The notes under the pieces: generated by a model
Databases searched by the model: none
Told to the model about the DNA's origin: nothing
Seen by the model: only the letters and a program-made list of their open reading frames with translations
DNA from: Cyanophora paradoxa CCMP329
Lineage: Eukaryota; Plantae; Glaucophyta
DNA length: 64,000 nucleotides
Assembly (NCBI GenBank): GCA_004431415.1
Contig: QPMI01000701.1
Location: 1-64,000, forward strand
Direction: 5' to 3'
Shown here: in pieces, positions 1 through 64,000 of the stretch
How positions within the stretch are numbered: position 1 is the stretch's first letter
How the letters are laid out: each line of letters starts with the position of its first letter
Position numbers and translations under genes: made by a program

Positions 1-954
1 CGCGGAGCTAGAAGCCGACCTTGAGAGTTGAAAAGTCCGCCCCGATCCCGCAAAGCGTAGCTTCAGAAAACTCTCGGAAGACTCTCAGCGCGAACATGTT
101 CTTCGGCCAGAAAGTGCGCCCCGCTCCCCTCCCTACTGCTCTCCGTTTCTGATTGCGCGCGCTCCGCGATGCGGCAGCCTCAAGTCGACAAGCCTGCGGT
201 TCGCCGATCCCGCCCCGCGCCCACACCGCTTCCCCGCGCCATGCCCGCCCGTGCCGCCGGCGACGCGCGAGGTCGCGAGCTAACGAAATAGAAGACGTGG
301 GACGTGTCGGAAGCTTAGCTCTGACGCCGGCACTGCCGTACGCAGGCGCGAAAGGACCTGCAGCAAAAGATTGCGATCATGGTTCTCTTCTGGGCTAGCT
401 TGCGCGTGGCGAAGCAGGTCATCGCTGCCGTGGAGCAATAAGCACCGCCGCCGCTGATGCCCCTCGCCTCCCGCCTCGACCCCCGAGGCCCTCGCCCTCT
501 GGCTCTTCCCCCTCTCGACGTTAGGGCCATGGACCCGTGCCCCACCCCGCCCCGCCCTCCCCCGCACGTGTCATGTCGGAGTCTCCGCTTCTGCCCCCGT
601 CCATCGACGTCCCTCTGCCCTCCGTCGTCGCCTGCCCTGTGGCTTTAGCGTCTGTAGAATGCGGACGCTGAAGCGGAGGTAAACGGTGGCCATGCCTGTT
701 GTTCATGTATGGAGGGTCTGGCGCCGGCCGCCGGGAACGTGCATGCGCATGCGCGCGTGCAGCTGCATGGAGTCAGCGGGACGTGTGGTCAAGCTCATGA
801 CACGAGCGGGGCTTCAGAGCGACAGCCTTAATTCAAGCTTCAAATTATGTACTTGAAACTGCTTCCAATACCACTCAGAATCTGCCAGCGAAAATGAAAA
901 ATAGACAGGTGGCCTACCCCTCTGAGCCTGCTATCTGCATGACACTATCGAGTA

Positions 955-2382
955 CTATTCGGAGGAGGCAGTCGAGAGGGCGCGGCGGCCGCGGGCGGGG
1001 CGGCGGGTGCGGATGCGGGGCCGGCGGGGCTCGTCGACGGGCAGGGAGGAGAGGGCCTCGGCCGAGGGCCCCAGGGCGACGACCTCGGCGTCCGAGGGGG
1101 GCCGCAGGAGGGCGGGGTTGACCTGCCGCCGCCGCCGCACGGCGCGCGGCGCCCGCGGGCTCGCCACGTCCTCCTCGCTCTCGCTCGAGCTCCAGCCGTC
1201 CAGCGGGTCCGACTCGAGGGCCAGCACCTCGGCGCGTAGGCGCGAGGCCGCCCCGCTGTTCACCCGGCCCATCCGCTTCGAGGAGCGCGCCAGGCACGCG
1301 ATCGTCGACGACCACGCCCCGTGCGAGAGCGACGGCTCCGGCACAAGGGGCGCGGCCAGGGGCGCGCCGAGGGGCGCCGCCGAGGCCCGGGGCGACGGGA
1401 GGGGAGGAGGGAGGGGGATCGCGTCGACGTCCGAGGGGGCAGGGGTGCGGAGGGTGCGGGGGCGCCCCACGGGGCGGGAGGGGCCGGAGCGGGAGGGCGC
1501 GGAAGAGGCGCGGGTGCGGGGAGATCCGGACGGCTCGGGCCTTCGGGGCTTCCGGGCAGTGCGCCGGCCGACGCCGCCATCCGACTCGTCGTCAAAGCGC
1601 TCGGCCGGCTCTGCTTTCCGCTCGCTCCGCTCGAAAGAGAAGCCGAGGCTCATCAGCTTCTTGCTCCTCGTCTCGCTCAGGATGCCCTGCACGCGATCGA
1701 TCAGGCGCCGCCGGTGGCCGGACCAGCCGCGCGAGCGCACCTTCGTGTAATCCGTGCGCTGCTTCTTCACCCAGGCCCCAAGGTCCGGGTCCTGTTGCCA
1801 GCGCCTGGGCACGTCGAAGTGCCCGTGCTCGGCGTTGAACGCCGCCTGCGAGAGCGCACGTTCAGGGAAAAAGAGGCATAAAAGAGGCTACGGGAGAGCA
1901 CACCAGCTTCTGCAGCATTTCCTCCCACTTCTGCGTCCGAGGGCCCGGCCGGGAAGCCAGGCGCGCCTTCCTGTCCTTCTCCTCCTCCGCCTTGCGGATG
2001 TCGCGCTTCTTGGGGTTCTTCTTCCCGATGCCGAGGTCATCGTGGTCCTCCTCAAAGTCGAACTCTTCGATATCAGGCAGGTTTAGGTCGCGCAGCTCCT
2101 CGGGCTCCGCAATGCCCTGCCGCATGATCTCGCGCTTGATCTGCATCAGGTACAGCAGCTCGCCCTTCGACATGTTCGAGCTGCTTCCACCGCTGCTGCT
2201 TTGCATGCGCACGTCAACTCGAGACGGCCCGCCGATCTCCAGCGTGGAGCTGCTGCTCCGCTGCGCTGGTGTTGCCCTTGTGGATGAAGACAGAACGCGG
2301 CCAAGGACGGGTGCGCGGAACGAGATCCGAAGCGGCTGGCGTGAAGAAGATGCTTCAGAGCTCGAAGGGAATGACTGCGCGG
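955..2382 (-). CDS. Helicase-associated (HA) domain protein, spliced; 5' end uncertain
   Basis: Exons join as QKWEEMLQKL|AAFNAEHGHFDVPRRWQQDPDLGAWVKKQRTDYTK|GILSETRSKKLMSLGFSF, which matches the HA-domain consensus. Two GT-AG introns near 1846-1903 and 1688-1740. Ser-rich N-terminus. Confidence 0.7.
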
Positions 2383-3175
2383 CCTGCGGGATGAAGAAAG
2401 TCAGCACGCGGACTAATCAAATCTGATTTGCGAGAAACATGCGCAAGAAGGCGGGGACACGCGCGATTTTAGATCAAGAAAGAATGTAGACAGCTTTCAT
2501 CCGAAGGGCCCATTGAAGAGAACCCATCGGAATCAGTCGCAGTCACGAAGCGAACTTCTATGATCTCCCGGGCCGCTTGAGAGGGAACGCATTGAGGGCG
2601 TCCGCTCCTCTAAAGGCGCCGGGAACAAAAGCAAACACGTCCTACAGCGCGGGGCGCTAAGGTCACGCGTACCACAAGATATCTTGGCCTCCTGATCGTG
2701 CTGTTCCCCGGCTCGCCACGGCGCACGTCTGGCAGGGAACTTCAGTCATCCCAATGGCATCACGGCAATACGAGATTTCGGCATGCGCACCGCTGCTGGC
2801 CCGGACGGCGCCGAGGGGCGTCGACGCTAAGGCGCGTGGTAGGGGGACTGGCGACAGGAACGCAGTTGTCGTCGTTCCTGTCATTCTTGAAGACGCCTTT
2901 TCCAAGCAGCCGCAGCGTCAGGGAGATCGCGGTATGTCGCTGGAAAGATCGCACCGTTTCACAAACCGCGTCCTGCAGGCAGCTGGATGTAGAAGTCGTT
3001 CGAGTGTGCAAAATGGTTGTGTCTGGACAGTCGCCGCGACGCCTGTGCCCGCCCGGCGGCCTCTCGCCGATCTGTCTGGCCGGGTACGGTGAACTGCACG
3101 ATTTTTGAGCGCCGACCGGGTACAGCGCTTCTTCGCCGCGGCCTCATCCGCCGTCCTTCTACGTACACGAAAACG

Positions 3176-3995
3176 ATGGACATGAGCTCTCTCGACGAAG
3201 GAGAGGCGCCGCAGGTGTTTGTGGAGCTCGCCAAGGCCTCCCAACGTGCGCCCCGCCTCTTCCGCGTCAGAATTGGCGCGCGCGCGTGCGCCGCGCCGGC
3301 GCTAGATGCAGCTGCAGCTTCAGTTCTGCTCGTTCGAAACAAGCGTCCGCACCGCAGTCGCATCGTCCCTTTTTTTGATGGCCCTGTCCCTTGGCGCGTA
3401 CCGCAGACGAGGACAAGGCGGAGCGGCACTTCCGCCGCGCAGCTCAATACCACGATGAGCAGATCCGCACTCGCGGACGCGATGCCGGCGCGCGCGCGCG
3501 CTCCCCGAGAGCGCGGAGAACCTTTAATTCCGGGATTTGATGCATACGCTCGCAGATGAGCTCCGTCGCCGCGCATCCAAGCACGAGGAAGAGGGTGCCA
3601 AGGAGGTATTCAAGCACGGTCGTTACAAGGCGGCCGCATGACCGCTTTCTCACGAGCCCTGCGCACGCGCAGCTTTCCAAGGCGCTTGAACACGCGCGGA
3701 CTGCCGGGGTGCGCGTTCCTCCTCTCATGCGCGTCTTCTCGCCAGATGTAACGCCCTCAGGTGATCGAGCAGGTGGGGGACGATATCGAAGCAATGGAGC
3801 TCTCCGGGCACGGCAGGCGGCTCGCAGCGGACGCGCACGAGCGGGCCGAGCGGGAGGAGATCGAGGTGGAGAGAACTCAGGCACTCGAGTGAGCGCGCTG
3901 CGCACGGGCGCGGCGGCCTCTGTTCTGCCCCCCATACCGTGCTGCTGCCGCCTTCTTCATTATTGTGTAGATACATAATCGTTTCAGCCTGGTGA
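3176..3995 (+). CDS. Hypothetical helical protein, multi-exon
   Basis: Short coding-like segments between splice signals (MDMSSLDEGEAPQVFVELAKAS, DEDKAERHFRRAAQYHDEQIR, VIEQVGDDIEAMELSG). No recognisable domain. Confidence 0.35.
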
Positions 3996-4032
3996 TCGAG
4001 ATCGCCCTGCCAAGCCCTGGGGCCGGGTGCGA

Positions 4033-5015
4033 CTACTTGCACCAGGCGAGGCTGGAGATGGTGGGGGAGCACTCGGCCTCTATCCTCGCCTGCCGCTCCG
4101 GCACCTCTTCAAAGTCAAACGCGAGCGCGCCATCGATGCCCCCTGCGCGCGCGCGGCCCCTGGCATGGGCGGCCGCCCCGACGCGCCCCGACGCGGCGGC
4201 GAGCCCGCGCACCGTCGAGGATCGGCAGGAGCTGAGTCTCCACGATCTCCTTGTGCTGTGGGGCCGGGGCTTGCTGGGGAGCGCGGGCGCGGGGAGGGCG
4301 TGCGGGGCGCGTGGCGGACCCGCGGATGCTCGAGGTACGCGTCGCGGTCCTGCGACAGCGCGGGGCAGCCACCGAGTCAGGCGGGCCAGCGGGCGGCCGC
4401 GGGAGTGGGATCCAAGACAGCGGCACTTTGGCGGTGTTGAACTCCATGACGAAGCCGTGCTGGAAGCCGCGGTTGAGGCCCTCGCTGCTGCTGTACGGCC
4501 TGCGCTCCCAGAGCGTCGCTCAGCGCGGCGCGAGGGGCCCAGCGGGGCGAGAACGCCGGGACGGCGGGTGGCCTCCGGGGTTGTGTGTCGAATGGCGCGC
4601 GGCGGCTTAGCATGCAGACGAACCCGTACGAAAACTTCTTGATGTACTGCTGGAGCTCGTCTCTGCGCCGCCGGGCAGCGGGCGTGAGCCGTGGCAGGTC
4701 GGTGCCGGGGACGCGGGGGTCGGTGCACGACATGCAGGAGAGGGTGACGAATAGGTCGTGTATTTGGCGCTCCGTGACCTGCCGGAATGCTTAGCTGCGT
4801 GGCCGGCGGGCTCGGGGCGCGCTTCACACCTCGGGCGCGAAGCGCAGCAGAACGATGTGCTGCGCGGCCAAGCGCAAACGGGTCAGCACGTCGCCGTTCA
4901 GTTCAGCAGTAGGCCAAGCGCGTCGCGGTCAGCACGCCGGCGTGCCATCACCGGCGTCGTGTAGATCTGCCGCAGCGCGCCCCGCTAGCCTTGGCGCGCC
5001 GCGCACCTTGATCAT
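4033..5015 (-). CDS. Dabb / stress-responsive A/B barrel protein
   Basis: Spliced as MIK|HIVLLRFAPE|VTERQIHDLF...|PYSSSEGLNRGFQHGFVMEFNTAK|DRDAYLEHP|HKEIV, which carries the typical Dabb motifs. Confidence 0.85.
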
Positions 5016-5189
5016 CGAGCAGACAGAATCCGCGCGTCAACGAGATGGAAATTCGAGTGATATGCCGCTCGGTCCGGGCCGGTGCTTCTCGCCGCCGCAC
5101 TTTTGATTTGTGGTACCCGCTGGTCGACGAACTTCAACCGCCGCAGCTGGCTGGAGGAGTCGAGGTGCAGGGTCCGGATCCGCTTGGCG

Positions 5190-6108
5190 ATGCTCGCAGG
5201 CCGTGCGGCGGTCTTCACATTCCTGGTGCGCTGCCCTCGCGTTTCCGGTGCGTTGAGCTCAGCTAACGCGCGCGTATCAAAGATCTGCTCGTTTCTGGCC
5301 GTAGGCGCTTCGTCGGCGTCCAACAGCTGTCTGAGGAACGTCGCGCGCGGCCGCGGGGAAGTCCTGCTCTCTGAACCGGCGGAAGGCTCGAACGCCGGGC
5401 ACGCGCTAGATGGCGAAATCGTCGCGTACGACACGCCCAGCGCTGCCGTCGCCCGCTCCGCTCGGACCTTGTGCGCAGCTGCAGATGCGCATGCTCATGG
5501 TCATTCCGCTCTGACGCCGGTGCAGGAATCCCCGGTGGATGGTGGACCTGAAACAGCTCTACGACATTGAGCTCGTTGAGATCTGGCTGGTGCGCCCGGG
5601 GTGCGAGGACCCGGCGGCGCCTGCGGGGGTGCGCTGCAGCGGCTCGGAGCGCCCTCCCGACGAGCCGCTCCACCTCGCGCTCCTCGGCATGGACGGTCCG
5701 CCGCGCGGCCCCGGCCCGCGGCCCCGGCGCCCCTGCGGCTGAGGCGGGGCGCCGGCGGCAGGGGAGAAGCAGACGGAAGCCTACTGGCGGGGCGGGGCGT
5801 ACGTGTGGGCGGCGGCGCTGGAGGGGCCGGTGGCGGCGCGCTTCGTGCAGGTGCAGGGGCCGGGCGCGGAGCGGGCCCTGGCGCTGGCCGAGGTCCGGGC
5901 CTTCGCGCGCGTCCCCGGCCCCTGCCCGGCTGAGCCCGGCCCCGTGCGTCCGTCCCCGCCCCTGCAGCGGCCCGCACGCGCCCGACGCCCCTTGCAGGCC
6001 CCTCTCCCCTCTTCGATCTTCCCCGCGTCGGCGCCGCCCGGGCCACGAAGACGGCCCGCATGCACAGACGCCCCGCTTTCAGCTCCCGCGGGCCGCCGCA
6101 AGGCGTGA
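5190..6108 (+). CDS. Secreted F-type lectin / F5-8 type C (discoidin-like) domain protein; 3' end uncertain
   Basis: Signal peptide MLAGRAAVFTFL|ICSFLAVGASSA, followed by NVARGR, AGHALDG, NPRWMVDLKQLYDIELVEIW, ARFVQVQ and LALAEVRAF. Confidence 0.7.
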
Positions 6109-6417
6109 GGACGCCACCTGCCGGCACTCTCCCCTCGGGCCCCGGGCCCGTCGCCAGCCCAGCGCCGGCGTTGCCGGCGCTCCGGCGCGTGGTCCGCGCG
6201 GCGAGCAGCAGCGGCGCCCGTGCTCTGATCACTGCGATCTGCCTGCACTCGAAATTCCTCAAGCATGTACATGTATCTCGGCGCCTCGGCCGCTTATCCT
6301 TACTCAACTCATTGACTAGCGCTACTGATTTAGGTGCCACGCATCGCACAATTCCTGCCTGCATCCATCCCTGCCTCGGGCCTCGGATCTCCGGGGGCCC
6401 GGGCGCGGGGCGGGGCG

Positions 6418-9295
6418 CTAGGAGGGGGCGCCGGGGCCGGGGCCGGGGCCGGGGCGGGGCCGTGGGGCGGTGGCGGCGATCGGCGAGCTCGCGGAGGCGG
6501 CGGGTGCCGCCGCTCGCGCCCTCGGCGCCGCTGCTGCTGCTGGAGCTGTAGGCGTAGCTGTAGTAGGACTGGGAGGACTCGGTGGGGTCGGCGTGGGGCT
6601 CGGCGAGGGCGACGCGGTCCAGGTCGGCCAGGGGGTCTCGGTCCAGGTCGGGGAGGGGCTGGGGGTCTCAGTGGGGGTCGGGGTGGCCCAGGTGTCGCCC
6701 CAGGTCGGGCTCGGGGTGGGCGAGGGCGAGGGCGTCTCCGTCGGCGTCGGCGTCGCCCACGCCTCCGTCCACGTCGGCGAGGGCGTCGGCGAGGGCGTCT
6801 CCGTGACGGCGTACGGCGTCGCCCCGGCCTCGGCCGCCGGCGTCGGCGTCGGGCCGATGATGACGACGACGGGGTGGCGGAGGGCCGGCCCCGGGGCCCG
6901 CGCCGCGGCGAGGAGCGAGGCGACGTCGCCCCAGCGGATGCCCCGCCCCGGCGCGTAGCTCGCCACCGTCCGGTTCGCCGGGAACGCGTTCACTGCCCCC
7001 GCCCCAGTGAGCGTGCCCGGGCGGCGCCGGCAGGGCTCGGGGGCGGGGGCCGGGGGGGCGGACGGCCGGCGGGGAAGAGCGGGGCCCAGATGAAGTCGGG
7101 GTGGTTCTCCTGTTCGGGGGAGGCGCTGAGGGGGAGCGCTGGGGGCGCGAGCGGGGGCCGGGGGTCGGACCTTGGAATCGCCGAGCCACTCGCCGCCGAT
7201 GATCTCGCCGCTGGCGGCGTCCACCTGGAGCACCATCTCCAGCCGCATCACCGCCACGAAGTTTTGCTGCCCGGCCCCCGTCACGCCCCCCGCGGGGGGG
7301 CACAGGGGCGGGGCCGGCACCACGAAGCGGACGTAGTCGGAGAGGGGCCGGTCCCACTGAGGCAGCAGGGGCACCTCGTAGACGTAGTAGAGGTCGAGGG
7401 CGATGCGGTGGAAGGTGTACGCCCCGGCGTCCGCCCCCGCATCCCCCTGGAACGTGTCCACCGTCGTCTGCGCGCGGGAGGCTCGAGGGAGCGGGCGCTC
7501 GAGGGCGGCGGGGCGGGGCGGGGCGGACGGTGCGGGGGGCGTTGACGAGCTGCACGGCCGCGCGCCGGCTCAGCAGCGTGTGCCGCGTCACGTTGTACCG
7601 GAACACCCTGCGCCCCCGCCCCCCACGCCCTCGAGCTCCGGGCGGGCACGGACCGGAGCGGGGCCGGGCGGGGGCGGCGCGCACGGGAAGTTCCAGACCT
7701 GCGCGGGGCGCGCCACGGTGAGCGGGGCGCCGGCGCAGGAGGCGGGCGGGGCGGCGGGGCGGACTTCGAGGTCGAAGACGGTGTCCATGACGAGGGCCTT
7801 GCGGCGCCTGCGGGGCAGGGGCGGCAGGTGAGGGGTGGGAGGGAGGTGGGCGGGGCGGGGCGCGCAGGCCGATGGTGTTGGCGACGGCGATGAAGAAGGT
7901 CCCCGCGTTCGTGTCGTTGCACGCCCGAGACGCCGGCCGCCCTGCCCGCCCCGCCCCTCAGCCCCCTCCCACGCCCCGCCCGCCGCCTGCCCCGCCGGGC
8001 GGGCGCGCCTATCGAGTCCACGGGGATGTCCTTCTTCGCGGTGTCGCAGCGACTGCGCGGCGCCGCCCGGTCAGCGGCCGGCCGGGCCGGGGGAGAGGGG
8101 CCGCCCGGCCCGAGCGGCTGGCGCGCGTCGAGAGGAAGCTGAGGTTGGGGTACGCCTGCGCGCGCGAGGGGCGGTCGGCGGGGCGGGAGGGGCCGGGGGG
8201 GCGGGCGGCGGGGCGCGCGATGTCGGCGAAGAAGACGGTCGCGAGGCCCTTGAGGTCGAAGGGCGTGAAATCGACCCCGTTCATCACCACGCGCCGCGAG
8301 GGCTCCGGGATCTGAGTGATTTGAACTGTTTGTAGTGATCGCAACAAAACTACAAAAGCTGAAGTGCACCAGGATCGAGGCCGCCGCCCAGCCATGGCAG
8401 ATACCCTCCCAGTTGTCGATGCAGACGCCGTCGGCGCAGGTCGCGTTGCGCGTCCCGTTCTCCGTGCACGGGTCCATGGCGCCCTTCGGGAGCGCGGTTG
8501 TGTTGAACGCGCAGCTCGTGCGGATCGAGCGGAGCGCGTTCCAGCCCCACAGCTGCGAGACTCGCTCCGCGAGCCGCTCCTCGTCGAGGCCGAACGCCCG
8601 CGCGTACTGCGCCGCCGTCACGTGCGGGCGGGAGACGTCGCGTGCCGCGCGGCGGGCCTTCTCGACGGCTGAGAGGCTCTCCGGGCCGTGCACTCTGTCG
8701 TTGATGGAGTCCAGGAAGGTCGGCCAGTACGGGCCCGGCCTTCGCGGGGCGCGCGAACGACGCGCGCTCGTCAGGGCCGCGCCGGGATATCACACGCCGA
8801 TCGCGTGCCGAGCGCGCCAGCGCGCTCGAGCACGAGCCGCGCACACTATGCAAGCGGCGTGCGAGACGGGCGCGTGCAGGCGTGCGCACCATGGGCTTAC
8901 ATCGGCGCGGCCGCTCATCGGGAGCTCCACGATCTGGTGGTTCATCGACGCCCGCGTGTACGTGCTGAAGCAAATCGCACGCTCAGCGATATCCCGATGT
9001 GCTGCGGCGGATCCAAGCAGCAAGCCGAAGTGCGCGAAGAAACCGGCGCGCCACGAGCGCGCCCCGCGAGAACGCACTTCAAGAGATCTGGATTATCAGC
9101 GATGGGGTCCCATGCCGTTAGCAGCCGCCAGCTTGCTTCGAGCCCGAGTCTGCCTGTACGTACTTCAGCCGCCGGGAAACAACGACGGGCAGAGGAGCCT
9201 TGCGCACGGGGTCCTGGCAGCCGGCCGAGCGCTCCTGCGAAACAACAACACAGGCACGCCAGCGCGAGAAGCGCCAGCAGCCTCGGCCGTCCCAT
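6418..9295 (-). CDS. Secreted transglutaminase-elicitor family (GP42-like) protein with Pro/Thr-rich tail
   Basis: Signal peptide [22 protein letters not shown]. Motifs [59 protein letters not shown]|[12 protein letters not shown] and HPDFIW. Tail of [12 protein letters not shown] repeats. Confidence 0.85.
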
Positions 9296-9412
9296 CGCTT
9301 TTTTTTTCTTTTCGCTGTGTAGACCCGTCGGTACCCTCACCAGACAAACCCCCCTCTGGCCCCGACCCGAACCAAGCGAACAGGCGTTCGTGGCGTCGCG
9401 AGTGATCGTACG

Positions 9413-12297
9413 ATGGGTGACGATTCCGACGACACCGTCTGCGCGCGGTGTCACGCTCGGCCTCAGCGGTGCGCTCCCCGTGGGGTGCCCGATGCGCTGG
9501 CGCACTGACCGTCGGCGTCGCCCGCTCCAGGCTGGCTCTCGAAGAGTGGCTGGAGTGCGATCTCTGCGAGCGCTCGCTGTGTCCCGGTTCGCCGAGCCGG
9601 CCGGGCGCGCCTAGGCTAGCGGCGGCTAATGAAGAACGTCATACTTCGTGCTCGCAGGCTGCCTGAACTCGTCGAAGACGCACAGCCCGCTGCCCGGCGA
9701 CAGGTCGGCGCCTCGGCTTCTTGTGAAGCGCCTCAGACCGTGTAGCTGCCCACACTCACGATCGGCCGCCGCGCGGCGCGCAGGTACTACAAGCTCAAGT
9801 GCGGCTTCTGCATGCGCGGCACTGATTCCTTCGACATCACGGCTCGCACTTGGTGCCGGCCGCGCGCCGTCCAGCCCCGGCGCCCTCGCGCTGACTGCCT
9901 TCAGGCTGCGCGCCGGCTCGATCGCGCTGTACTGCATGCTGCAGGGGCGCGTGAAGGTGCAGGCGTACACGCCCGAGGCCGTCGAGGACTTCGAGGCCCG
10001 CGTGCAGGGCCTGCTCAGCACCGCCCAGGCCCGCCCCGGCCCCGCCCCGGCCCCGCGCCCCGCCTCCCCTCACCGCCCCCGCGCCGCAGGGCTACATTGG
10101 CCTCGACCAGATCCGGTGCGCGCGCGCGACGCTCCGCGGCCGGTGCGGTTGCGGGGGCGGTGAGGGGTGCGGGGCGCAGGGACTTCATCAACACGCACGC
10201 GCGGCGCATCTGGGGCGAACACCTCCCCCTCGGTCCGCCCGTCCCGCCGTCGCGGCGCGCGGCCGGGCGGGCGGGGGCGCTGAGGGGCGGGGGGGGGGGC
10301 AGAGCGGCGGCGGCGGGACGCGCACCTGGAGAGGCTGCTGGGGAACCACCCGGAGGTCTTCGCGAGCGGGCGCGACGTGCTCCACGTCGACAACTTCTTC
10401 GGACTCACCCCCGCCGCCTTCGCCTACGCCGCCCGCCTCACCGACCTCGAGCCCCGCCCCGTCCGCCCCGCCCCGCCCCACAACGCCCCACGCCCCCTTG
10501 CCGACCGCCGTCGCGCAGGCGGGGGAGAAGGGGGCGGGGGGCGTGCGGGGGGCGGGGCGGGTGTCGCGGGGCAGCAGCGGGGGCGAGGGGAGCGGGAGCG
10601 GGAGCGCCAACTCGGAGGGCTCGGAGGAGGGCGAGGGCGGCGCGGCGCGCCCCGGCCGCCGCTCGAGCGTGCGGCCTGGCCTCCCCCGCGCCTCCGCGGC
10701 TGGCGGCCGCGCTGAGGTGGTGGGGGGCGGGGGGCAGCGGGTGTACGAGGTGGAGCGGGTGCTGGGGAAGCGCTTCGTGGCGGGGAGCGGGGAGGTCGAG
10801 TACAAGATCCGCTGGCGCGGCTTCAAGACCGCCACCTGGAACGGTCCGCTCCAGCGACGCTTGCGCACTCGCGCGAGCTCCCCTGACCCATCCCCCCGCG
10901 TCGCTCCCGCCGCCTCAGAGGCGGCCGGGTGCGACGGCTGCCCCGCCCGCATCGAGGAGTACGAGGCCGCCGTCGCCGCCGGCGAGCCCGGCATCCTCCG
11001 TCCGCCCTTTCCCCCCCGCTTCCCCGGCCCCGCGACCTTCCCCCCGAGCCTCGCCGCAGGGCCGTGCCTGTGGGACGCCGGCGCGAAGCGGCGCCTCTGC
11101 TACACGACGGTGCGTGTCGGCGGAGGCGGCGGGGGCCCGTTGCGGCGCGCCGCCTCCGAGTGACGCGGCGGGGGGCAGCTGGACGGCGAGCCCCTCGCGG
11201 AGGAGAAGCGGTCGCGGGGCGGGGCGCGGGCGCGGCGGCCGCGGGGCCCGCTCGGGACGGGGGCGCGGGCCGGGGCGGGGCGGGGGCGGGGGCGCGGGGC
11301 GGGGCGGCGTTCGGGGAGGGCGTTGACGAGGGGGAGGACTTCTCCGACACGGACGGCGAGCAGGCCGCCGCCGAGGACGACGAGGAGGACGGAGACGACG
11401 ACGATTTCGTGCCCCGCCGGCCCCGGCCCAGCAGCGCCCCGCCCGCCCCGACCCGGCCCCGGCCCCGGCCCCGCCGGCCCGGCCTCGCCGGCCGTCCCGG
11501 CGACGGCGCAGGCCCCGCCCGCTGCGCCCCGCCCCTGGCCGTCGCCGTCGCCGTCCGCGCGGCGCCGGCGACGTCCGCCCGGCCCGGCCCCGCCCCAGCC
11601 GGCCCCGGCCCGCCCCAGCCGGCCCCGCAGCCGCCGATCCCCGATCCCGCAGCCGCCGGCCGCCGCGCGCCCCGCCGGAGAGCAGGGGCCGGGGCGGGAG
11701 TCGGGAGGCGGGGGCGGGGGCCGGGGGCGGGGCCGGGGCGGGGGGCGGGGCGTCGCCCTCGGGGAGTCGGGGGCTCGGGAGCCCGCCGGCGGCCTCCCCG
11801 CGGGGCGAGGGCGCCGCGCCCTCCTCCCCGCCGCCCTCCTCGAGCTCCTGCACGCCTTCCCCGCCCCGCTCGCCGTCCCCCGGCCCGAGCAGCTCGCCGC
11901 CCACGCCTCCATCCACTGGCGCGAGGCCGCCCACGTGCCCGGCGCCAGCCCCGAGGAGAAGGTGCGCGGGGGCGAGCGCAGGGGGGCGGGGCCGCTGAGG
12001 GGCGGGGCCGGGGCAGGTGGGGGCGCTGCTGCGGGCCCTCCGCGAGGTCCACGAGCGGGCCACCTCGCTGACCATCATGGCCCGCCCCGCCCCGCCGCTC
12101 CCGCCGGCCCGACCCCCGGCTCACGGGCCCCCGCGCAGGCGCTCGGGAACGCGAAGGTCGCGCAGGGGGCCATGCGGGACGCCGAGCGCCTCCTCGACGC
12201 CGCCGCCGGCTGCGCGTGCGGCGCCCTCCGCGACGCCGCCGCCGCCGCCGCCCTCCACTGCGCCTCCTCCCCCCGCAAGCGCAAGCTCCCCTCCTAG
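9413..12297 (+). CDS. Chromatin protein: atypical PHD + winged helix (Polycomb-like/ASH2-type) + chromodomain
   Basis: WLECDLCE..GCL..LPGDR|YYKLKCGFC; SIALYCML; DFINTHARRIWG; HPEVFASGRDVLHVDNFFGL. Chromodomain YEVERVLGKR..VEYKIRWRGF..TW..CPARIEEYE. Confidence 0.7.
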
Positions 12298-12641
12298 CCG
12301 CCCCCAGCCCCCGCCGCTTCATCGGAGGCAGTGCGAGGGCGCGATCGGCTCGATTGTCGAAGCTTGTTGGCAGTTTCTTTCTTTCCTCTTCAAAAAAGCG
12401 AACATCGTGATCACTTGCCAGGGCCCAGAAGAGCTATCTAGCCTAGTAGTGCTAAGAAGAAAGTGGCGAACATCTCGTTTTCAGGCGTTCTGATTGAAAG
12501 CTACACACTAAACATGGTTGAAAAAGAGGCGGAACCTACTAGACTAGTGAATCTGGAGACTCTCGGAGTCTCGCGCCCTCCCCACGCCCCCTCCGCCGCT
12601 TCAAAGAAATGCATGTAGAGCGACGCCCTCGAGCTCCCCCC

Positions 12642-14389
12642 TCACTTCTTCCCCTTCTTCTTCTTCTTCTTTTTCGCTCCCGGCGCCGTCGCCGCCCCGG
12701 CCCCCGGGCCCTCAGGCTCGCCGGCCGCCGGCAGGGACGCCTGTGGCGCCGAAACCGGCGCCGCCGCCGAGGCGGGGGCCGCGGTGGCCCCGGCGCGGGG
12801 CGCTGCGGATTCGGGTTCGGGGGCCCCGATACGCGGCGCCCCTCGCCGCCGCATGCGCTCCCGTCGGAGGCTACGGCGGCGGCGGCCGGCGGCTCCGGGA
12901 GGGGGGCGAGGAGGGGCGGGGAGGAGTGCTGGGGGGGCGAGGCGGCCTGGGGCGGGGAGGAGGGGGCGGCGGAGGGGACGGGGGAGCGGCGGTCGTAGGT
13001 GGAGGCGTACCCCCCCGCGGAGGAGGCCTCCCAGCGCTCGCGGGACATCGACTCGACGGCGTCCGTCAGCGTCCGGATGTGCTCGTTCATCACCGACTGC
13101 CCGCCGCGCCCCCCGTGGGCCGGCGCGGGGGCGAGGGGCGGGGGCGAGGGCAGGGGCGCACGAGCTGGGCGAAGCAGGCGCTGCGCATGCCGTCGATGGC
13201 CGCCAGCTGCGCCGCCTCGCCACCCTCCGCGCTCCGCAGCCTGCGCCCCGTGAGCACACGCGCCGCCGGGGCTCGGGGGTCGCAAGGCGCGCACCGGGCG
13301 AGGAGCTCGGCGCGCTCGACGCGGGCGGCGGCGAGGGCCTGCTCGGCCTCCTGCGTCCGAAATACCTGCTTCTGGGCCTCCACCAGCGCCCCTTTCAGCT
13401 CCCGCCGCAGCGCCGCGGCCTCCGACTCCGCCTCGTGCGCGCGGCCCCGGGCCTGCGACTCGGCCAGCCGCGCCTGCGCCACTGCGCGCCCCGCCCCGCC
13501 GCCCTCGAGCCGGGCGGGGCAGGCGGGGCGGGGCGGGGCGGGGGGCGGGCGGACTTCGCTGGGAGGCGAGGGAGGCCTCCTCCTTGGCGCGCTCGGCCTC
13601 GGCGCGGGCCGAGGCGAGCGCCGCCTCCAGCTCCACCACCCGCCCCTGCAGCGCCCGCGCCTCCGCCTGCCCCCCGTCGCGCCCGCCCAAGCCGCCCCGC
13701 CGGGGCTTGGGGGCGGGGGGACCTCGGCCTGCTCGGCGGCGGCGATGGCGCCGTGCACGCGCCGCTCGGCGACGAGGGCGGCCTCCTGCAGCCCCCGCTC
13801 CTGCCCCCGCCCCGCTCGCCCGGCCCCGCCCCAGCCCCAGCCCGCCCCGCCACGCGCACCCGTTCGGACAGCTCCGCCGGAGGCTCCGTCCGCGCCTTCA
13901 CGCCGGGCGCCATGCGCTCCAGCAGCTGTGCCTGCGCGCCCGGCGCGTTGGCGAGCAGCGGCCGGGGGGCGCGCCCAGCGCTTCCTGGGCGCACCCGCAG
14001 CGTCTTAACCTCATTCTTGAGCGAGTCGATCGCTTTCAGGTCGACCTCCGGGGCAGGAAGGGCCACCGGCCGCGGCCGCTGCGCGGCGTCGGCTCACCGA
14101 GCAGCGGGCTAGGGCCCACTCGGCGGGGCGCGGCCTTCGACGGGCTAGCGTTCGATCGAGCATAGGCGCTCACCGGGGTGACGAGCGGGCTCGCCGGCCG
14201 GTCAATGACAGGATGGGGACTCGAAACGGCCTCGGGATCCGCGGGGGCCGGCTCCAGGGCTGCTCGCGCGCAACTCAGTTGGGCGCGAGCATATCGGAGC
14301 GAGCGATCGAGCGCGCACGGGGCATCGATATTTCGTCCCTGCACGACGAGCTCCCCGGATCGTTCAGGGGCTGCTGCACTAGGAAACAT
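12642..14389 (-). CDS. Coiled-coil protein of unknown function with polybasic C-terminus; start uncertain
   Basis: Heptad-rich exons (DLKAIDSLKNEVKTLR, LQGRVVELEAALASARAEAERAKEE, LRRELKGALVEAQKQVF). Ends PGAKKKKKKKGKK*. Confidence 0.55.
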
Positions 14390-14520
14390 GAGAACAGGCT
14401 GCTAGATGGCAGCCAGCTCATTTTGAGCGCGGCTTGGCCGCTGCGCGCCGTAACGCGCGGTAGCCCCCTTCACTTTCTCCCGGGTCCTTTTTTCTGGTTC
14501 CCGCTCTTAGCTGGCTTCAA

Positions 14521-16876
14521 ATGGCGTTTGTAGCGGGCGCTCCGGCGTGGCCAGGGGCTTGTAGATCAACCGGTGAATCAGCTGTCCGCCGTGCGACGCG
14601 CCTCCGCTGATGCCCGCGGCAGGCAGCGCGACTGCTTCCTGCAGCATCCTGCCAGTCGAACGTGACGCCCCGATGCGCGGCAAGCGGTCAGAGAGCACTC
14701 GCAGGGCGCGTTTCGTGGCGGTCGATCATCGCGTCGCGCGGATCTTCTTCGGCCGCTCCCTCGCCGAGGCGAAGCCGCGTCCCTCGGCTGCCCCCGTCGC
14801 GTCACGGCCGGCCGAGATCGCCGGTGAGTCCGGCGCCGGGCCGCGTGCGGTCCCCGTGTCGAGCCCGTTCGAAGCAGCGTCGGGCGCGGGCCCGTCGTCG
14901 GTGGCCTTCTCGGAGCCGACGCTCGGGGGCGTGAAGCTGGTACCGGGCGAGACGGTGCTGCACTTCATCGGCATCGGCGGCATCGGCATGAGCGCCATCG
15001 CCGAGATCCTCACCCGCTTCGGGCGCGCCTGCCTCCCGCCCGGGCCCCGCGCCCCTCCCCGCGGCGGAGCTGACGCGGGGCGGGGCAGGTACAAGGTGCG
15101 GGGCAGCGACGCGGCGGAGGGGGCGAACCCGAAGCGGCTGCGGGAGCTGGGGTGCGAGGTGGAGGTGGGGCAGCGGGCGGAGAACATCACGGGGGACGTC
15201 GCCGTCGTCGTCATCTCCTCCGCCATCAAGGACGGGAACCCCGAGGCGAGCCCGCCCGCCCACGCCCCCGCCCCCGCCCCGGCACGCCTCACGCGGCGGC
15301 CCGGCAGCTCGAGGAGGCGCGGCGGCGGGGCCTGCCCGTCGTGCACCGCGCCGACGCCCTCGCCGCCGTCATGCAGGCCGGCCCCGCCCGCCCCCGGCCC
15401 CTCCCCCTCTTCGAAGGCGCTGGGCTGACGGGGGCTGGGGCGCAGGTGTGCGCGGACCCGGCGAGGGGCGGGGCGGTGGCGGTGGGGGGCACGCACGGGA
15501 AGACGACGACGACGTCGCTGATGGCCGCCCTGCTCGAGGCCGCCGGCGCCGAGCCGACCGTCGTCAACGGCGGCATCATCAACGCCTACAAGTCCAACGC
15601 CAAGGCCCGCCCCGCCCCGCCCCGCCCCGCCCCGCGGGCGGCTGGGCGGGGCTGACGCGGGGGCAGGTGGGGCGGGGGGAGTGGGTGGTGGTGGAGGCGG
15701 ACGAGTCGGACGGGACGTTCACGCGGCTGCCGGCGTCGGTGTGCGTGGTCACCAACATGGACCCGGAGCACATGGAGCACTACCTCTCGTTCGACAACGT
15801 GCGGGCCGCCTTCGGGCGCTTCGTGCGGCAGGCCCTCGCCGCCCCCAACGGGCGCGGCCTCGCCCTCCTCTGCTCCGACCACCCCGAGGTCGCCCGCCTC
15901 GCCGACGAGTGCAGCGCCGCCGCCACCGGCCGCGTCCGCCCTCCCCCCGCCCCCCCCCGCCCCGCCCCGGCGGCGCCTCGGGCGCGGTGCGCTGAGGCGG
16001 GGCAGGTGGTGACGTACGGGTTCAAGGATGGGGCGGAGGTGCGGGCGACGAACGTCCGCTTCACCCCCGACGGCGAGGCCTTCTTCGACGTCACCGCCCC
16101 GCGTCCGCCCCGCCCCGCCCCGCCCCGCCCGCCCCCTCCCGCCTCACTCCTCGGGGCGGGGCGGGCGGGGCGCAGGGGCGCGGATGGCGGGGCTGCGGCT
16201 GCGGGCGGTGGGGGAGCACAACGTGCAGAACGCCCTCTCGGCGGTGGCGCTCGCCCTGGAGCTCGGCATCCCCGAGGCGGCCCTGCGCGCCGCCCTCGCC
16301 GGCTTCGAGGGCGTCCAGCGCCGCTTCACCCTCGCCGGCCGCGTCCGCGGCGTCACGATCATCGACGACTACGGGCACCACCCCGTCGAGATCGCCGCCG
16401 TCCTCCGCGCCGCCCGCGCCGCCGTCAGCGCGGGGGCACCGGGGGCGCGGGTGGTTGCAGTGCACCAGCCGCACCGCTACACGCGCCTCTCGGACCTCTT
16501 CCACGAGTTCGCCGCCTGCTTCGCCGACGCCGACGCCCTGCTCCTGAGCCCCGTCTACCCCGCCGGCGAGGCCCCCATCCCCGTCCGCCCCGCCCGCCTC
16601 GCGCCCCGCCCCCTCGGGCGCGCGTTGACGCGGGGCAGGGGGCGACGCACGAGGCGCTGGCGGCGGCGGTGGAGGCGTCGTGCGCGGGGCCGGGGTCGGG
16701 GCGGGGCGGGTGGTGGGGACGATCGGGGCCCGGAGGAGCTGGCGGGGGCGCTGGACGCGTTGGAGCTGCGCGAGGGCGACCTCGTCGTCTGCCTCGGCGC
16801 CGGCTCCATCTCCGCCTGGGCCCGCGCCCTCCCCGCCCAGCTCTCCGCCCTCTGGGACGTGCCCCCCGCCCAGTGA
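14521..16876 (+). CDS. murC: UDP-N-acetylmuramate--L-alanine ligase, plastid-targeted
   Basis: Transit peptide MAFVAGAP... Motifs [68 protein letters not shown] and LGAGSI. Confidence 0.97.
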
Positions 16877-17825
16877 CCCGCCCCGCCAGCGACACCACAG
16901 GCCCCGCGCCCCTGCCCCGGCCCCCGCCCGCCCCTCCCGCCTCCCCGGGCCCCGCCCCCGCGTCCCGCCCGACCCCTTCCGCGGGCCTCTCTTCATGCCT
17001 TGAGACCGCGAGCGCCACCCTCAGTGTCAGGCAAACCCTCCCCAGAACCTTAATCTTTGGATATGGCGATATGTGTGTCGAACTTCGGAATGAATCTGCT
17101 AGCGCCGCCCCGTACGCGTGGCTGGCGTCGAGCTTCTGTGCCACGTTGTGCACCGGTACCCGGTGACCGTCACGGCGTGGCGGGGGACTCGGCGTCCGGT
17201 CTCAAGCCGCTGATCATGGGCTCGCCGAGTCGAGGCTACGAAGCCTCGCCAGGCCCTGAGGCTCGGGCCGGCGCCTCGGACCGGGCCGACTCAGTGAGTG
17301 GCCATTGGGCGTCTGAGGTCTACCGTAGTACGGCCCGTGGCGGCCCAGCGTCGCTCGAGCGCTAGCAGCCCGGCAGCCTGGCACTGCGGCAGACTGGCAT
17401 TTGATCATGATCATGCCATCGACTCAGCGATCATCATGGCATGTCATCATGGCATGTCATGATGATGATCACTGCAGCTGACTCGTGAGTCGTAATCATG
17501 AGAATTCGAAGCCTTCGGGTTTCATGTTCAGGGCTTCGAATTCAAACTTCCAAAGTTCAAGCCTTGAAGGCTCCGAGGCTCAGCGGCTTGAAGCTCGGAA
17601 GGCTTCTCCGAGCTTGAGGTTCCCGTCAATTCGGACTCTCAGAGTCTCGGCGTCAGCGAGGGGACTGGTTCCGAGTTCGAGGTAAATTCGACGCCGCGAC
17701 ATGCATTATGTATAATTACTAAAGTTACATTAACTAGTGGATTGGATATCGGGGTACAGCGATGGCGATGATGCGGGCAGACAATCGGGCCGATGTGCAC
17801 AAGGGGGAGAGGAGGAGGGGAGGGG

Positions 17826-17859
<34 letters not shown>

Positions 17860-17911
17860 CGGGTGCGGCGGGGCGGGGGCGGCGGGGGCCGGGGCGCGGG
17901 GCGCGACGAGG

Positions 17912-19416
17912 TCAGAGGTCGTGGCGGGCGCCGGCGACGACGGCGTAGGCGAGCATGGGGTACACGAGGTCGACGCTGTGCGGCCCGTGCACCTCCACCC
18001 CCGTCAGCACCGCGTAGTCGCACGCCCCCCGCCCCCCGCCGTCGACGCCGCGATCAGGTGCTCCAGCAGCTCGCCCTGGGCCTCGGCGGCGGCGCGGGTG
18101 ATCTCGTCGAGGGCGGGGCGGGGGCGCCGGGGGGCGGGGCCCGAGGCGCTCGAAGACGAGCTGGGCGAGCAGCGACTCCTCGACGTCCTCGAGGTCCAGC
18201 GCCGGCCGCTCCTGGCCCCGCCCCGCCCCGCCTCGGTGCCCCGCCCCGACGCCCACGCGCCGCGGGCGCGCACGTTCATGAGGCCCTGCGCGTAGCGGGC
18301 CTGGATGGCGCAGAGGGCGCCGCAGGCGTGCGAGGGGCGGCAGCGGCCGGCGCGGGTGCAGGCGCCCACGGTGCCGTCCTCGCCCACCGCGACGTGCAGG
18401 AACGCGAAGAAGACGTACCGCTCCCGCCCGTCCCCCGCCTGCGCCCCGCCCCCGCCCCTCAGCCACCGTCGGGGGGCGAGTGGAGGGCGGGGGGCGGGGG
18501 GGCGGGCCAGCGGGGAGTGCCCCTCGGCGGCGGCGAAGGCGGTGATGCCGCCGGAGAGCAGCCCGCCGATGCCCGCGAGGCCCGACAGGTCGAACTGCAA
18601 ACGCCCACGCCTCACCCCCCGCGCCCCAGGGAGGCCCGCCCCCGGGGGCCGCGGCGGGGAGGGCGCACGGCGCCGGCCCCGCCGGGGGTTGTCCACGCCT
18701 CCTCGATCTTGCGGAAGAGGGGCTGGCAGAGCTCGTCGCGGCACAGGCAGATCACGGGTATGGACGTCTGCGAGGCCCGTCGGGCGAGGCGCCGGCGCAG
18801 GGCGGGGCGCGGCGTGCAGGGCGCGGGGCGGGCGGACCTGCCTGCAGAATCCGAAGGGGGCGAGCCGACGGACCGAGTTGCGCACAAACTCGTCGCGGGT
18901 CACGCAGCCGGGGTACAGCTCCCTCACGCGCTCCTCAAACGCCCTGCTTGCACCCCGGCTCGCTCCCAGGGGGCGGGGGGCGGGGGGCGGGGGGGCAGGG
19001 GGCGGGGAGTGGGCGGCGCGCGCGCACGGGATCGTGAGCAACTGGGGGCGAACGACAGAGAGCAGATGCTGGATGGGATTCGAACTGAAGGCTCTCTTGA
19101 CGGCGCGCACCGCCGCCTCCCGCGCCTGCCCCGGCAGCTGCTCGCGCCGCTCCGGCGGAATAGCCACGCAGGCGCACGATAACTCGATCAGCGGCGCCTG
19201 GGGTCGAAGCACGGCTTCCTGGGTCCCAGCGAAGAAAGCTCTCCGTCCGCCTCGGTGCTCTAGCGAGTTCGATGCCCTGTCCGGGGAGTGGCGGCCCGGT
19301 CGCATGTGCTGCGTACGCGTACACGCTGCGCTAGTCGTGTCTGATGCACGCTGCGCTAGCGCTGAAGAGCTCCATTGCGGCGCGCTGCAGCTACAGCTCG
19401 CTGAAAAGGCTTCCAT
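17912..19416 (-). CDS. LCIB/LCIC-family (theta-type) carbonic anhydrase-like protein, paralog 1, with transit peptide
   Basis: MEAF-type presequence. Motifs LYPG, ICLCRDELCQPL, FDLSGLAG, HSP, FLHVAVGEDGTVG, HACGAL and DYAVLTGVEVHGP. Confidence 0.9.
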
Positions 19417-20284
19417 CGCCCACTCGGGCTGACGATGCGGACGCTGGCGGCGCGCACGGACGCTGGCGGCGCGCACGAGTACTTGGACGAATTCCGGAAT
19501 ACTGGGACTATTCTTGCGACGTTCTGCCGTCGTATGCGTCCCTCGTCTCTTGGACGCGCTCCTCGTCCAGGTTAGTGTGCATGTGCTGTACCCGCTTCTC
19601 CTCCCCCCCCCTACTCGGTCTGCAGCTCTGCCGGTACCCCGGAACCTTGCAAAAATTGTGACGTCGATCGCGAGTGGCTCCGATCGCGCACGATCGCGAT
19701 CGCGCGAACAATCAGCACATGCCTGACTTCTATAAAAGAAGGAATTTACAGACAATAATTATAAATTCAATTAATATTCAACGGAGATTGCGCGCACATG
19801 TATTTGCATCTGGGTACAGTCAACCCTCATCTATTATACTTACTGAAATAATATATTTATTCTGCATGTCAAATTAACAATTTGTGTGTCCAATTTTGGT
19901 GAAAAGTACCTGGTTTTATGAACAGAGCTTGTTCACGCGCCCACGGGTGGGAGAGACAGCTTGTGTCTTACCTAGCTTGCGCGTTCATCTCTTTCGCGCG
20001 CGCGCGCGGACACTAATGGATCGGAGAAGGCGCGCGCGCAAGCATGCATGCGCTACTCAGCCTACTCTCACCTGCGTGAACGTTGCTTTGTTGAGGAGCA
20101 GCGGCTGTACATGTGTCGGCGGATCAAATGCAGATATCGATCTAGAGGCCAAGGCCACCGGTACCGCAGCTTCCTCATCATGAAGGAATCAATGTCCGAG
20201 TCAGATACTATGATAGCGATCGCCGCGTCGCACGTGTCGCTTTGATATCGATACGCGCATGCGTACGTCGCATGCTAGCCAGCT

Positions 20285-20352
20285 GCAGATCTGCAGTGTT
20301 TAGAGGAGAGCAGCACAGCAGATCTGCAGTGTTTAGAGGAGAGCAGCACAGC
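20285..20352. repeat. Exact 33-bp tandem duplication upstream of the F-box/LRR gene
   Basis: gcagatctgcagtgtttagaggagagcagcaca occurs twice in a row; a (CAA)n run follows near 20372-20391. Confidence 0.9.
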
Positions 20353-20471
20353 TGACCGCATTCCTTTCCCTCAACAACAACAACAACAACAAACCCGCAG
20401 CAGAATTTGTGTCCGATACGCGATCAGCGAGTCGTCGCCCACGCGCCGAAGTCAGCTGCGAGGATTGCGCT

Positions 20472-23351
20472 ATGGCGGCGATCGCGGGTTGCCCGTACGC
20501 CTTCTCTTCGTGGGACCAGGTCCGAACCGCACTCGCTCGCGCCCGCCTGCGCGCTGGGCGCCCCGGCCCGCGCGCGATGGCCACCGACCGATCTGCGTCG
20601 CGTGCACGTGCGCAGGGGCTCTTCGAATTCTTCACGGGGCGCGGCAGCCGCGCGAAGAAGGGGCCGGCGCGGCCGTGCGTGCGCGCCGGCGTCGTGAGGA
20701 GGAAGCGCGCGCGCTCGACGACCTCGCAGCCCTACCCGCCCTCGGCCCTCTGCGCGTGCGCATGCGGCTGCCCCTCCGACCCTCCTCCCTCCCCGGCCCA
20801 GCCGCCGACGCCGCGGAAGGTCGCCGGCAGGGTACCGGTGCGGGGAGGGGGCGGGCGGGCGCGGGGCCCGGGCGGCGCTGCCGGAGCTGCCCGACGAGCT
20901 GCTGGCGGAGATCGTCGGGCGCCTCGCGCTGCGCGACCTCGCCGCCCTCGCCGCCACCTGCCGCCCTCTCCGCGCGGCCGCCGCCGCCGCCCTGCCCCTC
21001 GTCCGCGTCCTCGACCTCTCCGCCTGGGCCCCCGGCCACGAGGTCCGCCCTCCCCCGTCGCGATGGCGAGCCGGCGCCCCTCCCCTCGCGCGAGGGTACC
21101 GGTGCGAGCGCCGGTCTCCCCGGGCAGAAGCTGGCGGGGCTGCTGGGGCGCGCTGCGGGGGCGCGCGAGGTGCGGGTGGACTGCTGGAACGTGTACCGCG
21201 ACGCCTGGCTCGCCCGCCTGCCCCGCCCCCTCGAGCGCCTCGAGCTCCGCAACGCCAACTTCCTCAGCCCCGCCGGCTGCGCCCTCGTCGCCGCCGCCGC
21301 CACGCCCCTCCGCGCCCTCGTCGTCACCACCTCCTACCGCCACGACCTCGGGGAGGCCCAGTACCAGGTCTCTCCTCCAGCTCGAGCTTCGATTCCCTCA
21401 GCTGTGCGGGGGAGTGACCACGAGGGGTGCGCGGGGCGGCAGGACCTCGGGCTCGGGGTGGTGCTGCGCGCGGCGGCCTCGACGCTGGAGGAGCTCTGCC
21501 TGGACGTCCCCGACGAGCGCGGGGCGCTCCGCTGGGACCTCGCCCCCCTGCGCCTGCCCCGCCTCCGCCGCCTGGCGCTGCGCTCGGCGGCCCCCGTGGA
21601 CCTCCTCCAGCGCCTCCCCGCCACCCTCCGCTCCCTCTCCGTCTCCGCCGCCGCCTCCCCCCTCTGCGTCCTCGGTGCCCCGCCCCCGCCCCCGCCCCTC
21701 CCCGCCCATCTGACCCGGGGGCAGGGGACGGGTACGTGGAGGCGGTGTGCGCGGCGTGCCCGCAGCTGGAGGAGCTGGAGCTGGGGGGGATGGCGTGGGC
21801 GGGGCGGGGGGCGCCGGCGGGGGGCCTCGCGGGGCTCGCGGCGCTCGTCGGGCCGCCCCCGCTCGCCCTCGTCTCCGACCGCTCCTTCGCCGCCCTCGCC
21901 GTCCGCCCCGCACCCCGTCGCGCGTCATCGCAGCTCATCTCACGCGGCGTGGCGGGCAGCGGCTGCGCTCGCTGCGGGTGCTGCGGCTGGAGCTGGTGGA
22001 GGGCGGGTGGCCCTCGTCGGCGTCGGACGCCGGCGTCGCGCTGCTCGCCGCCTCGTCCCGCTCCCTCGTGCGCCTCGGCCTCTGCGGGATGCGCGGCGTG
22101 GGGGACGCGGCCCTGCTCGCCCTCGCCGCCTCGTGCGGGGCGAGCCTCGAGGAGCTGGACCTCTCGCGCACCGCCGCCTCGGACGCCGGCCTCGCCGCCC
22201 TCGCCCGCGCCTGCCCCCGCCTCGCCCGCCTCGCCCTCTCGTGCGGCCCCCACCCCGCCGCCCCCGCCCCCCGAGCCCCCGTCTTAGCCCGCGCCCGCAG
22301 GCAGTGCGAGCGGGTGAGGGACGGGGCGTGGGGCGGGTGGCAGCCCTCGCGGGCCCCGGGTGCGCCCCGGCGCCCCTCCCCGCGGTCGCCCGCTCAGCCG
22401 CGGCGCGCGCAGCTGGAGTCGCTCGAGCTCTTCGGCTGCGGCGGGGTCGGCGACGCGGCCCTCTGCGCCCTCGCGACGCACTGCACCCGCCTGCGCCTGC
22501 TCGACGCCCGCGGCTGCGCCGCCACCGACCTCGGCGTCGCCATGTCCGCCCCCTCCCGCCTCGGCCCCCGCCCGCTGGCGCCACGGCTCACGGGGCGGGG
22601 CGCGCAGGCTGCTCGCCTCGCCGGCGGCGGGCACGCTGGAGGTCCTCCGTCTCGGCAAGGCCTACAGCAGGCAGGCCCAGGCCAAGGCCGTCTTCCCGCC
22701 CCCCGCCCGCTGGCCCCCCGGACCCCGCGAGGAGGGCCCGCGCCCCTTCCCCCCGGCCTTGCCCTCCGTCGTGGTGGTGCCGGGGGGGACGTACCCCCCG
22801 GGGCTGCCCCTCACGGACGCCTCGCTGGCGCTGATGGCGGCCCCGGGCCGCTGCGCGCGCCTGCGCGAGCTCGTCCTCGTCGACGCCGCCGTCACCGACT
22901 GGTTCCTCGAGCGCGCCGCCCGCTCCCTCGGCGCCCTACAGATCCTCCAACTCGTCGTCCGCCCCCGCCCCCGCCCCCTCCCGCACGCCTCGCCTCACGC
23001 CCCCCGCAGAAGTGCGAGCGGGTGACGGGGGCGGCGCTGCGGCTGCTGGCGGCGGGGGCGACGCGGGGGTCGCTGCGGGAGGTGCACCTGCGGGACAGCG
23101 GGGCGCGCGTCGGGCGGCGCGAGGTGGAGGCCCTGCGGGGCATGCGCGCCCTGCGGCAGGCCCTGCTGCCCTGCCGCGAGACCACCGCCATCCCCGCCCT
23201 CCACGCCTCCAACCGCCTCCTCGACGTCTGCTTCTACTCCCTGCCCCCGCCCCTGCCCCTCCTCCCGCCCCTCCCCCGCGCCCCCTCCGCCTGGCGCCGC
23301 CCCGCGGCCGGCCCCTCCTCCCCGCTCCCGCCCCGCCCCTTCTCCGCTTGA
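20472..23351 (+). CDS. F-box / leucine-rich repeat protein (FBXL-like)
   Basis: F-box ELPDELLAEIVGRLALRDLAALAATCRPLR. Cys-containing LRRs such as LESLELFGCGGVGDAALCALATHCTRLRLLDARGC. Confidence 0.85.
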
Positions 23352-24062
23352 GCCGAGCAGGTGCCGCCGCGAGCGGCCCCACGGGCCGTTGCGCGCTGCC
23401 CTACGGCAGCTTCAGAGCCTGGCCCCGCTGTTAACGATGCCGCATATACATGCATATGCCTTTTTCCTTGCAATTGTCTGTATTTTTGTGGACCGGACCG
23501 CTCTCTAGTTTCAAGTTTCTTATTTCCGAGTTCGGGCCCCGGGGCCGCCTCCGCCGCCGCTGATAACGAGTTCTTCGAGTTCAGCGATCGGCGTGTATAA
23601 CTAGTACTATAATTTCATCCTAGTCGCGCGTACGTTTCTGCTGGGTTCCACGGATCGCAAGGCCAGCCATAGCTAGAGCTAGTAAGCATATATAGGAAGC
23701 ATTGCACGCTAGACCTGCTTCGTAGATTGTACACGTTGATATCTGCATCACGCTTCTCATATCGCTATCATAGTATACGTATCCTCATACCGTCGCGTAC
23801 TGACTCAATACTGAGTTACCGATCGGCGAGAGATGCGATGCGCGATGGCCCAGCGCTAGCCGCGGCCTCGCTGGCCATGGGGCGGGGAAGGTCGAATGAT
23901 CGACACGAGCGGCGAGCCCTTCGGAGTGGCGCTGGCCCATCGGATCAGCCTGGCAGCCTGGCAGCCGCTGAGCGCTTCGGCGCGGGGGGCGGGGGCAGAC
24001 GGCTCGGGGCGGCGGGGGCCGGCTTGGTGCCTCACGAGCGGTGAGTGGCCGGGAGCAGGAAG

Positions 24063-26428
24063 TCAGGCGGCGGCCTCGCGGCGGGCGTCGCGGAGGAGGG
24101 CGCAGGCGGCGGCGAGGGAGGGGGACGCGGGCTGCACCAGCGCCAGGCCCCGCGCCGCCTCCTCCAGCGGCCCCACCGCCCCCGCCGCCTCCCCCGCGTT
24201 CCACCGCAGCTTCCCCAGCATGAACAGCTGCAGCAGCAGCAGCGGGTGCAGCGCCGGGTACAGCTCTGCCGTGTCGAGGTCTTAGGGGGTGCAGCGCGGG
24301 GTAGGGAGCGGGGGGTGGGGGTAAAGCGCGGGGAGGGGGAGGGGTAAGCGGCTGAAAGACCTCGGTAGGCGTCGACGGTGCGGGCGCAGTGGTGCGCGGC
24401 CGCGCGCCAGTCGCCGGCGTCGATGCAGAGCTGCCGGCGGGGGCGCCTCGGATAGATGCGATGCAACGGTCGCGCAATCCTAGGGGCGGGGGGCGGGCCT
24501 GCATGAGGGCGGCGTGGGAGGACCAGCGGTCGACGTCGCACGGGTCGAGCCCCGCCGCCTCCGCCCCCCGCACCGCCGCCTCCAGCCCCGCCCGAGCCGC
24601 CCCTCGTGCCCCCCGCCCCGTCAAGGAGCCGCCGCCGCGCAGCGCGCGCGCAGAGCAGCTCAGAGGCGGAGGCGGCGGGGGTAAAGGATATTCTCCTCCG
24701 CGGAGACCCCCGGCCTGGCGAGGGCGTCGGCCCGCTTGCGCGCCGCCTCGACCGCCGCCCGCGCCCTGGCCACGGCCTACCCCCGGGCGGGGTTGGCGGG
24801 GCCGGGGCGGGGCGGGGCCGGGGGCGGGGCGGGGGCGCCTCGGGGCCTCGGCGGAGCGCTCGGCGGAGACGAGGCGCCCGTCGGCGGCCCCCGCCTGCGC
24901 CCGCCCCGCCCCGCCCCGCCCCCGTCAGCCGCCCCAGGCCGGCGGCGGCGGGGCGCAGAGGCCAGCGCGGCGGGGCGCACGGGGTCGGCGGCGCAGCGCG
25001 GGCAGGCGCAGTCGAAGTGGTAGCGCGCGCGCAGGTCGGCCCGCCGCCGCTCCCGCGGCAGGCCGGCGTCGACGTACGAGTGCGTGAGCTGCGGCGGGGG
25101 CGCGGATCGGAGGCGGGCGGGGAGTCGGGGGGGGGAGGGGGGGGGGGGGGGAGGGGGGGGGGGCTGGGGACCTCGGCGCCCGCGGGGAGGTCCCTGAGGG
25201 CGCGGACGAGCTGGCGGCGGCCCTCGTAGAGCACCGCGCAGCTCGGCTCGCAGCTGCCCCCGGCCCCCGCCCGCCCCTCTCAGCGCCCCCCCGCACCGCA
25301 CCCGCCGCCCGGGGGCGCTCGGAGGGGGCGGGCCTGTGGTTCAGGAGGGCGCCGGCGGGGAAGACAGCGGCGCCGACGGGGAAGAGCTGGTCGTCCTGCA
25401 CCGTGAAGTTGTTGCCCCCGAACTGCGCGAGCGCCCCCCGGCGAGGCCGAGGCCCGGCGCCGGCTTTCAGCCGCCGGCGGGCGGGAGGAGGCGAGGCGGG
25501 CCGCACGATGCAGAGGAGCTCGACGGGGTCCACGCCCGGCGCCCCCGCGCCCCGAGCAGCGCCGCCGCCTCCTCCGCCGCCGCCCCGTGCCTGCCCCGCC
25601 CCGCCCCCGCCCCTCTTCAGCGCTTCGACGCGGACGCCGGCCCAGGCCGGCGCGGAGCCGGGGGCGCACCTCGCGAGCGCCTCGGAGCCCTGTTGCTCCC
25701 GATCTGCGCGGAGGGGACGCGCGCCGGCGCTCCGTCAGGGGGACGGCGGCGGCGGAGGCGCGCGCGGGGAGGGCGGGGGGCGGGCGCGAGGGCGGACGGG
25801 AAGGGAGAGCGATGAGGGATTCGAAAGAGTCCCACGCAGAGGCTGCCGGCTGCGCGGCACGCACGCGTCAGCCGAGGCCCTGCAGCTGAGCTCGCCAAGC
25901 CCGCGCTGCCACGCATCCGGCGCGCCGCGCTGGAGGAGGGTGCGGGAAGGGAACACACGCACCGCGCCCGCCAGCTCGCGTAATCGCCGCCGGATGGTGC
26001 GGGCGAGGAGGACGGCCTCGGGCGAGGGCGGCGGTTTCCTCGCCGCGATCGCCGAGCACTCAGGCTTGTGCTCCGCCCAATGCTTCCGCTGGTCGAATAT
26101 ATCATCCATCAAATACTACACTCCGAGAAATTCGTACCTGACAGTCGCGCGAGCAGTACCACACAAACTTGCAGGCGCTTATCGGGCGCGCGTACGCATT
26201 AGGCGCGCGTGCGGGCGGCTGAAGCGCACGCGCGCGCTCGAACCTGCACTGAAGGTCGCACTCGCCGCGGAGGCAAGTGCTGCACACTTTAGGCGCCGGC
26301 AGATCGGCGTACGGCATTGTCGAGAACACTAGGTCGCCAGCGCGAAGCGCTCGCCGAGCAACCACCGCGCGCCCTTTGTCGTTGTGCACGACGGACGCGC
26401 TGTCCGATAGGGGGCCGGGGGCAGCCAT
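24063..26428 (-). CDS. SET and MYND domain lysine methyltransferase (SMYD family)
   Basis: KGRAVVARRALRAGDLVF; MYND finger CSTC..C..CKFVWYCSRDCQ..HW..HKPEC; ALLNH|SCEPSC; SYVD; YHFDCACPRC; TPR-like tail. Confidence 0.92.
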
Positions 26429-26563
26429 AAGCTCGCCCGCCTGACGCCCAATGAGCTCAGGCCAGCAGATGCGGGGGGATACCCTCGCGCAGCTGCAGTC
26501 CTCCATACGAGTGCAGCGCGGATCCCGGAGCGGTTGCTGATTCTACAACATTCGTCAGAAGCG

Positions 26564-28004
26564 ATGCGCTGGGGCGTAGTGCTGGTCCTGGGCGCTGCAG
26601 CGGCCGGCCTGGCCGTGTACGCCGCCCGCCGGCCTGGCCGTGTACGCCGCCCGCAAGCCCGTAGCAAGCGCAGGGCGAAGAAGCAGCCACTTGCGCGCCC
26701 GATCGACCGCCTGGTGGCGCTGCAACCGCCGCCGCCGTCTAACATAGACGAGGACGCCGCATCACTCCCGGCGCCGACGCGTACGGCAGAAGAAAGAAGC
26801 GCCCTCACTCAACGGCCGACCGAAGAATTCGACAGCCCGACGAGCGAGGGCGAGGATGGATCCGCGTGGGGTTCCGACGACGAGCGCATGTACGGCACGC
26901 CACAGACCGGGCCGCCGAAGCCCACCGCCCTCGGCCTCCCGGCCGAGCTGTGGTGCGCATCCCCGACCGATCCCTCGCCCCTGCTGGAGCCGACTCCGGG
27001 CCCCCATTGTCCCGCAGGTTCAAGATTCTGGAGGGCCTGGACGCGAGGTCGGCGGTGCGGGTGCGGCTCGTGTCGAGGCAGCTGAGCGAGCTCTTCGCGC
27101 CGCCGGAGGGCTCGCTCTCCGGGCTGGCGCCCCGCGACTGGGCGGCGCTCTTCGGGGCGGTGGAGGCGGTGCCGGGGCCCGTGTGGGAGGCGAAGGCCGC
27201 CGACATGCTGAACGAGATCTACGAGAGCGACGAGAACGACGAGGGCCTCGGGCGCCTCGCCGTCGAGCTGCGCCAGGCGCCCAGCCGCCAGGCGCGCCCC
27301 CGCTTCCTAAACGCCTTCCTGGCGAGCGTGTACGGGCGCTGCAAGCCCTGGTGCGCCCGGCGAGGGCAGCGGCCGCGCTCCCCGCGGGGCGCCCTCGTGA
27401 CGGGGGCCGGGGCGCGGGGCGGGCGGGCAGGTTCGCGTTCGCGTGCCTGCAGCACGTGGACCCCGGGCTGCCCTCGGAGGCGCGCTTCGGGGCCTGGCTC
27501 CTCGCCGTCTACCAGGAGCTCCTCGTCCGCCGCCAGCTCGACCTCCGCACCCCCCGCGTCGAGCTCGCCATCGACGTCCGCCCCCGCGCCCCCCGCAAGC
27601 CGCCCCCCCACAGCCTGCCGCCCGCCCTCTGCCCCGCCCCTGACCGCGGGGCGGGGCGTGGCGGGGCAGCCGCGGCTCTGGTGGGGGGCGAGCTTCGTCA
27701 GCAAGGCGCGGCGGGGCCGGCTGGCGCTGACGGACCCGCTCTGGTGGGACTGGCCGGCCTGCCCCGAGGCCATCGTGGAGCAGTCCGTGCGCGCCCTCGA
27801 GCTCTGCCGCGACGAGTACGCCGCTGCTTCCCCGCCCCTCCCGGTGCGCCCCCCCGCCCCGCCCCGAGCCCAAGGCGCCGGCCGACGCCGCGGCAGGTGT
27901 GGGTCGTCATCCGGAGCCGCTGCGAGGCGACGCCGCCGGAGGAGTTCGTGGCGCCCCTCGTGCGCGCCCTCAAGGCCCGCGCCTTCCCCGTCCTCGTCGA
28001 GTAG
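26564..28004 (+). CDS. F-box protein with N-terminal membrane anchor
   Basis: MRWGVVLVLGAAAAGLAVYAARR followed by a basic run. F-box LGLPAELW|FKILEGLDARSAVRVRLVSRQL. Confidence 0.7.
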
Positions 28005-28084
28005 ACCGAGCCCTAGCCCCGCCCCGCCTCTCCCCGCGGTGTCCGCTCTCCTCTTCCTCTCCTCCGATTCGGTGCATGTGAGAT

Positions 28085-29589
28085 TTACACGGCGGCGCGG
28101 GCGCTGCCGGCGGTGGTGGGGCGGGAAGCGCGGTGCCCCGCGCTGCCGGCGCTGCCGACGCGGCCGGCGACGTACTGGAGGTAGGGCTCGGCGCCCGGCG
28201 CCGGGCCCACCGCCCCCGCGCTCGAGATCGACGCCGCGCTCAGCGGCCGCACGATCGGCATCGTCACCTGAACCGGCGGCAGCGTCGCGGCGGCCGCCCG
28301 CGGCGGCGTCGAGGCCCGCGGCGGGGAGGATGCCCGCGGGGGAGGGCGGCGGCGGCCGGGGCGGGTGCGGGTGCGGGTGCGGGGGCAGGTGCAGGTGCGG
28401 AGGGAGGGGCGGGAGGGCGGCGGGGGCGTGGCAGGGGCTGGGGTAAAGGGCGGGGGCAGGGGGAAGTGGTCGAAGGGGTCGAGGGAGGCGGAGGGGCGGA
28501 GGGCGGGGCGCGGGGGGCGAGAGGTCGGAGGAGGAGGGGCCGCGGGCGAAGCGCAGCTCCTGCGGGGCTGACGCGGAGCGCGCCAGCTCCTGCGCCTCCC
28601 GCGCCGGGCTCCCCGCGCTGGACGCCGCGCCCGAGCCCGGGCCGGGGGCCGGGGGCGGGGCCTCCCAGGTCTTGAGCGGGGTGAGCTTCCAGCCGGTCAT
28701 CCCGGCGTGGGCGATGTAGGGGATCTCGCTGTCGGGGAACATCTCGCTCATCGGGGTCGCCAGGGCGGCCCCGCCCGGCGCGATGCCCCGCCGCCGCGGC
28801 TTGTTGCTCTTCACCGTCGGCAGCGCCTTCACGTGCATGTACCCGTGGATGATCCACACGTTCCGCTCCTCGTCCCGCGGCGTCAGGTTCCGGTTCGAGC
28901 GCGGGTCTGCCCACGCGCCCCGGCCCCGCTCAGCTCGGGGCGGCGCGCCGGGGGCGGGGGGAAGGGGCGGGGACCGTCGATCCAGCCGCTGCGGAGGGTG
29001 CGGCCGTAGGCAGTGCTTCCGACGGAGAGGGGGCGGCCGTCGGGCCCGCGCGCCTGCCGCTCGTGCAGCGAGCCCTTCGACGTCGACGCCCGCGTCAGCT
29101 GCGCGGCCACGTCCACTGCGCCCCGCACGTGAGGCGGCGCCGGCCGAGGCGCCGCGGGCCCGGCGCGCGGGCGGGGCGGGGCGCACGGGGCATGCTGCTG
29201 CCGGCGAGCCGCTTGGGCACCTCGACGCTCGGGACGTGGCGCCGGCGCGAGAGGATGCCGAGATCCCCGTGCGTCACGCCGAAGTACTTCACCGCGTACG
29301 AGGGCTCCCGCTGCGGCGACTGCGCCCGCGCGGGGCTCGCCGCCTGCGTCCCGCCGAACTGACTCCGCGCGCCCGTCCTGCTGCTCTCGTCCAGCGTGCG
29401 CTCGTGCAGGCTGGAGGTGCTCGCCGCATGACCCGTCACGTCGAGGCCCTGCGCCTTGCCCGAGCCCCGCGATGCGCCGCGGCCGCGTAAGGGCCCGGAA
29501 GCGGTCCCCCAGCTATCGTGCTTCTGCGGCGCTCGGCGATCAGACTCTGGAAACGGCATTCTCTGCTCTACTCGTGCGCGCTGTCCCAT
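28085..29589 (-). CDS. Hypothetical protein
   Basis: Coding-like exons (YAVKYFGVTHGDLGILSRR, NVWIIHGYMHVKALPTVK, IPYIAHAGMTGWKLTPLKTW) flanked by typical introns. No domain recognised. Confidence 0.5.
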
Positions 29590-29919
29590 AGCTCAGCTAA
29601 CTTGATGTGCAGCGTAAAATAGAATAGGTTGCGAAGCCGGCGGTTGTTTGGTCAAGAGGCAGCAATGGGGCTCTCTGACAAGCATATGGAGGGCGAGAAC
29701 TGGTCCTGGCGCGGCATAGATGGAGAGAGCGCCGCCGGGATGCGTGCCGCCCAAACGACCACCAAGCAGCTGCTGGGTCCGAAGCAGCTATCTGTCTAGA
29801 AGATGGAGGATGCGTACAGCCGTAATAGATGCTAGCTACGCCCCAGCAGCGCGCGGACCTTCATTTTGTTGTGAGACTGTACCCCGCAGGCGAGACTCAA
29901 AAGCTCAACACCAGCCAGG

Positions 29920-31753
29920 ATGGCCTCGTTCGTGAGCAGCACAGGTTCGTCACGTCGTAACAACACTTTGGGCGGTGTTGCACGCCCGTGCCAGAGTTGA
30001 TTGGTTTGGCGCCAGGCTCGCTTCCGGCTTCTGCTAGCCGGCCGGTCGTTGCCTCGGCTTCTTGCACTCCGGCTGGACGCACGGCTGTCGGGCTGGCCAA
30101 GCGCTCCGCCTTCACTGGTTCCCGCGTACATGCCAGTGGCTCGGCCAGCTTTATCGCCCGCCCCGTTCGCTCGACAGTCGCCTCTCCGGCCGTCCGTCGC
30201 TCTTTTGATGTGACGGAAAGCTCGCCGCTGGTCCTCGCCTCGGCCGGTGAGTCGAGTGCGCGCGCGCGTAACGCTGGGCCGCCGCGACTCAACGGTCCCC
30301 TCCCTGCGCCGGGCGGGCCGCCGCAGACGGAAAATCGATCGTCATCGCGGGCGGTGGCACTGGCGGGCACGTGCTGCCGGCGCTGGCCATGGCGGACGCG
30401 TTCAAGAAGGCGCTGGGCCCGTCGACGGAGATCCTCTTCGTGGGGACGGAGCGCGGCATCGAGAAGACGCTCGTGCCGAAGCGGAACTACGAGATCGAGC
30501 TCATCCCGGGCGCCCCGATCGTCACCGGCGGCTCCATCTTCACCCGCCTCGCCAAGCTCTTCGCCGGCCTCTTCGCCCTCGTGCCCGCCCCGCGTCCCGC
30601 CCGCCCTCCGCCGAGCCCAGCCGGGGCCGCGCAGATCGCGGGGGTGATCGCGGCGTACAAGCTGCTGAAGAAGCGGAAGCCGAACCTGGTGCTGGGCGTC
30701 GGGGGCTACGCCTCGGCGGCGGCGGTGATCGCGGCGAAGATCCTGGGCATCCGCACGGCCCTGCACGAGTCGAACGCGGTGCCGGGCCTCACGAACAAGC
30801 TCCTCGGCTCCGCCGTCGACCGCGTCTACGTCGGCTTCGACGCCGCAAAGGGCGCCTTCCCCGCCGCCAAGACCGTCGTCACGGGCAACCCCGTGCGGCC
30901 CGAGATCGCCGCCACGTGGGAGGTCCGGCGCAAGGCCATGGAGGAGCAGGGCGCCAAGGCGCGGCTCCCGGCGCACGTGCTGGTGGTGGGGGGCTCGCAG
31001 GGGAGCCAGTTCCTGAATGAGCGCGTCCCCGCCCTCGTCGAGAAGGTCAAGCTCGGCATCCGCTACCGCGCCGCCCGCCGCGGCCACCTCCTCCCCGTCC
31101 GCCCCGCCCCCCCGCCCCCGCCACCGCGCCCCGCCGACGGAGCGGGGCGGGCAGGACCCGATCGTGAAGGTGCTGCACCAGGCCGGCCGGCGCGAGGGCG
31201 AGGCCGCCGCCACCGCCGCCGCCTACGCCGCCATCCCCTCCGGGCCCGCCCCGCCCCCGCCCGCCGCTCCCTCGCGCCCCCCCCGCCGGGCTGAGGGGGC
31301 GGGGCAGGGTGGAGGCGGAGGTGCGGGAGTTCGTGGACGACATGGACGCGAAGTACACGTGGGCGGACGTCGTCGTCTCCCGCTCGGGCGCCTCGACCAT
31401 CTCCGAGCTCGCCGCCGCCGGCGTCCCCTCCTTCCTCGTCCCCTACCCCGCCGCCGCCGGCGACCACCAGGCCCTCAACGCCGCCTGGCTCTCCGACAAG
31501 GGCGCCGCCTCCTGGATGCGCCAGGGCTCCTGGGACGACGACGAGGCCGCCGAGCGGTGCCCCCCCCGCCCCCGCGCCGCCCCGCCCCGCCCGGGCTGAG
31601 GTGCGGGGCGCGGGGCAGGCTGGTGGAGATGCTGTACGGGAGCGCGGGGACGCGGGAGAAGCTGGTGGCGGTGGCGGAGGCGGCGCACGCGGTGGCGCAC
31701 GAGGACGGCGCCGCCGCCGTCGTCCGCGACGCCGCCGCCCTCCTCGCCCCTGA
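29920..31753 (+). CDS. murG: Undecaprenyl-PP-MurNAc-pentapeptide N-acetylglucosaminyltransferase, plastid-targeted
   Basis: Transit peptide MASFVSST|ELIGLA... Motifs IAGGGTGGHVLPA, GVGGYAS, HESNAVPGLTN, TGNPVR, GGSQGS, SRSGASTISE, LVPYP and DHQALNA. The TGA at about 31751 needs a 1-nt homopolymer correction; otherwise the frame runs on to 32285. Confidence 0.96.
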
Positions 31754-32430
31754 GCCCGCCCCCGCGCCCCCTCCGACGTCCATCCCCGCCCCCCGCCGCG
31801 CGCCCCTGGACCTCGCGCCCGCGCTCTCCCCGGGGCGGTTGCTTTTTGCTCACACGCATAATTGTTTGGCCCGCTCTTTCGAATTCTTTTGCAAATTCAT
31901 TTCCTTCAATTTTAGATTCTTTCCATGGAGCCTCGGAGGCCTGCAGCCTGCAGCTGCGGGTGCTGCCTGCATGCGCAGTGCCAGCAGCAGTGGGCCTGCA
32001 TGCGCAGTGCCAGCAGCAGTGGGTGCCAGCAGCCGCAGTGCCTGCAGTACCGCGCGCATGAGAGCTAGATCGCATGCGGCGCCGGGGGTGAATGCGAACT
32101 TTGCGAATTCGAAGCTCCGCAATTTCTTATCCATGGCCGGCCGGGGGTACAGACTCCTGGGGAAGGGAAGGGCGGCAGCGGCCCATCATCCAGGCTGCAG
32201 CAGCAGCCGGACACGGAGAACGACGCAGCTGCAGGGATCATCAGTCGACTGGGCCGCGTCACATTCGATATTGACGCATTGTTAGCTAGGACGGCCCGGC
32301 GCGTCACATTCGGAAACGGCGTCGCCTGCATGTTCCGAGACGTTTTTGACAGCTTGTACGCGTAATCGATCGAGCTGGTAGTCAGGCAGCAGCGTACGCG
32401 TCGCCGTGCATAAGAATTAGCGTCTCGGCC

Positions 32431-35400
32431 ATGGTGATCTTCGGCGACCACGCTGAGGAGCAATATGGGCATTGCTTGCCCATGGAAGGGCACATCAAAA
32501 CCTTCCTCAGTGCGTCCTACGGTCTCCGCCTTATCTTCGGTCAAGCTTGCGAACGAACCGGCCCTTTTAACGACTCTTAGTCGCGCTCCCCGCTTCCTCG
32601 CGCCAACTGGTCCCCCGCTCTGTCCGTCTGATCGGTTTGTGCAGTCTGGTCGGATCTTGTCATCGCGATCAGCTACGCGTGGATCCCTGTGATGCTGGCC
32701 CTCTTCCTCCGCAAGCGCTGGATCGACTTGTGCGGGCCGCCCCCTCGCCGGCGCCGCGCCGTGCCGAGGCGGCTCGCGCAGCCACCTGCGGACGCGCAGC
32801 ATCATCGCGCTCTTCGTGGCCTTCATCATGGCCTGCGGCTCCACGCACCTCGTCTCGGTCTTCATCGTGCGCGCCCCGCCGCCCCGCCCTGCTGCCAGGG
32901 GAAGAAGGGCGACGGGGGCGGGGCGGGGCGGCGGCGGCAGATGACGCACGGGCAGACGGCGGATATAATGCGGCTCTCGGCGGCGCTCAAGTTCATCACG
33001 GCCGTCGTGAGCGCGGCCACGGCGGCCTTGATGTTCTGGGTGCGCCTCGCTCTCCACCCGCCCTCCCGCCCCCGGCCGGCCCGTGACGCCCCCCGAGGTG
33101 ATGCCGGCCGTGCTGCACATCCCAATCGAGCTCGAGCGCGAGAAGGTGCGAGCCGCGCCGCCCGCCTCGGGGGCCCGGCCTCCCGCCGCCTCGAGCGGGG
33201 GCGGCAGCTGCACCGGGCGGAGCTGGAGCGGGAGATCACGAGCCGGCGGGCGGCGGAGGGGGCGCTGCAGAAGCAGGTGAAGCACGCGGCGGTGCTGCGG
33301 CACATCACCGACGGCGTCCGCTCCTCCCTCGACGCCTCCCGCATCTTCGACGTCGCCGCCACCGAGGCCCGCCCCCTCTCCCGCCCCGCCCCCCCTCCCC
33401 GCCCCTGCTCTTGACCCGCCGGGCAGATCGGGCGGGCCTTCGGGGCGGACATGTGCGCCATCTGGGTCTGCGGCGGGGCGGCCGGGGTGGACCCCGAGGC
33501 GGGGGGGACCCCCGCCCCCACGCCGCCCTCGTCGGCCGCCGCCCTCGGGGCGGCCCCGGCGCGCGCTCCGGGGCCACCCCTCCGCTGCGTCGCCGTCTTC
33601 AACGGCACCGTCACCCGCCCCGGCACGCCCTCTGACGGCCCCAGCGCCGCCCGCCGCTCCTACACCGCCCGCCCTTCGTCCCCCGCCCCGCCTCCGTCCC
33701 CTCTCTCCTCTCCGCCGGGACCCCGGCCGGCGCCCGGAGCCTCAGCATCTCGGCGGCGGCGAACCGGCTGGCGGCGGGGCTGCGCGTGGAGGCGGCAGGC
33801 CCGCCCGGCGGCATCGGCCTCTCCGAGGGCGGCTTCCGGCGCGTGGGCGCCCTCCGCGGCTACGCGCCCCTGGCGAGCGGCGAGGAGGAGGCCGGGGCCG
33901 GCCCCGCGCCGCTGAACGCGGGGGCGGCGGGGGAGGTGGAGGGGGCGGGGGGTCGACGCGGAGCGGGTCGGGGTGGGTGGAGGAGAGGGAGGGTGCGGGG
34001 GAGGCGGCGGGCCCGCGGCTGCTGCTGCCGGGGGCCCGCGTCGAGGAGTTCCCCTCATCCGCCGCGCCCTCGCCTCGGACGCCATCCTCCAGGCCCGCCC
34101 CCCGCGCCCCCCGCCCCGCCCCGCCCCGCCCACCCCCCGCCCCCGCCCCGCAGGTGCCCGACGTGCGGCAGGACCCCGACCACGCCTGCTACGCCTTCTT
34201 CGAGGTCCCCGCCCCCGCGCCTCCCTGCCCCCCGGCCCCCCTGGAGCGGGCGGGGCGTGGCGCAGGAGATGCGGGCGGGGAGCGCGTTCGTGGTGCGGAC
34301 GAGCTTCGCGGGGGAGGCGAACGGGGTGATCTTCCTGGCGCGCCGCGGGCCCTCGCCGCGCCTCGCCGGCGACGAGGCCGAGCTCCTCGCCGCCGTCGCC
34401 AAGCAGGTCGGCATCGCCTCGAGCAGGGTGCGCCCCCGCCCCGCCGCCCCCCGCGCCGCCGGCCTCGGCGCGCCGCCGGGGCCGACGGGGGCGGGGCGCA
34501 GCGCGGATGCTGGCGAAGGAGCGGCGGGTGAACGCGGCGCTGGAGCGCGCCCGGGCCGCCGCCGAGGAGGTGCCGCCCCCCGCCCCCGCCCCTCACTCAC
34601 TTTCATTGAGATCCTTCAACTCTATGCTCAATTTCTGCAGACAAACAGCGCCAAGTCCCGCTTCATCGGTCCGCCTGCCCCCCGCCCCGCCGCCCCGGCC
34701 CCCTCCCTCCCACCCCGCCGCCCCTCACGCGAGCCGGCGCCCCCGCGGGGAAAAAAAAGCTTCAATGTCGCACGAGATCAGGACGCCGCTGAACGCGGTG
34801 ATCGGGTTCACGTCGGTGCTGCTGCAGTACGGCGAGTCCGGCAGCGCCGCCTACCGCCTCAGCCCCGAGCAGGCCGACATGCTCGAGACGTCCGCCCCGC
34901 CCCGCCCCGCCCTGCCCCGCCCCACGCGCCAGGCCCGCAGGGGGCTGAGTGGGCGGGCGGCAGGATCCGGAGCTCGGGGGAGACGCTCCTGACGGTCATC
35001 AACGGTGCGCACGCCGGCCCCGCCCCTGCTCTCCTCGCTAACTGCGACCGCAGACATCCTGGTCCGCACGCCGGCGGGGGGGCGGGGCCGGGGCCCTCGT
35101 CCCCGCGGGCGTGCTCAGGAGGGGCCTGGGCGGGGCGCAGGACTTCTCGAAGCTGGAGGCGCGGCGGGTGGAGTTCGAGGAGCGCGCCTTCTCCCTCCCC
35201 ACCATCATCGAGGAGTGCCTCGAGATCATCGTGCGCACAGCCGCCCGCCCCCTGCGCGATGGCGCCCGCGTAGCCTCGCCGCTGCGTTGGGCGGCGGGGC
35301 GGGGGCCTCACGGGCGGGGGCCTGGGCAGGCGACGGAGGCGGGGCGGAAGGGCCTCTCGCTGGCGTGGGCGGTGGAGGAGGAGGTGCCGGCGCTGGTGGT

Positions 35401-37802
35401 CGGCGACCCCACCCGCCTCAAGCAGATCCTCCTCGTGCGCCCCCGCACCCCCCGGCCCCGCCCCCGCACCCCGCCCCCGAACTCGCCCCGCCGCGGGCGC
35501 AGAACTTGTTGTCGAATGCGGCGAAATTCACGGCCAAGGGGGGGATCACGCTCCGGTGCGAGCTGGCGCCCGAGCCCCAAGGAGGCGGGGGCGGAGAGGA
35601 GCCCGAGGGGCCCCACGTGGCGACGCCCCCGCCCCTGCTCGGCGCGCCCCTCGGCCCCGACGACCTCCAGCTGCTCTTCGTGCGCCCCGCCGCCCCGCCC
35701 CGCCCCGCCCCTCCGAGCCAGCGGGGCAGCACGTCACGGACTCGGGGATCGGGGTTTCGCCGGAGGGGATGGAGCGCCTCTTCATCCCCTTCTCCCAGGT
35801 CGACGCCTCCATCACCCGGTGCCCCCGCCCCGAGGCCGCCCCCGCTGCCGGCCCCCCCCTCCCCCTCCTCCAGCCTGACGGGCGCGCGGCGGGCAGGCAA
35901 TTCGGGGGCACGGGCCTGGGCCTAGCGATCAGCCGGAAGCTGTGCGAGGGGATGCGGGGCCGCATCTGGGCGACGAGCCGGGCCGGGGAGGGCACGACCT
36001 TCTCCTTCTACATCGTCGTGCAGCGCGCCCCGGCGCCCTTGTCCCGCCCGCACCCCTCCTCCCGCCGCGCCTCCCTCGCCCCCGTGGCGCCGGCGGGGAC
36101 GAGCCCGAGCTCGAGCCGGGCCCCCTCGGGCGAGCTCTCCGGCGCCTCCAGCCGGGGCACGAGCGAGGGCGGCGAGGGGGACGAGGAGGCGGCGCGCGGG
36201 CGGCGGGTGGCGGTGGCGAGCGCGTGCGCGGTGGAGCGGCGCTTCTTCGAGGTGGAGCTGGGGCGGGCGGGGGCGGCGTGCTTCGCGGCGGCGAGCCTCG
36301 AGGAGGCGCTCGCGGCCGCCGCGGGGCCCGTCGACCTCGTCGTCCTCGACTCCCCGGGGCCCCCGAGGCCGCCGCCCTCGCCCAGCTCCCCGTCGCCCCC
36401 CCGCCCTCATCCTGCAGCCCCCCGGCCTCCCCCGCCCCTCCAAGTCGGCCGCCGGCCCCGCCGCCCTCTCCCGCCCGCTGCGGCGGGCGGCCCTCTTCCG
36501 GGCCATCAAGCGGGCGCTGCTGGCGCCGGAGCCCGGGGCGGGGATGCCGCGGAGCCAGCGCTCGCACTCGGCCCCCAACGCCCTCGACCCCGCCCTCGCC
36601 CTCGCCCGCCCCGGCCCCGGCTCCCTCGAGCACTCCCCGCCCCCTCCCGCCCCCTCCCGCGGCAGCTTCGACCGCGAGGAGGCCGCCCGCGTGGGGCAGG
36701 GCGGGCGGGGAGCCCCTTGGCGGGGGCGGGCGCCTCCGCGGGCCCCTCCTCCCCGCCATCGTCGCCCTCCCGACGTCGGCGACGCCGCCGCTGCGGCCGT
36801 CCCCCGCCCCGCCCCGCTGCCCCTCCACGACCACTTGCGCCCCCAGCCCGTCCTGCCCGCCCCGCCCCCGCCTCCCGCGGCGGCGGCGCCGGTCCTGGAG
36901 CTGGAGCCTGCGGAGGGGGGGGAGGAGGGAGAGGAGGAGGGGGCGGGGCCGCCGCCGCGCATCCTGGTGGCGGAGGACAACCTGGTGAACCAGAAGGTGG
37001 TGAGCCGCCTCCTCGCGGTCGTGCACGGCCTCCAGACCCTCCCCGGCCTCGTCTGCGTCCCCAACGGTGCGCCCGCCAGCGAGTGAGGGCCCCGCTCGGG
37101 GGGCCCCGCCGGGCGCGCCCCCGCGTGCGGCTCGGTGAGTGGGGTCGGGGCGGGGCCAGGGCTGGAGGCGGTGCGGGCGGTGAGCGGGGCGGGGCGGGGC
37201 GCTTCGACGTAGTCTTCATGGACCTCTCCATGCCGGTCATGTCCGTGCCCGCCGCCCCCCAGCTCGCCCGGGCCCGCCCCTCTCACCCCCGCCTCCCCCC
37301 CCCCCCCCCCCCCCCTTCCCCCCCGCAGGGACGGCCTCGCCGCCTCTGCCCGCATCCGCGCCGAGGTGCCCCCAGACCAGCAGCCGCACATCATCGCCCT
37401 CACGTGCCCCCGCCCCCGCCCTCCCCCCCGCCCCCGCCCGCCTGCCGGCCGGCGCTGAGGCTTGCGCTGGGCAGGGCGAACGTGAGCGAGGAGGACCGGC
37501 GGGCGTGCCTGGCGGCGGGCATGGACGGCTTCCTGCGCAAGCCCCTCCGCCTCGAGGAGCTCCGCGCCGCCCTCGACGCCTTCCACGCCGCCCGCCGCCC
37601 CGCACCCGGCCCACCGCCGCCCGCGCCTTCGCCCCCGCCCGCCCCCGCCGCCCCTGACCCCCTGCCCCGCCGCCTCCCGTCGGCTACCTCCTCTCCGGGG
37701 GCTTCCCAGCCCCTCTGTCCTCCACGCTCCACGCTCACTGCTCTCCCCAGCTTTTCATTTGTTATCCTCACGTTGTGTCCATCAGCTTCTTATCTATACT
37801 AG
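32431..37802 (+). CDS. Ethylene-receptor-like hybrid histidine kinase (ethylene-binding domain, GAF, HisKA, HATPase, pseudo-REC, REC)
   Basis: YGHCL..I|WSDLVIAISYAWIP; FVAFIMACGSTHL; LKFITAVVSAATA; GAF-like region; SMSHEIRTPLNAVIG; NLLSNAAKFT; DSGIG; GGTGLGLAIS; AEDNLVNQKV; FMDLSMPVM|DG; FLRKP. The true stop may lie near 37657. Confidence 0.92.
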
Positions 37803-38123
37803 ATTATATGCATATATACAGCTATTCAAGTACAGAGTTTTTATCAGGTGAACAGCTAGCCATAGTAGCACAGTACGTACACGAATTGTTTTCAAAGCGC
37901 TCGATCGCGGGTGCGCATACTAGTACTTTTGCACATTCAGCGCTACTTGTCTATGCTTGCAATTGTACATGTGTCTGCAGCTGGCCTATATAGCGATATC
38001 GTTGAGCACGCATGCGGCATATGCATATATATGGCTCCCAGTACTAGTGTGCGCGCTGCTGCGCATCTGAGGCCCTGAGGCTTGAAGCCTCAAGGCTTGA
38101 GCCGATAAAGCCAAACCAAACCA

Positions 38124-39419
38124 ATGGCGGTGGCGCTGCGGGACGGCGAGCGGGCGCTCGACCTCTGGCCCGACGGGCCGCCCGTATCGCCCAAGGAATT
38201 CCTTCTCCAGCTGCCGCCCGGTCCGCCGCGCCGCTCGCCGCGATGCGGCCGAGCTGAGCCTCGCGGCCTGCAGGCCCGTACACGGTGATGCGCACCGCCC
38301 GATCGCGCCAGGCCATCTCCAGCTTCGAGTTCCACGTCGCTCGGCTCGGTGCGGTGCAGGCAGCGGGCGCTCGGCGCCGCGGGCTCAAGTTGGAGGCTAA
38401 CGCGGCCGCCAACGTGGCCTCTCGCGCGCGCGCCAGCGCACTCGGCCGTTCTGCTCGAACTGCTTCCGGGAGCGCGGGCAGAGGACGAGGCGCGTGTGGG
38501 GCGGGCGCTCGAGGGCCGCCTGCGCGCGCACGCGGCGGCGGCGGTGGAGGCCTTTGAGTGGCAGCACGCGCCGCCCGACGGCGAGGAGTGCATGCTCACC
38601 GTCCTGCTCGAGCGCCTTCCACAAGCTGGCGCCAGCGTCGCACCCGCGAGTCCGGAGGAGCAAGTGCGCCGCCCGCGCCTGCGTCCACGCGGCCCCCCGC
38701 TGAGCGCGGTCGGTGCGCCGGGCAGGCTGCGCGGCTGCGGCTGTGGACGCACGCGGCGGCGCTGCACTGCCTCCCGCCGGAGCGGCCCGTGGTTGTCGAG
38801 GTCTTCGGTCCCCCGCGGCGCCTCCCCACCGCCAAGGACTCGCGCTGGATCCGGTCCGACCCCCGCCCCCGCCCCTGTGGCGCGGGCGCTGAGGGGCGGG
38901 GCGGGGGCGGGGGCCAGGGAGCGGGCGGGGCTGGAGGCGAGGCGGGGCGCGGGGGCGGTGGAGGTCGTGCTGACGGACGGGGCGGGGGCGCTGCTCGAGG
39001 GCCTCGTCTCGAACCTCGTCGTCGTCCGCCGCGACGGCGCCCTCCAGGCCGCCTCCCGCGGCGTCCTCCCGGCCACGTCGCCGCCGCCGCCCTCCGCGCC
39101 GCCGCCGCCGCCCCGCCGCCCCGCCCCTCGACCCCACGCCCCGCGCCTCGCCGAGCGCGCGCAGTGGGCCGAGGCCTTCCTGTGCAGTGCGCCCGCCCGC
39201 CCGCCCGCCCGCCCGTGCGCCCGACGGCGGCACGCGGCGAGCGGGGCGGCAGGCACGGCGCGGGAGGCGGTGCCGGTGGGGGAGATGCGGGTGCGGGAGG
39301 GCCCCGGGGCGGGGGAGAGCGTGCGGCTCGAGGCCCCGGGGCCCGTCACGCGCCGCGTCCAGGCCCTCCTCCGCGACGCCCTCCGCCGTGACGCCGCGCC
39401 CTTCCGCCAGCCCCCCTGA
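38124..39419 (+). CDS. PLP-dependent class IV aminotransferase-like protein
   Basis: PYTVMRT, FEFHVARL, AKDSRWIR (candidate PLP lysine), EVVL..LLEGLVSN, GVLP and WAEAFLCS. Confidence 0.8.
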
Positions 39420-39508
39420 GCGCAATCCCCACGTGCATTTGCCCACGTGCATTCACTGTGTACAGCCAAAGCGCAAGCCCGGGGGCGAGCGGGGGCGCGG
39501 GCGCGGGG

Positions 39509-41450
39509 CTACAGGACGGAAGCGAGGTGCCAGTCGGCGTCCGCCTCGGCGAGCGCCCCGCCCTCGAAGAGGTACAGCGCGTACCCCTCCCCGGCGGCGT
39601 GCCCCTCCCCGGCGGCGTGCCCCTCGCCGGCCTCTGCGGCCGCGTCGCCGTCGCCCTCGAAGGTCTGCGGGGCCTCCGCCTGGTACGCCACGAACTGCGC
39701 GGCCCACGCGGCGCGCCCCTCAGCTCGCGAGCAGGGGAAGCAAAGCAGACCGGCCGGGGGACCTGGTCGGCGTCGAGCAAGTTGGCGGGTTTCGAGAGGA
39801 CCGTCACCGTTGCGTCGACCTTCACCGCCGCCGGCGTCGCGTTGGCGGCCGCCGGCGTCGCATTGGCGGCCGCCGGCGTCGCGTTGGCGGCCGCCGGCGT
39901 CGCGTTGGCGGCCGCCGGCGTCGCGTTGGCGGCCGCCGGCGTCGCGTTGGCGGCCGCCGGCGTCGCGTTGGCGGCCGCCGGCGTCGCGTTGGCGGCCGCC
40001 GGCGTCGCGTTGGCGGCCGCCGGCGTCGCGTTGGCGGCCGCCGGCGTTGCGGCGGTGGCCGGCGCCGGGGTCGCGAGAACGATCAAGGGTTTGATGGGCG
40101 GCGGGGCCTGTGCCGCTGGCGGGGCCGGTGCGGGGATGACGACAGCCGCGGGCTTCGCCGGGGCGGCCTCCTTGATGGGGGCGGCGGCCTTGGCGGGTCC
40201 CTTCGAAGCGGCCTTGGCGGCTCCCTTTGCGGCCTTTGCGGCGGCCTTGCACGCCTCGGCGTCGTACTTGAGCTCAGCGGCCGGCACCGGCACGCCTGCG
40301 ACCGCGAGGGGCCGTCAGGGCGGGGGCCGGGAGGCGGGCGGGACGGGCGGGGCGGGCCCTTGAAGAGGGAGCGGGGGTCGTGCTTGGCCTCGGCGCGGAC
40401 GCGGTTCTCGCTGATCGCCTCGCACTTGCCCTTGTAGACGCCCCGCACGAGCTGCTCGTTCTCCTCCGCCGCCGCCGGGTTCCCCGCCGACTCCACCTGG
40501 AAGTCCCCTGCGAGCCGCCCCCCCGGGCGAGCTCAGCGGCGGCGGGGGGCGGGGGCCGGGGGGCGCACCTCTGAGATTGTGGAGAGCGTGGATGAGCTCG
40601 TGGGCGAGGCCGACGAAGGGCTCGTGCGAGTCGGCGGTGCCGGTGTGGCACGTCGGGTCGTACTCGATGGTCGTCTCCTTCGGCTGCCCCGCCTGCACCC
40701 CCTCGTACGCCGTTGTCTTCGCCGCCCCGTGCTTCGGTACGATCACCACTGCCCCCCCGCGCCCCGCGCCCCGTCACCCCCGCCCCGCCCCCCGCGCCCG
40801 GCCGCCCGGGCCGCGCACCCGGCTTGTTCAGCTTCAGAGCGATCCGATCGACCTCCTTGATGAGCTTCTTCCCCGTCGCTGCGCGCGCGAGAGAGAGAGC
40901 GCGCTCCTCAGCCGCGGGGGCGGCCGGGGAGGGCGAAGGCGGGCCGGCGGCGCACGGCCCGTGCTCTTGAGCTTCATCAGGTCCGAGCAGGTCATCGACT
41001 TGAAGCTGCCGGCGCCATCAGGGCCTCGTCGCGGCTCCCAGCGGCCTTCGCCGGGGCTTACACAGTGCACTTTGCCTTGGAGATGGAGCCGGCCGGGCAC
41101 TTCAGCAGGATGCCCTTGTTCTTCTGCTGCTCGACCTTGAAGCCGAGCTTCCCTGCGCGCCCCGCCACCATCAGCCGACGTCAACCGCCGATCTCAATCG
41201 CAGGTTGGCGGAGGCCGCGGGCGCGGTGGCGGAGGGTCGGCCGGTTCACTGGTCTTTGCCATCCCCAGCTCCGCTGGGGCAGCGGGCGACGCGCACCGAG
41301 GAAGCCCGGCTTCGGGACTCTGTAGCTGCAGGGCGTCGGCACTGCATCGTTGGCGTCGGCCATCGGCGCGTTCGGCTCATCCTTCACGGCAAACGCGAGC
41401 TCCTTGTCACCCCGCGTCGGCTCCCGGTGGAACCACTTAAGCAGGCCCAT
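39509..41450 (-). CDS. HExxH zinc metalloprotease, M91/NleD-effector-like, with Ala/Thr/Pro repeat tail
   Basis: ST|ATGKKLIKEV, TIEYDP, FVGLAHELIHALHNLRG, EENEQLVRG and ISENRVRAE. Exon phases are consistent from MGLLKWF at 41450. Confidence 0.7.
39830..40047. repeat. 21-bp coding minisatellite, 10 copies, encoding (AAANATP)n on the minus strand
   Basis: gccggcgtcgcgttggcggcc repeated; one copy has a silent variant. Confidence 0.95.
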
Positions 41451-41921
41451 CACGGCGGGCTGCAAACTCCAGGCGTCGGTCGCTCCAAGAATCGGAGCTC
41501 CGTGCTGGTGAAAGCGGGTGCAGGTACGTTTGTATCAAGTTAGCGCGCCTCTGTAGCTGGAGATCCCCCGGCGGCGAGAACACTAGCGCGGTAGCGCAGC
41601 CGCTCACCTCGCGCGCGTACCCCCCGATCCAGCTGGATCAAATCTTAACCGCCACCGAACCGTTGACGTGCGCTTAAGCTTCGGGCGCTCAGCGCGGCTG
41701 TTATTTGAGCTCGAGTTAGCCGCAAGGTACAAGCTCGAGCCGCCGCGCCGCCGCCCGCGACCCCGGCCCGGAGGAGAGGATCAGCGGTAGCTAAAGCTCA
41801 TGATCATGATCAAGCGCTAGTGCCGCGCCCCGGTCCCGGGCTCCGCAAGCTGCCGATCCAGGCGCATGAACTAATGCGCGTAAACTAGTACTATGGACTA
41901 GTACTATCAGGCTAGTATCAG

Positions 41922-44900
41922 CTATCGCCCCTGAGCGTCCACGGCGTAGAAAATGGGGCTTATCCGGGCCGCCGCCAGCACCTCGGCCACCGTCGTCACG
42001 CGGTTGAAGTCCTTGTCCCAGAGCTGCGGGCGGGAGGCGGTGAGGGGAAGGAGGGGCGGGGGCGGGGCCGGGGCCGGGGGGCGGGCGGGCCTCGACGAGG
42101 TGGACGCCGAAGTGGCGGGAGGCGTCGAGGAGGAGGGCGCCCACGTCGCCCCCGAAGCGCATCCCCCGCGTGCGCGTCTCCCCCGACTGCGGCAGCCGCC
42201 GCACGTTCAGCAGCGACGCCGTCTCCCCCGCCCACCCCGCCGCCCCCTGCAGCTGCCCCTCCTGCGCCTGCGCCTGCTGCTGCTGCTGCGCCCAGGCGGC
42301 GGCGGGGTGCGAGAAGGCGGCCCCCCCGAAGCAGGCGTACATCATCGCCTGCTGCGCCATCGCCGGGTGGCACATGACGGGCGCCATCCCGTACTGCGCC
42401 GCCGCCCCGTAGGGCGCCCCGCCGCCGCGCCCGCCCAGCCGCCCGCGCCCCGCATCGCCGCCGCATACTGCGCCTGCGCCTGCGCCGCCTGCGCCTGCGC
42501 CGCGGCCTGGGCCTGGGCCTGCGCTGCGGCCTGGGCCTGGGCCGCGGCGAAGGCCTGGGCCTGAGCCTGGGCGGAAATGGAGGAGGAGGAGGGGTCGAAG
42601 GAGGGCCGAGGAGCGCCCTCGGGGCGGCGGGGCGGGGGGCGGCGAGGCCGACCCCGACGAGGCCCCCCTTGGTCCTCCCCCTCCTCCACCTCCTCCCCTC
42701 CCCGCCGCTGCTCGCCCCTCGCTCTGCCGGCCCCCGGCCCGTCCGCGGCTGCGCGAGCGGAGGGGGCGCGGGGGCGGGGGCGGACCTGGCAGGAGCGGGA
42801 GCGGGGCCGGCGGGGGGGCGGCGGGAGCATGCGGCGGCGGAGACGTTGACGGCGAAGCCGAAGCGGGCGAGGAAGGCGCGGACGCGCTGGCGCCCCTCGG
42901 GGCTCTCCTGCGCGGGGTCCTGCACCCCGACCGCCGCCCGCTCCCCGGGCCCAAAGAGCGCCCGGTAGAAGGGCTGCTGCTCGTAGTCTGCGCCCCGCGC
43001 CCCGCCGCGGTGAGCCCCCGCCCCGCCCCCGACCCGCGAGGCCGGCACCCTCGAGGCGGTAGCACAGGCCGCGGCGGCTCGCCTCCTCGGGCCCCAGCGC
43101 TGCCGCCCCGCTCAGAGAGGCCGGGCGGGGCGCGCGGCCGGCGCACCGGCGATGAAGAGCGCGTCGCGCGTGCGGCGCGCAGCGAAGAGGCGCACGCCGT
43201 GCCGCAGGCCCATGCTCAGCTGCGCGGCGCTCGCGGGGCTGCGGCGCAGGCGGGGGGCGGGGCGGGGGCACGTTGGAGGTGCCCCAGTTGGTGCGGATGA
43301 AGAAGCGGGGGGGCTTGCAGGGGACGCAGTAGACGTGCGGGGGCAGGAGCTCGCACTCCTCGAGGGGCACGTTCTCCGCCGCCTCCTCGTCCGCCTCGGG
43401 CGGCTGCCCCTGCTGCAGCGCCGCCCGCCGCGCCTCGCTGGGGGCGAGCGCGAAGCAGTCGCAGCGGGCGAGGAGCCAGTCGAGGAGGCGCTTGGCGGCC
43501 GCCTGCGTGCCGGGGACGGGGTCGTGGACGCCGACGGCCGCCGCCGGCCCCTGCTCCCCGAAGAGCTCCCGGTAGAAGCCCTCCCCCGCGTACTCTGCCG
43601 CCCCCGCCCCCTCACCGCCCCGCCCTCCCCGCCCCGGCGCGAGGCGGGGCGGGCACCCCAGAGGGGGAAGCAGAGGCCCGGGCGGGTGGCGGCGGCGGCC
43701 CCGAAGAGGGCGATCGCGAGGCGGTCGCGGGCCCGGGAGAGGGCATCCGCCGCGCCCCCCGTCCTCCGCACCCGCACCCGCACCTGCGGCCCCGGGGCGC
43801 GTCAGCGGGGGGAGGGGGCGGGGGGGCGGGGGGGAGCCGGCCTCGACGTCGCCCCAGGTGAAGGCGACCTCGTAGGAGAGCTCGCCGAGGCCCGAGCAGC
43901 GCGACGCCGGCAGCTCCTCCACGTCCGGCGGCAGCCCCGCCCCCGCCCCGCCCCCGCCCCCTCGCCACCCGCACCCGCGCAGCCGGCCCCCGCCGCGGCG
44001 CCGGCGGCGAGGCAGGGGCGGCGGGAGCGGTGCCCGGGGGGCGGGGGAGGGGAGGGAGGGCGCCGAGGGAGCGGAGGAAGGCGCGGAGGCGGCGGCGGGC
44101 GGGGCGGGTGCCTGGGTGGGGGTCGCGGAGGCCGACGGCGGGGGTGTGTGCGGGGCCGAAGAGGGCGCGGTAGAAGGGCTCGCGCTCGTACTCGAGCGGC
44201 TCGAAGGAGAGGTCGTGCTGCAGCGCGTCCGCGGGGCCGTGCAGCGCCAGCAGCGCCCGGTCCCGCCACTGCATGAACGCCTGCGCCTCCGTGCCCCGCC
44301 CGAGGGCGGCCCGGAAGGGCGCCCCGCCCCACTCCAGGTCCAGGTGGTCCACCCCCTCCGGCGAGATCGCCCACTGCGGGAGCGGCCCCGCCCGCCACTC
44401 CTCCGCCCCCTCCCCCTCGCTCCCCTCCCCCGGGGCCCCCGCCGGGGCCGCCCGCGCCTCCTCCCGCTCCTCCTTGGGGGCCACGGCGGGGGCCTCCTGC
44501 GGGAAGCGCTGGGCCTCGGGCGGGGCGGGGCGGGTTGAGAAGGAGGACGGACCTGGAGGGCGCCGACGGCGCGGAGGTACTCGACGAGGCGCCAGCGGCC
44601 GGGCAGCGTGCCGGGCTCGGGGTCGTGCACGCCGACCCGGGGCGGCTCCGCCGAGGCGAAGAGCTCCCGGTAGAAGCGCTCCCCCGCGTACTCTGCGCCG
44701 CCCCTCAGAGGCGGCCCCGCCGCCGCGCACGGGCCGCGCGCTGGCGCGCGCCCTCGAGCGGGTGCTCCAAGCGCGAGGCCGCCTCCGCCGGGCCGAGGCA
44801 GGCGATGATCACCCGGTCCCGCTCCCGCCCCGCCCCCTGCCGCCCCCCGTCGCACCAGCCGGCCCCAGAGCGAGCGCCGCCGCGCCGCGCCGCGCACATC

Positions 44901-45600
44901 GACGCCGCACTGGAGGGGGACGATGAACTGCGGGGCGCGTCGGGCGGGACGGGGCGGGGCGGGGCGGGGCGGAGGGGGCCGGGGGCGCGCGGGCGCACGT
45001 TGGCGCGGCGCCACTTGAGCTGGACGTAGTAGTGGCTCCCCGAGTAGAAGAGGCACCGCGGCAGGAGGTTCCCCCGCTCGTCCACGCACCGGCTGCGGCC
45101 CCCCGCCTGCGCCGCGCCCCCCGCTTGCGCCGCGCCCCCCGTATGCGCCGCGCCCCGGAGCGATCGCCAGCGCGCCCGGGCACCTCAGAGGCGGCATCCG
45201 CCTTCTTCCGCGGGCGCCCCCTTCCCCTTCTGCGCGGCATCCCCTTCCCCTTGGCCTCCTCCTCCTCCTCCTCCTCCTCCTCCTCGTCCTCCTCCTCCTC
45301 GTCCTCCTCGTCCTCGTCCGCCCCGTCCGCCTCCTCCCGCTCCTGCCCCCCCGCTTCCGCCTCCGCTTCCGCCTCCTCTCTCCGGAGCGCAGCCATTCCG
45401 GTCATTTCCTCGCGACGCACAGCTCCGGCCTGGAAGGGTGCATCCGTGAGCGCGCGCTGCGGAAGCGGTCGGCGCAGAAGCGAAGGTGGCACGGACCGCG
45501 TCGTCCGTCTCGTCGGCATCCCCTTTCGACGCCTCGCTTCCCTGCTCGGAATTCAGCGGAACGCCGCCGTTACATCACCGCCCCAACTCACTTTCTTCAT
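41922..45600 (-). CDS. Putative transcription factor: acidic tract, AT-hook, four divergent AP2-like repeats, Q/A-rich region; start uncertain
   Basis: RRRGRGRPRKK. Four repeats of LP..W..RDR..IAL.G..Y..E.FYR.LF..VG..DP.PG...RL..FL...G. Confidence 0.6.
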
Positions 45601-46018
45601 CGTCGGTTCGGGCGGCGCGGGCGCAGGCTCCTCCTCATGACCGCGCCGCACCCGCTTTGCCGAGCTGCGAAACTCCTCTGCGCGGCTAATAGCGTTGGGG
45701 GCCGCCACACAGAGCGGCGGAGCGCTTCTGCGGACCGTCTTTGGAACCGACTTCGTCGTCTTCGTCAGAGGGTTGATCGGCGCCGGCCGTTGGCACGCTG
45801 CTGTCGATCATGAAGTTGCAGCACTTAGCCGTCGAGCCTCCGGGATCCAGCGCCGAACCAACAGGCTGTGTGCGGGTGTACCCCGCCCCGCCGATCGAAT
45901 TCTAAATTCCGGCTTCACCGCCCTTGAACACCGGCGGAAAGCGCTTGGAGCGATTTGCTTGGTGGAACTCCGACGAAGCACAACTGAGCGAACCCTCGGT
46001 ATCATTTGCCGGGCTCAA

Positions 46019-47233
46019 ATGCCGCCGAGGCCGCGAACGTGCGCGGCTTGCTTTTTGTCGCTCTACGACGCATGCGGACTGGCGCTCTTCCTCCTCCGGA
46101 CTGCGACGTTCAAGAAAACTTTGCCCAGGCCAGGTAGACGGCGATGCGCGCCCCGCCGTGTGCTGGCCCGACACGCAACCGCAGTTGCGAGCTTTGACGA
46201 CGCCACGCTCTCTCGAATCCGCGCAAGGCTGGCCGCCAGGCCACCCCGGCGCCTTCACCGGGAGCCCGATTGCGCCGTGCTTGTGCCCCTCGTGACAGTT
46301 GGACGAGAGAAAGAGCCGGCGCTTCTCTTCACGAGACGGCCTGTCAAGCTGCGCTCTCACGCCGGCCAGGTGATCCGGGCCCCCGAAAGCCGCGCCGGCG
46401 GGGCGCCCCCTCGAAGCGCCTCGAGCTCACACGCAAGCGCGCGCACAGGTCTGCTTCCCCGGTGGCCGGGTGCGCGAGCGAGGCGGCTCTCGCGCAGGGC
46501 TCGCGGGGCGCGCCTGCTGAGCCGGCGGGCGGGGCGGGGCGTGCAGCGAGACGCGGAGGACGGGTCGCTGGAAGAGTGCGCGCTGCGGGAGCTGGAGGAG
46601 GAGGTGGGCGTGCCCCGCGCCCGCGTGCAGCTCCTCGGCGCCTTCCACGCCTGCATGACCCTCGGTGGTCGCCCCCGCCCCGGCCCCGCCCCGCCCCGCG
46701 CCCCTCCCGCCTGGCGCTGACGCGGGGCGGCGGGGCAGGCTCGGGGCACGTGGTGAGCCCCGTGCTGGGCTGGCTCGGCGCCTTCGAGGACCTCAAGATC
46801 GCCCCCTCGCCCGACGAGGTGCACCCCCCGCCCCCCTCACCCTTTACCCCCCCCCCCCCGACCGGGGTACGGTGGGCAGGTGGACGCGGTCTTCGCGACG
46901 CGGCTGTGCGACCTGGCGGACCCCGCCTTCACCCTGCCCCCGACCCTCGCCTCCGCCGACGGGCCCGTCTTCAGGGCCCCGCCCCGGTGCCTCCGACCCG
47001 CCCGCGCCCGCCGTCGCCCTCTCATCCCGCCCGCCCTCCCGCGCGGAGCGCCAGAGCCGGCTCGCCAGAGGGCGCCGCAACGCCCATCTGGGGAATGGCG
47101 CGCCCTGCCCTCCCCCCGCGCCCCGCGCGCGGCGGGGCTGACGTGGGGGCGGCAGACGGCGCGGCTGACCTGGGAGGTGCTTGACGGCGTCCTCTCCGAT
47201 CCCGACGACCCCACCGCCCCCCGCACAGATTAG
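46019..47233 (+). CDS. Nudix hydrolase, CoA-pyrophosphatase subfamily (NUDT7/8-like)
   Basis: AVLVPL, LLFTRR..LRSHAGQ|VCFPGG, ALRELEEEVG, VVSPVLG, SPDEV|DAVF and IWGM|TA. Confidence 0.92.
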
Positions 47234-47658
47234 CCCGCCCCGAGGGCCCCAGCTCCCCGGCGTCCCTCTCCTCCCGCCATCGTGCTCGGATCTTGTGTTC
47301 GTTTTCGTCACATGAACTGTACTTGATTCGTGGCCCCTCGACTTGTCTGCTGTACACCTCAAGCCGGCGCCATGCCCGCCGCCCCTCTCTCGGCCACGAG
47401 CCAGCTGGAGCAAACGGGGCGGGAATAATGAAGTACGCATTCGATTCACATAGTCTTACAACAACAGCAGCATCATGTCTGCACAGGCTCTCAAAATTGG
47501 TCATAAATACGCTTCATAACTAAAACTAGGGCAAGTGTTATGCAGGCACGCCCGGATCCCGTCTACCCAAGCTGCCGAGGGAGGAGCCTAGAGGCAACAT
47601 GAAACTGAACTGCACAGGAGAGCGCGGCGGCGCGCGCCGGCCGGCCGCGAGGAGAGGT

Positions 47659-49143
47659 TTACGCGAGGGTCTTCTTCTCGCCGTTGACGACGGCGTAGGC
47701 GCCGGTGGGGAAGATGTAGTCCGAGCCGCCGGGGCCGTGGATCTGGATGCCGGTGAAGACGGCGTAGTCGCAGTTCTTGCCCTTGGTCGACTTCTCGATG
47801 TAGCCCTGGAGGTACTCGGCCTGGGCCTCGGCGGCGGCCTGGGTGATCTCGGGGAGGCTCTTCTCGCCGCCGGCGCCGAGCTTGTCGAAGACGAGCTGGG
47901 CGAGGAGCGACTCCTCGAGGTCGCCGAAGTCAACCTCGGGGCGCTTGTCCATCTTGCCGTTCTTGTACCGGCCCTGGATCGCCACCAGCGCGCCGCACGC
48001 GTTGGACGGCGCAGCCCGGCCCACGCGGTTGCACGCCCCGATCGTCCCGTCCTCGCCGATGGCGATGTGCGGCGCCGCAATGAACACTGCGCGAGGCGGC
48101 TCAGCGACGCCGGCGGCTGCGAGGAGGGGCGCGCCAGGGGCACTGCGCACCGTACTTCTCCTTCTTGTCATCGCCGGTCTGGGGGGAGTGCGCCTCCGCC
48201 GCGCCGAACGCCGTCACACCCGCCGAAAGCATGCCGCCCATGCCCGCCAGGCCGGAGAGGTCGAACTGACCAGGGCGGAGAGTCAGCGCACAGTGCAGAG
48301 AGGCGCGGCGAGGGCACAGCGGGGCAGGCTCACCGCGCCGACGGCACCCTGGGCCCACGCGCCCTCGATCTTGCGGAAGAGGGGCTGGCAGAGCTCATCG
48401 CGGCACAGGCAGATGGCGGGGATGACGTTCTGCAGGGGGTAAGGGCCGGAACGGGGCGGGGCGGGGCGAGCGAGGGGCAGGGGCACCTTGCCGTTGAAGC
48501 CGAGGGGGTTCAGCTTCTTCTGGGTCTCCTTGATGAACGCCTCGCCGGTCACCGCGCCGGGGTAGAGCGCCTCGAGCTGCTCAGTGAAGGCCTTGGTCGC
48601 GGTGGCGGCGCTGCGCGGCGGGGCCGATCAGCGGGGAAGGCCGGCGCCAGGGCGGGGCGGGGCGGGGCGCACGCGAAGGCGGGCTTGGTCTTGACGGAGA
48701 GGAGGGCCTGGAGGGAGACGGCGGCCGCGGCGCCCATGACGGTACGGCGGCTGGTGGTCATCTTCTTCTCCTCGGCGACGGGCTGCGCGCGCCGGCCATC
48801 ATTAGCCATCGGTCCAGCAGCGAGGCGACGCGAGGCGAGGCTAGGACCGTCCGCTAGGCTCTAGCAAGGCTACGAGAGCAACGTACGCGCTCGCCTACGT
48901 GCGCGCGCGGTCGGCGGGGCGGCGAACCTTCTCGGCGGAGGCGGAGACCGAGAAGGAGGTGGAGGGGGCGGCGCGGGCGGCCTTCTTGGCGACGGCATCG
49001 CCGAAGAACGCCTTGTTCTGGACGCGCGCGGCGCAGCCGCAGGCCGGGCCATGGCCGCAGGGGGCCTTCACGCAGACGGCCGAGGCGGTGCTGACGGCCT
49101 GGCTGGCGCCGACGACGGGGGCGACGGTGGCGAACGCGTTCAT
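47659..49143 (-). CDS. LCIB/LCIC-family (theta-type) carbonic anhydrase, paralog 2, with bipartite transit peptide + Tat signal
   Basis: MNAFATVAPVV presequence, then SRRTVMGAAAAVSLQALLSVKTKPAFA. Motifs ICLCRDELCQPL, APHIAIGEDG, NACGAL and DYAVFTGIQIHGP. Confidence 0.93.
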
Positions 49144-49714
49144 GGTGCTGGCTGGGAGGGAGGCGGGAGGGCGGCGAACTTACTACACGACTGTCCGCCG
49201 GTTCTTCGCAGCTGCCGGGTCAACCTCGGTCCCCGTTGCGAACTGGCCCGCTGTTATAGGGTTCAAAAAAGTAATAGTGGGAGAAATTTTATTAAAGAAT
49301 GTCATTTCGAGGATGATGGAGCGATAAAGAGCTGCTGGGATAATGATAGTCATGATCACGGGGTGCCTCAAGGGGGCACCCCTACGGATCCCCTACGGCC
49401 ACCTGCACCCGATCGAGCGCGCGCGGCCGTACGCGTTCGCGTACGCGTGTACGTGTCACAGTGTCCCTGCGCGGCCGGCGCGGCAGCCGCGGCTATACGC
49501 GCTAGCTATAGCTGTAGCTTGCGGTGCACGTGCGGCCCATATGGCAAGAGTCCCGACTTCATCGATATCCAAGATTCCCAGATAGACGTTCTCCAGAGGC
49601 CGGAAGCGGTGGGCGGGGTCTCGAGCGAAGTCCTGCTATTCACTGAACCTACACTGTGACAGCTAGTCTAGATCTGCCTGGGTCCTGCGTAAGCTAGCGG
49701 GCGGCGGCGGGGCC

Positions 49715-51650
49715 TCATGTGTCGAACTCGCCGAGGGGCTCCGAGGCTGCCTCGATGGCGACGGTGCCCTCGAGCAGGGGCAGGTCCTCCTCCCCCTCGA
49801 AGTAGTACTCCGCGTACCCCGCCTCCGCCTCCGCCGCCGCCGCCGCCGCCTCCCCGCCCGCCGGAGTAACCGTCTCCGTCGGCGTGGTTTCGGTGGCAGG
49901 GGGGGTCTGGGCCGGAGGGGTAGTTTCGGGGGTGGTCTGGGTGGTGGGAGGGGTGGTGGTCTCGGGAGTCGTCGCGGGAGGGGTCTGGGAGGCGGGAGGG
50001 GCGTCGGAATCGCCGCTGCCGCTAGCGTCGGCGTCGGCCTCGTCGGTGTCGGCGTCGGGGGCGTTGGGGTCGGGGGTGAGGGCGCCGGTGGTGGCGTCGA
50101 AGGTGGATGTGATGTTCTCGTTGACCGCCTGGGGCACCACCTTGATGCCCTTGCCGTCCACGTTGTTCACGTAGCTGCGCGCGCGCGCCCAAGTCGGTCA
50201 GCGCGGGGCCGGGGAGGCGGGGCGGGGCGGGGCGGGGCGGGGCGGGCGTACTTGATGAGGTTGGTGGCGCAGGTGCCGGGGTTGGTGACGGTGGGCGTCT
50301 CGGCGCTGGCCGTCTTCTCGTCGAACTCGAGGCCCTGCACCTGGTACTCCTCCCACGACTTCTTCAGGTCCATCAGGAAGTTGCTCGCCCCCGCGGGGGC
50401 TGGCGGGAAGGCGATGACGGTCGGCACGCCCATCGTGCCCGTGTAGCCGATGTCGTGGAAAAAGGCGCCGGCCTCGGTGCTGCCCTGCTCGTGCACGATG
50501 TTGATGTCGATGCGGGCGATGACGACCTTGTCGGCCGCCGTCTTCTGTAGGTCGCACGCCGCCTTGTCCATCTCGGGGCCGAACATGCGGCAGAACTTGC
50601 AGTTCGCCTCGTCGGTCACCACGACGAGCACCGTCTTGTCCTTGCCAATGAGCTCCCGCGCCTCGGCCCACTTCATGCTCTTCGCGCACTGCTCCCGCTC
50701 GATGATCGCCCCCGCCACGATCCCCGTGTCCGCCGACGTCGCGTCCTTCGCCGTCTCGTCCGCCGTCACCGTGTTGCCCTTCGGCAGCACCACGTTGCCC
50801 TCCGCGTCCACCGTCGGCTCCGCCGCCGTCTGCTCGGCCGGCTGCGTCGTCTGCTCGGCCGGCTGCGTCGTCTGCTCGGCCGGCTGCGTCGTCTGCTCGG
50901 CCGGCGGCGTCGTCTGCTCGGCCGGCGGCGTCGTCTGCTCGGCCGGCGGCGTCGTCTGCTCGGCCGGCGGCGTCTGCTCGTCGGCGAACGCGAGCTCGCC
51001 GTCATCGTCGACCATCGCGACGGCCTCGTCCAGCTGGCTCGCCCCCGACGCCGAGAACTTCTGCGCCCAGCGCACGTCAGGGGGGCGAGTGGGGCGCCGG
51101 GGAAGGGCCCGGGCGCACGCTGCCGAGGCCTGCGACGAAGTTCGTGAACGCGTCCCCCGCGCTGCCGTCAGTAGTGCCTGTGTAGAAGACGTGCGTGCTC
51201 TTCGAGAAGCCGGTCTGGCCCTGCAGGTTCGGCGAGAACGCCACGATGGTCGGAGCCGACTCAATCTTCAGTTCGTTGATAATCTGCGGGCGTGCAGACG
51301 CTCAGCGCGACACGGCGGGTACCGCAGGCGCCCCCGGCAGGGCGCAATCGCACCGCCTGCAGCTCCGCAGCCTCCGCGTCCGTCCGGTCGGCGGTGATGT
51401 CGACAGGCACCTTGTAGAACTTTGTGCTGTCGCTGGCATACGAATTCGCAACACTGTTGTAGACGGGGTCGAAGCTTTGGCACTGCGCATCGGAGTCTTA
51501 GGAGCCGGCTCTTTAGTGGCGCGGCTGTCGAGCAGGACCGAGACGCACGAATCCGCAGTTATCCACGTCGCCAATGTTGGCGATAATGGTATCCTGCGTT
51601 CCGTCGAAGATCTTCGCCTTCAGATCCGCCCACGAGATTGTCTGGGCCAT
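49715..51650 (-). CDS. Protein with two thioredoxin-like domains (CGFC, CKFC) and Thr/Pro-rich linkers; may extend further upstream
   Basis: DNCGF|CQSFDPVY...SAPTIVAF; VVTDEANCKFCRMFGPEMDK..VVIARID..GVPTVIAFP. Confidence 0.75.
50826..50980. repeat. 21-bp coding minisatellite, about 7 copies, encoding PAEQTT(P/Q)
   Basis: cgtctgctcggccggc(g/t)gcgt repeated. Confidence 0.9.
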
Positions 51651-52720
51651 CCTGCCCTTTGTGTGTGACGAGATATAACTGCGACCCCCATCGTGAGCTT
51701 GGGCAACAGTGCAACGCGCGAGCGAGCCGCCCTGCTGGGAAAGTCGGCGGCGAACCTCGCTTCACGGAGACCTCGGAGCCGGAGAAACAGGCGAGGCTGG
51801 AGCGGCTTCTCAGATGACTGGCTTAGTCGCCGCTGGTGTGGACTGGCTCCGAAGCTTCTGCGAGGCCTGCTGGGTCTGCTGGGCGGGTCGAAGGCCGAAC
51901 AGAATGAGCCTCCTTACACGTTTTTCGGCTCCTAGTATGGGCTCCTGGTACTTGCGTACCTACCTCTGTACCCCAGCAGGTGAGTGTTAAGCGGAAACAC
52001 CGCGGAGCTACCGGTATAGCTAGCTATAGCGGCACTTAGCGCTAGGCTCCGCTAGCCCGCGGCCGCGGGCCGCGGACCATATGCGCGTGCATGGCGCGCG
52101 CATCATGGCATGAGTGCATGCGCATATGACTCGTGATGAGCAGGGCCTGCATGCGCATGAGCAGCTGCTGCAGGCGCGGCGGCCGCGGTGGCGTGGCGCG
52201 CGCTCGCGCGTACGCGTGCGACATATGCATGCAGCTGCAGCTGCAGCTCGAGCGCACGGCGCCGCGGCCAGCAGCGCGCTGGCGCAGCTAGCTCTGCAGC
52301 GCTAGCCGGCGCCCTAGCGCGCGCTGCCGGCCGCGCCGCGCCAGCCATGCTATGCACGTGCACGTACGTATACGCGTACGCGTACGCGTACGTAAATACA
52401 CGCGCACGCGCACGCGCACGTATGCAAAGCACCTCGAGCTCGAGCTCGAGCTCGAACTCCAGCTCCAGCGCTGCGAGTACTATATAGCTACTATATATTT
52501 GCTCTAAATTTAGCCGGGCACCCCTTCAGCTTGTTGGGCCCCGGCAATGGGCCGGCATGCGCATCATCATGATATCGATCAGCGGCAGGCTGCAGCCCAG
52601 CATGCCGGCCGCGGGCTCTAGCTCCTTGATCGAGTCGTCCGCTTCCGGCTAAAGATTCAATGGCTGTGGTCATGGGTCGAATGCATGAGAAGATCTCTGA
52701 AATGCGAATGCGAACTAGAC

Positions 52721-52871
52721 TCTGCGTGAAGGCCCCCTGCGGCCACGGCCCGGCCTGCAGCTGCGCCGCGCGCGTCCAGAACAAGGCGTTCTTCGGCGAT
52801 GCCGTCGCCAAGAAGGCCGCCCGCGCCGCCCCCTCCACCTCCTTCTCGGTCTTCGCCTCCGCCGAGAAGGT

Positions 52872-52879
<8 letters not shown>
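52721..52879 (+). pseudogene. Inverted near-identical copy of part of exon 1 (transit peptide) of LCIB paralog 2
   Basis: Reverse complement of 48918-49076 with 4 substitutions by my count. The 5' part (MNAF...) is missing; the splice donor is retained. Confidence 0.9.
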
Positions 52880-52911
<32 letters not shown>

Positions 52912-53077
52912 GTAAACAAGGACTCGATTCTAGTGGGTCGGAAGCGCCTCGCGGCGGCCGCGGGGTCCACGCCGCGCCCAGCGCAGCGCCAGTGCAGTTC
53001 CAGCTGCGAGCGCAGCTGGCTGATCGCGGCCGCCGATCGCGAGGAAGAGGAGAAGCGGGGGGCCGGGGGCCGGCGCC

Positions 53078-54006
53078 TCAGGAGCTCGAGGGGAGCTGGA
53101 GGAGCTGCGTGTCGGCGGGGTCAAGGGCAAGAGCCAGGAGGCGCGCGAGGGCCCCCGGGCCGGGGCCAGCCACGTGGGACCAGCCGCGCCGCAGCCCGCC
53201 CCCTGCGCCCCCTGTCGCCCCCGGATGGAGCGCGACGGCGCGGCCGGGGCGCCGGCGGCCTGCAGGCTCCGCACCGTGGACGGCGACGAGGGCGGCGTGG
53301 CGGCCGTCGCGCAGCCGCAGCAGCGCCGCCCAGCGCTCCCGCAGCGCCTCGCCCACCAGCTCCCCCGCCTCCGCCGACGCCAGAACCTCCTCCACCTCCT
53401 CTGCGCCGTACGCGTCCGAGGTCGCGGCGCGCTCGTGCACGTGCGAGCGTGGCGCGAATTTGTAGCTCGCGCGCGGCGAGACCAACCTGGCCCAAAGCGA
53501 TGCGGCGGGCAGGGCGGGATTGCGACGGGAGCCGCTCCGTACCTGGGGGAGCGTTCGGCGAGCTTCGGAGAGCAAGTACGCGCCAGCTGCAGCCGCAACG
53601 TTAACCGCGGCGAAAGAGAGAGATTGCACCGTCTTACGACATCCGCCCACTCCTGATCCTCGAGCAGTTCGGAGGCGTCAACGACGCAACTAGCCGAGCT
53701 ACCTACGAGGCGCTCCTCTTCCGCTCGGACAACGTACGCTGTCTTCGCGTTCCGTTCCGCGTTTGCCGTGACTGGGAAGCGCTTGGCAAGGATCGCATTC
53801 CAGGCCGAGGCGGCAGCGGCTCTCAAAGTGCGGCAAGCGGCCTCCGCGGCACACAGGGAGCGAGCGTCGAGACGCTCAAGCACTGCGGGTGCGGTCACTC
53901 AGGGGAGCCTGAGCATCGAATTCGCAGCAGCAATGAAGCCGGGTGCACCTAGCCGTAGGAGATCATGCGGAAGGTCGAGGAAGTCCGGCGAAGCGCATTT
54001 TATCAT
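53078..54006 (-). CDS. F-box protein
   Basis: MIKCASPDFLDLPHDLLRL|VLERLDARSLCAAEAACRTLR..W, joined across a GT-AG intron. Confidence 0.7.
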
Positions 54007-54106
54007 CCTCGTTCCGATGCCCGTGCCCCGATGCGCAGCTGCCGCATCACTCGCTGGGGGTAGAGCTCGCCCGAAATCATGGACATACCCCTACACAGAG
54101 GCGAAA

Positions 54107-56365
54107 ATGTTCAGCTGCATCGTTCCCAGGCCGCCTGCGGCGTCGGCGCCGTTGTCGTTGCCGTCAAGCGCAACATGCACGGCGCCGGTGGGCCTCAGAG
54201 TTAGACCGGCCCGCAGCGGAAAACATGGGACGCCGCAGCACAGCCTTAGGTTCATAGCTGGTGCTCCTGTAAGCGCGTCGGCATTGCTCCGCCCGGTCCG
54301 CGCCGTGCGTCGCCCGCCATGCGCCGCGGCGCCGCGGCGTGCAGAACCGGGCCCTATAGCCCAGGCACGCATCGTTTTGGTGCGCGGCGTCCGCGGACGA
54401 GCCGAAGGAAGCGTCTAGCTCCAGCGTGCGTGCCAGATCCCACGTCGTGCCAGGTCTCGTGTCGTGTCCAGGCCGCTCAACCAGGCCCGCACGTGCAGGC
54501 GGCGCCGGCGCGGGCCCCGGCGGCGCCCCCGACACGGTACGGGGCGGGGCGCAAGACACGGTACGATCAGGCGCGGGAGGCGAGCGGGCTCGACTCGGAG
54601 ACGTTCGACCGCTACGAGGACGAGCTGAAAGACCCCGTGCGCGCGCATGCGCCCGGCCCGGGCCCCCGCCCGCCGCGCCGCCGGCCCTCGTGAGTGACCC
54701 GTCTCCTGCGCAGGTCATCTTCATCGAGGTGAGGCGCAGGCCCCGCGCCGGAGCGCGCCAGGAGCGGCGCGCCGCTGAGGGCGGGTTCGGGGGCGGCTCG
54801 GCAGTGGCTGGTCCCGCGGCCCGTGCGGCTGTTCCTGTACGCCGGCATCGGCGGCAACGCCCTCCTCGGCGCGGTGCGCGGCGGCCCACCGCGCCCCGTC
54901 GCTCGGGGGCGGGGCGCGAGGCGGGGGCTGGGGCGGGGCAGTTCATCCAGGGGACGGGGGTGCTGGCGCGCTCGTCGCGGGGCGAGGCGCTGGGGGAGGA
55001 GCTGCTGGCGAACCTGGGGCTGAACCTCGCGGGGGCGGCCGGCATGGCCGCCGCCTTCCTCCTCGACCGCTGGCTCGGCGAGCGCCGCCGCGCCCGCCGC
55101 GCCCGCATCCGCGAGATCCAGGCCCGCCCCCGCCCGCCCCCGCCCCGCCCGCCCCCCGTCTCACCCGCGCCTCCGCAGCGGCTACGAGCCGAGCGGGAGG
55201 GGGCGGGGCCGGCGGTGCGGGCGGCGCGGGCGGAGAAGGAGCGGGCGGGGGCGGCGGTGGTGGGCCCGGGGGGCCGGCGGCGGGGCGGCCAAGCGGGACG
55301 AGGCGGAGCGGATGCTGCGAAGGCTCTCTCGCATGGGGCCGGCGCGCCCTCCCGCCGTCCCCTGCGCCGCCCGCCCCTCCCCGGCTGAGGGGCGGGCAGG
55401 TGCCGATCGTGGGGAGGCGAAGGCGCGCGTGCTGCGGGAGCTCGTCGCGGCGCTGCCCCCGGCGCCCGCGTCGTCGAGGCCCGCACGCGCCCCGCCCGCC
55501 CCTCCCGCGCCCAACTGCGGCGCCGACTGCCCCGGCGGGGCGCGCGCAGGTGGGCACTTTCCTGGGCTACTCGGCGATCTCGATGGCGCAGGCGCTGCCC
55601 CGGGGGCGGAGGTCGTGACCTACGAGAAGGCGGGCGCCCTCGCGCGCCGCGGCGACGGGGGCGGGCTCTGAGGGCGGGGCGGGGGTGCAGGACGTGCGCT
55701 TCGGGCTGCCGGCGATGCGGTTCGTGCAGCAGGCGGGGATGGGCGGGCGCGTGGACGTCAAGCTCGGCGACGCCGTCTCCCGCATCCCCAGCGACGCCGC
55801 CGCCTGGCGCCGCAGGCCCGCGCCCCCCGCCCGCCCGCCCGCGCCCCGCGCCCCGCGCCCCGCGCCCGCGCCCGCGCCCCGGGCGCCGGCCTCTGCTGAG
55901 GGGGCGGCAGCGAGCGGGGGGCGGTGATCGACCTCCTCTTCCTGGACGGGGCCCCCGGGGCGCGCCCCGGCCCTCCCCCGGCCCCGCAGCCCTCCAGCTC
56001 TCACCCCCGGCAGGAGTACGAGGCGTACCTCGAGGCAGCGCGCCCCTACCTCCGCCCGGCCTCGGTGCGCCCCGTCCCGCAGGGGCCGGGGCGCGCGGGG
56101 GCCGGGGTGACGGGGGGCCCCGGGCGGGGGCCGGGGCCAGGTGGTGGTGGCGGACAACACGGGGATCTTCGGGGAGCAGCTGGCCGGCTACCTCGCCGCC
56201 GTCCGCGACCCGCCCGCTTCGCCTCCGAGGTCCCGCCCCGGCCCCCGCCCCCGCCCGCCCCGCGCCTCCGCCTGACGGGGCGGGCGGCCGGGGCAGTCGA
56301 TCGAGGCGCCGCTCGCGAACTACCCCGACACGATCGACGCCATGGAGAAGAGCGTCCTCCTCTAG
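54107..56365 (+). CDS. Plastid-targeted fusion: DUF3493/LPA1-like two-TM domain + COMT/CCoAOMT-type O-methyltransferase
   Basis: MFSC.. presequence; PRPVRLFLYAGIGGNALLGA..LANLGLNLAGAAGMAAAFLLD; IVGEAKARVL, VGTFLGYSAI, DLLFLDG and VVVADN. Probable homopolymer frameshifts (one near 55600). Confidence 0.75.
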
Positions 56366-56851
56366 ATCAAGGACCCCTCCCCTTCCGATTGGTACTGTGT
56401 ACTGTCGACGTCAACTGCCGCTGTGTAGAAGTACGTGTAGCCTAAATTATGGCAAGGCCAAATTGCAACACCTGGATTGGATCGAATTTCTAGGTCATCT
56501 AGATCTAGATCACAAGGGTAGAGCCGTGGCGTCCGTACGGATGGGAGCATGCGCAGCCGGCGCCGTGAAGGCTGAAGTCGATTTCGGAGCTAGTGCACAT
56601 GCCACGGTGAAATCTTAATCGGATCTGCAGCCTGTGCAGGCCCGCCAGCGAAGGCTGCGACGCGCGTGGCGGGCGACGCTTGAGTTTCTCGGACGCGGGA
56701 GGGCGCTGGCGGGAACGATGACGTTGCCATCAGGAACAGCAATTCACAAACCGCTCTGACCTTGCGCGTGGAGCCCGGCTGATGCTCCGCTAGCTTGCTC
56801 CCCCGCTTCCCGCCTCCAGCGGCAGCGCGTCAGCAGCCGGCACGTCCAAGG

Positions 56852-58651
56852 ATGGTCCCATTCGATCTCCAGGCACCGCCCGTCACTTCCGTGGCGCGAA
56901 AGCGGACAGCCGGCGATCTCAGCGATCCCAGCGGCAGCGCGGGGCCCGGGACGCCGGCGAGCGAGGACGGCGCGCTCGGTTCGCTGCTGGAGGGCTTCGC
57001 CCTGCAGGTGGACGCGGCGTCGGCGAGCGTCGATGGCGGCGCCCCGCAGCCGCCGCAGACGTACGAGGAGGCGTGGGCCTACCTCAACAGCGAGGAGCAC
57101 GGTCCGCGCGCCCGCCCCGACGCCCTCGCGCGGCGCGGCGTGCCCCGCCGACGCCCGCGGCAGCGGCTCTTGGCCTGCAGATCTCGGACATCCTCGCCGC
57201 CCTGCCCAAGTGGGCGTCCGAGGCCCGCGCCCGCTCCCTCGGCGCCCGGCGCCAGCGCGCCGCCGACGCTCGGGGCGCAGGTGGCGGCGGAGAGCGTGCT
57301 GGCGAGGCAGCGGCAGCGGCGCAAGAAGAAGAAGCAGCGCGGGCCGAGGCAGCCGCCCGAGGCCGCAGGCGGCGGGGGCGGGGGCGGGGCGCAGGAGGGG
57401 GCGGGGGCGGGGCGCGGGCCGTCGTTGATCTGGCGCACTTCGAGCCGGTGGGGAGGGGCGAGGCGGCGGGCGCGGTGCTGCCACTGCGGGGCGGAGGTTG
57501 CGCTGGAGGGGGGTCGACGTCGGGGGCGGGGCAGCACCTGGCGCGGGCGCACGGCCTCGAGCTCCCCAGCGCCGCCCGCCGCCGCGACGACGACGCCGCC
57601 CTCCTCGCCGCCGCCGCCCTCCGCCGCGCCTCCGCCCCCGCCCCGCCCGCCCCGGCCCCTCCCGCCCGGCCCACGCCCCGCCACCCGCCCTTCGCCGGCT
57701 CCTCCCCCGCCCCCCGCGGGTCCCCTGGGCGACCTGGCGACGCTTGCGCTCGGGCCGGCCCGCCGCCCACTTCTTCCTGCCTCTGCTGCTGTCGCTTTCG
57801 CCCCGCCGCCTTCGCCCGCGACCTCGCCGGCCCGCCCCCGCCCGCCGGCCCGCGGGCGGCAGCGGCGCCCTTGCCCTCGCCCCGTCGGGCCTCCCCTGGG
57901 GGCGCCCCTGGGCCGTGCGCTCTGCAGAGCCGCCGCCGCGCCCGCCGTCTGCGCGCCCGGCGCCCCCGTCGCGGCCGCCACCTCAATCCAATCTCCGGCC
58001 ACGCCAGCCGGAAGCCCGCCTTCGCCGTGCTCCCCGCCGGCGCCGCGCTCGCCGGCGGGGCGCCCTCGCCCGCCTCCCGCCCCGGGGGCGCAGGGTTGGC
58101 CCCCGCCTCTGCCCCCGGCCCTCACGCTTCCTCCAGCGCCCCCTCCTCCGGGGCAGGCCCACCCGCTGCCCTCCCCACAGCGCCCGCCCGCGCCCCGCCC
58201 CGCGCCCGGCGCATCCGGGCCGGCGGGGCCCGCGGCCGCGGGCGGGCCCTCTGGATGGTCGGTGGCGGGGAGGGAAGGGGCGGAGGCGGGGGAGCGGCAG
58301 CGGCGGGCGGCGCGGTCGTTTGTGTGGGGCTACTTCCGGCGGGAGCGGGCGGGGCCGGGGGGCAGGGAGGTCGCCCGCTGCACCCTCTGCCCCGACGCCG
58401 TCCTCTCCTTCTCCGGTGCCGCCCCCCATCCCCCATCCCCCCATCCCCCCCCCCCCCCCCCCCCGGGAGCCGACGTGCAGCCCCGGCAGGGTCGACGTCG
58501 AGCCTCTCCTACCACTCCGCCACCAGCACGGCGTCCAAGGCCCCTCGAGCTCCCGCCCCGCCCCGCCCCCGGCCCCGCCCCCGGCCCCGCCAGCGCCCCC
58601 AGCTTCAGCCCCGGCCCCCGTTACCGCCCCCGTCCTCGCCCTGTCATTTAG
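56852..58651 (+). CDS. Protein with two BED zinc fingers; frameshifts in the assembly
   Basis: SLIW.HF..ARCCHCG..GSTSG..QHLARAH and RSFVWGYF..ARCTLCPD..SG|STSSLSYH..H. Confidence 0.65.
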   Translation: MVPFDLQAPPVTSVARKRTAGDLSDPSGSAGPGTPASEDGALGSLLEGFALQVDAASASVDGGAPQPPQTYEEAWAYLNSEEHGPRARPDALARRGVPRRRPRQRLLACRSRTSSPPCPSGRPRPAPAPSAPGASAPPTLGAQVAAESVLARQRQRRKKKKQRGPRQPPEAAGGGGGGGAQEGAGAGRGPSLIWRTSSRWGGARRRARCCHCGAEVALEGGRRRGRGSTWRGRTASSSPAPPAAATTTPPSSPPPPSAAPPPPPRPPRPLPPGPRPATRPSPAPPPPPAGPLGDLATLALGPARRPLLPASAAVAFAPPPSPATSPARPRPPARGRQRRPCPRPVGPPLGAPLGRALCRAAAAPAVCAPGAPVAAATSIQSPATPAGSPPSPCSPPAPRSPAGRPRPPPAPGAQGWPPPLPPALTLPPAPPPPGQAHPLPSPQRPPAPRPAPGASGPAGPAAAGGPSGWSVAGREGAEAGERQRRAARSFVWGYFRRERAGPGGREVARCTLCPDAVLSFSGAAPHPPSPHPPPPPPPGADVQPRQGRRRASPTTPPPARRPRPLELPPRPAPGPAPGPASAPSFSPGPRYRPRPRPVI

Positions 58652-59409
58652 TCATTGACCATGGCACCGTACGCTTGGCACCCGTTGACCGGGACCCTGC
58701 AGCTGGTGTAAGGAATTCGAACTCAGGAACTGATTTGAAAAACTTTTTTGGGGTTCAACGGTTATGCGCACTGCGGCATGCGTGATCATGACCGTCGGAC
58801 AATTCAAGTGGCTTCATGATCAAGGCTTGGGGCCGGGCACCACTGGACGAAGTTGGAGCGCTGGCACTGCCGCAGTGCGCATGCGGCACTGCAGCAGTAC
58901 TCGTGCGCCCAAGACTCTCACTGAGTCAGGCTCTCAGAGTCTGCTGCTGAGACCGTCGGACTCTGAGACTCTGAGTTTTCAAGTTTCACGAGTCCGACCG
59001 TAGGACGGTCATGATCACTGAGTCATGCCATGATGGCTTATATATGAGGGCCATCAATGGGCCAAACGCGAAAAGTCAACTCCGAGAGCTCGAGACTCGG
59101 AAGTGACGCTTGGATTGCGGAGGTTCTTATAACCGCCGCAACAGCTGTGGGGGTACCCCTTCCGAGGCTGGCGATCGCGGCGATCACGAGCCGATCGCGA
59201 CCCTGGCGATCGCGATTTTCTCCCGATCGCGACCCTTTTCGATCGCGATTTCGAGATCGGGGGCATTTCTGCGATCGCGAGAAAGGAAAAATCGGAAAAG
59301 GCCGAAAAGTGCGTTTTTCACGCGTGAAATCGACCCAAAACGAGGGTTCGAATCCCGGGGCCGGATTTGGACTTGGGTAAAATCTCGAGTCAAAATGGGA
59401 GAAAAATGC

Positions 59410-59481
59410 GACTTGGGACTTGGGACTTGGGACTTGGGACTTGGGACTTGGGACTTGGGACTTGGGACTTGGGACTTGGGA
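59410..59481. repeat. (GGGACTT)10 telomere-like heptamer array; degenerate copies near 59367 and 61502-61526
   Basis: Direct reading of the sequence. Confidence 0.95.
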
Positions 59482-59538
59482 AGAGTCGGAGTCAGAGTCT
59501 GGACTCAAAAGCGGGGAAATTTTCGGAAGGGGAGAAAA

Positions 59539-59778
59539 ATGGCAGACGAGCCCTATTACGATTTCCCCTTTGAGTTGAATATGGCATTCGAGAGGTTGCG
59601 CGAGTTCTGGCGTTGGCACATCACAGGACATGACATCCCCGGAATAAGACCAGTGCCCAACACACAGGGCGTCCTCGAAATTGTCCGTCAATATCCGCGT
59701 CGATTCAATGAATGGATTGAGTTCCACGCGACGAACCGTTTCCAAAGTCTCCCGAGGCCATACGCGAAAATTTCGTGA
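59539..59778 (+). CDS. Small intronless hypothetical protein (79 aa) in the island
   Basis: aaaaATG context; MADEPYYDFPFELNMAFERLREFWRWH... has normal protein-like composition. Confidence 0.4.
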   Translation: MADEPYYDFPFELNMAFERLREFWRWHITGHDIPGIRPVPNTQGVLEIVRQYPRRFNEWIEFHATNRFQSLPRPYAKIS

Positions 59779-60403
59779 GGCTGGTGGGGCCAGGCTACGA
59801 CAACCCTAACAATCATCGACACGTACCACATGAAGACAGGGCTATTGTTCGACGGGGACGGCGCATGAGACATCGCAGGGAGGCACGGGACGAGCGGACA
59901 GCCCTTCGCACCGGGGTAGGGCTCATCGAGAGGGAGGGGTACAGCCCCGGGATGTAGGGTACACCCAACCCCGAGACTCGACCTTCGGCGGACGCACTCG
60001 GGCGATTTCCGTCAGGCCGGCTCAGCGGGGTAGGGGGGCTTCGGTCCAACTTTTTTGCGGTCCAGTTTGCAGCAAAACAGGGGGGAGAAGGGACGTTTTC
60101 CGTGAGATTTCCTTCGGCCCAACATTTTTTTAGGTCCAGTTTGCAGCGAAGGAAGGGGGGAGAAACGTAAGAAAAGGCCAAATTTGGCTTTTTTCAGGCC
60201 AGTTCGCAACGTTTCTGCTGCAAACTAGCCCAGGAAAAAATTCGCCCACAAAACCGCGGTCCGCCGCCATTTTGGCTCACTCTTACAACGGGTTCGCCGC
60301 CTTCTCTCAGCCCAAGCAAACTCTGCCTCTCCGAATTTTCACAAGTCCGCTCTCTCAGTCACCTCACGTTTTGCCTTTGCTGATCTCTTTTCCCTTTGCG
60401 CAG

Positions 60404-61431
60404 ATGTCGCCTGTCTCTGAGATTCCCTCTGAGCTTGCCAAGGACTTTGCCAAGGCTCGCAATCTGCACAAGTCCGGACTTTGGCCTACCCTGCCATGGA
60501 GCGTCGCGCCAAGGCACTGGGGTACAACTACGGCTCCTACCACGGCTTGAACGGCGTCTGCTACCTTGGCCTTTTCCGCAAGGATGACGTCAAGAATCCC
60601 GAGCCCAAGCCCGCGCCGTCATTCGTCCCAACTCCCGAAATGCTCCAGCTTCAAGCCGAGTCTGCCGCCGAGACACTCGCCTGGGCCAACCCCCCTCAAG
60701 CCTTCACGAATTACCCCCCTCCGTCATCGTCGTCATCTGCCCCCGAGCCTGCCCCTCAGCCCGTCGCCGAGCCCGCCCCTCAGCCCGCCGATGACGCCAA
60801 GTCCGAGGCCTCTGACGCCGAGTCTGACATCAACGACTTCATCGACTTTGACGTGCCGATTCCATACGACTTGAGTCGTCTTCTGACTCTGAAGGCGACA
60901 ACGAAACCCGACTCGCAAGCGCCGCATTATCAAGACCAAGTCAATCGTCAAGAAGAAGTTCATGGAGACTACGTCATTCACCGACAACTCCGAGCGCGTC
61001 AAGGACCCCGCAAGGAAAACGCCAAGGACTTGAAGCTCGGCGCTGGCATTGCCCGTTCTCGTGTGACGTCACACTACAGCGAGCGCCTGACTCAGCACGT
61101 CAAGACCATTGAGAAGCGCGTCCTCTGCAACGAGCTCCGCAAGGAGTTGGGAGCGCAAGCGGCGCACGAGCGCCTTGTCCAGTACCAGATCAACAAGGCG
61201 CGGATCGCCGAGCGCAAGCAGAAGGAGGCAGCCGAGCTCAAGGCGCGCATCGAGGCTCAGCAGCAGCGCGAGGCAGAGGCGGCAGCGGCCTTGGCGGCGC
61301 AGCGCGAGCGCGAGCGGCAGGACTTGGTGCAGGCAGCGCAGGCCTTCCCGCATTCCCTTAAGTCGGCGCCGAGGGCCTCATTGAGTTGGTTTCCGATGAC
61401 GATGACTCTGACTTTGAGATGCTGTAAATAG
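60404..61431 (+). CDS. Island hypothetical protein with coiled coil; two apparent frameshifts
   Basis: Strong codon bias. MSPVSEIP.. joins YPAMERRAK.. after a 1-nt shift near 60483. An alternative-frame end reads GLIELVSDDDDSDFEML*. A pyrimidine-tract acceptor sits just before the ATG. Confidence 0.55.
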
Positions 61432-62362
61432 TATTGCGTCATTCCATTGTACATACTTGTAAAAATTGGCCGACTATTTCAGTTACGACTTGGCGCGATC
61501 CTGGGACTTGGACTTGGGACTTGGGAATTTCTTGATGTGTGCAATTGCAAATGTCGATGCAGAGGAAGCGCCCAAGACGTGATCGCACAGTTCATAGATC
61601 AGGTCAAGGACCTTAGACGCTGGGTGGTAGAGCAGGCCTCGCGACCGAATCGACAGCGCCAACCCTGGCCGGTGCTAGAGCTGGCCCGGGCAGGGTGGCT
61701 AGACACGCATTAACTCTGGCGGGGCCCTTTACGTTCGGAGCCACGACGAGGGCAGGATTATCGACGAGTTCAAGCGCATCTGGTTCGCCTGGGCTCCAAG
61801 CTCAGCATACTCTCGACCCTCCCGGACCACATTCGCATGCAAATCTCGAGTGGTACGCGAAGGCAAGGGACTCGCAATGGGACGACGTAAATTTGCGCGA
61901 CTCTCGCGCTTGCGCTCGGCTGTGACGGCGTATGTCACAAACTATGATTATCACGTCAAAAAGCCCCAATTCGAAGTTGAGCCAATTCCGATGAATCTGG
62001 TACCCCTGGGATGGGAAGAGTACCCCGAGTACTCGTGGAACAGGGGCCTCAACCCCCGCGCCAGGCCCTGCAGCCCCGCCCGCCCCACCGATAAACGGCC
62101 CCGCCCCGCGTGACGTCAGACGGGACATACGCGAATGGGAGGAGTGGAAGCAACGACCCGAAGAACTGGCTACCCGGGGAGGCGGAGCTGCGCAAGCGCG
62201 CGAGGCTGATGCCGGCGACAGGTACCCCGACGCGAGTAGGGGGTACAGGTATAAAATTCTCAGCGAGCCGCGAGCGAATGTCGTACGGCGATCAGGAAGC
62301 ATGGTTCAAGCTACACCGCTCTTTCCTGATAAATTCGGCAATGCGCGCTACCCCTCAACCTA

Positions 62363-63001
62363 ATGACACGAGTCAACCGGCGGACCAGGGAATTCAAAAT
62401 CGAAGTGTTTTCATCGTCCCCCGAGAGCGGCCGCTCCGCGGACAACGACTCCATGGCATGGTTATACGGCTTCGTCCAGCCTCGCGTCGGCAATAAGCCA
62501 GCCACCGTCGAAATAGAAAGCTACTACAACGATTACGGGCCGCAGGGGGGGTACGGGACGCCCGAGCAGAGGGATTCGATGCGGGGGGCGGGCAAAATCC
62601 TGATGCGGGCCGCTGTAGACGCACTGCAGCGCTCCGGGCTCATTAGCTCGTCGGACCCGGGCGAGCACGCGGTGGAGCTCAAAGCCCTCCCAAGCGCAGT
62701 GGAGTACTACGAAAGGGAATTGAGTCTGCGCAAGAGAGACCTCGCCTTTCTCACCTACACACCGTCCCTAACACCCATGGAGGGTACGGTGCAGAACATC
62801 ATCGACAACACGTACAACGTGGCCGTTCGCTGGCGCAAAGCGGCGGCGGATCTCGTAAAGGGCAACTACAAGGACCTCGCAGACGAAGACAACCCCGTGG
62901 GGGAGTACATGGAGCTGGCAAGCGGGAGCATCGTACCCCGCCGGAGGCCCCCATGGCCCCACCCCGACCTCGAGTGGGGACCGTCGCACTTCGGCCAGTG
63001 A
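62363..63001 (+). CDS. Intronless GNAT-like acetyltransferase
   Basis: Motif A-like MRGAGKILMRAAV and motif B-like VELKALPSAVEYYE. Confidence 0.55.
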   Translation: MTRVNRRTREFKIEVFSSSPESGRSADNDSMAWLYGFVQPRVGNKPATVEIESYYNDYGPQGGYGTPEQRDSMRGAGKILMRAAVDALQRSGLISSSDPGEHAVELKALPSAVEYYERELSLRKRDLAFLTYTPSLTPMEGTVQNIIDNTYNVAVRWRKAAADLVKGNYKDLADEDNPVGEYMELASGSIVPRRRPPWPHPDLEWGPSHFGQ

Positions 63002-63608
63002 GGGGGTACAGCATTCAGTTAGAGCCTGAGCGTAGTCAGAGGCCGGGAGGCCCCCCGGGGGGTACGTCGGCTGTTACTCCCCGCGTCGGTTAGTGCTAGC
63101 CCCCCTGTTAGTGCAGCGTGTACCTGATCGCAATATAACACCCAAACCTCCGTGACGCGTGACTCATCGAACCTCCGAGGGTTAACAATGCATTGACAGC
63201 GAAGGGGCAAGCTCGAGAGCTCGACCTTTGGCAAGAGCCCACTTATATATATATATATTGATCCTGGGACCCGGGATCCAGGCTTAATTATAAGGCATAA
63301 GAAGCTTATGCTCATGATCACTAAGTCAACGACCGGCTTGAACTCCCGAGGCTCGGAACTTGGCCCCCCGGGGCCTGCTACTCAGGCCTGCAGGGCCTCG
63401 AAGTCTCGCAAGCGGACTCGTGGTATCGACTGCACGACCCGGCGACTTCTCGCCCGACTTCGCGGCCAAGGCCTGCCCTATAGAGTACAGGGTTTCGCCG
63501 CTGCAGGGGACCCTCCATGCAGCCCGGCCGCCCAAGGAAGCGAACGCCGGTTCGGCGTTGGCATGGACGGCTCCGCGAGCGCCCGGCGACAGCGAGCGAG
63601 CGAGGGGA

Positions 63609-64000
63609 CTAGAAGGGCGCCCCCCGAAGCCGCCCCGCGCCCGAAGAACTGGTTGAAGAACTCCGGGGGGAAGCCGCCGCCGCCGCCCCCGCGCCGCCGC
63701 CGAAGCCGCCCATCCGTCGTCCGCCGGCCCGTTGGTCAGCTGCCGCCGGCCTCAGGGAAGAGAGAAGCGGAGCAAGCGGGACGGGGGATGAAGCGGGTGG
63801 GGGGTGGGGGGGGGGGGTGGGGGGGGGGGGGGGGGTACCTCCTCGTAGGCGGCGGTGATCTTCTTGAAGGCCTCGTCCGCCCCGGCACCGCGCACTTGTC
63901 TGCCCCGCCCCACAGCCGCCCCTCAGAGGCGCACGGGCGCGCGGGGCGGGGCGGGGCGGGCGGGGCGCACCGGGGTGGAACTTGCGGGCCTGCATGTAGT
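63609..64000 (-). CDS. DnaJ (J-domain) protein, 3' part only
   Basis: YMQARKFHP|DK...ADEAFKKITAAYEE, followed by G/F-rich GGFGGG..PEFFNQFFG. Confidence 0.8.
   Translation of the reverse strand, partial: YMQARKFHPGAPRPPRPAPRARAPLRGGCGAGQTSARCRGGRGLQEDHRRLRGGTPPPPPTPPPHPPPASSPVPLAPLLSSLRPAAADQRAGGRRMGGFGGGAGAAAAASPRSSSTSSSGAGRLRGAPF

Follow-up and report, generated by a model that had tools for sequence, protein, structure and literature searches.

A G/C composition wave anchored to introns in gene bodies of Cyanophora paradoxa

The gene-dense region at positions 14900..37700 (no strand assigned) of a Cyanophora paradoxa DNA window, the window being the whole 64-kb stretch that was analysed, carries the genes for a Mur ligase (murC), LCIB paralogue A, murG and a hybrid histidine kinase, among others, and alternates along their length between G-rich and C-rich blocks. 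The locus raises the question of what sets the phase of these blocks: the DNA and its packaging, the act of transcription, or the architecture of the spliced message. The window is 72% G+C, a figure that rises to about 100% at third codon positions. Along it, the autocorrelation of the G-C skew is positive up to ~60 nt and reaches its minimum at ~110 nt. The first-pass annotation had described an oscillation of 150–250 bp. Its length scale holds, as the Welch skew power is 5–8 times that of locally shuffled sequence at periods of ~160–500 bp (z = 20–40), with a sharp fall at periods below ~150 bp, and strong C-to-G switches in genic DNA follow one another at a modal distance of 175–200 bp (range 100–375 bp); a sharp spectral peak, on the other hand, is absent from the Welch spectrum of the window, which forms a broad plateau at ~160–500 bp. 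The skew wave is therefore quasi-periodic, not a sharp line. Spectral analysis and prominence-based switch calling replaced a two-state HMM on raw skew, which was judged too noisy because shuffled sequences likewise gave many blocks.

Genic DNA across the whole window (~1–58 kb) carries the same wave as the 14900..37700 region, with an overdispersion of the 60-nt skew of 4.3 vs 1.0–1.4 in non-genic DNA of less than 75% GC, which is devoid of the wave. A lower-GC island (58500..64000, no strand assigned) shows no excess of skew power at 150–350 bp, in agreement with the earlier observation that the wave is missing at 59–63 kb. The wave is reverse-complement symmetric.

Twelve introns in the 27–33 kb interval, with lengths of 52–94 nt, are confirmed by RNA contigs from three studies. 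Eleven of them have GT-AG borders and one has GC-AG borders, and no non-canonical, variable borders were found among the twelve. They include introns 27351..27430, 27576..27669 and 27844..27896 of a plus-strand gene neighbouring murG (27351..27896, with two exons between the introns), introns 28907..28974 and 29116..29186 on either side of exon 28975..29115 on the minus strand (28907..29186), and intron 32730..32781 of the hybrid histidine-kinase gene on the plus strand. The others belong to murG itself (29850..31833, plus strand), which carries the N- and C-terminal Glyco_transf_28 domains and is covered by spliced RNA contigs. Gene models beyond these twelve introns are predictions of an ad hoc gene-finder made for the analysis, and protein searches were run exon by exon. 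The first gene-finders, a 7-state HMM and a flat intron model, mis-set donors and absorbed the C-rich intron heads into exons. They were replaced by a skew-aware intron model, a choice that is conservative for exon-end statistics; in leave-one-out runs, it recovered 10/10 confirmed introns exactly vs 7/10 for the flat model, and the skew thus has predictive value for splice sites.

Introns are C-rich over their first ~70% and G-rich over their last ~20 nt. The C-to-G switch coincides with a CTGAG/CTGAC branch motif ~20 nt upstream of the 3' splice site. The earlier description of introns that start C-rich and end G-rich is thereby upheld; the switch marks the branch point and not the intron centre. 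The polypyrimidine tract said to be missing is present as a C-rich pyrimidine tract, located upstream of the branch point. In a meta-profile built from 117 modelled introns and 10 confirmed by RNA, C-skew begins 50 nt before the donor and lasts until ~20 nt ahead of the 3' splice site, giving way there to G-skew up to ~+65 nt. Strong genic C-to-G switches fall in or beside introns in 74% of cases vs 40% expected, which bears out the proposed placement of introns at these points, and G-to-C switches do so in only 15%. Intron lengths cluster tightly, with a mode of 61–62 nt. The acceptor-to-acceptor unit has a median of 187 bp, and the RNA-confirmed units measure 153, 209, 227, 239 and 311 bp; the G block that follows the acceptor is of approximately fixed length, and the remainder stretches with exon length. 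The net GC skew is +0.009 for exons and -0.124 for introns, both being internally bipolar.

The plus-strand murG gene illustrates this arrangement with RNA-confirmed introns. A 54-nt intron with a C-rich head (30581..30634) is followed, further downstream, by a 58-nt intron, GTCCGCCCC...GGGGCGGGCAG (31097..31154), by the GC-AG intron of 64 nt (31244..31307) and by a 62-nt intron (31557..31618), the last two with a CTGAG branch motif and a G-rich tail. The exon between these two, singled out by the first-pass annotation at about 31309–31556 for its G-ending start and C-ending end, is confirmed by RNA as 31308..31556 and passes from 8 G : 0 C at its first four-fold sites to 0 G : 9 C at its last. 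The last exon of murG is G-rich, then C-rich, and its C-rich tract passes the stop codon and carries on in the 3' UTR. The two 5'-UTR introns, also confirmed by RNA, are without the C-then-G polarity: the first (29945..30015) is a GT..AG intron of lower GC, the second (30247..30326) has the donor GTGAGT and a pyrimidine-rich 3' part, and as a pair they show more ordinary donors and pyrimidine-rich 3' parts. Since these introns are spliced without it, the pattern is no general requirement of splicing.

The same polarity governs the choice of synonymous codons. At the four-fold sites of RNA-confirmed exons, the first ≤60 nt hold 57 G : 12 C and the last ≤60 nt hold 3 G : 70 C (p = 8e-24). In modelled internal exons of at least 130 nt, the four-fold G fraction is 0.77 over the first 60 nt vs 0.16 over the last 60 nt (p = 2e-90), a bias that is present in all eight four-fold codon families and substantiates the claim that the skew drives codon choice. 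Minus-strand genes behave alike in the sense orientation, as had been noticed, with exon 28975..29115 going from 12 G : 2 C to 0 G : 12 C. Exons shorter than 240 nt have exactly one G-to-C switch in 76/104 cases, and the order is reversed in only one. Amino-acid usage also changes from exon start to exon end, with Gly falling from 12.6% to 6.3% and Pro rising from 4.5% to 7.1%. The shift of A vs T between exon start and exon end is not significant (p = 0.22), so that the exon polarity is one of G vs C, not of purines vs pyrimidines in general. Four-fold exon sites are more skewed (0.83–0.96) than the adjacent intron sequence (0.65–0.70), although the latter is under less constraint; this difference would not be expected if mutation bias acted purely at the regional level. 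Terminal exons, although they have no donor, still end C-rich, with the C tract extending into the 3' UTR; it follows that the C half cannot be a donor signal in the strict sense.

Long exons carry more than one cycle. Extra cycles are seen in 5/5 internal exons of at least 400 nt, among them the 462-nt murG exon 30635..31096, across which the RNA contigs are contiguous and which contains two G-to-C cycles: its four-fold sites segment as GCGC, with switches at +152, +326 and +389, and an internal C-to-G switch without intron lies at ~30900–30960. The modelled 407-nt exon of murC (16176..16582, plus strand) is predicted to segment in the same G-C-G-C order, with an internal C-to-G switch near 16432, and both examples of intron-less double cycles given by the first-pass annotation thus stand, one on RNA and one on a model. 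Exon interiors far from splice sites also keep the block structure (autocorrelation +0.29). Extra cycles and interior blocks could reflect an intrinsic length scale of ~190 bp; most simply, however, the extra cycles are relics or equivalents of intron positions.

Two comparisons within the window bear on this point, each of them a single case and in a setting where most gene models are predicted. LCIB-type paralogue A (17915..18599, minus strand) has introns at 18212..18273 and 18061..18135, and the codons right after each intron are G-ending. Paralogue B (47662..48086, minus strand) spans the region split by these two introns with a single 425-nt exon, in which the homologous four-fold codons are C-ending: just after the intron, A has 10 G : 0 C, and the intron-less B has 1 G : 8 C. 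Conversely, at an early exon end in A the codons turn to C, and their counterparts in B stay G. The second comparison concerns a repeat-domain gene on the minus strand, whose repeat unit 2, a 323-nt exon (43272..43594), has an intron-less C-to-G switch near 43431. The sister units 44553..44692 and 42829..42987 end at an intron at the corresponding place, and the switch lies within ~5 codons of the intron positions of these two units. At the sequence level, this is evidence that codons are re-tuned between paralogues and that the phase of the wave follows current intron positions. The idea of an independent wave on which introns merely sit is weakened because the paralogue phase tracks the introns.

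The reading that we favour, to which we give a little less than an even chance, is that the wave is a composition code on the pre-mRNA locked to splice architecture, its cause being put forward as a proposal. On this view, each coding-region intron is the centre of a two-part sense-strand composition domain of ~180–190 nt. The C-rich (pyrimidine) half, ~95 nt long, comprises the last ~50 nt of the upstream exon, the intron body and, between them, a weak donor of the form GTSCSC or GCCCGC; the G-rich half, ~85 nt long, starts at the branch point (CTGAG/CTGAC, ~17 nt upstream of the AG) and takes in the 3' splice site and the first 60–70 nt of the next exon. Exons carry the domain through G-ending, then C-ending synonymous codons, because third codon positions are almost always G or C, and to a lesser degree through a raised Gly content close to their start and a raised Pro content close to their end. 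Such a code could be read on the single-stranded pre-mRNA by putative C-tract and G-tract binding factors and may serve exon and intron definition in a genome whose usual A/U-based signals have been lost to extreme GC. We infer that proteins read the pattern and that selection on synonymous sites maintains it. The reverse-complement symmetry counts against a splice code, as it would also be expected from a DNA-level, dyad-symmetric process.

Such a process is offered by chromatin. In a nucleosome-phased DNA pattern, one strongly positioned nucleosome would occupy each cycle, with the G-to-C switch at its dyad and the C-to-G switch, together with the homopolymer-like intron, in the linker; an asymmetry of mutation or repair that mirrors itself about the dyad, or selection for a positioning code, would have produced the pattern, and introns would have been inserted or retained in linkers. 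The modal switch spacing and the median unit of 187 bp suit this explanation, as do the cut-off of skew power below ~150 bp, the restart of the cycle in long exons without an intron and the symmetry itself. A precedent would also exist, since methylation phased to linkers and introners targeted to linkers reportedly occur in other small algae (Huff & Zilberman 2014; Huff et al. 2016). Nonetheless, we consider a chromatin origin unlikely: the spectrum lacks a line, spacings vary from 100 to 375 bp and RNA-confirmed units from 153 to 311 bp, the post-acceptor G block keeps its approximate length as the rest scales with the exon, homologous codons differ in phase where paralogue intron positions differ, and the skew is stronger at four-fold sites than within introns.

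Somewhat less likely again is a functionless mutational strand asymmetry tied to transcription or co-transcriptional splicing, for instance through R-loops or single-strand exposure that differ up- and downstream of the branch point or 3' splice site. The restriction of the wave to transcribed, extremely GC-rich gene bodies, its reach into the 3' UTR and the correlation of GC skew with AT skew in 100-nt windows (r = 0.35) are all compatible with it, and the skew kept at a probable former intron site is what a slowly decaying neutral relic would leave. Against it, no mutational process is known to flip its sign in the middle of exons and at branch points, the bias of exonic four-fold sites exceeds that of the intron bases next to them, and the Gly and Pro usage of the proteins shifts as well.

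RNA secondary structure is a very improbable basis for the wave. The C and G arms could pair intron ends in place of the pyrimidine tract, as the first-pass annotation had suggested, or pair exon ends, or the blocks could, conversely, keep splice sites unpaired. Several confirmed introns indeed fold end-to-end in their minimum free energy (MFE) structure, for example GUGCGCCCCGC...GCGGGGCGCAG, and the generic complementarity of C and G arms is very high. However, the MFE z-scores of 10 confirmed introns against 100 mononucleotide shuffles range from -2.6 to +2.3, with a mean of about -0.6, and a 5' arm pairs with its own 3' arm at -28.1 vs -30.4 kcal/mol with the 3' arms of other introns. Pairings of exon starts with their own exon ends, or across introns, show no advantage over non-cognate pairs. 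The converse idea was rejected as well, since the predicted unpaired probabilities equal those of G/C-permuted controls at the donor (0.30 vs 0.31) and at the branch/acceptor region (0.30 vs 0.29). The suggested stems joining intron ends thus find no confirmation: folding is that of shuffled sequence, cognate arms gain nothing and splice-site accessibility is unchanged. Finally, the intron polarity could stem from terminal inverted repeats, C-rich and G-rich, of an introner family of transposon-like nature. This would fit the tightly clustered lengths and the inverted-repeat-like ends, but is hardly credible, given that the 91 introns of the one 64-kb window have a mean best pairwise normalised alignment score of 0.45, little above the 0.39 of column-permuted controls, and include no near-identical families (top pair 0.64), and that the stronger polarity at exonic four-fold sites is left unexplained.

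Stated in full, Cyanophora may possess a splicing code not described before, in which a bipolar domain of ~190 nt, with a C-tract around the donor and a G-tract that begins at the branch point and reaches the next exon, marks exon and intron borders more than classical motifs or a pyrimidine tract do, fixing most synonymous choices and shifting Gly and Pro usage, or else a DNA-encoded positioning code of one nucleosome per exon; we hold this broader statement with slightly more reserve than the splice-locked reading alone. No published description of a G-to-C exon polarity wave was found in the literature searched, for Cyanophora or elsewhere. HMM predictors are reported to have trouble with the published gene models of Cyanophora (PMC6704402), and the skew-aware intron model, which corrected 3/10 donor calls, should improve the annotation. 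The polarity determines most G-vs-C synonymous choices and measurably shifts amino-acid usage; should it act as a signal in splicing or chromatin, no stronger case of a second code superimposed on codons would be known, and it would show how a spliceosome copes once extreme GC has removed A/U-based signals. The relic-like switches of long exons could mark lost introns and offer a new means of tracing how introns are gained and lost.

Several known systems share part of these features. Fungal-type short introns (~60 nt) have a pyrimidine-rich stretch between donor and branch point. The short Cyanophora introns resemble them by a tract upstream of the branch point, and intron definition is likely; they differ in that the tract consists almost purely of C, that G predominates between branch point and 3' splice site, and that the domains reach far into the flanking exons. 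Euglenid nonconventional and intermediate introns differ from those of Cyanophora, which are without a stable intron-specific stem pairing their ends and, in all 12 RNA-confirmed cases, have GT-AG or GC-AG borders. Micromonas and Aureococcus are said to have a nucleosome-linked gene architecture, with linker methylation and introners inserted in linkers. Cyanophora is similar in its ~190-bp unit, its intron-sized elements between exon-sized units and its GC-rich genome, and dissimilar in that the window shows neither a sharp period nor introner families and in that its phase tracks paralogue introns. Nanopore data of C. paradoxa CCAP 981/1 show a linker-associated 6mA periodicity (PMC12695648).

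In mammals, according to the review PMC10030826, which summarises Zhang, Li, Krainer & Zhang 2008 and Touchon et al. 2004, whole introns carry an excess of G over C and of T over A, with the opposite signs in whole exons; these skews are tied to splicing architecture, are proposed to aid exon/intron discrimination and are absent from intron-less genes. The sense-strand skew of Cyanophora is likewise tied to splicing architecture but, compared with the mammalian asymmetry as described there, has no uniform sign in exons or introns and switches mid-exon and at the branch point. Work on Ectocarpus and human exon ends (Wu et al. 2013, PMC3787667) reports codon and amino-acid skews driven by exonic splicing enhancers (ESEs), purine-rich and largely alike at the 5' and 3' ends, and attributes them to signals for pre-mRNA recognition superimposed on the coding sequence. 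Cyanophora shares with that description a codon and amino-acid usage that varies with the distance from the exon-intron junction. It departs from it in that the two exon ends are opposite, G-ending then C-ending, and in that the effect is very large (0.77 vs 0.16), extends 60–90 nt into the exon, crosses the splice sites into the intron and recurs in long exons.

Base composition in the window is extreme, with 72% G+C overall and third codon positions at about 100% G+C in coding stretches. Bacterial-type enzymes are encoded by intron-rich nuclear genes, which are densely packed and have short introns; the MurG N- and C-terminal, Mur-ligase M and C, LCIB carbonic-anhydrase and histidine-kinase ATPase domains were confirmed with Pfam on single exons. 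The Cyanophora paradoxa genome has been reported to have 67.6% GC, 9.2 introns per gene and a mean intron length of 86 bp (PMC6704402), a description that the short introns and dense gene packing of the window match.

The first-pass annotation had described G-rich and C-rich blocks that alternate every 150–250 bp, and measurement of blocks, spectrum, spacing and genic confinement establishes this skew wave as real. Positive and negative blocks alternate cleanly over murG in a 25-nt skew trace. Across the window, the G–C autocorrelation is positive up to about 60 nt with a minimum near 110 nt, and Welch power at periods of 160–500 bp is 5–8 times that of locally shuffled sequence (z = 20–40), with a sharp drop under about 150 bp. 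With switch points called on cumulative skew, C-to-G switches in genic DNA are spaced by 100–375 bp with a mode at 175–200 bp, so that 150–250 bp is a fair figure for the full cycle, but it denotes a band and not a spectral line. The block structure is restricted to genic, very GC-rich DNA: the standardised 60-nt skew has a variance of 4.3 in genic windows versus 1.0–1.4 in non-genic windows below 75% GC, and the lower-GC island at 58.5–64 kb shows no power excess at 150–350 bp, in keeping with the absence of the wave annotated at 59–63 kb.

On both strands of the whole window, long stop-free ORFs run antisense to nearly every gene. The genome paper lists 3,510 "bidirectional ORFs", untranscribed and puzzling to its authors (PMC6704402); antisense ORFs of this kind, given about 100% GC3 and a reverse-complement-symmetric skew, may account for them. 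Two long minus-strand exons (50252–51060 and 39763–40295) contain tandem 7-codon repeats marked by a third-position rhythm of GGGGGGc or GGGGccc; they encode repetitive stretches of protein and are separate from the skew wave.

Between 27001 and 33000, contigs from three RNA data sets skip 12 intervals of 52–94 nt, all bounded by GT-AG except one GC-AG, whereas a DNA data set is contiguous through all of them. The RNA contigs confirm the annotated murG exon (31308–31556) and show murG 30635–31096 to be one exon without interruption. In all three RNA data sets, the contigs carry a single extra C after 31746, which is missing from the 2012 DNA contigs and belongs to a C run lying a few bases 5′ of the TGA that ends murG; possible causes are a homopolymer error made in assembly, divergence between strains, or a difference that bears on the reading frame at the MurG C-terminus.

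The confirmed introns of coding regions have weak donors (GTGCGC, GTCCGC, GCCCGC), a C-rich body and then a G-rich tail ending in GCAG, and carry a branch motif of CTGAG/CTGAC type whose A lies a median of 17 nt from the 3′ end. The pyrimidine tract noted as missing is indeed absent between branch point and acceptor, but a nearly pure C tract lies upstream of the branch point. The two introns in the 5′-UTR of murG depart from this pattern: their GC is lower, their donors are more ordinary and the C-then-G polarity is missing, yet both are spliced.

The sample was widened with a small, purpose-written dynamic-programming gene-finder. It misplaced 3 of the 10 confirmed donors when its intron model was flat, while a skew-aware model (C-rich head, G-rich tail) recovered all 10 confirmed introns, leave-one-out included. 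The latter gave 126 introns, with a modal length of 61–62 nt, and 159 exons, all of them predicted save for the 12 introns confirmed by RNA; by assigning C-rich stretches to introns, this model errs on the conservative side in exon-end statistics. One GC-AG intron confirmed by RNA (31244–31307), together with GC at 45 of the 126 modelled donors, a count perhaps inflated by the model, points to an unusual abundance of GC donors in the window. The G-rich tail plus exon start matches a canonical four-run G-quadruplex motif at 30 of 114 introns (27351–27430 and 27576–27669 among them), and the complementary C-run motif occurs at the C-rich donor region of 59 of 114.

Codon endings follow the exon ends closely. 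At four-fold degenerate sites of RNA-confirmed internal exons, G and C number 57 and 12 in the first 60 nt or less, and 3 and 70 in the last 60 nt or less (p = 8e-24); in modelled internal exons of at least 130 nt, the G fraction falls from 0.77 in the first 60 nt to 0.16 in the last 60 nt (p = 2e-90). The effect is seen in all eight four-fold codon families, and second codon positions drift too. Gly goes from 12.6% at exon starts to 6.3% at exon ends and Pro from 4.5% to 7.1%. In the meta-profile, the C-skewed half sets in at about −50 nt relative to the donor and persists until about 20 nt short of the 3′ splice site, where the G-skewed half begins, reaching about +65 nt in the exon. Skew at the exonic four-fold sites (0.83–0.96) exceeds that of the adjoining intron bases (0.65–0.70).

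Segmentation of four-fold sites gives exactly one G-to-C switch in 76 of 104 exons shorter than 240 nt, and a reversed one in a single exon. All five internal exons of at least 400 nt complete at least two cycles, including both examples put forward in the first-pass annotation, in murG and murC. The interiors of exons of at least 300 nt, trimmed by 75 nt per end, remain strongly blocked, with an autocorrelation of +0.29 at lags of 1–5 codons versus 0.065 after shuffling. The wave can continue without an intron, as had been proposed.

Two LCIB-type paralogues on the minus strand allow shared codons to be compared under different intron layouts. Copy A (17915–18599) has two introns where copy B (47662–48086) is a single uninterrupted exon, and the first of these is real because the protein alignment continues straight over its junction. 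Just downstream of the second intron of A, homologous four-fold codons end in 10 G and 0 C in A, and in 1 G and 8 C in B; after the first, the endings are G, G, G, G in A and C, C, T in B. Near the donor of A, its codons already end in C, whereas the homologues in B, distant from any donor, still end in G. The endings of shared ancestral codons therefore vary with the present intron layout. In a minus-strand repeat-domain gene (41967–45378), units 44553–44692 and 42829–42987 run for 46 and 52 codons, respectively, before an intron terminates them. The sister unit 43272–43594 has no intron and makes a C-to-G switch at codons 47–53, between the two homologous intron positions; on the simplest reading, this is a polarity relic left by intron loss. 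These two cases, with n = 1 each, say that the wave follows introns and not that introns are placed on a pre-existing wave, and through them at least one of the extra cycles seen in long exons has an ordinary explanation.

Over 17915–18599 and 47662–49152, the LCIB paralogues differ in intron number and one shared intron is displaced by about 8 codons, which indicates that introns of this family have recently been gained or lost or have slid. A 170-nt inverted duplication (48907–49076 and 52721–52890, 95% complementary) places on the plus strand, at a distance of 3.6 kb, a copy of the 5′ exon of the minus-strand LCIB-type gene; the copy forms the start of a further modelled gene.

We tentatively favour, at somewhat under even odds, a composition code locked to splice architecture, which would be read at the level of pre-mRNA and would be maintained by selection on synonymous sites. 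A nucleosome-phased pattern at the DNA level, as first suggested, keeps a small but appreciable probability: one cycle suits one nucleosome in size (median acceptor-to-acceptor distance of 187 bp, modal switch spacing of 175–200 bp), the spectral cut-off is close to 150 bp and the pattern has reverse-complement symmetry, but the spread is broad (RNA-confirmed units of 153, 209, 227, 239 and 311 bp) with no spectral line, and the LCIB paralogues differ in phase according to their introns. Nanopore methylation reads exist for C. paradoxa CCAP 981/1, with a linker-associated 6mA periodicity (PMC12695648). A functionless mutation asymmetry coupled to transcription or splicing is unlikely. Pairing of C/G stems at intron ends, also suggested initially, is very doubtful: confirmed introns are no more stable than mononucleotide shuffles (mean z about −0.6, extremes +2.3 and −2.6), 5′ arms pair with their own 3′ arms at −28.1 kcal/mol versus −30.4 kcal/mol with those of other introns, and no cognate advantage exists for exon start with exon end or across introns. 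In addition, predicted unpaired probabilities equal those of G/C-permuted controls at the donor (0.30 versus 0.31; 0.27 versus 0.29 in a wider context) and at the branch point/acceptor (0.30 versus 0.29). Therefore, thermodynamically at least, the blocks neither form specific stems nor open splice sites. An introner origin is highly improbable, as near-identical families are absent among the introns compared.

A search of the full-text literature for a description of this pattern returned none, and the words skew and hairpin are absent from the Cyanophora genome paper (PMC6704402). The closest known phenomena are the splice-related codon skews at exon ends of Ectocarpus and human, purine-rich and largely alike at both ends (PMC3787667), and the mammalian contrast in which whole exons and whole introns have strand asymmetries of opposite sign (Zhang et al. 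2008; Touchon et al. 2004; both as summarised in PMC10030826). The Cyanophora wave is antisymmetric at the two exon ends, whereas the Ectocarpus and human bias is symmetric (PMC3787667). It differs from both systems in its opposite exon ends, with a change of sign at mid-exon and at the branch point, in the very large effect at four-fold sites (G fraction of 0.77 versus 0.16), and in its recurrence within long exons.

Follow-up and report, generated by a model that had tools for sequence, protein, structure and literature searches.

Membrane-domain exons and ethylene-binding residues

The window analysed here, a stretch of 64,000 nucleotides at the start of contig QPMI01000701.1 of Cyanophora paradoxa CCMP329, carries on its forward (+) strand, to which all the features below belong, a gene whose coding sequence extends from 32431 to 37657, which we roughly estimate at 1,200 codons. 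The encoded protein consists of a three-helix domain, a coiled coil, a GAF domain, a DHp region, an ATP-binding domain, a degenerate receiver, a long low-complexity linker and a canonical receiver. We consider it probable (about 0.7) that this is a nuclear, intron-rich and expressed C. paradoxa gene for a receptor of the ETR1 type, which by homology would bind ethylene and copper. Spliced RNA-like contigs were found in three runs from two studies, confirming that the gene is transcribed and spliced, and the public gene model tig00021795_g23531.t1 maps to the locus with 100% identity. The host, suspected from the sequence to be a glaucophyte, is indeed Cyanophora paradoxa.

The N-terminal segment with its GHC motif is encoded by exon 1 (32431-32509), which opens with the first in-frame ATG after an in-frame stop at 32347; RNA-like contigs are continuous across 32300-32509. 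Helix 1 is located in exon 2 (32645-32729), which has GT-AG introns on either side, and helix 2 in exon 3 (32782-32866). The acceptor of exon 3 at 32780-81 agrees both with the public model and with the length of the RNA contig, where 315 + 2 nt equals 85 + 85 + 99 + 48. Helix 3 lies in exon 4 (32941-33039), and its end is found together with the juxtamembrane segment in exon 5 (33098-33145), placed by the mapping of the public model and by its splice sites. Exon 6 (33208-33366), taken from RNA contigs, encodes the coiled-coil linker and the start of the GAF domain. The intron that follows (33367-33426) is of the GC-AG type since, within the 2-nt ambiguity of the RNA joint (33364/66 to 33425/27), GC..AG alone gives a standard splice pair.

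The ethylene-binding domain claimed in the initial annotation is borne out, as the exons within 32431-33145 encode three helices and Pfam ETR1_N matches with 77 bits. Three hydrophobic segments are present in the domain. Against the public spliced model, the ETR1_N profile (PF25487, cut-off 27 bits) scored 71-77 bits with an E-value of 1.6e-21 over profile positions 6-96 of 97. The exons were searched singly, the public model (P0001) being the sole spliced sequence used in the searches, and those for helices 1, 2 and 3, each translated alone, matched ETR1_N in profile order at positions 9-31, 34-59 and 64-88 (E-values of 1.5e-5, 4.3e-6 and 1.4e-3 respectively). The Cyanophora domain is divergent, its 71-77 bits comparing with 107-150 for the plant, amoebozoan and cyanobacterial domains and that of the paralogue g16625. 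A search of the PDB found no solved structure related to the ethylene-binding domain. As had been noticed before, the domain is hidden from the open reading frame track because it is split over five exons of 79, 85, 85, 99 and 48 nt and therefore no open reading frame displays it. The mechanical open reading frame 32689-33411, used as the query of a word-based protein search, gave no matches, the search words being swamped by intron-derived low-complexity residues.

All seven residues that Arabidopsis ETR1 needs to bind ethylene (PMC11819568) were found, as the initial annotation had claimed, in an alignment to P0166, a plant ETR1 orthologue from Erythranthe on which the residue numbering was counted. 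In exon 2, Asp (32653-55), Tyr (32674-76), Ile (32683-85) and Pro (32686-88) correspond to ETR1 D25, Y32, I35 and P36 (residues D13, Y20, I23 and P24 of the model), and in exon 3, Ile (32825-27), Cys (32834-36) and His (32846-48) correspond to I62, C65 and H69 (I53, C56 and H60 of the model). The Cys and His of helix 2 are the predicted copper ligands. In exon 4, the Lys at 32989-91 is equivalent to K91 (K83 of the model) and a TAVVS motif is present. The peptides quoted earlier for helix 1, SDLVIAISYAWIP, and helix 2, FVAFIMACGSTH, are located at 32650-32688 and 32813-32848, and the helix-3 motif KFITAVVSAATA at 32989-33024. The helices align to P0166 without internal gaps, again in agreement with the earlier reading, while, compared with ETR1, the helix 1-2 loop is longer by three residues and the helix 2-3 loop by one. 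The GHC motif, at 32467-32475, had been described as bacterial in style and aligns with the P-H-G-x-C of bacterial relatives (PHGHC in P0127). The seven binding residues are largely invariant in the bacterial relatives too.

GAF, kinase and receiver domains

Downstream of the membrane domain, all the parts listed in the initial annotation were located: the GAF domain, the H, N, G1, F and G2 boxes in intact form, and two receivers, the first degenerate and the second intact. The Pfam order of GAF directly after the membrane domain, followed by HisKA and HATPase_c, is that of plant ETR1. The N-terminal half of the GAF domain and a long low-complexity insertion occupy 33427-34092, probably as a single long exon of uncertain exact structure. 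Deletions in the assembly at 33671, about 339xx and 34050 had to be bridged to read its frame; RNA contigs are unspliced over 33425-33692 and about 33981-34092 and contain an extra C after 33671 and after 34050. The C-terminal half of GAF is encoded by exons 34154-34204 and 34266-34427, with an RNA joint 34202>34264 and Pfam GAF matches. One C is missing from the assembly in the exon ending at 34427. A micro-exon of 9 nt, which the read table seemed to indicate at 34418>34501, was rejected, as this exon really continues to 34427 and the acceptor lies at 34500-01.

The DHp (HisKA) region at 34502-35230 is formed by six exons (34502-34569, 34641-34667, 34759-34890, 34965-35004, 35054-35061 and 35141-35230), with joints seen in three RNA runs and a Pfam HisKA match of 73 bits. 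The fifth of these is a micro-exon of 8 nt with AG and GT flanks. The H box SHEIRTPLN begins at 34768 and its phospho-accepting His is at 34771-73. The catalytic ATP-binding domain (35330-36190; HATPase_c, 84 bits) was assembled from RNA joints into exons 35330-35434, 35503-35678, 35729-35817 and 35896 onward, where motif location placed the N box at 35503, G1 at 35739, the F box at 35781 and G2 at 35904.

Both receivers depend on the RNA evidence. RNA contigs are unspliced across 35896-36422 with two inserted bases, and the degenerate receiver-like module at 36201-36540 is legible only with RNA-supported C insertions at 36351 and 36395. It retains the Asp of DLVVLD (36333-50) but has lost the acidic pair, the Thr and the Lys, and no Pfam match was found over 36201-36540. 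The intact C-terminal receiver (36958-37657) was translated one exon at a time, with bases corrected where the RNA supported it, and is formed by four exons, the first reaching up to 37066 and the others being 37160-37240, 37329-37403 and 37475-37657, with GT-AG splice sites. It contains the AEDN acidic pair, the Asp (37221-23), the Thr (37402-04) and the Lys (37539-41), and ends with a TGA stop at 37655-57. A single RNA contig spans 36896 to beyond 37609 and has an additional G following 37190 and an additional C following 37609. Pfam Response_reg scored 21.1 and 13.5 bits on single receiver pieces, whose shortness keeps them under the cut-off.

A His-Asp relay would be the natural output of a protein whose H box, catalytic boxes and canonical C-terminal receiver are all intact, in line with the earlier suggestion. 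The mechanism may be outlined by analogy with the characterised members of the family, namely Arabidopsis ETR1, Synechocystis SynEtr1 and Azospirillum AzoEtr1. The membrane domain would dimerise, possibly via the N-terminal Cys, and Cu(I) would be held by the helix-2 Cys and His and positioned by the helix-1 Asp. Binding of ethylene to the copper may then be relayed to the kinase by way of helix 3, with its Lys, the coiled coil and GAF, altering autophosphorylation of the H-box His and phosphotransfer to the Asp of the C-terminal receiver, from which the signal would pass to an HPt protein and a response regulator.

The RNA contigs cover 32300-33692 and about 33981-36422, and none of those listed links the sensor part to the kinase part over the interval between; this interval is spanned by one GAF domain, and its two flanks are connected in the public model. 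Splicing of the transmembrane exons to those of the kinase, on which the initial annotation made its reading depend, is probable but not certain. The contigs also reveal that the assembly has lost single homopolymer bases at seven or more places, and these deletions account for the errors of the public model. It begins at the ATG at 32482, 17 codons late and without the conserved N-terminal Cys, uses one wrong acceptor, invents at least one intron and ends prematurely inside the last receiver. The corrected coding sequence regains the N-terminal Cys and the full receiver, which are needed for any protein expression.

Alternative readings of the locus

The ETR1-like fold might serve a role other than ethylene sensing. 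It could report on copper status, on the condition of the membrane or on a different small ligand, gaseous or unsaturated, or it might merely anchor and dimerise a GAF-regulated kinase. The low score against the family model and the loop insertions are in keeping with such a role. Relatives of the domain fused to copper P-type ATPases have the helix-1 Asp replaced by Asn, suggesting copper-related jobs in some members, and few family members have been experimentally tested for binding (PMC11819568). However, K91 is retained, as is every one of the seven residues without which ETR1 no longer binds ethylene, and ethylene responses are documented in C. paradoxa (PMC11603287), so that we regard a non-ethylene role as rather unlikely. 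AzoEtr1 has the same seven residues alongside measured 14C-ethylene binding (PMC11819568).

A decaying pseudogene, in which the frame breaks are real and the RNA is derived from a paralogue, would account for the seven or more breaks in the coding exons of the window sequence and for a public model that stops early. Against this, the listed RNA-contig pieces differ from the window solely by one extra homopolymer C or G, each of which restores the frame, and the paralogues are about 50% identical and cannot supply that RNA. The assembly is based on PacBio data, the PacBio reference having been used to fill regions that Illumina reads did not cover (PMC6704402). We regard decay of the gene as very improbable. 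An origin from contaminating bacteria, or by a very recent transfer from bacteria, suggested by the bacterial PAS kinases that are the nearest word-based matches to the binding domain (37-46% identity), can practically be dismissed given well over 20 spliceosomal introns, including the GC-AG intron, plus the 8-nt micro-exon, a gene GC content of 72% equal to that of the remaining window, neighbouring intron-split algal genes, two paralogues on other contigs and nearest full-architecture relatives that are eukaryotic.

Relationship to known receptors and origin

Like the plant receptors of ETR1 subfamily 1 (Arabidopsis ETR1; P0166), the Cyanophora protein has the order ETR1_N, GAF, HisKA, HATPase_c and receiver, and both share an N-terminal Cys before helix 1, the seven residues with K91, and intact H, N, G1, F and G2 boxes. 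The sensor identity is about 36%. The Cyanophora GAF differs by its large low-complexity insertion, both inter-helix loops are longer, and a degenerate receiver with a linker of about 200 residues is added before the true receiver. The kinase core is nearer to generic hybrid kinases (7z8n, 177 bits) than to the ETR1 catalytic domain (4pl9, 76 bits), and the protein is not an exclusive sister of the streptophyte receptors. The domain order is common to the Cyanophora protein, plant ETR1, an amoebozoan homologue and a homologue from an uncultured eukaryote.

Non-plant eukaryotic homologues are known from early-diverging fungi, Capsaspora, Acanthamoeba and diatoms (Herivaux 2017; Kabbara 2018, PMC6324907), and these resemble the Cyanophora protein in being hybrid kinases with three helices and all the conserved binding residues. 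Kabbara 2018, the principal survey of histidine kinases in eukaryotes, reported for the 2012 assembly of C. paradoxa one kinase only, a phytochrome, and found the ETR group within Archaeplastida to be confined to Streptophyta (PMC6324907); a glaucophyte member is an addition to that survey. SynEtr1 and AzoEtr1, for which ethylene binding has been shown experimentally (PMC11819568; PMC10518463), have the same seven residues and, as predicted for the Cyanophora protein, a two-component phosphotransfer output that does not run via CTR1 and EIN2. The retrieved bacterial relatives are 35-44% identical to the Cyanophora domain and, the named cyanobacterial ones included, mostly have a binding domain-PAS-kinase architecture, unlike that of Cyanophora.

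Three ETR-type genes were found in the genome, the present locus and two paralogues on other contigs, g1320 and g16625, that are only about 50% identical to the locus protein. C. paradoxa produces ethylene, and ACC and ethephon cause reactive oxygen species and growth arrest (PMC11603287). No receptor is named in the main text of that 2024 study, which asked for identification of the genes. The locus is one of three candidates for the sensor that underlies the responses to ethylene, ACC and ethephon published for this alga, and the functional sensor could instead be either paralogue; together they are concrete, clonable candidates for ethylene genes of C. paradoxa. The public gene model was already available and the family is well known outside plants, while ethylene and copper binding are what we infer here. 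No mention of the three contig identifiers was found in the papers that were searched; the gene may already be listed in Ju et al. 2015 or in Supplementary File S3 of PMC11603287, which lists ethylene-gene homologues from C. paradoxa.

Plant ethylene perception is usually traced to a cyanobacterial gene acquired with the plastid, and glaucophytes are the key lineage for testing this idea. The relevance of the locus to a plastid origin, raised in the initial annotation, was not supported: cyanobacterial domains are no closer than other bacterial ones and, on the binding domain with GAF, the AU test rejects an exclusive clade with streptophytes. The named cyanobacterial domains are 36-43% identical to that of Cyanophora, like those of other phyla, and were not adjacent to it in any tree. 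When the binding domain alone was used, it grouped with streptophytes in quick trees and fell into a bacterial polytomy in the careful tree of 60 rows, and the streptophyte grouping was neither supported nor rejected (AU p = 0.435). In the tree built from the binding domain together with GAF, the three glaucophyte proteins were placed with Ceratiomyxa (Amoebozoa) and an uncultured eukaryote (support 90/94). An exclusive glaucophyte-plus-streptophyte clade, a group named after the tree was seen, was rejected on the same data (log-likelihood lower by 24.7, p-AU = 0.014). This first phylogeny does not fit simple plastid-to-plant descent. A cyanobacterial origin is not supported, and with resolution low its support is absent rather than the origin disproved.

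A wider and tentative possibility, which we hold to be rather unlikely, is that glaucophytes keep a small working family of ETR receptors with a plain His-Asp phosphorelay, nearer to amoebozoan and other heterotroph receptors than to plant or cyanobacterial ones, and that this locus is the ethylene sensor of C. paradoxa. If this were true, the receptor type would have been present in early eukaryotes or would have moved between eukaryotes, and the textbook account of plant ethylene perception as a product of endosymbiotic transfer from the plastid would need revision.

Domain architecture of the candidate receptor

The N-terminal segment and three hydrophobic helices of this ETR1-type hybrid kinase are encoded on the forward strand by exons at 32431-32509, 32645-32729, 32782-32866, 32941-33039 and 33098-33145, as judged from the sequence and its splice sites. 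Translated singly, the helix exons each match a successive segment of the Pfam ethylene-binding domain profile ETR1_N (PF25487), namely 9-31, 34-59 and 64-88. Three ordered matches on one strand within less than 400 bases are not due to chance. The binding domain of the spliced public model scores 71-77 bits against the same profile, where the cut-off is 27.

As the ETR1 reference we used P0166, an Erythranthe orthologue from a plant cluster with members named ethylene receptor 1, found by exhaustive profile search. Plant residues D25, Y32, I35, P36, I62, C65, H69 and K91 align with D13, Y20, I23, P24, I53, C56, H60 and K83 of the model. The helices are free of gaps; in the glaucophyte protein the first loop is longer by three residues and the second by one. 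The alignment bears out the initial annotation, which had reported the first seven of these residues. Ethylene binding to ETR1 depends on all seven, with C65 and H69 holding the copper and D25 positioning it (PMC11819568). Tyr, Ile, Cys and His were observed to be invariant, and Pro nearly invariant, among 13 bacterial relatives. The bacterial-style GHC motif noted earlier is likewise present at 32467-32475, upstream of the public-model start. Bacterial relatives have a P-H-G-x-C motif that aligns with it and is spaced almost identically from helix 1.

The membrane domain is directly followed, on the same strand, by a coiled coil and a GAF domain split by a long low-complexity insertion. The H box has its histidine at 34771-34773, and the N, G1, F and G2 boxes come after a micro-exon at 35054-35061. 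Behind the G2 box lies a receiver-like module that retains the central Asp alone and may serve in docking or dimerisation. A linker of about 200 residues separates it from a canonical receiver with an acidic pair, Asp (37221-37223), Thr and Lys (37539-37541), after which comes the stop codon at 37655-37657. By these located motifs, the order previously proposed (GAF, intact H/N/G1/F/G2 boxes, degenerate and intact receivers) was correct throughout.

Transcripts and correction of the public model

A word-based protein search identified the locus as public gene model P0001 (EukProt tig00021795_g23531.t1, 1034 aa), already recorded with ETR1_N, GAF, HisKA and HATPase_c, and all of its blocks map with 100% identity to positions 32482-37209 of the window. 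The window is thus C. paradoxa DNA, from the PacBio assembly published by Price et al. 2019 (PMC6704402). In seven runs, about 0.4 of the words sampled from the receptor stretch were present, which is roughly its exonic share. Contigs from three runs aligned to the locus and, being spliced, are taken as RNA; pieces from the 2012 run X12 were unspliced, and this run is therefore taken as DNA.

Most exon joints were confirmed by the RNA contigs. The window is 72% GC and intron-rich, and the introns of the receptor gene are 52-135 nt long and of the GT-AG type with the exception of 33367-33426. This intron, confirmed by RNA contigs, is read as GC-AG: the RNA joint is ambiguous by 2 nt, and within that range GC-AG is the only standard splice pair possible. 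The 8-nt micro-exon ACATCCTG at 35054-35061, flanked by AG and GT and supported by three RNA runs and the public model, encodes some of the D-I-L conserved in the DHp helix. A short upstream ORF (32330-32365; ATG at 32330, 11 codons, other frame) is found in the transcribed leader before the start codon. The upstream neighbour at 30371-31600 (forward strand) reads as an intron-split MurG-like glycosyltransferase of peptidoglycan synthesis, which fits the peptidoglycan-walled plastid of glaucophytes. A mechanical ORF at 39346-40293 on the reverse strand contains an extended tandem array of the hexapeptide AANATP.

At seven places, after 33671, 34050, ~34418, 36351, 36395, 37190 and 37609, the RNA contigs of two studies contain a single additional C or G, each within a homopolymer and each bringing back the reading frame. 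The assembly therefore retains single-base deletions in very GC-rich exons, which is explained by the use of PacBio reference sequence wherever Illumina reads gave no coverage (PMC6704402). The public model compensates by invented introns and an early stop. Its intron 36342-36417 is invented, as the RNA is unspliced there, and that at 33679-33746 is probably another because an RNA contig continues past the model's donor at 33678. The acceptor at 34519 should be 34502, and the model ends at 37209, within the true receiver. It also probably starts 17 codons too late, losing a conserved Cys, because no in-frame ATG lies between a stop at 32347 and ATG 32431, which is within RNA contigs and precedes the GHC that aligns with the bacterial motif. 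Among the RNA contigs listed, none bridges 33692 to ~33981, where one further missing base is likely; the single GAF domain across this stretch argues for, without proving, a single gene joining the sensor and kinase sides.

Relatives and phylogenetic position

An exhaustive search with residues 1-415 returned 4,346 proteins at E <= 0.001 but only three at E <= 1e-30, among them the query itself and, at 50% identity, its paralogue tig00000480_g1320. Lower in the same match list is another protein of C. paradoxa, tig00020961_g16625, and one of the C. paradoxa paralogues bears the EukProt label EP00741 Cyanophora paradoxa. Bacterial binding domains are very common, with 580 of 600 pattern matches confirmed in many phyla. 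All are 35-44% identical to that of the receptor, cyanobacteria being no nearer than other phyla, and the named cyanobacterial relatives differ in having a binding domain-PAS-kinase layout. The relevance to a plastid origin of plant receptors that the initial annotation proposed found no support here, as nothing points specifically to cyanobacteria.

In three metagenome proteins (P0117, P0120 and P0123) a copper-type P1B ATPase carries an ethylene-binding-type domain fused at its C-terminus, with the helix-1 Ser-Asp replaced by Ala-Asn; in two of the three the domain runs on into a kinase. The sequence suggests a copper-linked form of the domain, of which we found no description. Separately, 10001-12226 of a JGI metagenome contig (L081) encodes an intronless 741-aa protein, P0174, with an ETR1_N-GAF-kinase-receiver layout. 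P0174 is considered eukaryotic because its neighbours are ATG27, ARID and Kelch genes.

Trees were sampled from the best 150 matches, and Rozella and P0234 form long branches in them. The binding domain alone (121 columns) gave conflicting positions. FastTree and a quick IQ-TREE of 148 rows placed the receptor and tig00000480_g1320 with streptophyte receptors plus Rozella (support 84-89), and a careful tree of 60 rows placed them in a bacterial polytomy; the streptophyte grouping was not rejected by the AU test (p = 0.435). With binding domain and GAF together (312 columns, 29 rows, some outgroup rows having PAS aligned to GAF), the three C. paradoxa proteins cluster with Ceratiomyxa (Amoebozoa) and P0174 (90/94), and streptophyte receptors form a separate clade (100/100). 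P0174 is the nearest non-glaucophyte relative in this tree. An exclusive glaucophyte-plus-streptophyte clade, a group named after tree inspection, was rejected (p-AU 0.014). On the combined evidence, the receptor gene belongs with eukaryotic ETR-type receptors and is neither nested in nor exclusive sister to the plant clade.

Probable role in ethylene perception in C. paradoxa

A previous survey detected a single kinase, a phytochrome, in the C. paradoxa assembly of 2012 and restricted the ETR group within Archaeplastida to Streptophyta, with homologues reported from fungi, Capsaspora, Acanthamoeba and a diatom (Kabbara et al. 2018, PMC6324907). Kinases and ethylene are absent from the 2019 genome paper (PMC6704402). 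C. paradoxa makes ethylene from ACC and under stress, and ACC and ethephon elicit ROS and growth responses; the main text of that study names no receptor and points to a supplementary homologue list (Genot et al. 2024, PMC11603287).

The gene described here is expressed. By homology, its membrane domain would most likely bind ethylene through copper, and this binding would most likely control a His-to-Asp phosphorelay ending on the C-terminal receiver. Other genes of the C. paradoxa assembly likely carry the same kind of deletions. The gene model is already public; the use of the gene lies in offering a candidate receptor whose coding sequence is now corrected, and it is moderately interesting for the question of receptor origin.

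Follow-up and report, generated by a model that had tools for sequence, protein, structure and literature searches.

The nuclear gene tig00021795_g23537 of Cyanophora paradoxa, as judged from its sequence, encodes an LCIB/theta-type carbonic anhydrase (CA) whose leader consists of a transit peptide for the muroplast (cyanelle) and then a twin-arginine signal, so that the thylakoid lumen is the probable final destination of this abundant plastid CA. In the published proteome, the protein was found at 39.8 fmol in isolated cyanelles, as compared to a mean of 14 (Köhler 2015 Table S2).

Gene structure and the two-part leader

The gene lies in a 64-kb window, which is the whole stretch of DNA that was analysed, and all of its introns are of the GT-AG type (Table 1). 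Our manual six-exon model comprises 362 codons and is identical, exon for exon, to EukProt protein P0001 (tig00021795_g23537.t1), a prediction made independently; the 2012 gene model (Köhler et al. 2015 Table S2) differs from it in a single residue, where exons 5 and 6 join. Homology searches were performed per exon and then with the identical EukProt protein. The preliminary description of this DNA had put a twin-arginine signal on a separate exon at 48672-48783, and exon 2 of the minus-strand model is real and does encode the peptide in question, although the extent given overshot the exon by one base on either side. Since exon 2 is 110 nt long, the reading frame shifts if it is skipped, and a retained intron 1 leads to an in-frame TAG after 10 codons; dual targeting through alternative splicing was rejected on these two grounds.

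Table 1. Positions of the gene, its exons and its predicted leader and active-site features in the window; residue numbers follow the manual model
Feature	Position	Strand	Description
Gene tig00021795_g23537	49143..47659	-	nuclear gene, six exons
Exon 1	48928..49143	-	codons 1-72; muroplast (cyanelle) transit peptide, begins MNAF
Intron 1	48783..48927	-	145 nt, GT-AG
AG acceptor before exon 2	48784-48783	-	border of exon 2
Exon 2	48673..48782	-	110 nt; codons 73-109; acidic spacer PVAEEK and complete Tat-type signal peptide
Twin-arginine codons R84-R85	48744..48749	-	context T-S-R-R-T-V-M-G
h-region, residues 86-102	48693..48743	-	17 uncharged residues, mean Kyte-Doolittle (KD) 1.69
c-region KTKPAFA	48673..48692	-	two Lys (Sec-avoidance type); A-F-A at -3 to -1; predicted cleavage A109↓A110
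GT donor after exon 2	48672-48671	-	border of exon 2
Exon 3	48487..48610	-	codons 110-150; first base (48610) completes the last codon of exon 2; predicted mature N-terminus AATATK and first domain helix
Exon 4	48334..48429	-	codons 151-182; CRDE motif
C159	48403-48405	-	exon 4; putative Zn ligand
Exon 5	48151..48265	-	codons 183-220 and one base; LCIB_C_CA profile positions 54-79
Exon 6	47659..48086	-	codons 221-362 and stop
H227	48067-48069	-	exon 6; putative Zn ligand
C251	47995-47997	-	exon 6; putative Zn ligand
TAA stop	47659-47661	-	end of exon 6

Exon 1 is a standard Cyanophora Phe-type muroplast transit peptide. Its leader has Phe at position 4, is rich in Ala, Ser and Val, carries a net charge of +5, is of typical length and contains a V-x-A stromal cleavage motif, with the processing site predicted at V66-S-A68↓S69. 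Cyanophora transit peptides carry an N-terminal Phe, have a median length of 63 and show, at the cleavage site, Val in position -3 and Ala in position -1, and the TAILS N-terminus of the Rieske protein comes after a similar motif, FSVSC↓SAASDD (Köhler 2015).

Exon 2 continues with the three regions of a Tat signal, namely an n-region (KMTTSRR) of charge +3, an uncharged and weakly hydrophobic h-region, and a basic c-region of charge +2 that ends in a small-x-small cleavage site. The stretch T-S-R-R-T-V-M fits both the pattern RR.[FGAVML][LITMVF] and the context S/T-R-R-x-hydrophobic-hydrophobic. The bipartite leader that had been proposed beforehand, a stromal transit peptide and then RR, a hydrophobic core, basic residues and AxA, is supported by exons 1 and 2. 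Four landmarks lie no more than about six residues apart: the junction of exons 2 and 3, the AxA site, the point where the folded domain starts, and the N-termini of the bacterial homologues.

We applied a filter (the TatP-style pattern above, 13 or more uncharged residues, a KD of 1.5 or higher, an AxA site and no more than one Pro) to the six-frame translation of the 64-kb window, and the exon 2 signal was the one match in 127,996 residues, by thresholds that were set after the sequence had been seen. Curated models do not bear the signal out: on the isolated segment, Pfam TAT_signal (PF10518) reached 12.8 bits (E 0.12), below its cut-off of 22.7, and none of the NCBIfam Tat-signal models matched the exon 2 signal. 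Curated Tat HMMs are built from N-terminal bacterial signals, and their failure here is for that reason weak evidence.

The second domain of the leader was also compared by eye with signals of lumen proteins from the same organism, and it resembles them. The Cyanophora precursors of PsbU, which is lumenal, and of a PsbP-like protein share with the CA a Phe-type transit peptide, an acidic/basic AEEKK spacer, the RR, an Ala-rich core and a (P)A(A)FA end; their sequences (Köhler 2015 Table S2) read AEEKKGRREF..PAAFA↓YS for PsbU and SRRQAF..PTPAFA↓L for the PsbP-like protein. The passengers, in contrast, are unrelated. For the thylakoid Tat pathway in cyanelles itself, the literature cites indirect evidence only.

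The carbonic anhydrase domain and the origin of its signal

The assignment to the LCIB/theta-CA family, already made in the preliminary description, is supported by profile, sequence and structure comparisons. Pfam LCIB_C_CA (PF18599) matches the protein with 157.7 bits (3.6e-46, cut-off 25) over profile positions 1-222 of 223, and exons 4, 5 and 6 alone match positions 24-49, 54-79 and 83-222, in collinear order. The best sequence matches are LCIB and LCIC structures of Chlamydomonas, at E 3.9e-31 (5k5w, which is CrLCIB) and 1.1e-29 (5b5x). In the AF2 model, residues ~111-362 have a pLDDT of at least 90, with a first helix at 115-124, and the top Foldseek matches are 6kfs, 5k5w and 5b5y at a target-normalised TM of 0.82-0.86, with classical beta-CAs far behind; the model thus shows the LCIB fold with its beta-CA-like core.

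In an alignment of 120 sequences, C159, R160, H227 and C251 do not vary, and conservation of D161 and E162 is 90% or more; these residues have their counterparts in the CrLCIB motifs LCRDE, PHIAI and ACGAL and include a Cys-His-Cys set together with the Asp of the C-x-D-E motif. We take C159, H227 and C251 to be the putative zinc ligands, an assignment that reportedly goes back to Jin et al. 2016. As modelled, residues ~111-362 make up the whole LCIB fold, and the conserved Cys-His-Cys and Asp residues lie within it. With regard to activity, a 2026 review refers to Kasili et al. 2023 for LCIB acting as a CA, on evidence from CA mutants of yeast and Arabidopsis.

There are at least six LCIB paralogues in Cyanophora, and the signal is found on tig00021795_g23537 only. 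Likewise, this protein is the only one of 212 family members to pass a strict Tat filter; two euglenid LCIBs passed a relaxed version. In the family tree, the protein falls within a Cyanophora-only (glaucophyte) clade, and the diatom theta-CAs are not among its close relatives. The closest bacterial relatives are ~238 residues long, have no leader, and begin at the position of K115-A-F. Inheritance of the signal from bacteria was rejected, given that these relatives start at the domain and that the protein is nested in the Cyanophora-only clade.

No source of the transit-peptide exon or of the signal exon was found. The family search, the tree and the leader search found no signal-bearing orthologue in other glaucophytes; when residues 1-112 were compared with 5.8 billion proteins to find a donor of the leader, the self match was the only result; and BLASTP of the leader against the N-terminus of the sister paralogue gave E = 61. 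In the MAFFT alignment, part of the h-region lies over a short LLxV/I motif (LLSV) of paralogues that have no RR, so that the segment might derive from an ordinary N-terminal extension; the overlap is too weak to call. The signal is probably a lineage-specific addition, carried by this paralogue alone.

Compartment of the enzyme

For the CA as a whole, we lean towards a route in which it is made in the cytosol, exported by the Tat pathway after import, and acts in the thylakoid lumen. A theta-type CA with a two-part leader would be translated in the cytosol and imported into the cyanelle, where a stromal peptidase would cut near A68↓S69 and expose the exon 2 signal. The zinc enzyme would fold in the stroma, and the Tat translocase would move it across the thylakoid membrane, after which the lumenal signal peptidase would cut AFA↓AATATK to leave a ~26 kDa acidic enzyme (pI ~5.5) in the lumen.

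The published detergent data bear on this route in part. After a wash of cyanelles with 1% Triton, the ratio for the CA was 0.84, well above the cut-off of 0.5 for the "putative periplasm" (Köhler 2015), so the protein is not classed as periplasmic. The same wash depleted soluble lumenal proteins with the same type of signal, namely PsbU (0.26), the PsbP-like protein (0.10) and cytochrome c6 (0), and retained the membrane-bound Rieske protein (1.0) and PsbO (1.03); lumenal Ycf48 and a CYP38-like protein, as well as PsbO, survived it (Köhler 2015). Since the wash also strips some lumenal proteins, it cannot prove a location in the lumen, and since lumenal PsbO, Ycf48 and the CYP38-like protein are retained, retention does not imply the stroma. 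Retention argues against the periplasm, and it does not separate lumen from stroma. The published TAILS tables (Köhler 2015) contain no peptide from this CA.

An unlikely alternative is that the CA is stromal, with the RR/hydrophobic segment a non-functional extension or relic and the enzyme recapturing CO2 around the Rubisco body in the manner of LCIB/LCIC. Its behaviour in the wash would fit, as the CA was kept in the manner of stromal and membrane-bound proteins, unlike PsbU, the PsbP-like protein and cytochrome c6, which carry Tat or Sec signals, and so would the sub-threshold Tat HMMs, the alignment of part of the h-region with the LLxV/I motif of the paralogues, and the N-terminal extensions of ~100 residues that the other Cyanophora LCIB paralogues also have. 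A relic is harder to reconcile with the presence of all three regions of a Tat signal, with an AxA that lies at both the domain and the exon boundary, and with the lack of a second filter match in the 128,000 six-frame residues of the window; moreover, the retention of the CA is shared by the lumenal PsbO, Ycf48 and CYP38-like proteins.

Export across the inner envelope into the peptidoglycan periplasm, or into periplasm and lumen both, which would place CO2/HCO3- interconversion at the plastid surface, seems to us improbable. The Sec translocase of cyanelles is found in the inner envelope and the thylakoids, cytochrome c6 occurs at two locations, and the literature proposes the same for Tat, as speculation only; in addition, cyanobacterial Tat substrates reach the periplasm, and a chlorarachniophyte theta-CA resides in an intermembrane compartment. 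The preliminary description had named the periplasm as the other destination, which is weakened by the persistence of the CA in Triton-washed, "periplasm-free" cyanelles, and the signal is closer in kind to what is seen in PsbU, a lumen protein of photosystem II, and in the PsbP-like protein. We give still less credence to an uncleaved signal that, like the N-terminal anchor of the Rieske protein, holds the CA at the lumenal thylakoid face: its retention matches that of Rieske and PsbO and 17 uncharged residues lie between RR and K, but A-F-A preceded by Pro at -4 suits a signal peptidase well, and the core is short, weakly hydrophobic, and includes Gly, Ser and Gln.

Comparison with known systems and the Rubisco body

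We consider it somewhat probable that the Cyanophora enzyme is a Tat-routed lumenal CA in the manner of CAH3 or the diatom theta-CAs. CAH3 of Chlamydomonas reinhardtii has the same kind of bipartite leader, a stromal domain and then RR, a hydrophobic core and A-x-A, and it is likewise a zinc enzyme, one that takes the Tat/delta-pH route predicted here for the Cyanophora CA. Two substitutions just after its RR give the cia3 phenotype. Its proposed role is to convert HCO3- to CO2 in the acidic lumen, and a similar role may be supposed for the Cyanophora CA. However, CAH3 is an alpha-CA rather than a member of the theta/LCIB family, its site of action is the thylakoid tubules that run through the pyrenoid, a structure that is absent from Cyanophora, and it has been characterised by experiment, whereas the location of the Cyanophora CA is a prediction.

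The diatom theta-CAs (Pt43233/Pt-theta-CA1 of Phaeodactylum and Tp-theta-CA2 of Thalassiosira) belong to the same LCIB_C_CA family, reside in the thylakoid lumen, and have a role in photosynthesis and the CO2-concentrating mechanism (CCM). In contrast to Cyanophora, diatoms have secondary plastids, an extra ER signal and thylakoids that penetrate the pyrenoid. LCIB and LCIC of Chlamydomonas (5k5w, 5b5x) share the CRDE, PHIAI and ACGAL motifs and are among the best structural matches, but they are stromal, are located around the pyrenoid, and have no export signal, whereas the Cyanophora CA adds the RR-signal exon. The PsbU and PsbP-like proteins differ from the CA in that both are depleted by the Triton wash. 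The euglenid LCIBs (P0128 Euglena mutabilis and P0096) carry SRRD, an uncharged core and A-x-A before the LCIB domain and are predicted to be targeted to the lumen; their leader is tripartite, the plastid is secondary and green, and they belong to another clade, and these cases too are predictions only.

In the acidic lumen, the CA would convert HCO3- to CO2, which might diffuse to the central Rubisco body inside the concentric thylakoids; otherwise, the CA might support photosystem II. The Rubisco body of Cyanophora is not traversed by thylakoids, and CAH3-like delivery is therefore not directly transferable; modelling in Chlamydomonas indicates that a lumenal CA needs confinement to traversing membranes. 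We propose only tentatively, as a possibility about which we are rather doubtful, that glaucophytes run a CCM of the pyrenoid and not of the carboxysome type in which a Tat-exported lumenal theta-CA frees CO2 in surrounding, non-penetrating thylakoids, and that this arrangement arose in the Cyanophora lineage from a duplicated stromal LCIB and a signal exon.

Whether the glaucophyte Rubisco body is carboxysome-like or pyrenoid-like is an old question, and recent reviews, which leave glaucophytes unmentioned, regard a lumenal CA together with bicarbonate channels as a convergent core of pyrenoid mechanisms. The protein encoded by tig00021795_g23537 is an abundant candidate for the lumenal CA of the third lineage with primary plastids; the plastid concerned keeps its peptidoglycan wall and has no pyrenoid-traversing thylakoids. 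The gene would offer a clean case of a duplicated enzyme retargeted by a single-exon signal, with the exon ending at the predicted cleavage site. On the tentative pyrenoid-type reading, glaucophytes, diatoms and, as predicted, euglenids would each have rerouted theta-CAs to the lumen on their own.

Gene model and leader of P0001

The gene for P0001, a 362-residue LCIB/theta-type carbonic anhydrase (CA), was read from the reverse complement of 49250..47550 as six minus-strand exons, with introns of 57-145 nt that are every one GT-AG. Pfam was searched with single exons of the manual model; the full-length protein (EukProt Cyanophora paradoxa tig00021795_g23537.t1) was retrieved by HMMER with exon 6 and agrees with the manual model at each exon. 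The exon 1-2-3 junctions are identical in the older 2012 gene model from the proteomics supplement of Köhler et al. 2015. The preliminary description had set the signal-bearing exon at 48672-48783; exon 2 is present there, and that span holds one base too many at either side. It is translated as PVAEEKK-MTTSRRTVMG..KTKPAF, and the codon of Ala109 takes its last base from the start of exon 3. Because skipping of exon 2 causes a frameshift and retention of intron 1 leads to a TAG after 10 codons, the twin-arginine (RR) exon cannot be bypassed for a stromal isoform. Runs of (GGGGC)n or (GCCCC)n are common in the short introns of this gene and its neighbours (e.g., 48430-48486, 48611-48672, and 50195-50248) and produce many short blastn cross-matches over the window.

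Coordinates of the P0001 exons and of neighbouring features in the window
Feature	Position	Strand	Remark
Exon 1	49143-48928	-	72 codons
Exon 2	48782-48673	-	110 nt
Exon 3	48610-48487	-	
Exon 4	48429-48334	-	
Exon 5	48265-48151	-	
Exon 6	48086-47659	-	TAA stop 47661-47659
Cys/His cluster, transit peptide residues 24-37	49030-49074	-	C-x4-C-x-H-x3-C-x-C
Inverted copy of 48907-49076	52721-52890	+	171 nt, 96.5% identical
P0003 gene, tig00021795_g23525	17915-19416	-	
Upstream neighbour gene	50167-51264	-	
Tandem 21-nt repeats in that gene	~50820-50960		about seven

The transit peptide, placed ahead of an RR signal in the earlier description, is encoded by exon 1; it opens with MNAF, contains much Ala, Ser, and Val, and carries a net charge of +5. 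In Cyanophora, transit peptides bear a Phe near the N-terminus, their median length is 63, and -3 Val goes with -1 Ala at their stromal cleavage site (Köhler et al. 2015, PMC4510345), a pattern matched by V66-S-A68/S69. The site of the Rieske precursor is similar, its N-terminus by TAILS N-terminomics, SAASDD.., coming after TFSVSC (Köhler et al. 2015, PMC4510345). The RR motif, hydrophobic core, basic residues, and AxA site formerly assigned to a separate exon all lie in exon 2, which encodes a short acidic spacer, an n-region KMTTSRR (+3), an h-region of 17 uncharged residues with a mean hydropathy of 1.69, and a c-region, KTKPAFA, with two Lys and A-F-A. The exon 2/3 junction falls in codon 109 and the predicted AxA cleavage follows residue 109; the confident AlphaFold2 fold begins near both, at about residue 111, and K115-A-F is the alignment position of the N-termini of bacterial homologues of ~238 residues. 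The precursors of Cyanophora PsbU, a lumenal PSII protein (..AQAEEKKGRREF..SPAAFA/YS), and of a PsbP-like protein (..SRRQAF..PTPAFA/L) have leaders laid out like that of P0001, with a spacer, RR, Ala-rich core, and (P)A(A)FA end.

A strict filter demanded a TatP-style pattern, 13 or more uncharged residues, a hydropathy of 1.5 or higher, an A-x-A site, and no more than one Pro. Among the 127,996 six-frame residues of the GC-rich window it matched the P0001 site alone, a uniqueness that is indicative only because the filter was defined after the sequence was seen. Curated HMMs gave the signal no confirmation: Pfam TAT_signal scored 12.8 bits (E 0.12) against it, below its cut-off of 22.7, and the NCBIfam profile search of P0001 gave no Tat-signal match.

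The transit peptide contains an unusual Cys/His cluster (CVKAPCGHGPACGC) that recurs almost unaltered in the inverted copy 3.6 kb upstream of the gene. This copy spans codons 23-72 of the transit-peptide exon (its 3' two-thirds), runs 21 nt into intron 1, lies within a short ORF beginning MRMRTRLCVKAP.., and keeps the GT donor at its end. No copies of exons 2-6 were found downstream of it and no database protein using it was found; a local inverted duplication probably left it behind as a relic. The repeats in the upstream neighbour encode (T)PPAEQT within a larger ORF.

Carbonic anhydrase domain and relatives

The family assignment made in the preliminary description was upheld: exons 4, 5, and 6 match Pfam LCIB_C_CA in collinear order, and the whole protein covers profile positions 1-222 of 223 (157.7 bits, E 3.6e-46). 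Among relatives with solved structures, the best matches are Chlamydomonas LCIB (5k5w, 3.9e-31) and LCIC (5b5x). In the AlphaFold2 model, built from 120 homologues, pLDDT stays below 60 over residues 1-110 and reaches at least 90 beyond about residue 111, with the first helix of the domain at residues 115-124; Foldseek with this model places the LCIB-family structures 6kfs, 5k5w, and 5b5y at the top (TM 0.82-0.86 by target) and classical beta-CAs far below. C159 of the CRDE motif, H227 of PHIAI, and C251 of ACGAL, putative zinc ligands as reportedly described by Jin et al. 2016, are invariant in the 120-sequence alignment, where D161 is at least 90% conserved. In the model, the passenger has the whole CA-type fold, and its catalytic residues are conserved.

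Of the 212 LCIB-family proteins compared, P0001 alone satisfied the strict filter in the region preceding the domain. Its nearest non-Cyanophora relatives by sequence are bacterial proteins without a leader, and a search with residues 1-112 returned no other protein with the same leader. In the maximum-likelihood tree, P0001 is sister to P0003 (SH-aLRT 98), a Cyanophora paralogue encoded 30 kb away in the same window; the pair belongs to a clade of five paralogues, all from Cyanophora (SH-aLRT 98), itself nested in a clade of 14 that includes the other glaucophyte sequences (SH-aLRT 98). On these sequences, the RR signal is therefore taken to have been added to one of the duplicates in a lineage-specific way. 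A relaxed scan also finds the euglenid LCIB proteins P0128 (Euglena mutabilis) and the related P0096, in which SRRD, an uncharged core, and A-x-A stand between the ER signal/transit region and the LCIB domain, which they directly precede. These segments are predicted to be twin-arginine lumen-targeting domains of independent origin, so euglenids, too, may have lumenal theta-CAs.

The annotated P0003 model looks wrong at two places. An in-frame ATG at 19416 lengthens the protein by 37 codons to a transit-peptide-typical start, MEAF..; at ~18030-18140, between two G/C homopolymer runs, the annotated model gives a Pro/Arg-rich stretch and the conserved LDEITRAAAEAQGELLEHLIAAS comes out only when another frame is translated, which points to two compensating frame errors or genuine frameshifts. 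The N-terminal part of P0003 contains GGRRAFFAG without an uncharged core.

Location of P0001 in the cyanelle

In Table S2 of the cyanelle proteome, P0001 is entered under the name ‘low-co2 inducible protein lcib’ with an identifier that ends in cds:10437; intact cyanelles yielded 39.8 fmol of it on column, versus an all-protein average of 14 fmol (Köhler et al. 2015, PMC4510345). Washing with 1% Triton X-100, meant to strip the outer membrane and periplasm, left a normalised 33.6 fmol (ratio 0.84); it carries no ‘putative periplasm’ flag, and the same table lists no TAILS N-terminus for it. By these measurements, P0001 is a real and abundant protein of the plastid interior, and it is unlikely to be freely soluble in the periplasm.

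The Triton wash is no clean discriminator between lumen and stroma. PsbU (0.26), the PsbP-like protein (0.10), and cytochrome c6 (0) are depleted, while PsbO (1.03), Ycf48 (1.41), two CYP38-like entries (0.59 and 2.56), Rieske (1.0), and stromal chaperones (1.3-1.5) are retained. Given these mixed ratios, the retention of P0001 fits a place in the stroma, a lumenal protein that is bound or oligomeric, or a membrane-tethered form. The ‘putative periplasm’ class of Table S2 takes in the lumenal PsbU, cytochrome c6, and PsbP-like protein, together with evident contaminants (for example, a Rab GTPase and a mitochondrial carrier), so Triton depletion is not periplasm-specific.

On balance, and with modest confidence, we place P0001 in the thylakoid lumen with its signal cleaved. 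A stromal location with a non-functional signal would fit the retention as well, and we regard it as doubtful. The periplasmic location proposed earlier, or a dual one, has a conceptual precedent in a chlorarachniophyte theta-CA of the intermembrane compartment, but the Triton ratio speaks against it and makes it improbable. An uncleaved signal anchor holding a lumenal domain, though a tethered form fits the retention, seems very improbable.

Proposed lumenal route and its precedents

On the lumenal reading, P0001 would be cleaved in the stroma near A68/S69, fold and load zinc there, and be carried over the thylakoid membrane by Tat, directed by TSRRTVMG and the weak core, while the Lys pair of the c-region would discourage Sec. 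A cut at AFA/AATATK would leave an acidic enzyme of ~26 kDa, which would dehydrate HCO3- in the acidic lumen. Precedents are the lumenal theta-CAs of diatoms and Chlamydomonas CAH3, in whose bipartite leader an RR, directly followed by the two substitutions of the cia3 mutant, and an A-K-A site are present. As caveats, the Rubisco body of Cyanophora directly adjoins the stroma and has no traversing thylakoids, and Chlamydomonas modelling demands that a lumenal CA be restricted to traversing membranes; in contrast to this demand, closely apposed membranes are described in hornworts. Because the diatom enzyme is important at high CO2 as well, support of photosystem II is an alternative function for P0001.

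LCIB homologues in Cyanophora are already known, other lineages are known to have theta-CAs in the lumen and lumenal CAs whose leaders are of Tat type, and P0001 stands unremarked in the published proteome table under its LCIB annotation. In the literature searched, no paper was found that mentions a glaucophyte CA with a Tat or lumen signal, and glaucophytes are missing from recent reviews of convergent pyrenoid mechanisms. P0001 turns an old question into a directly testable one.
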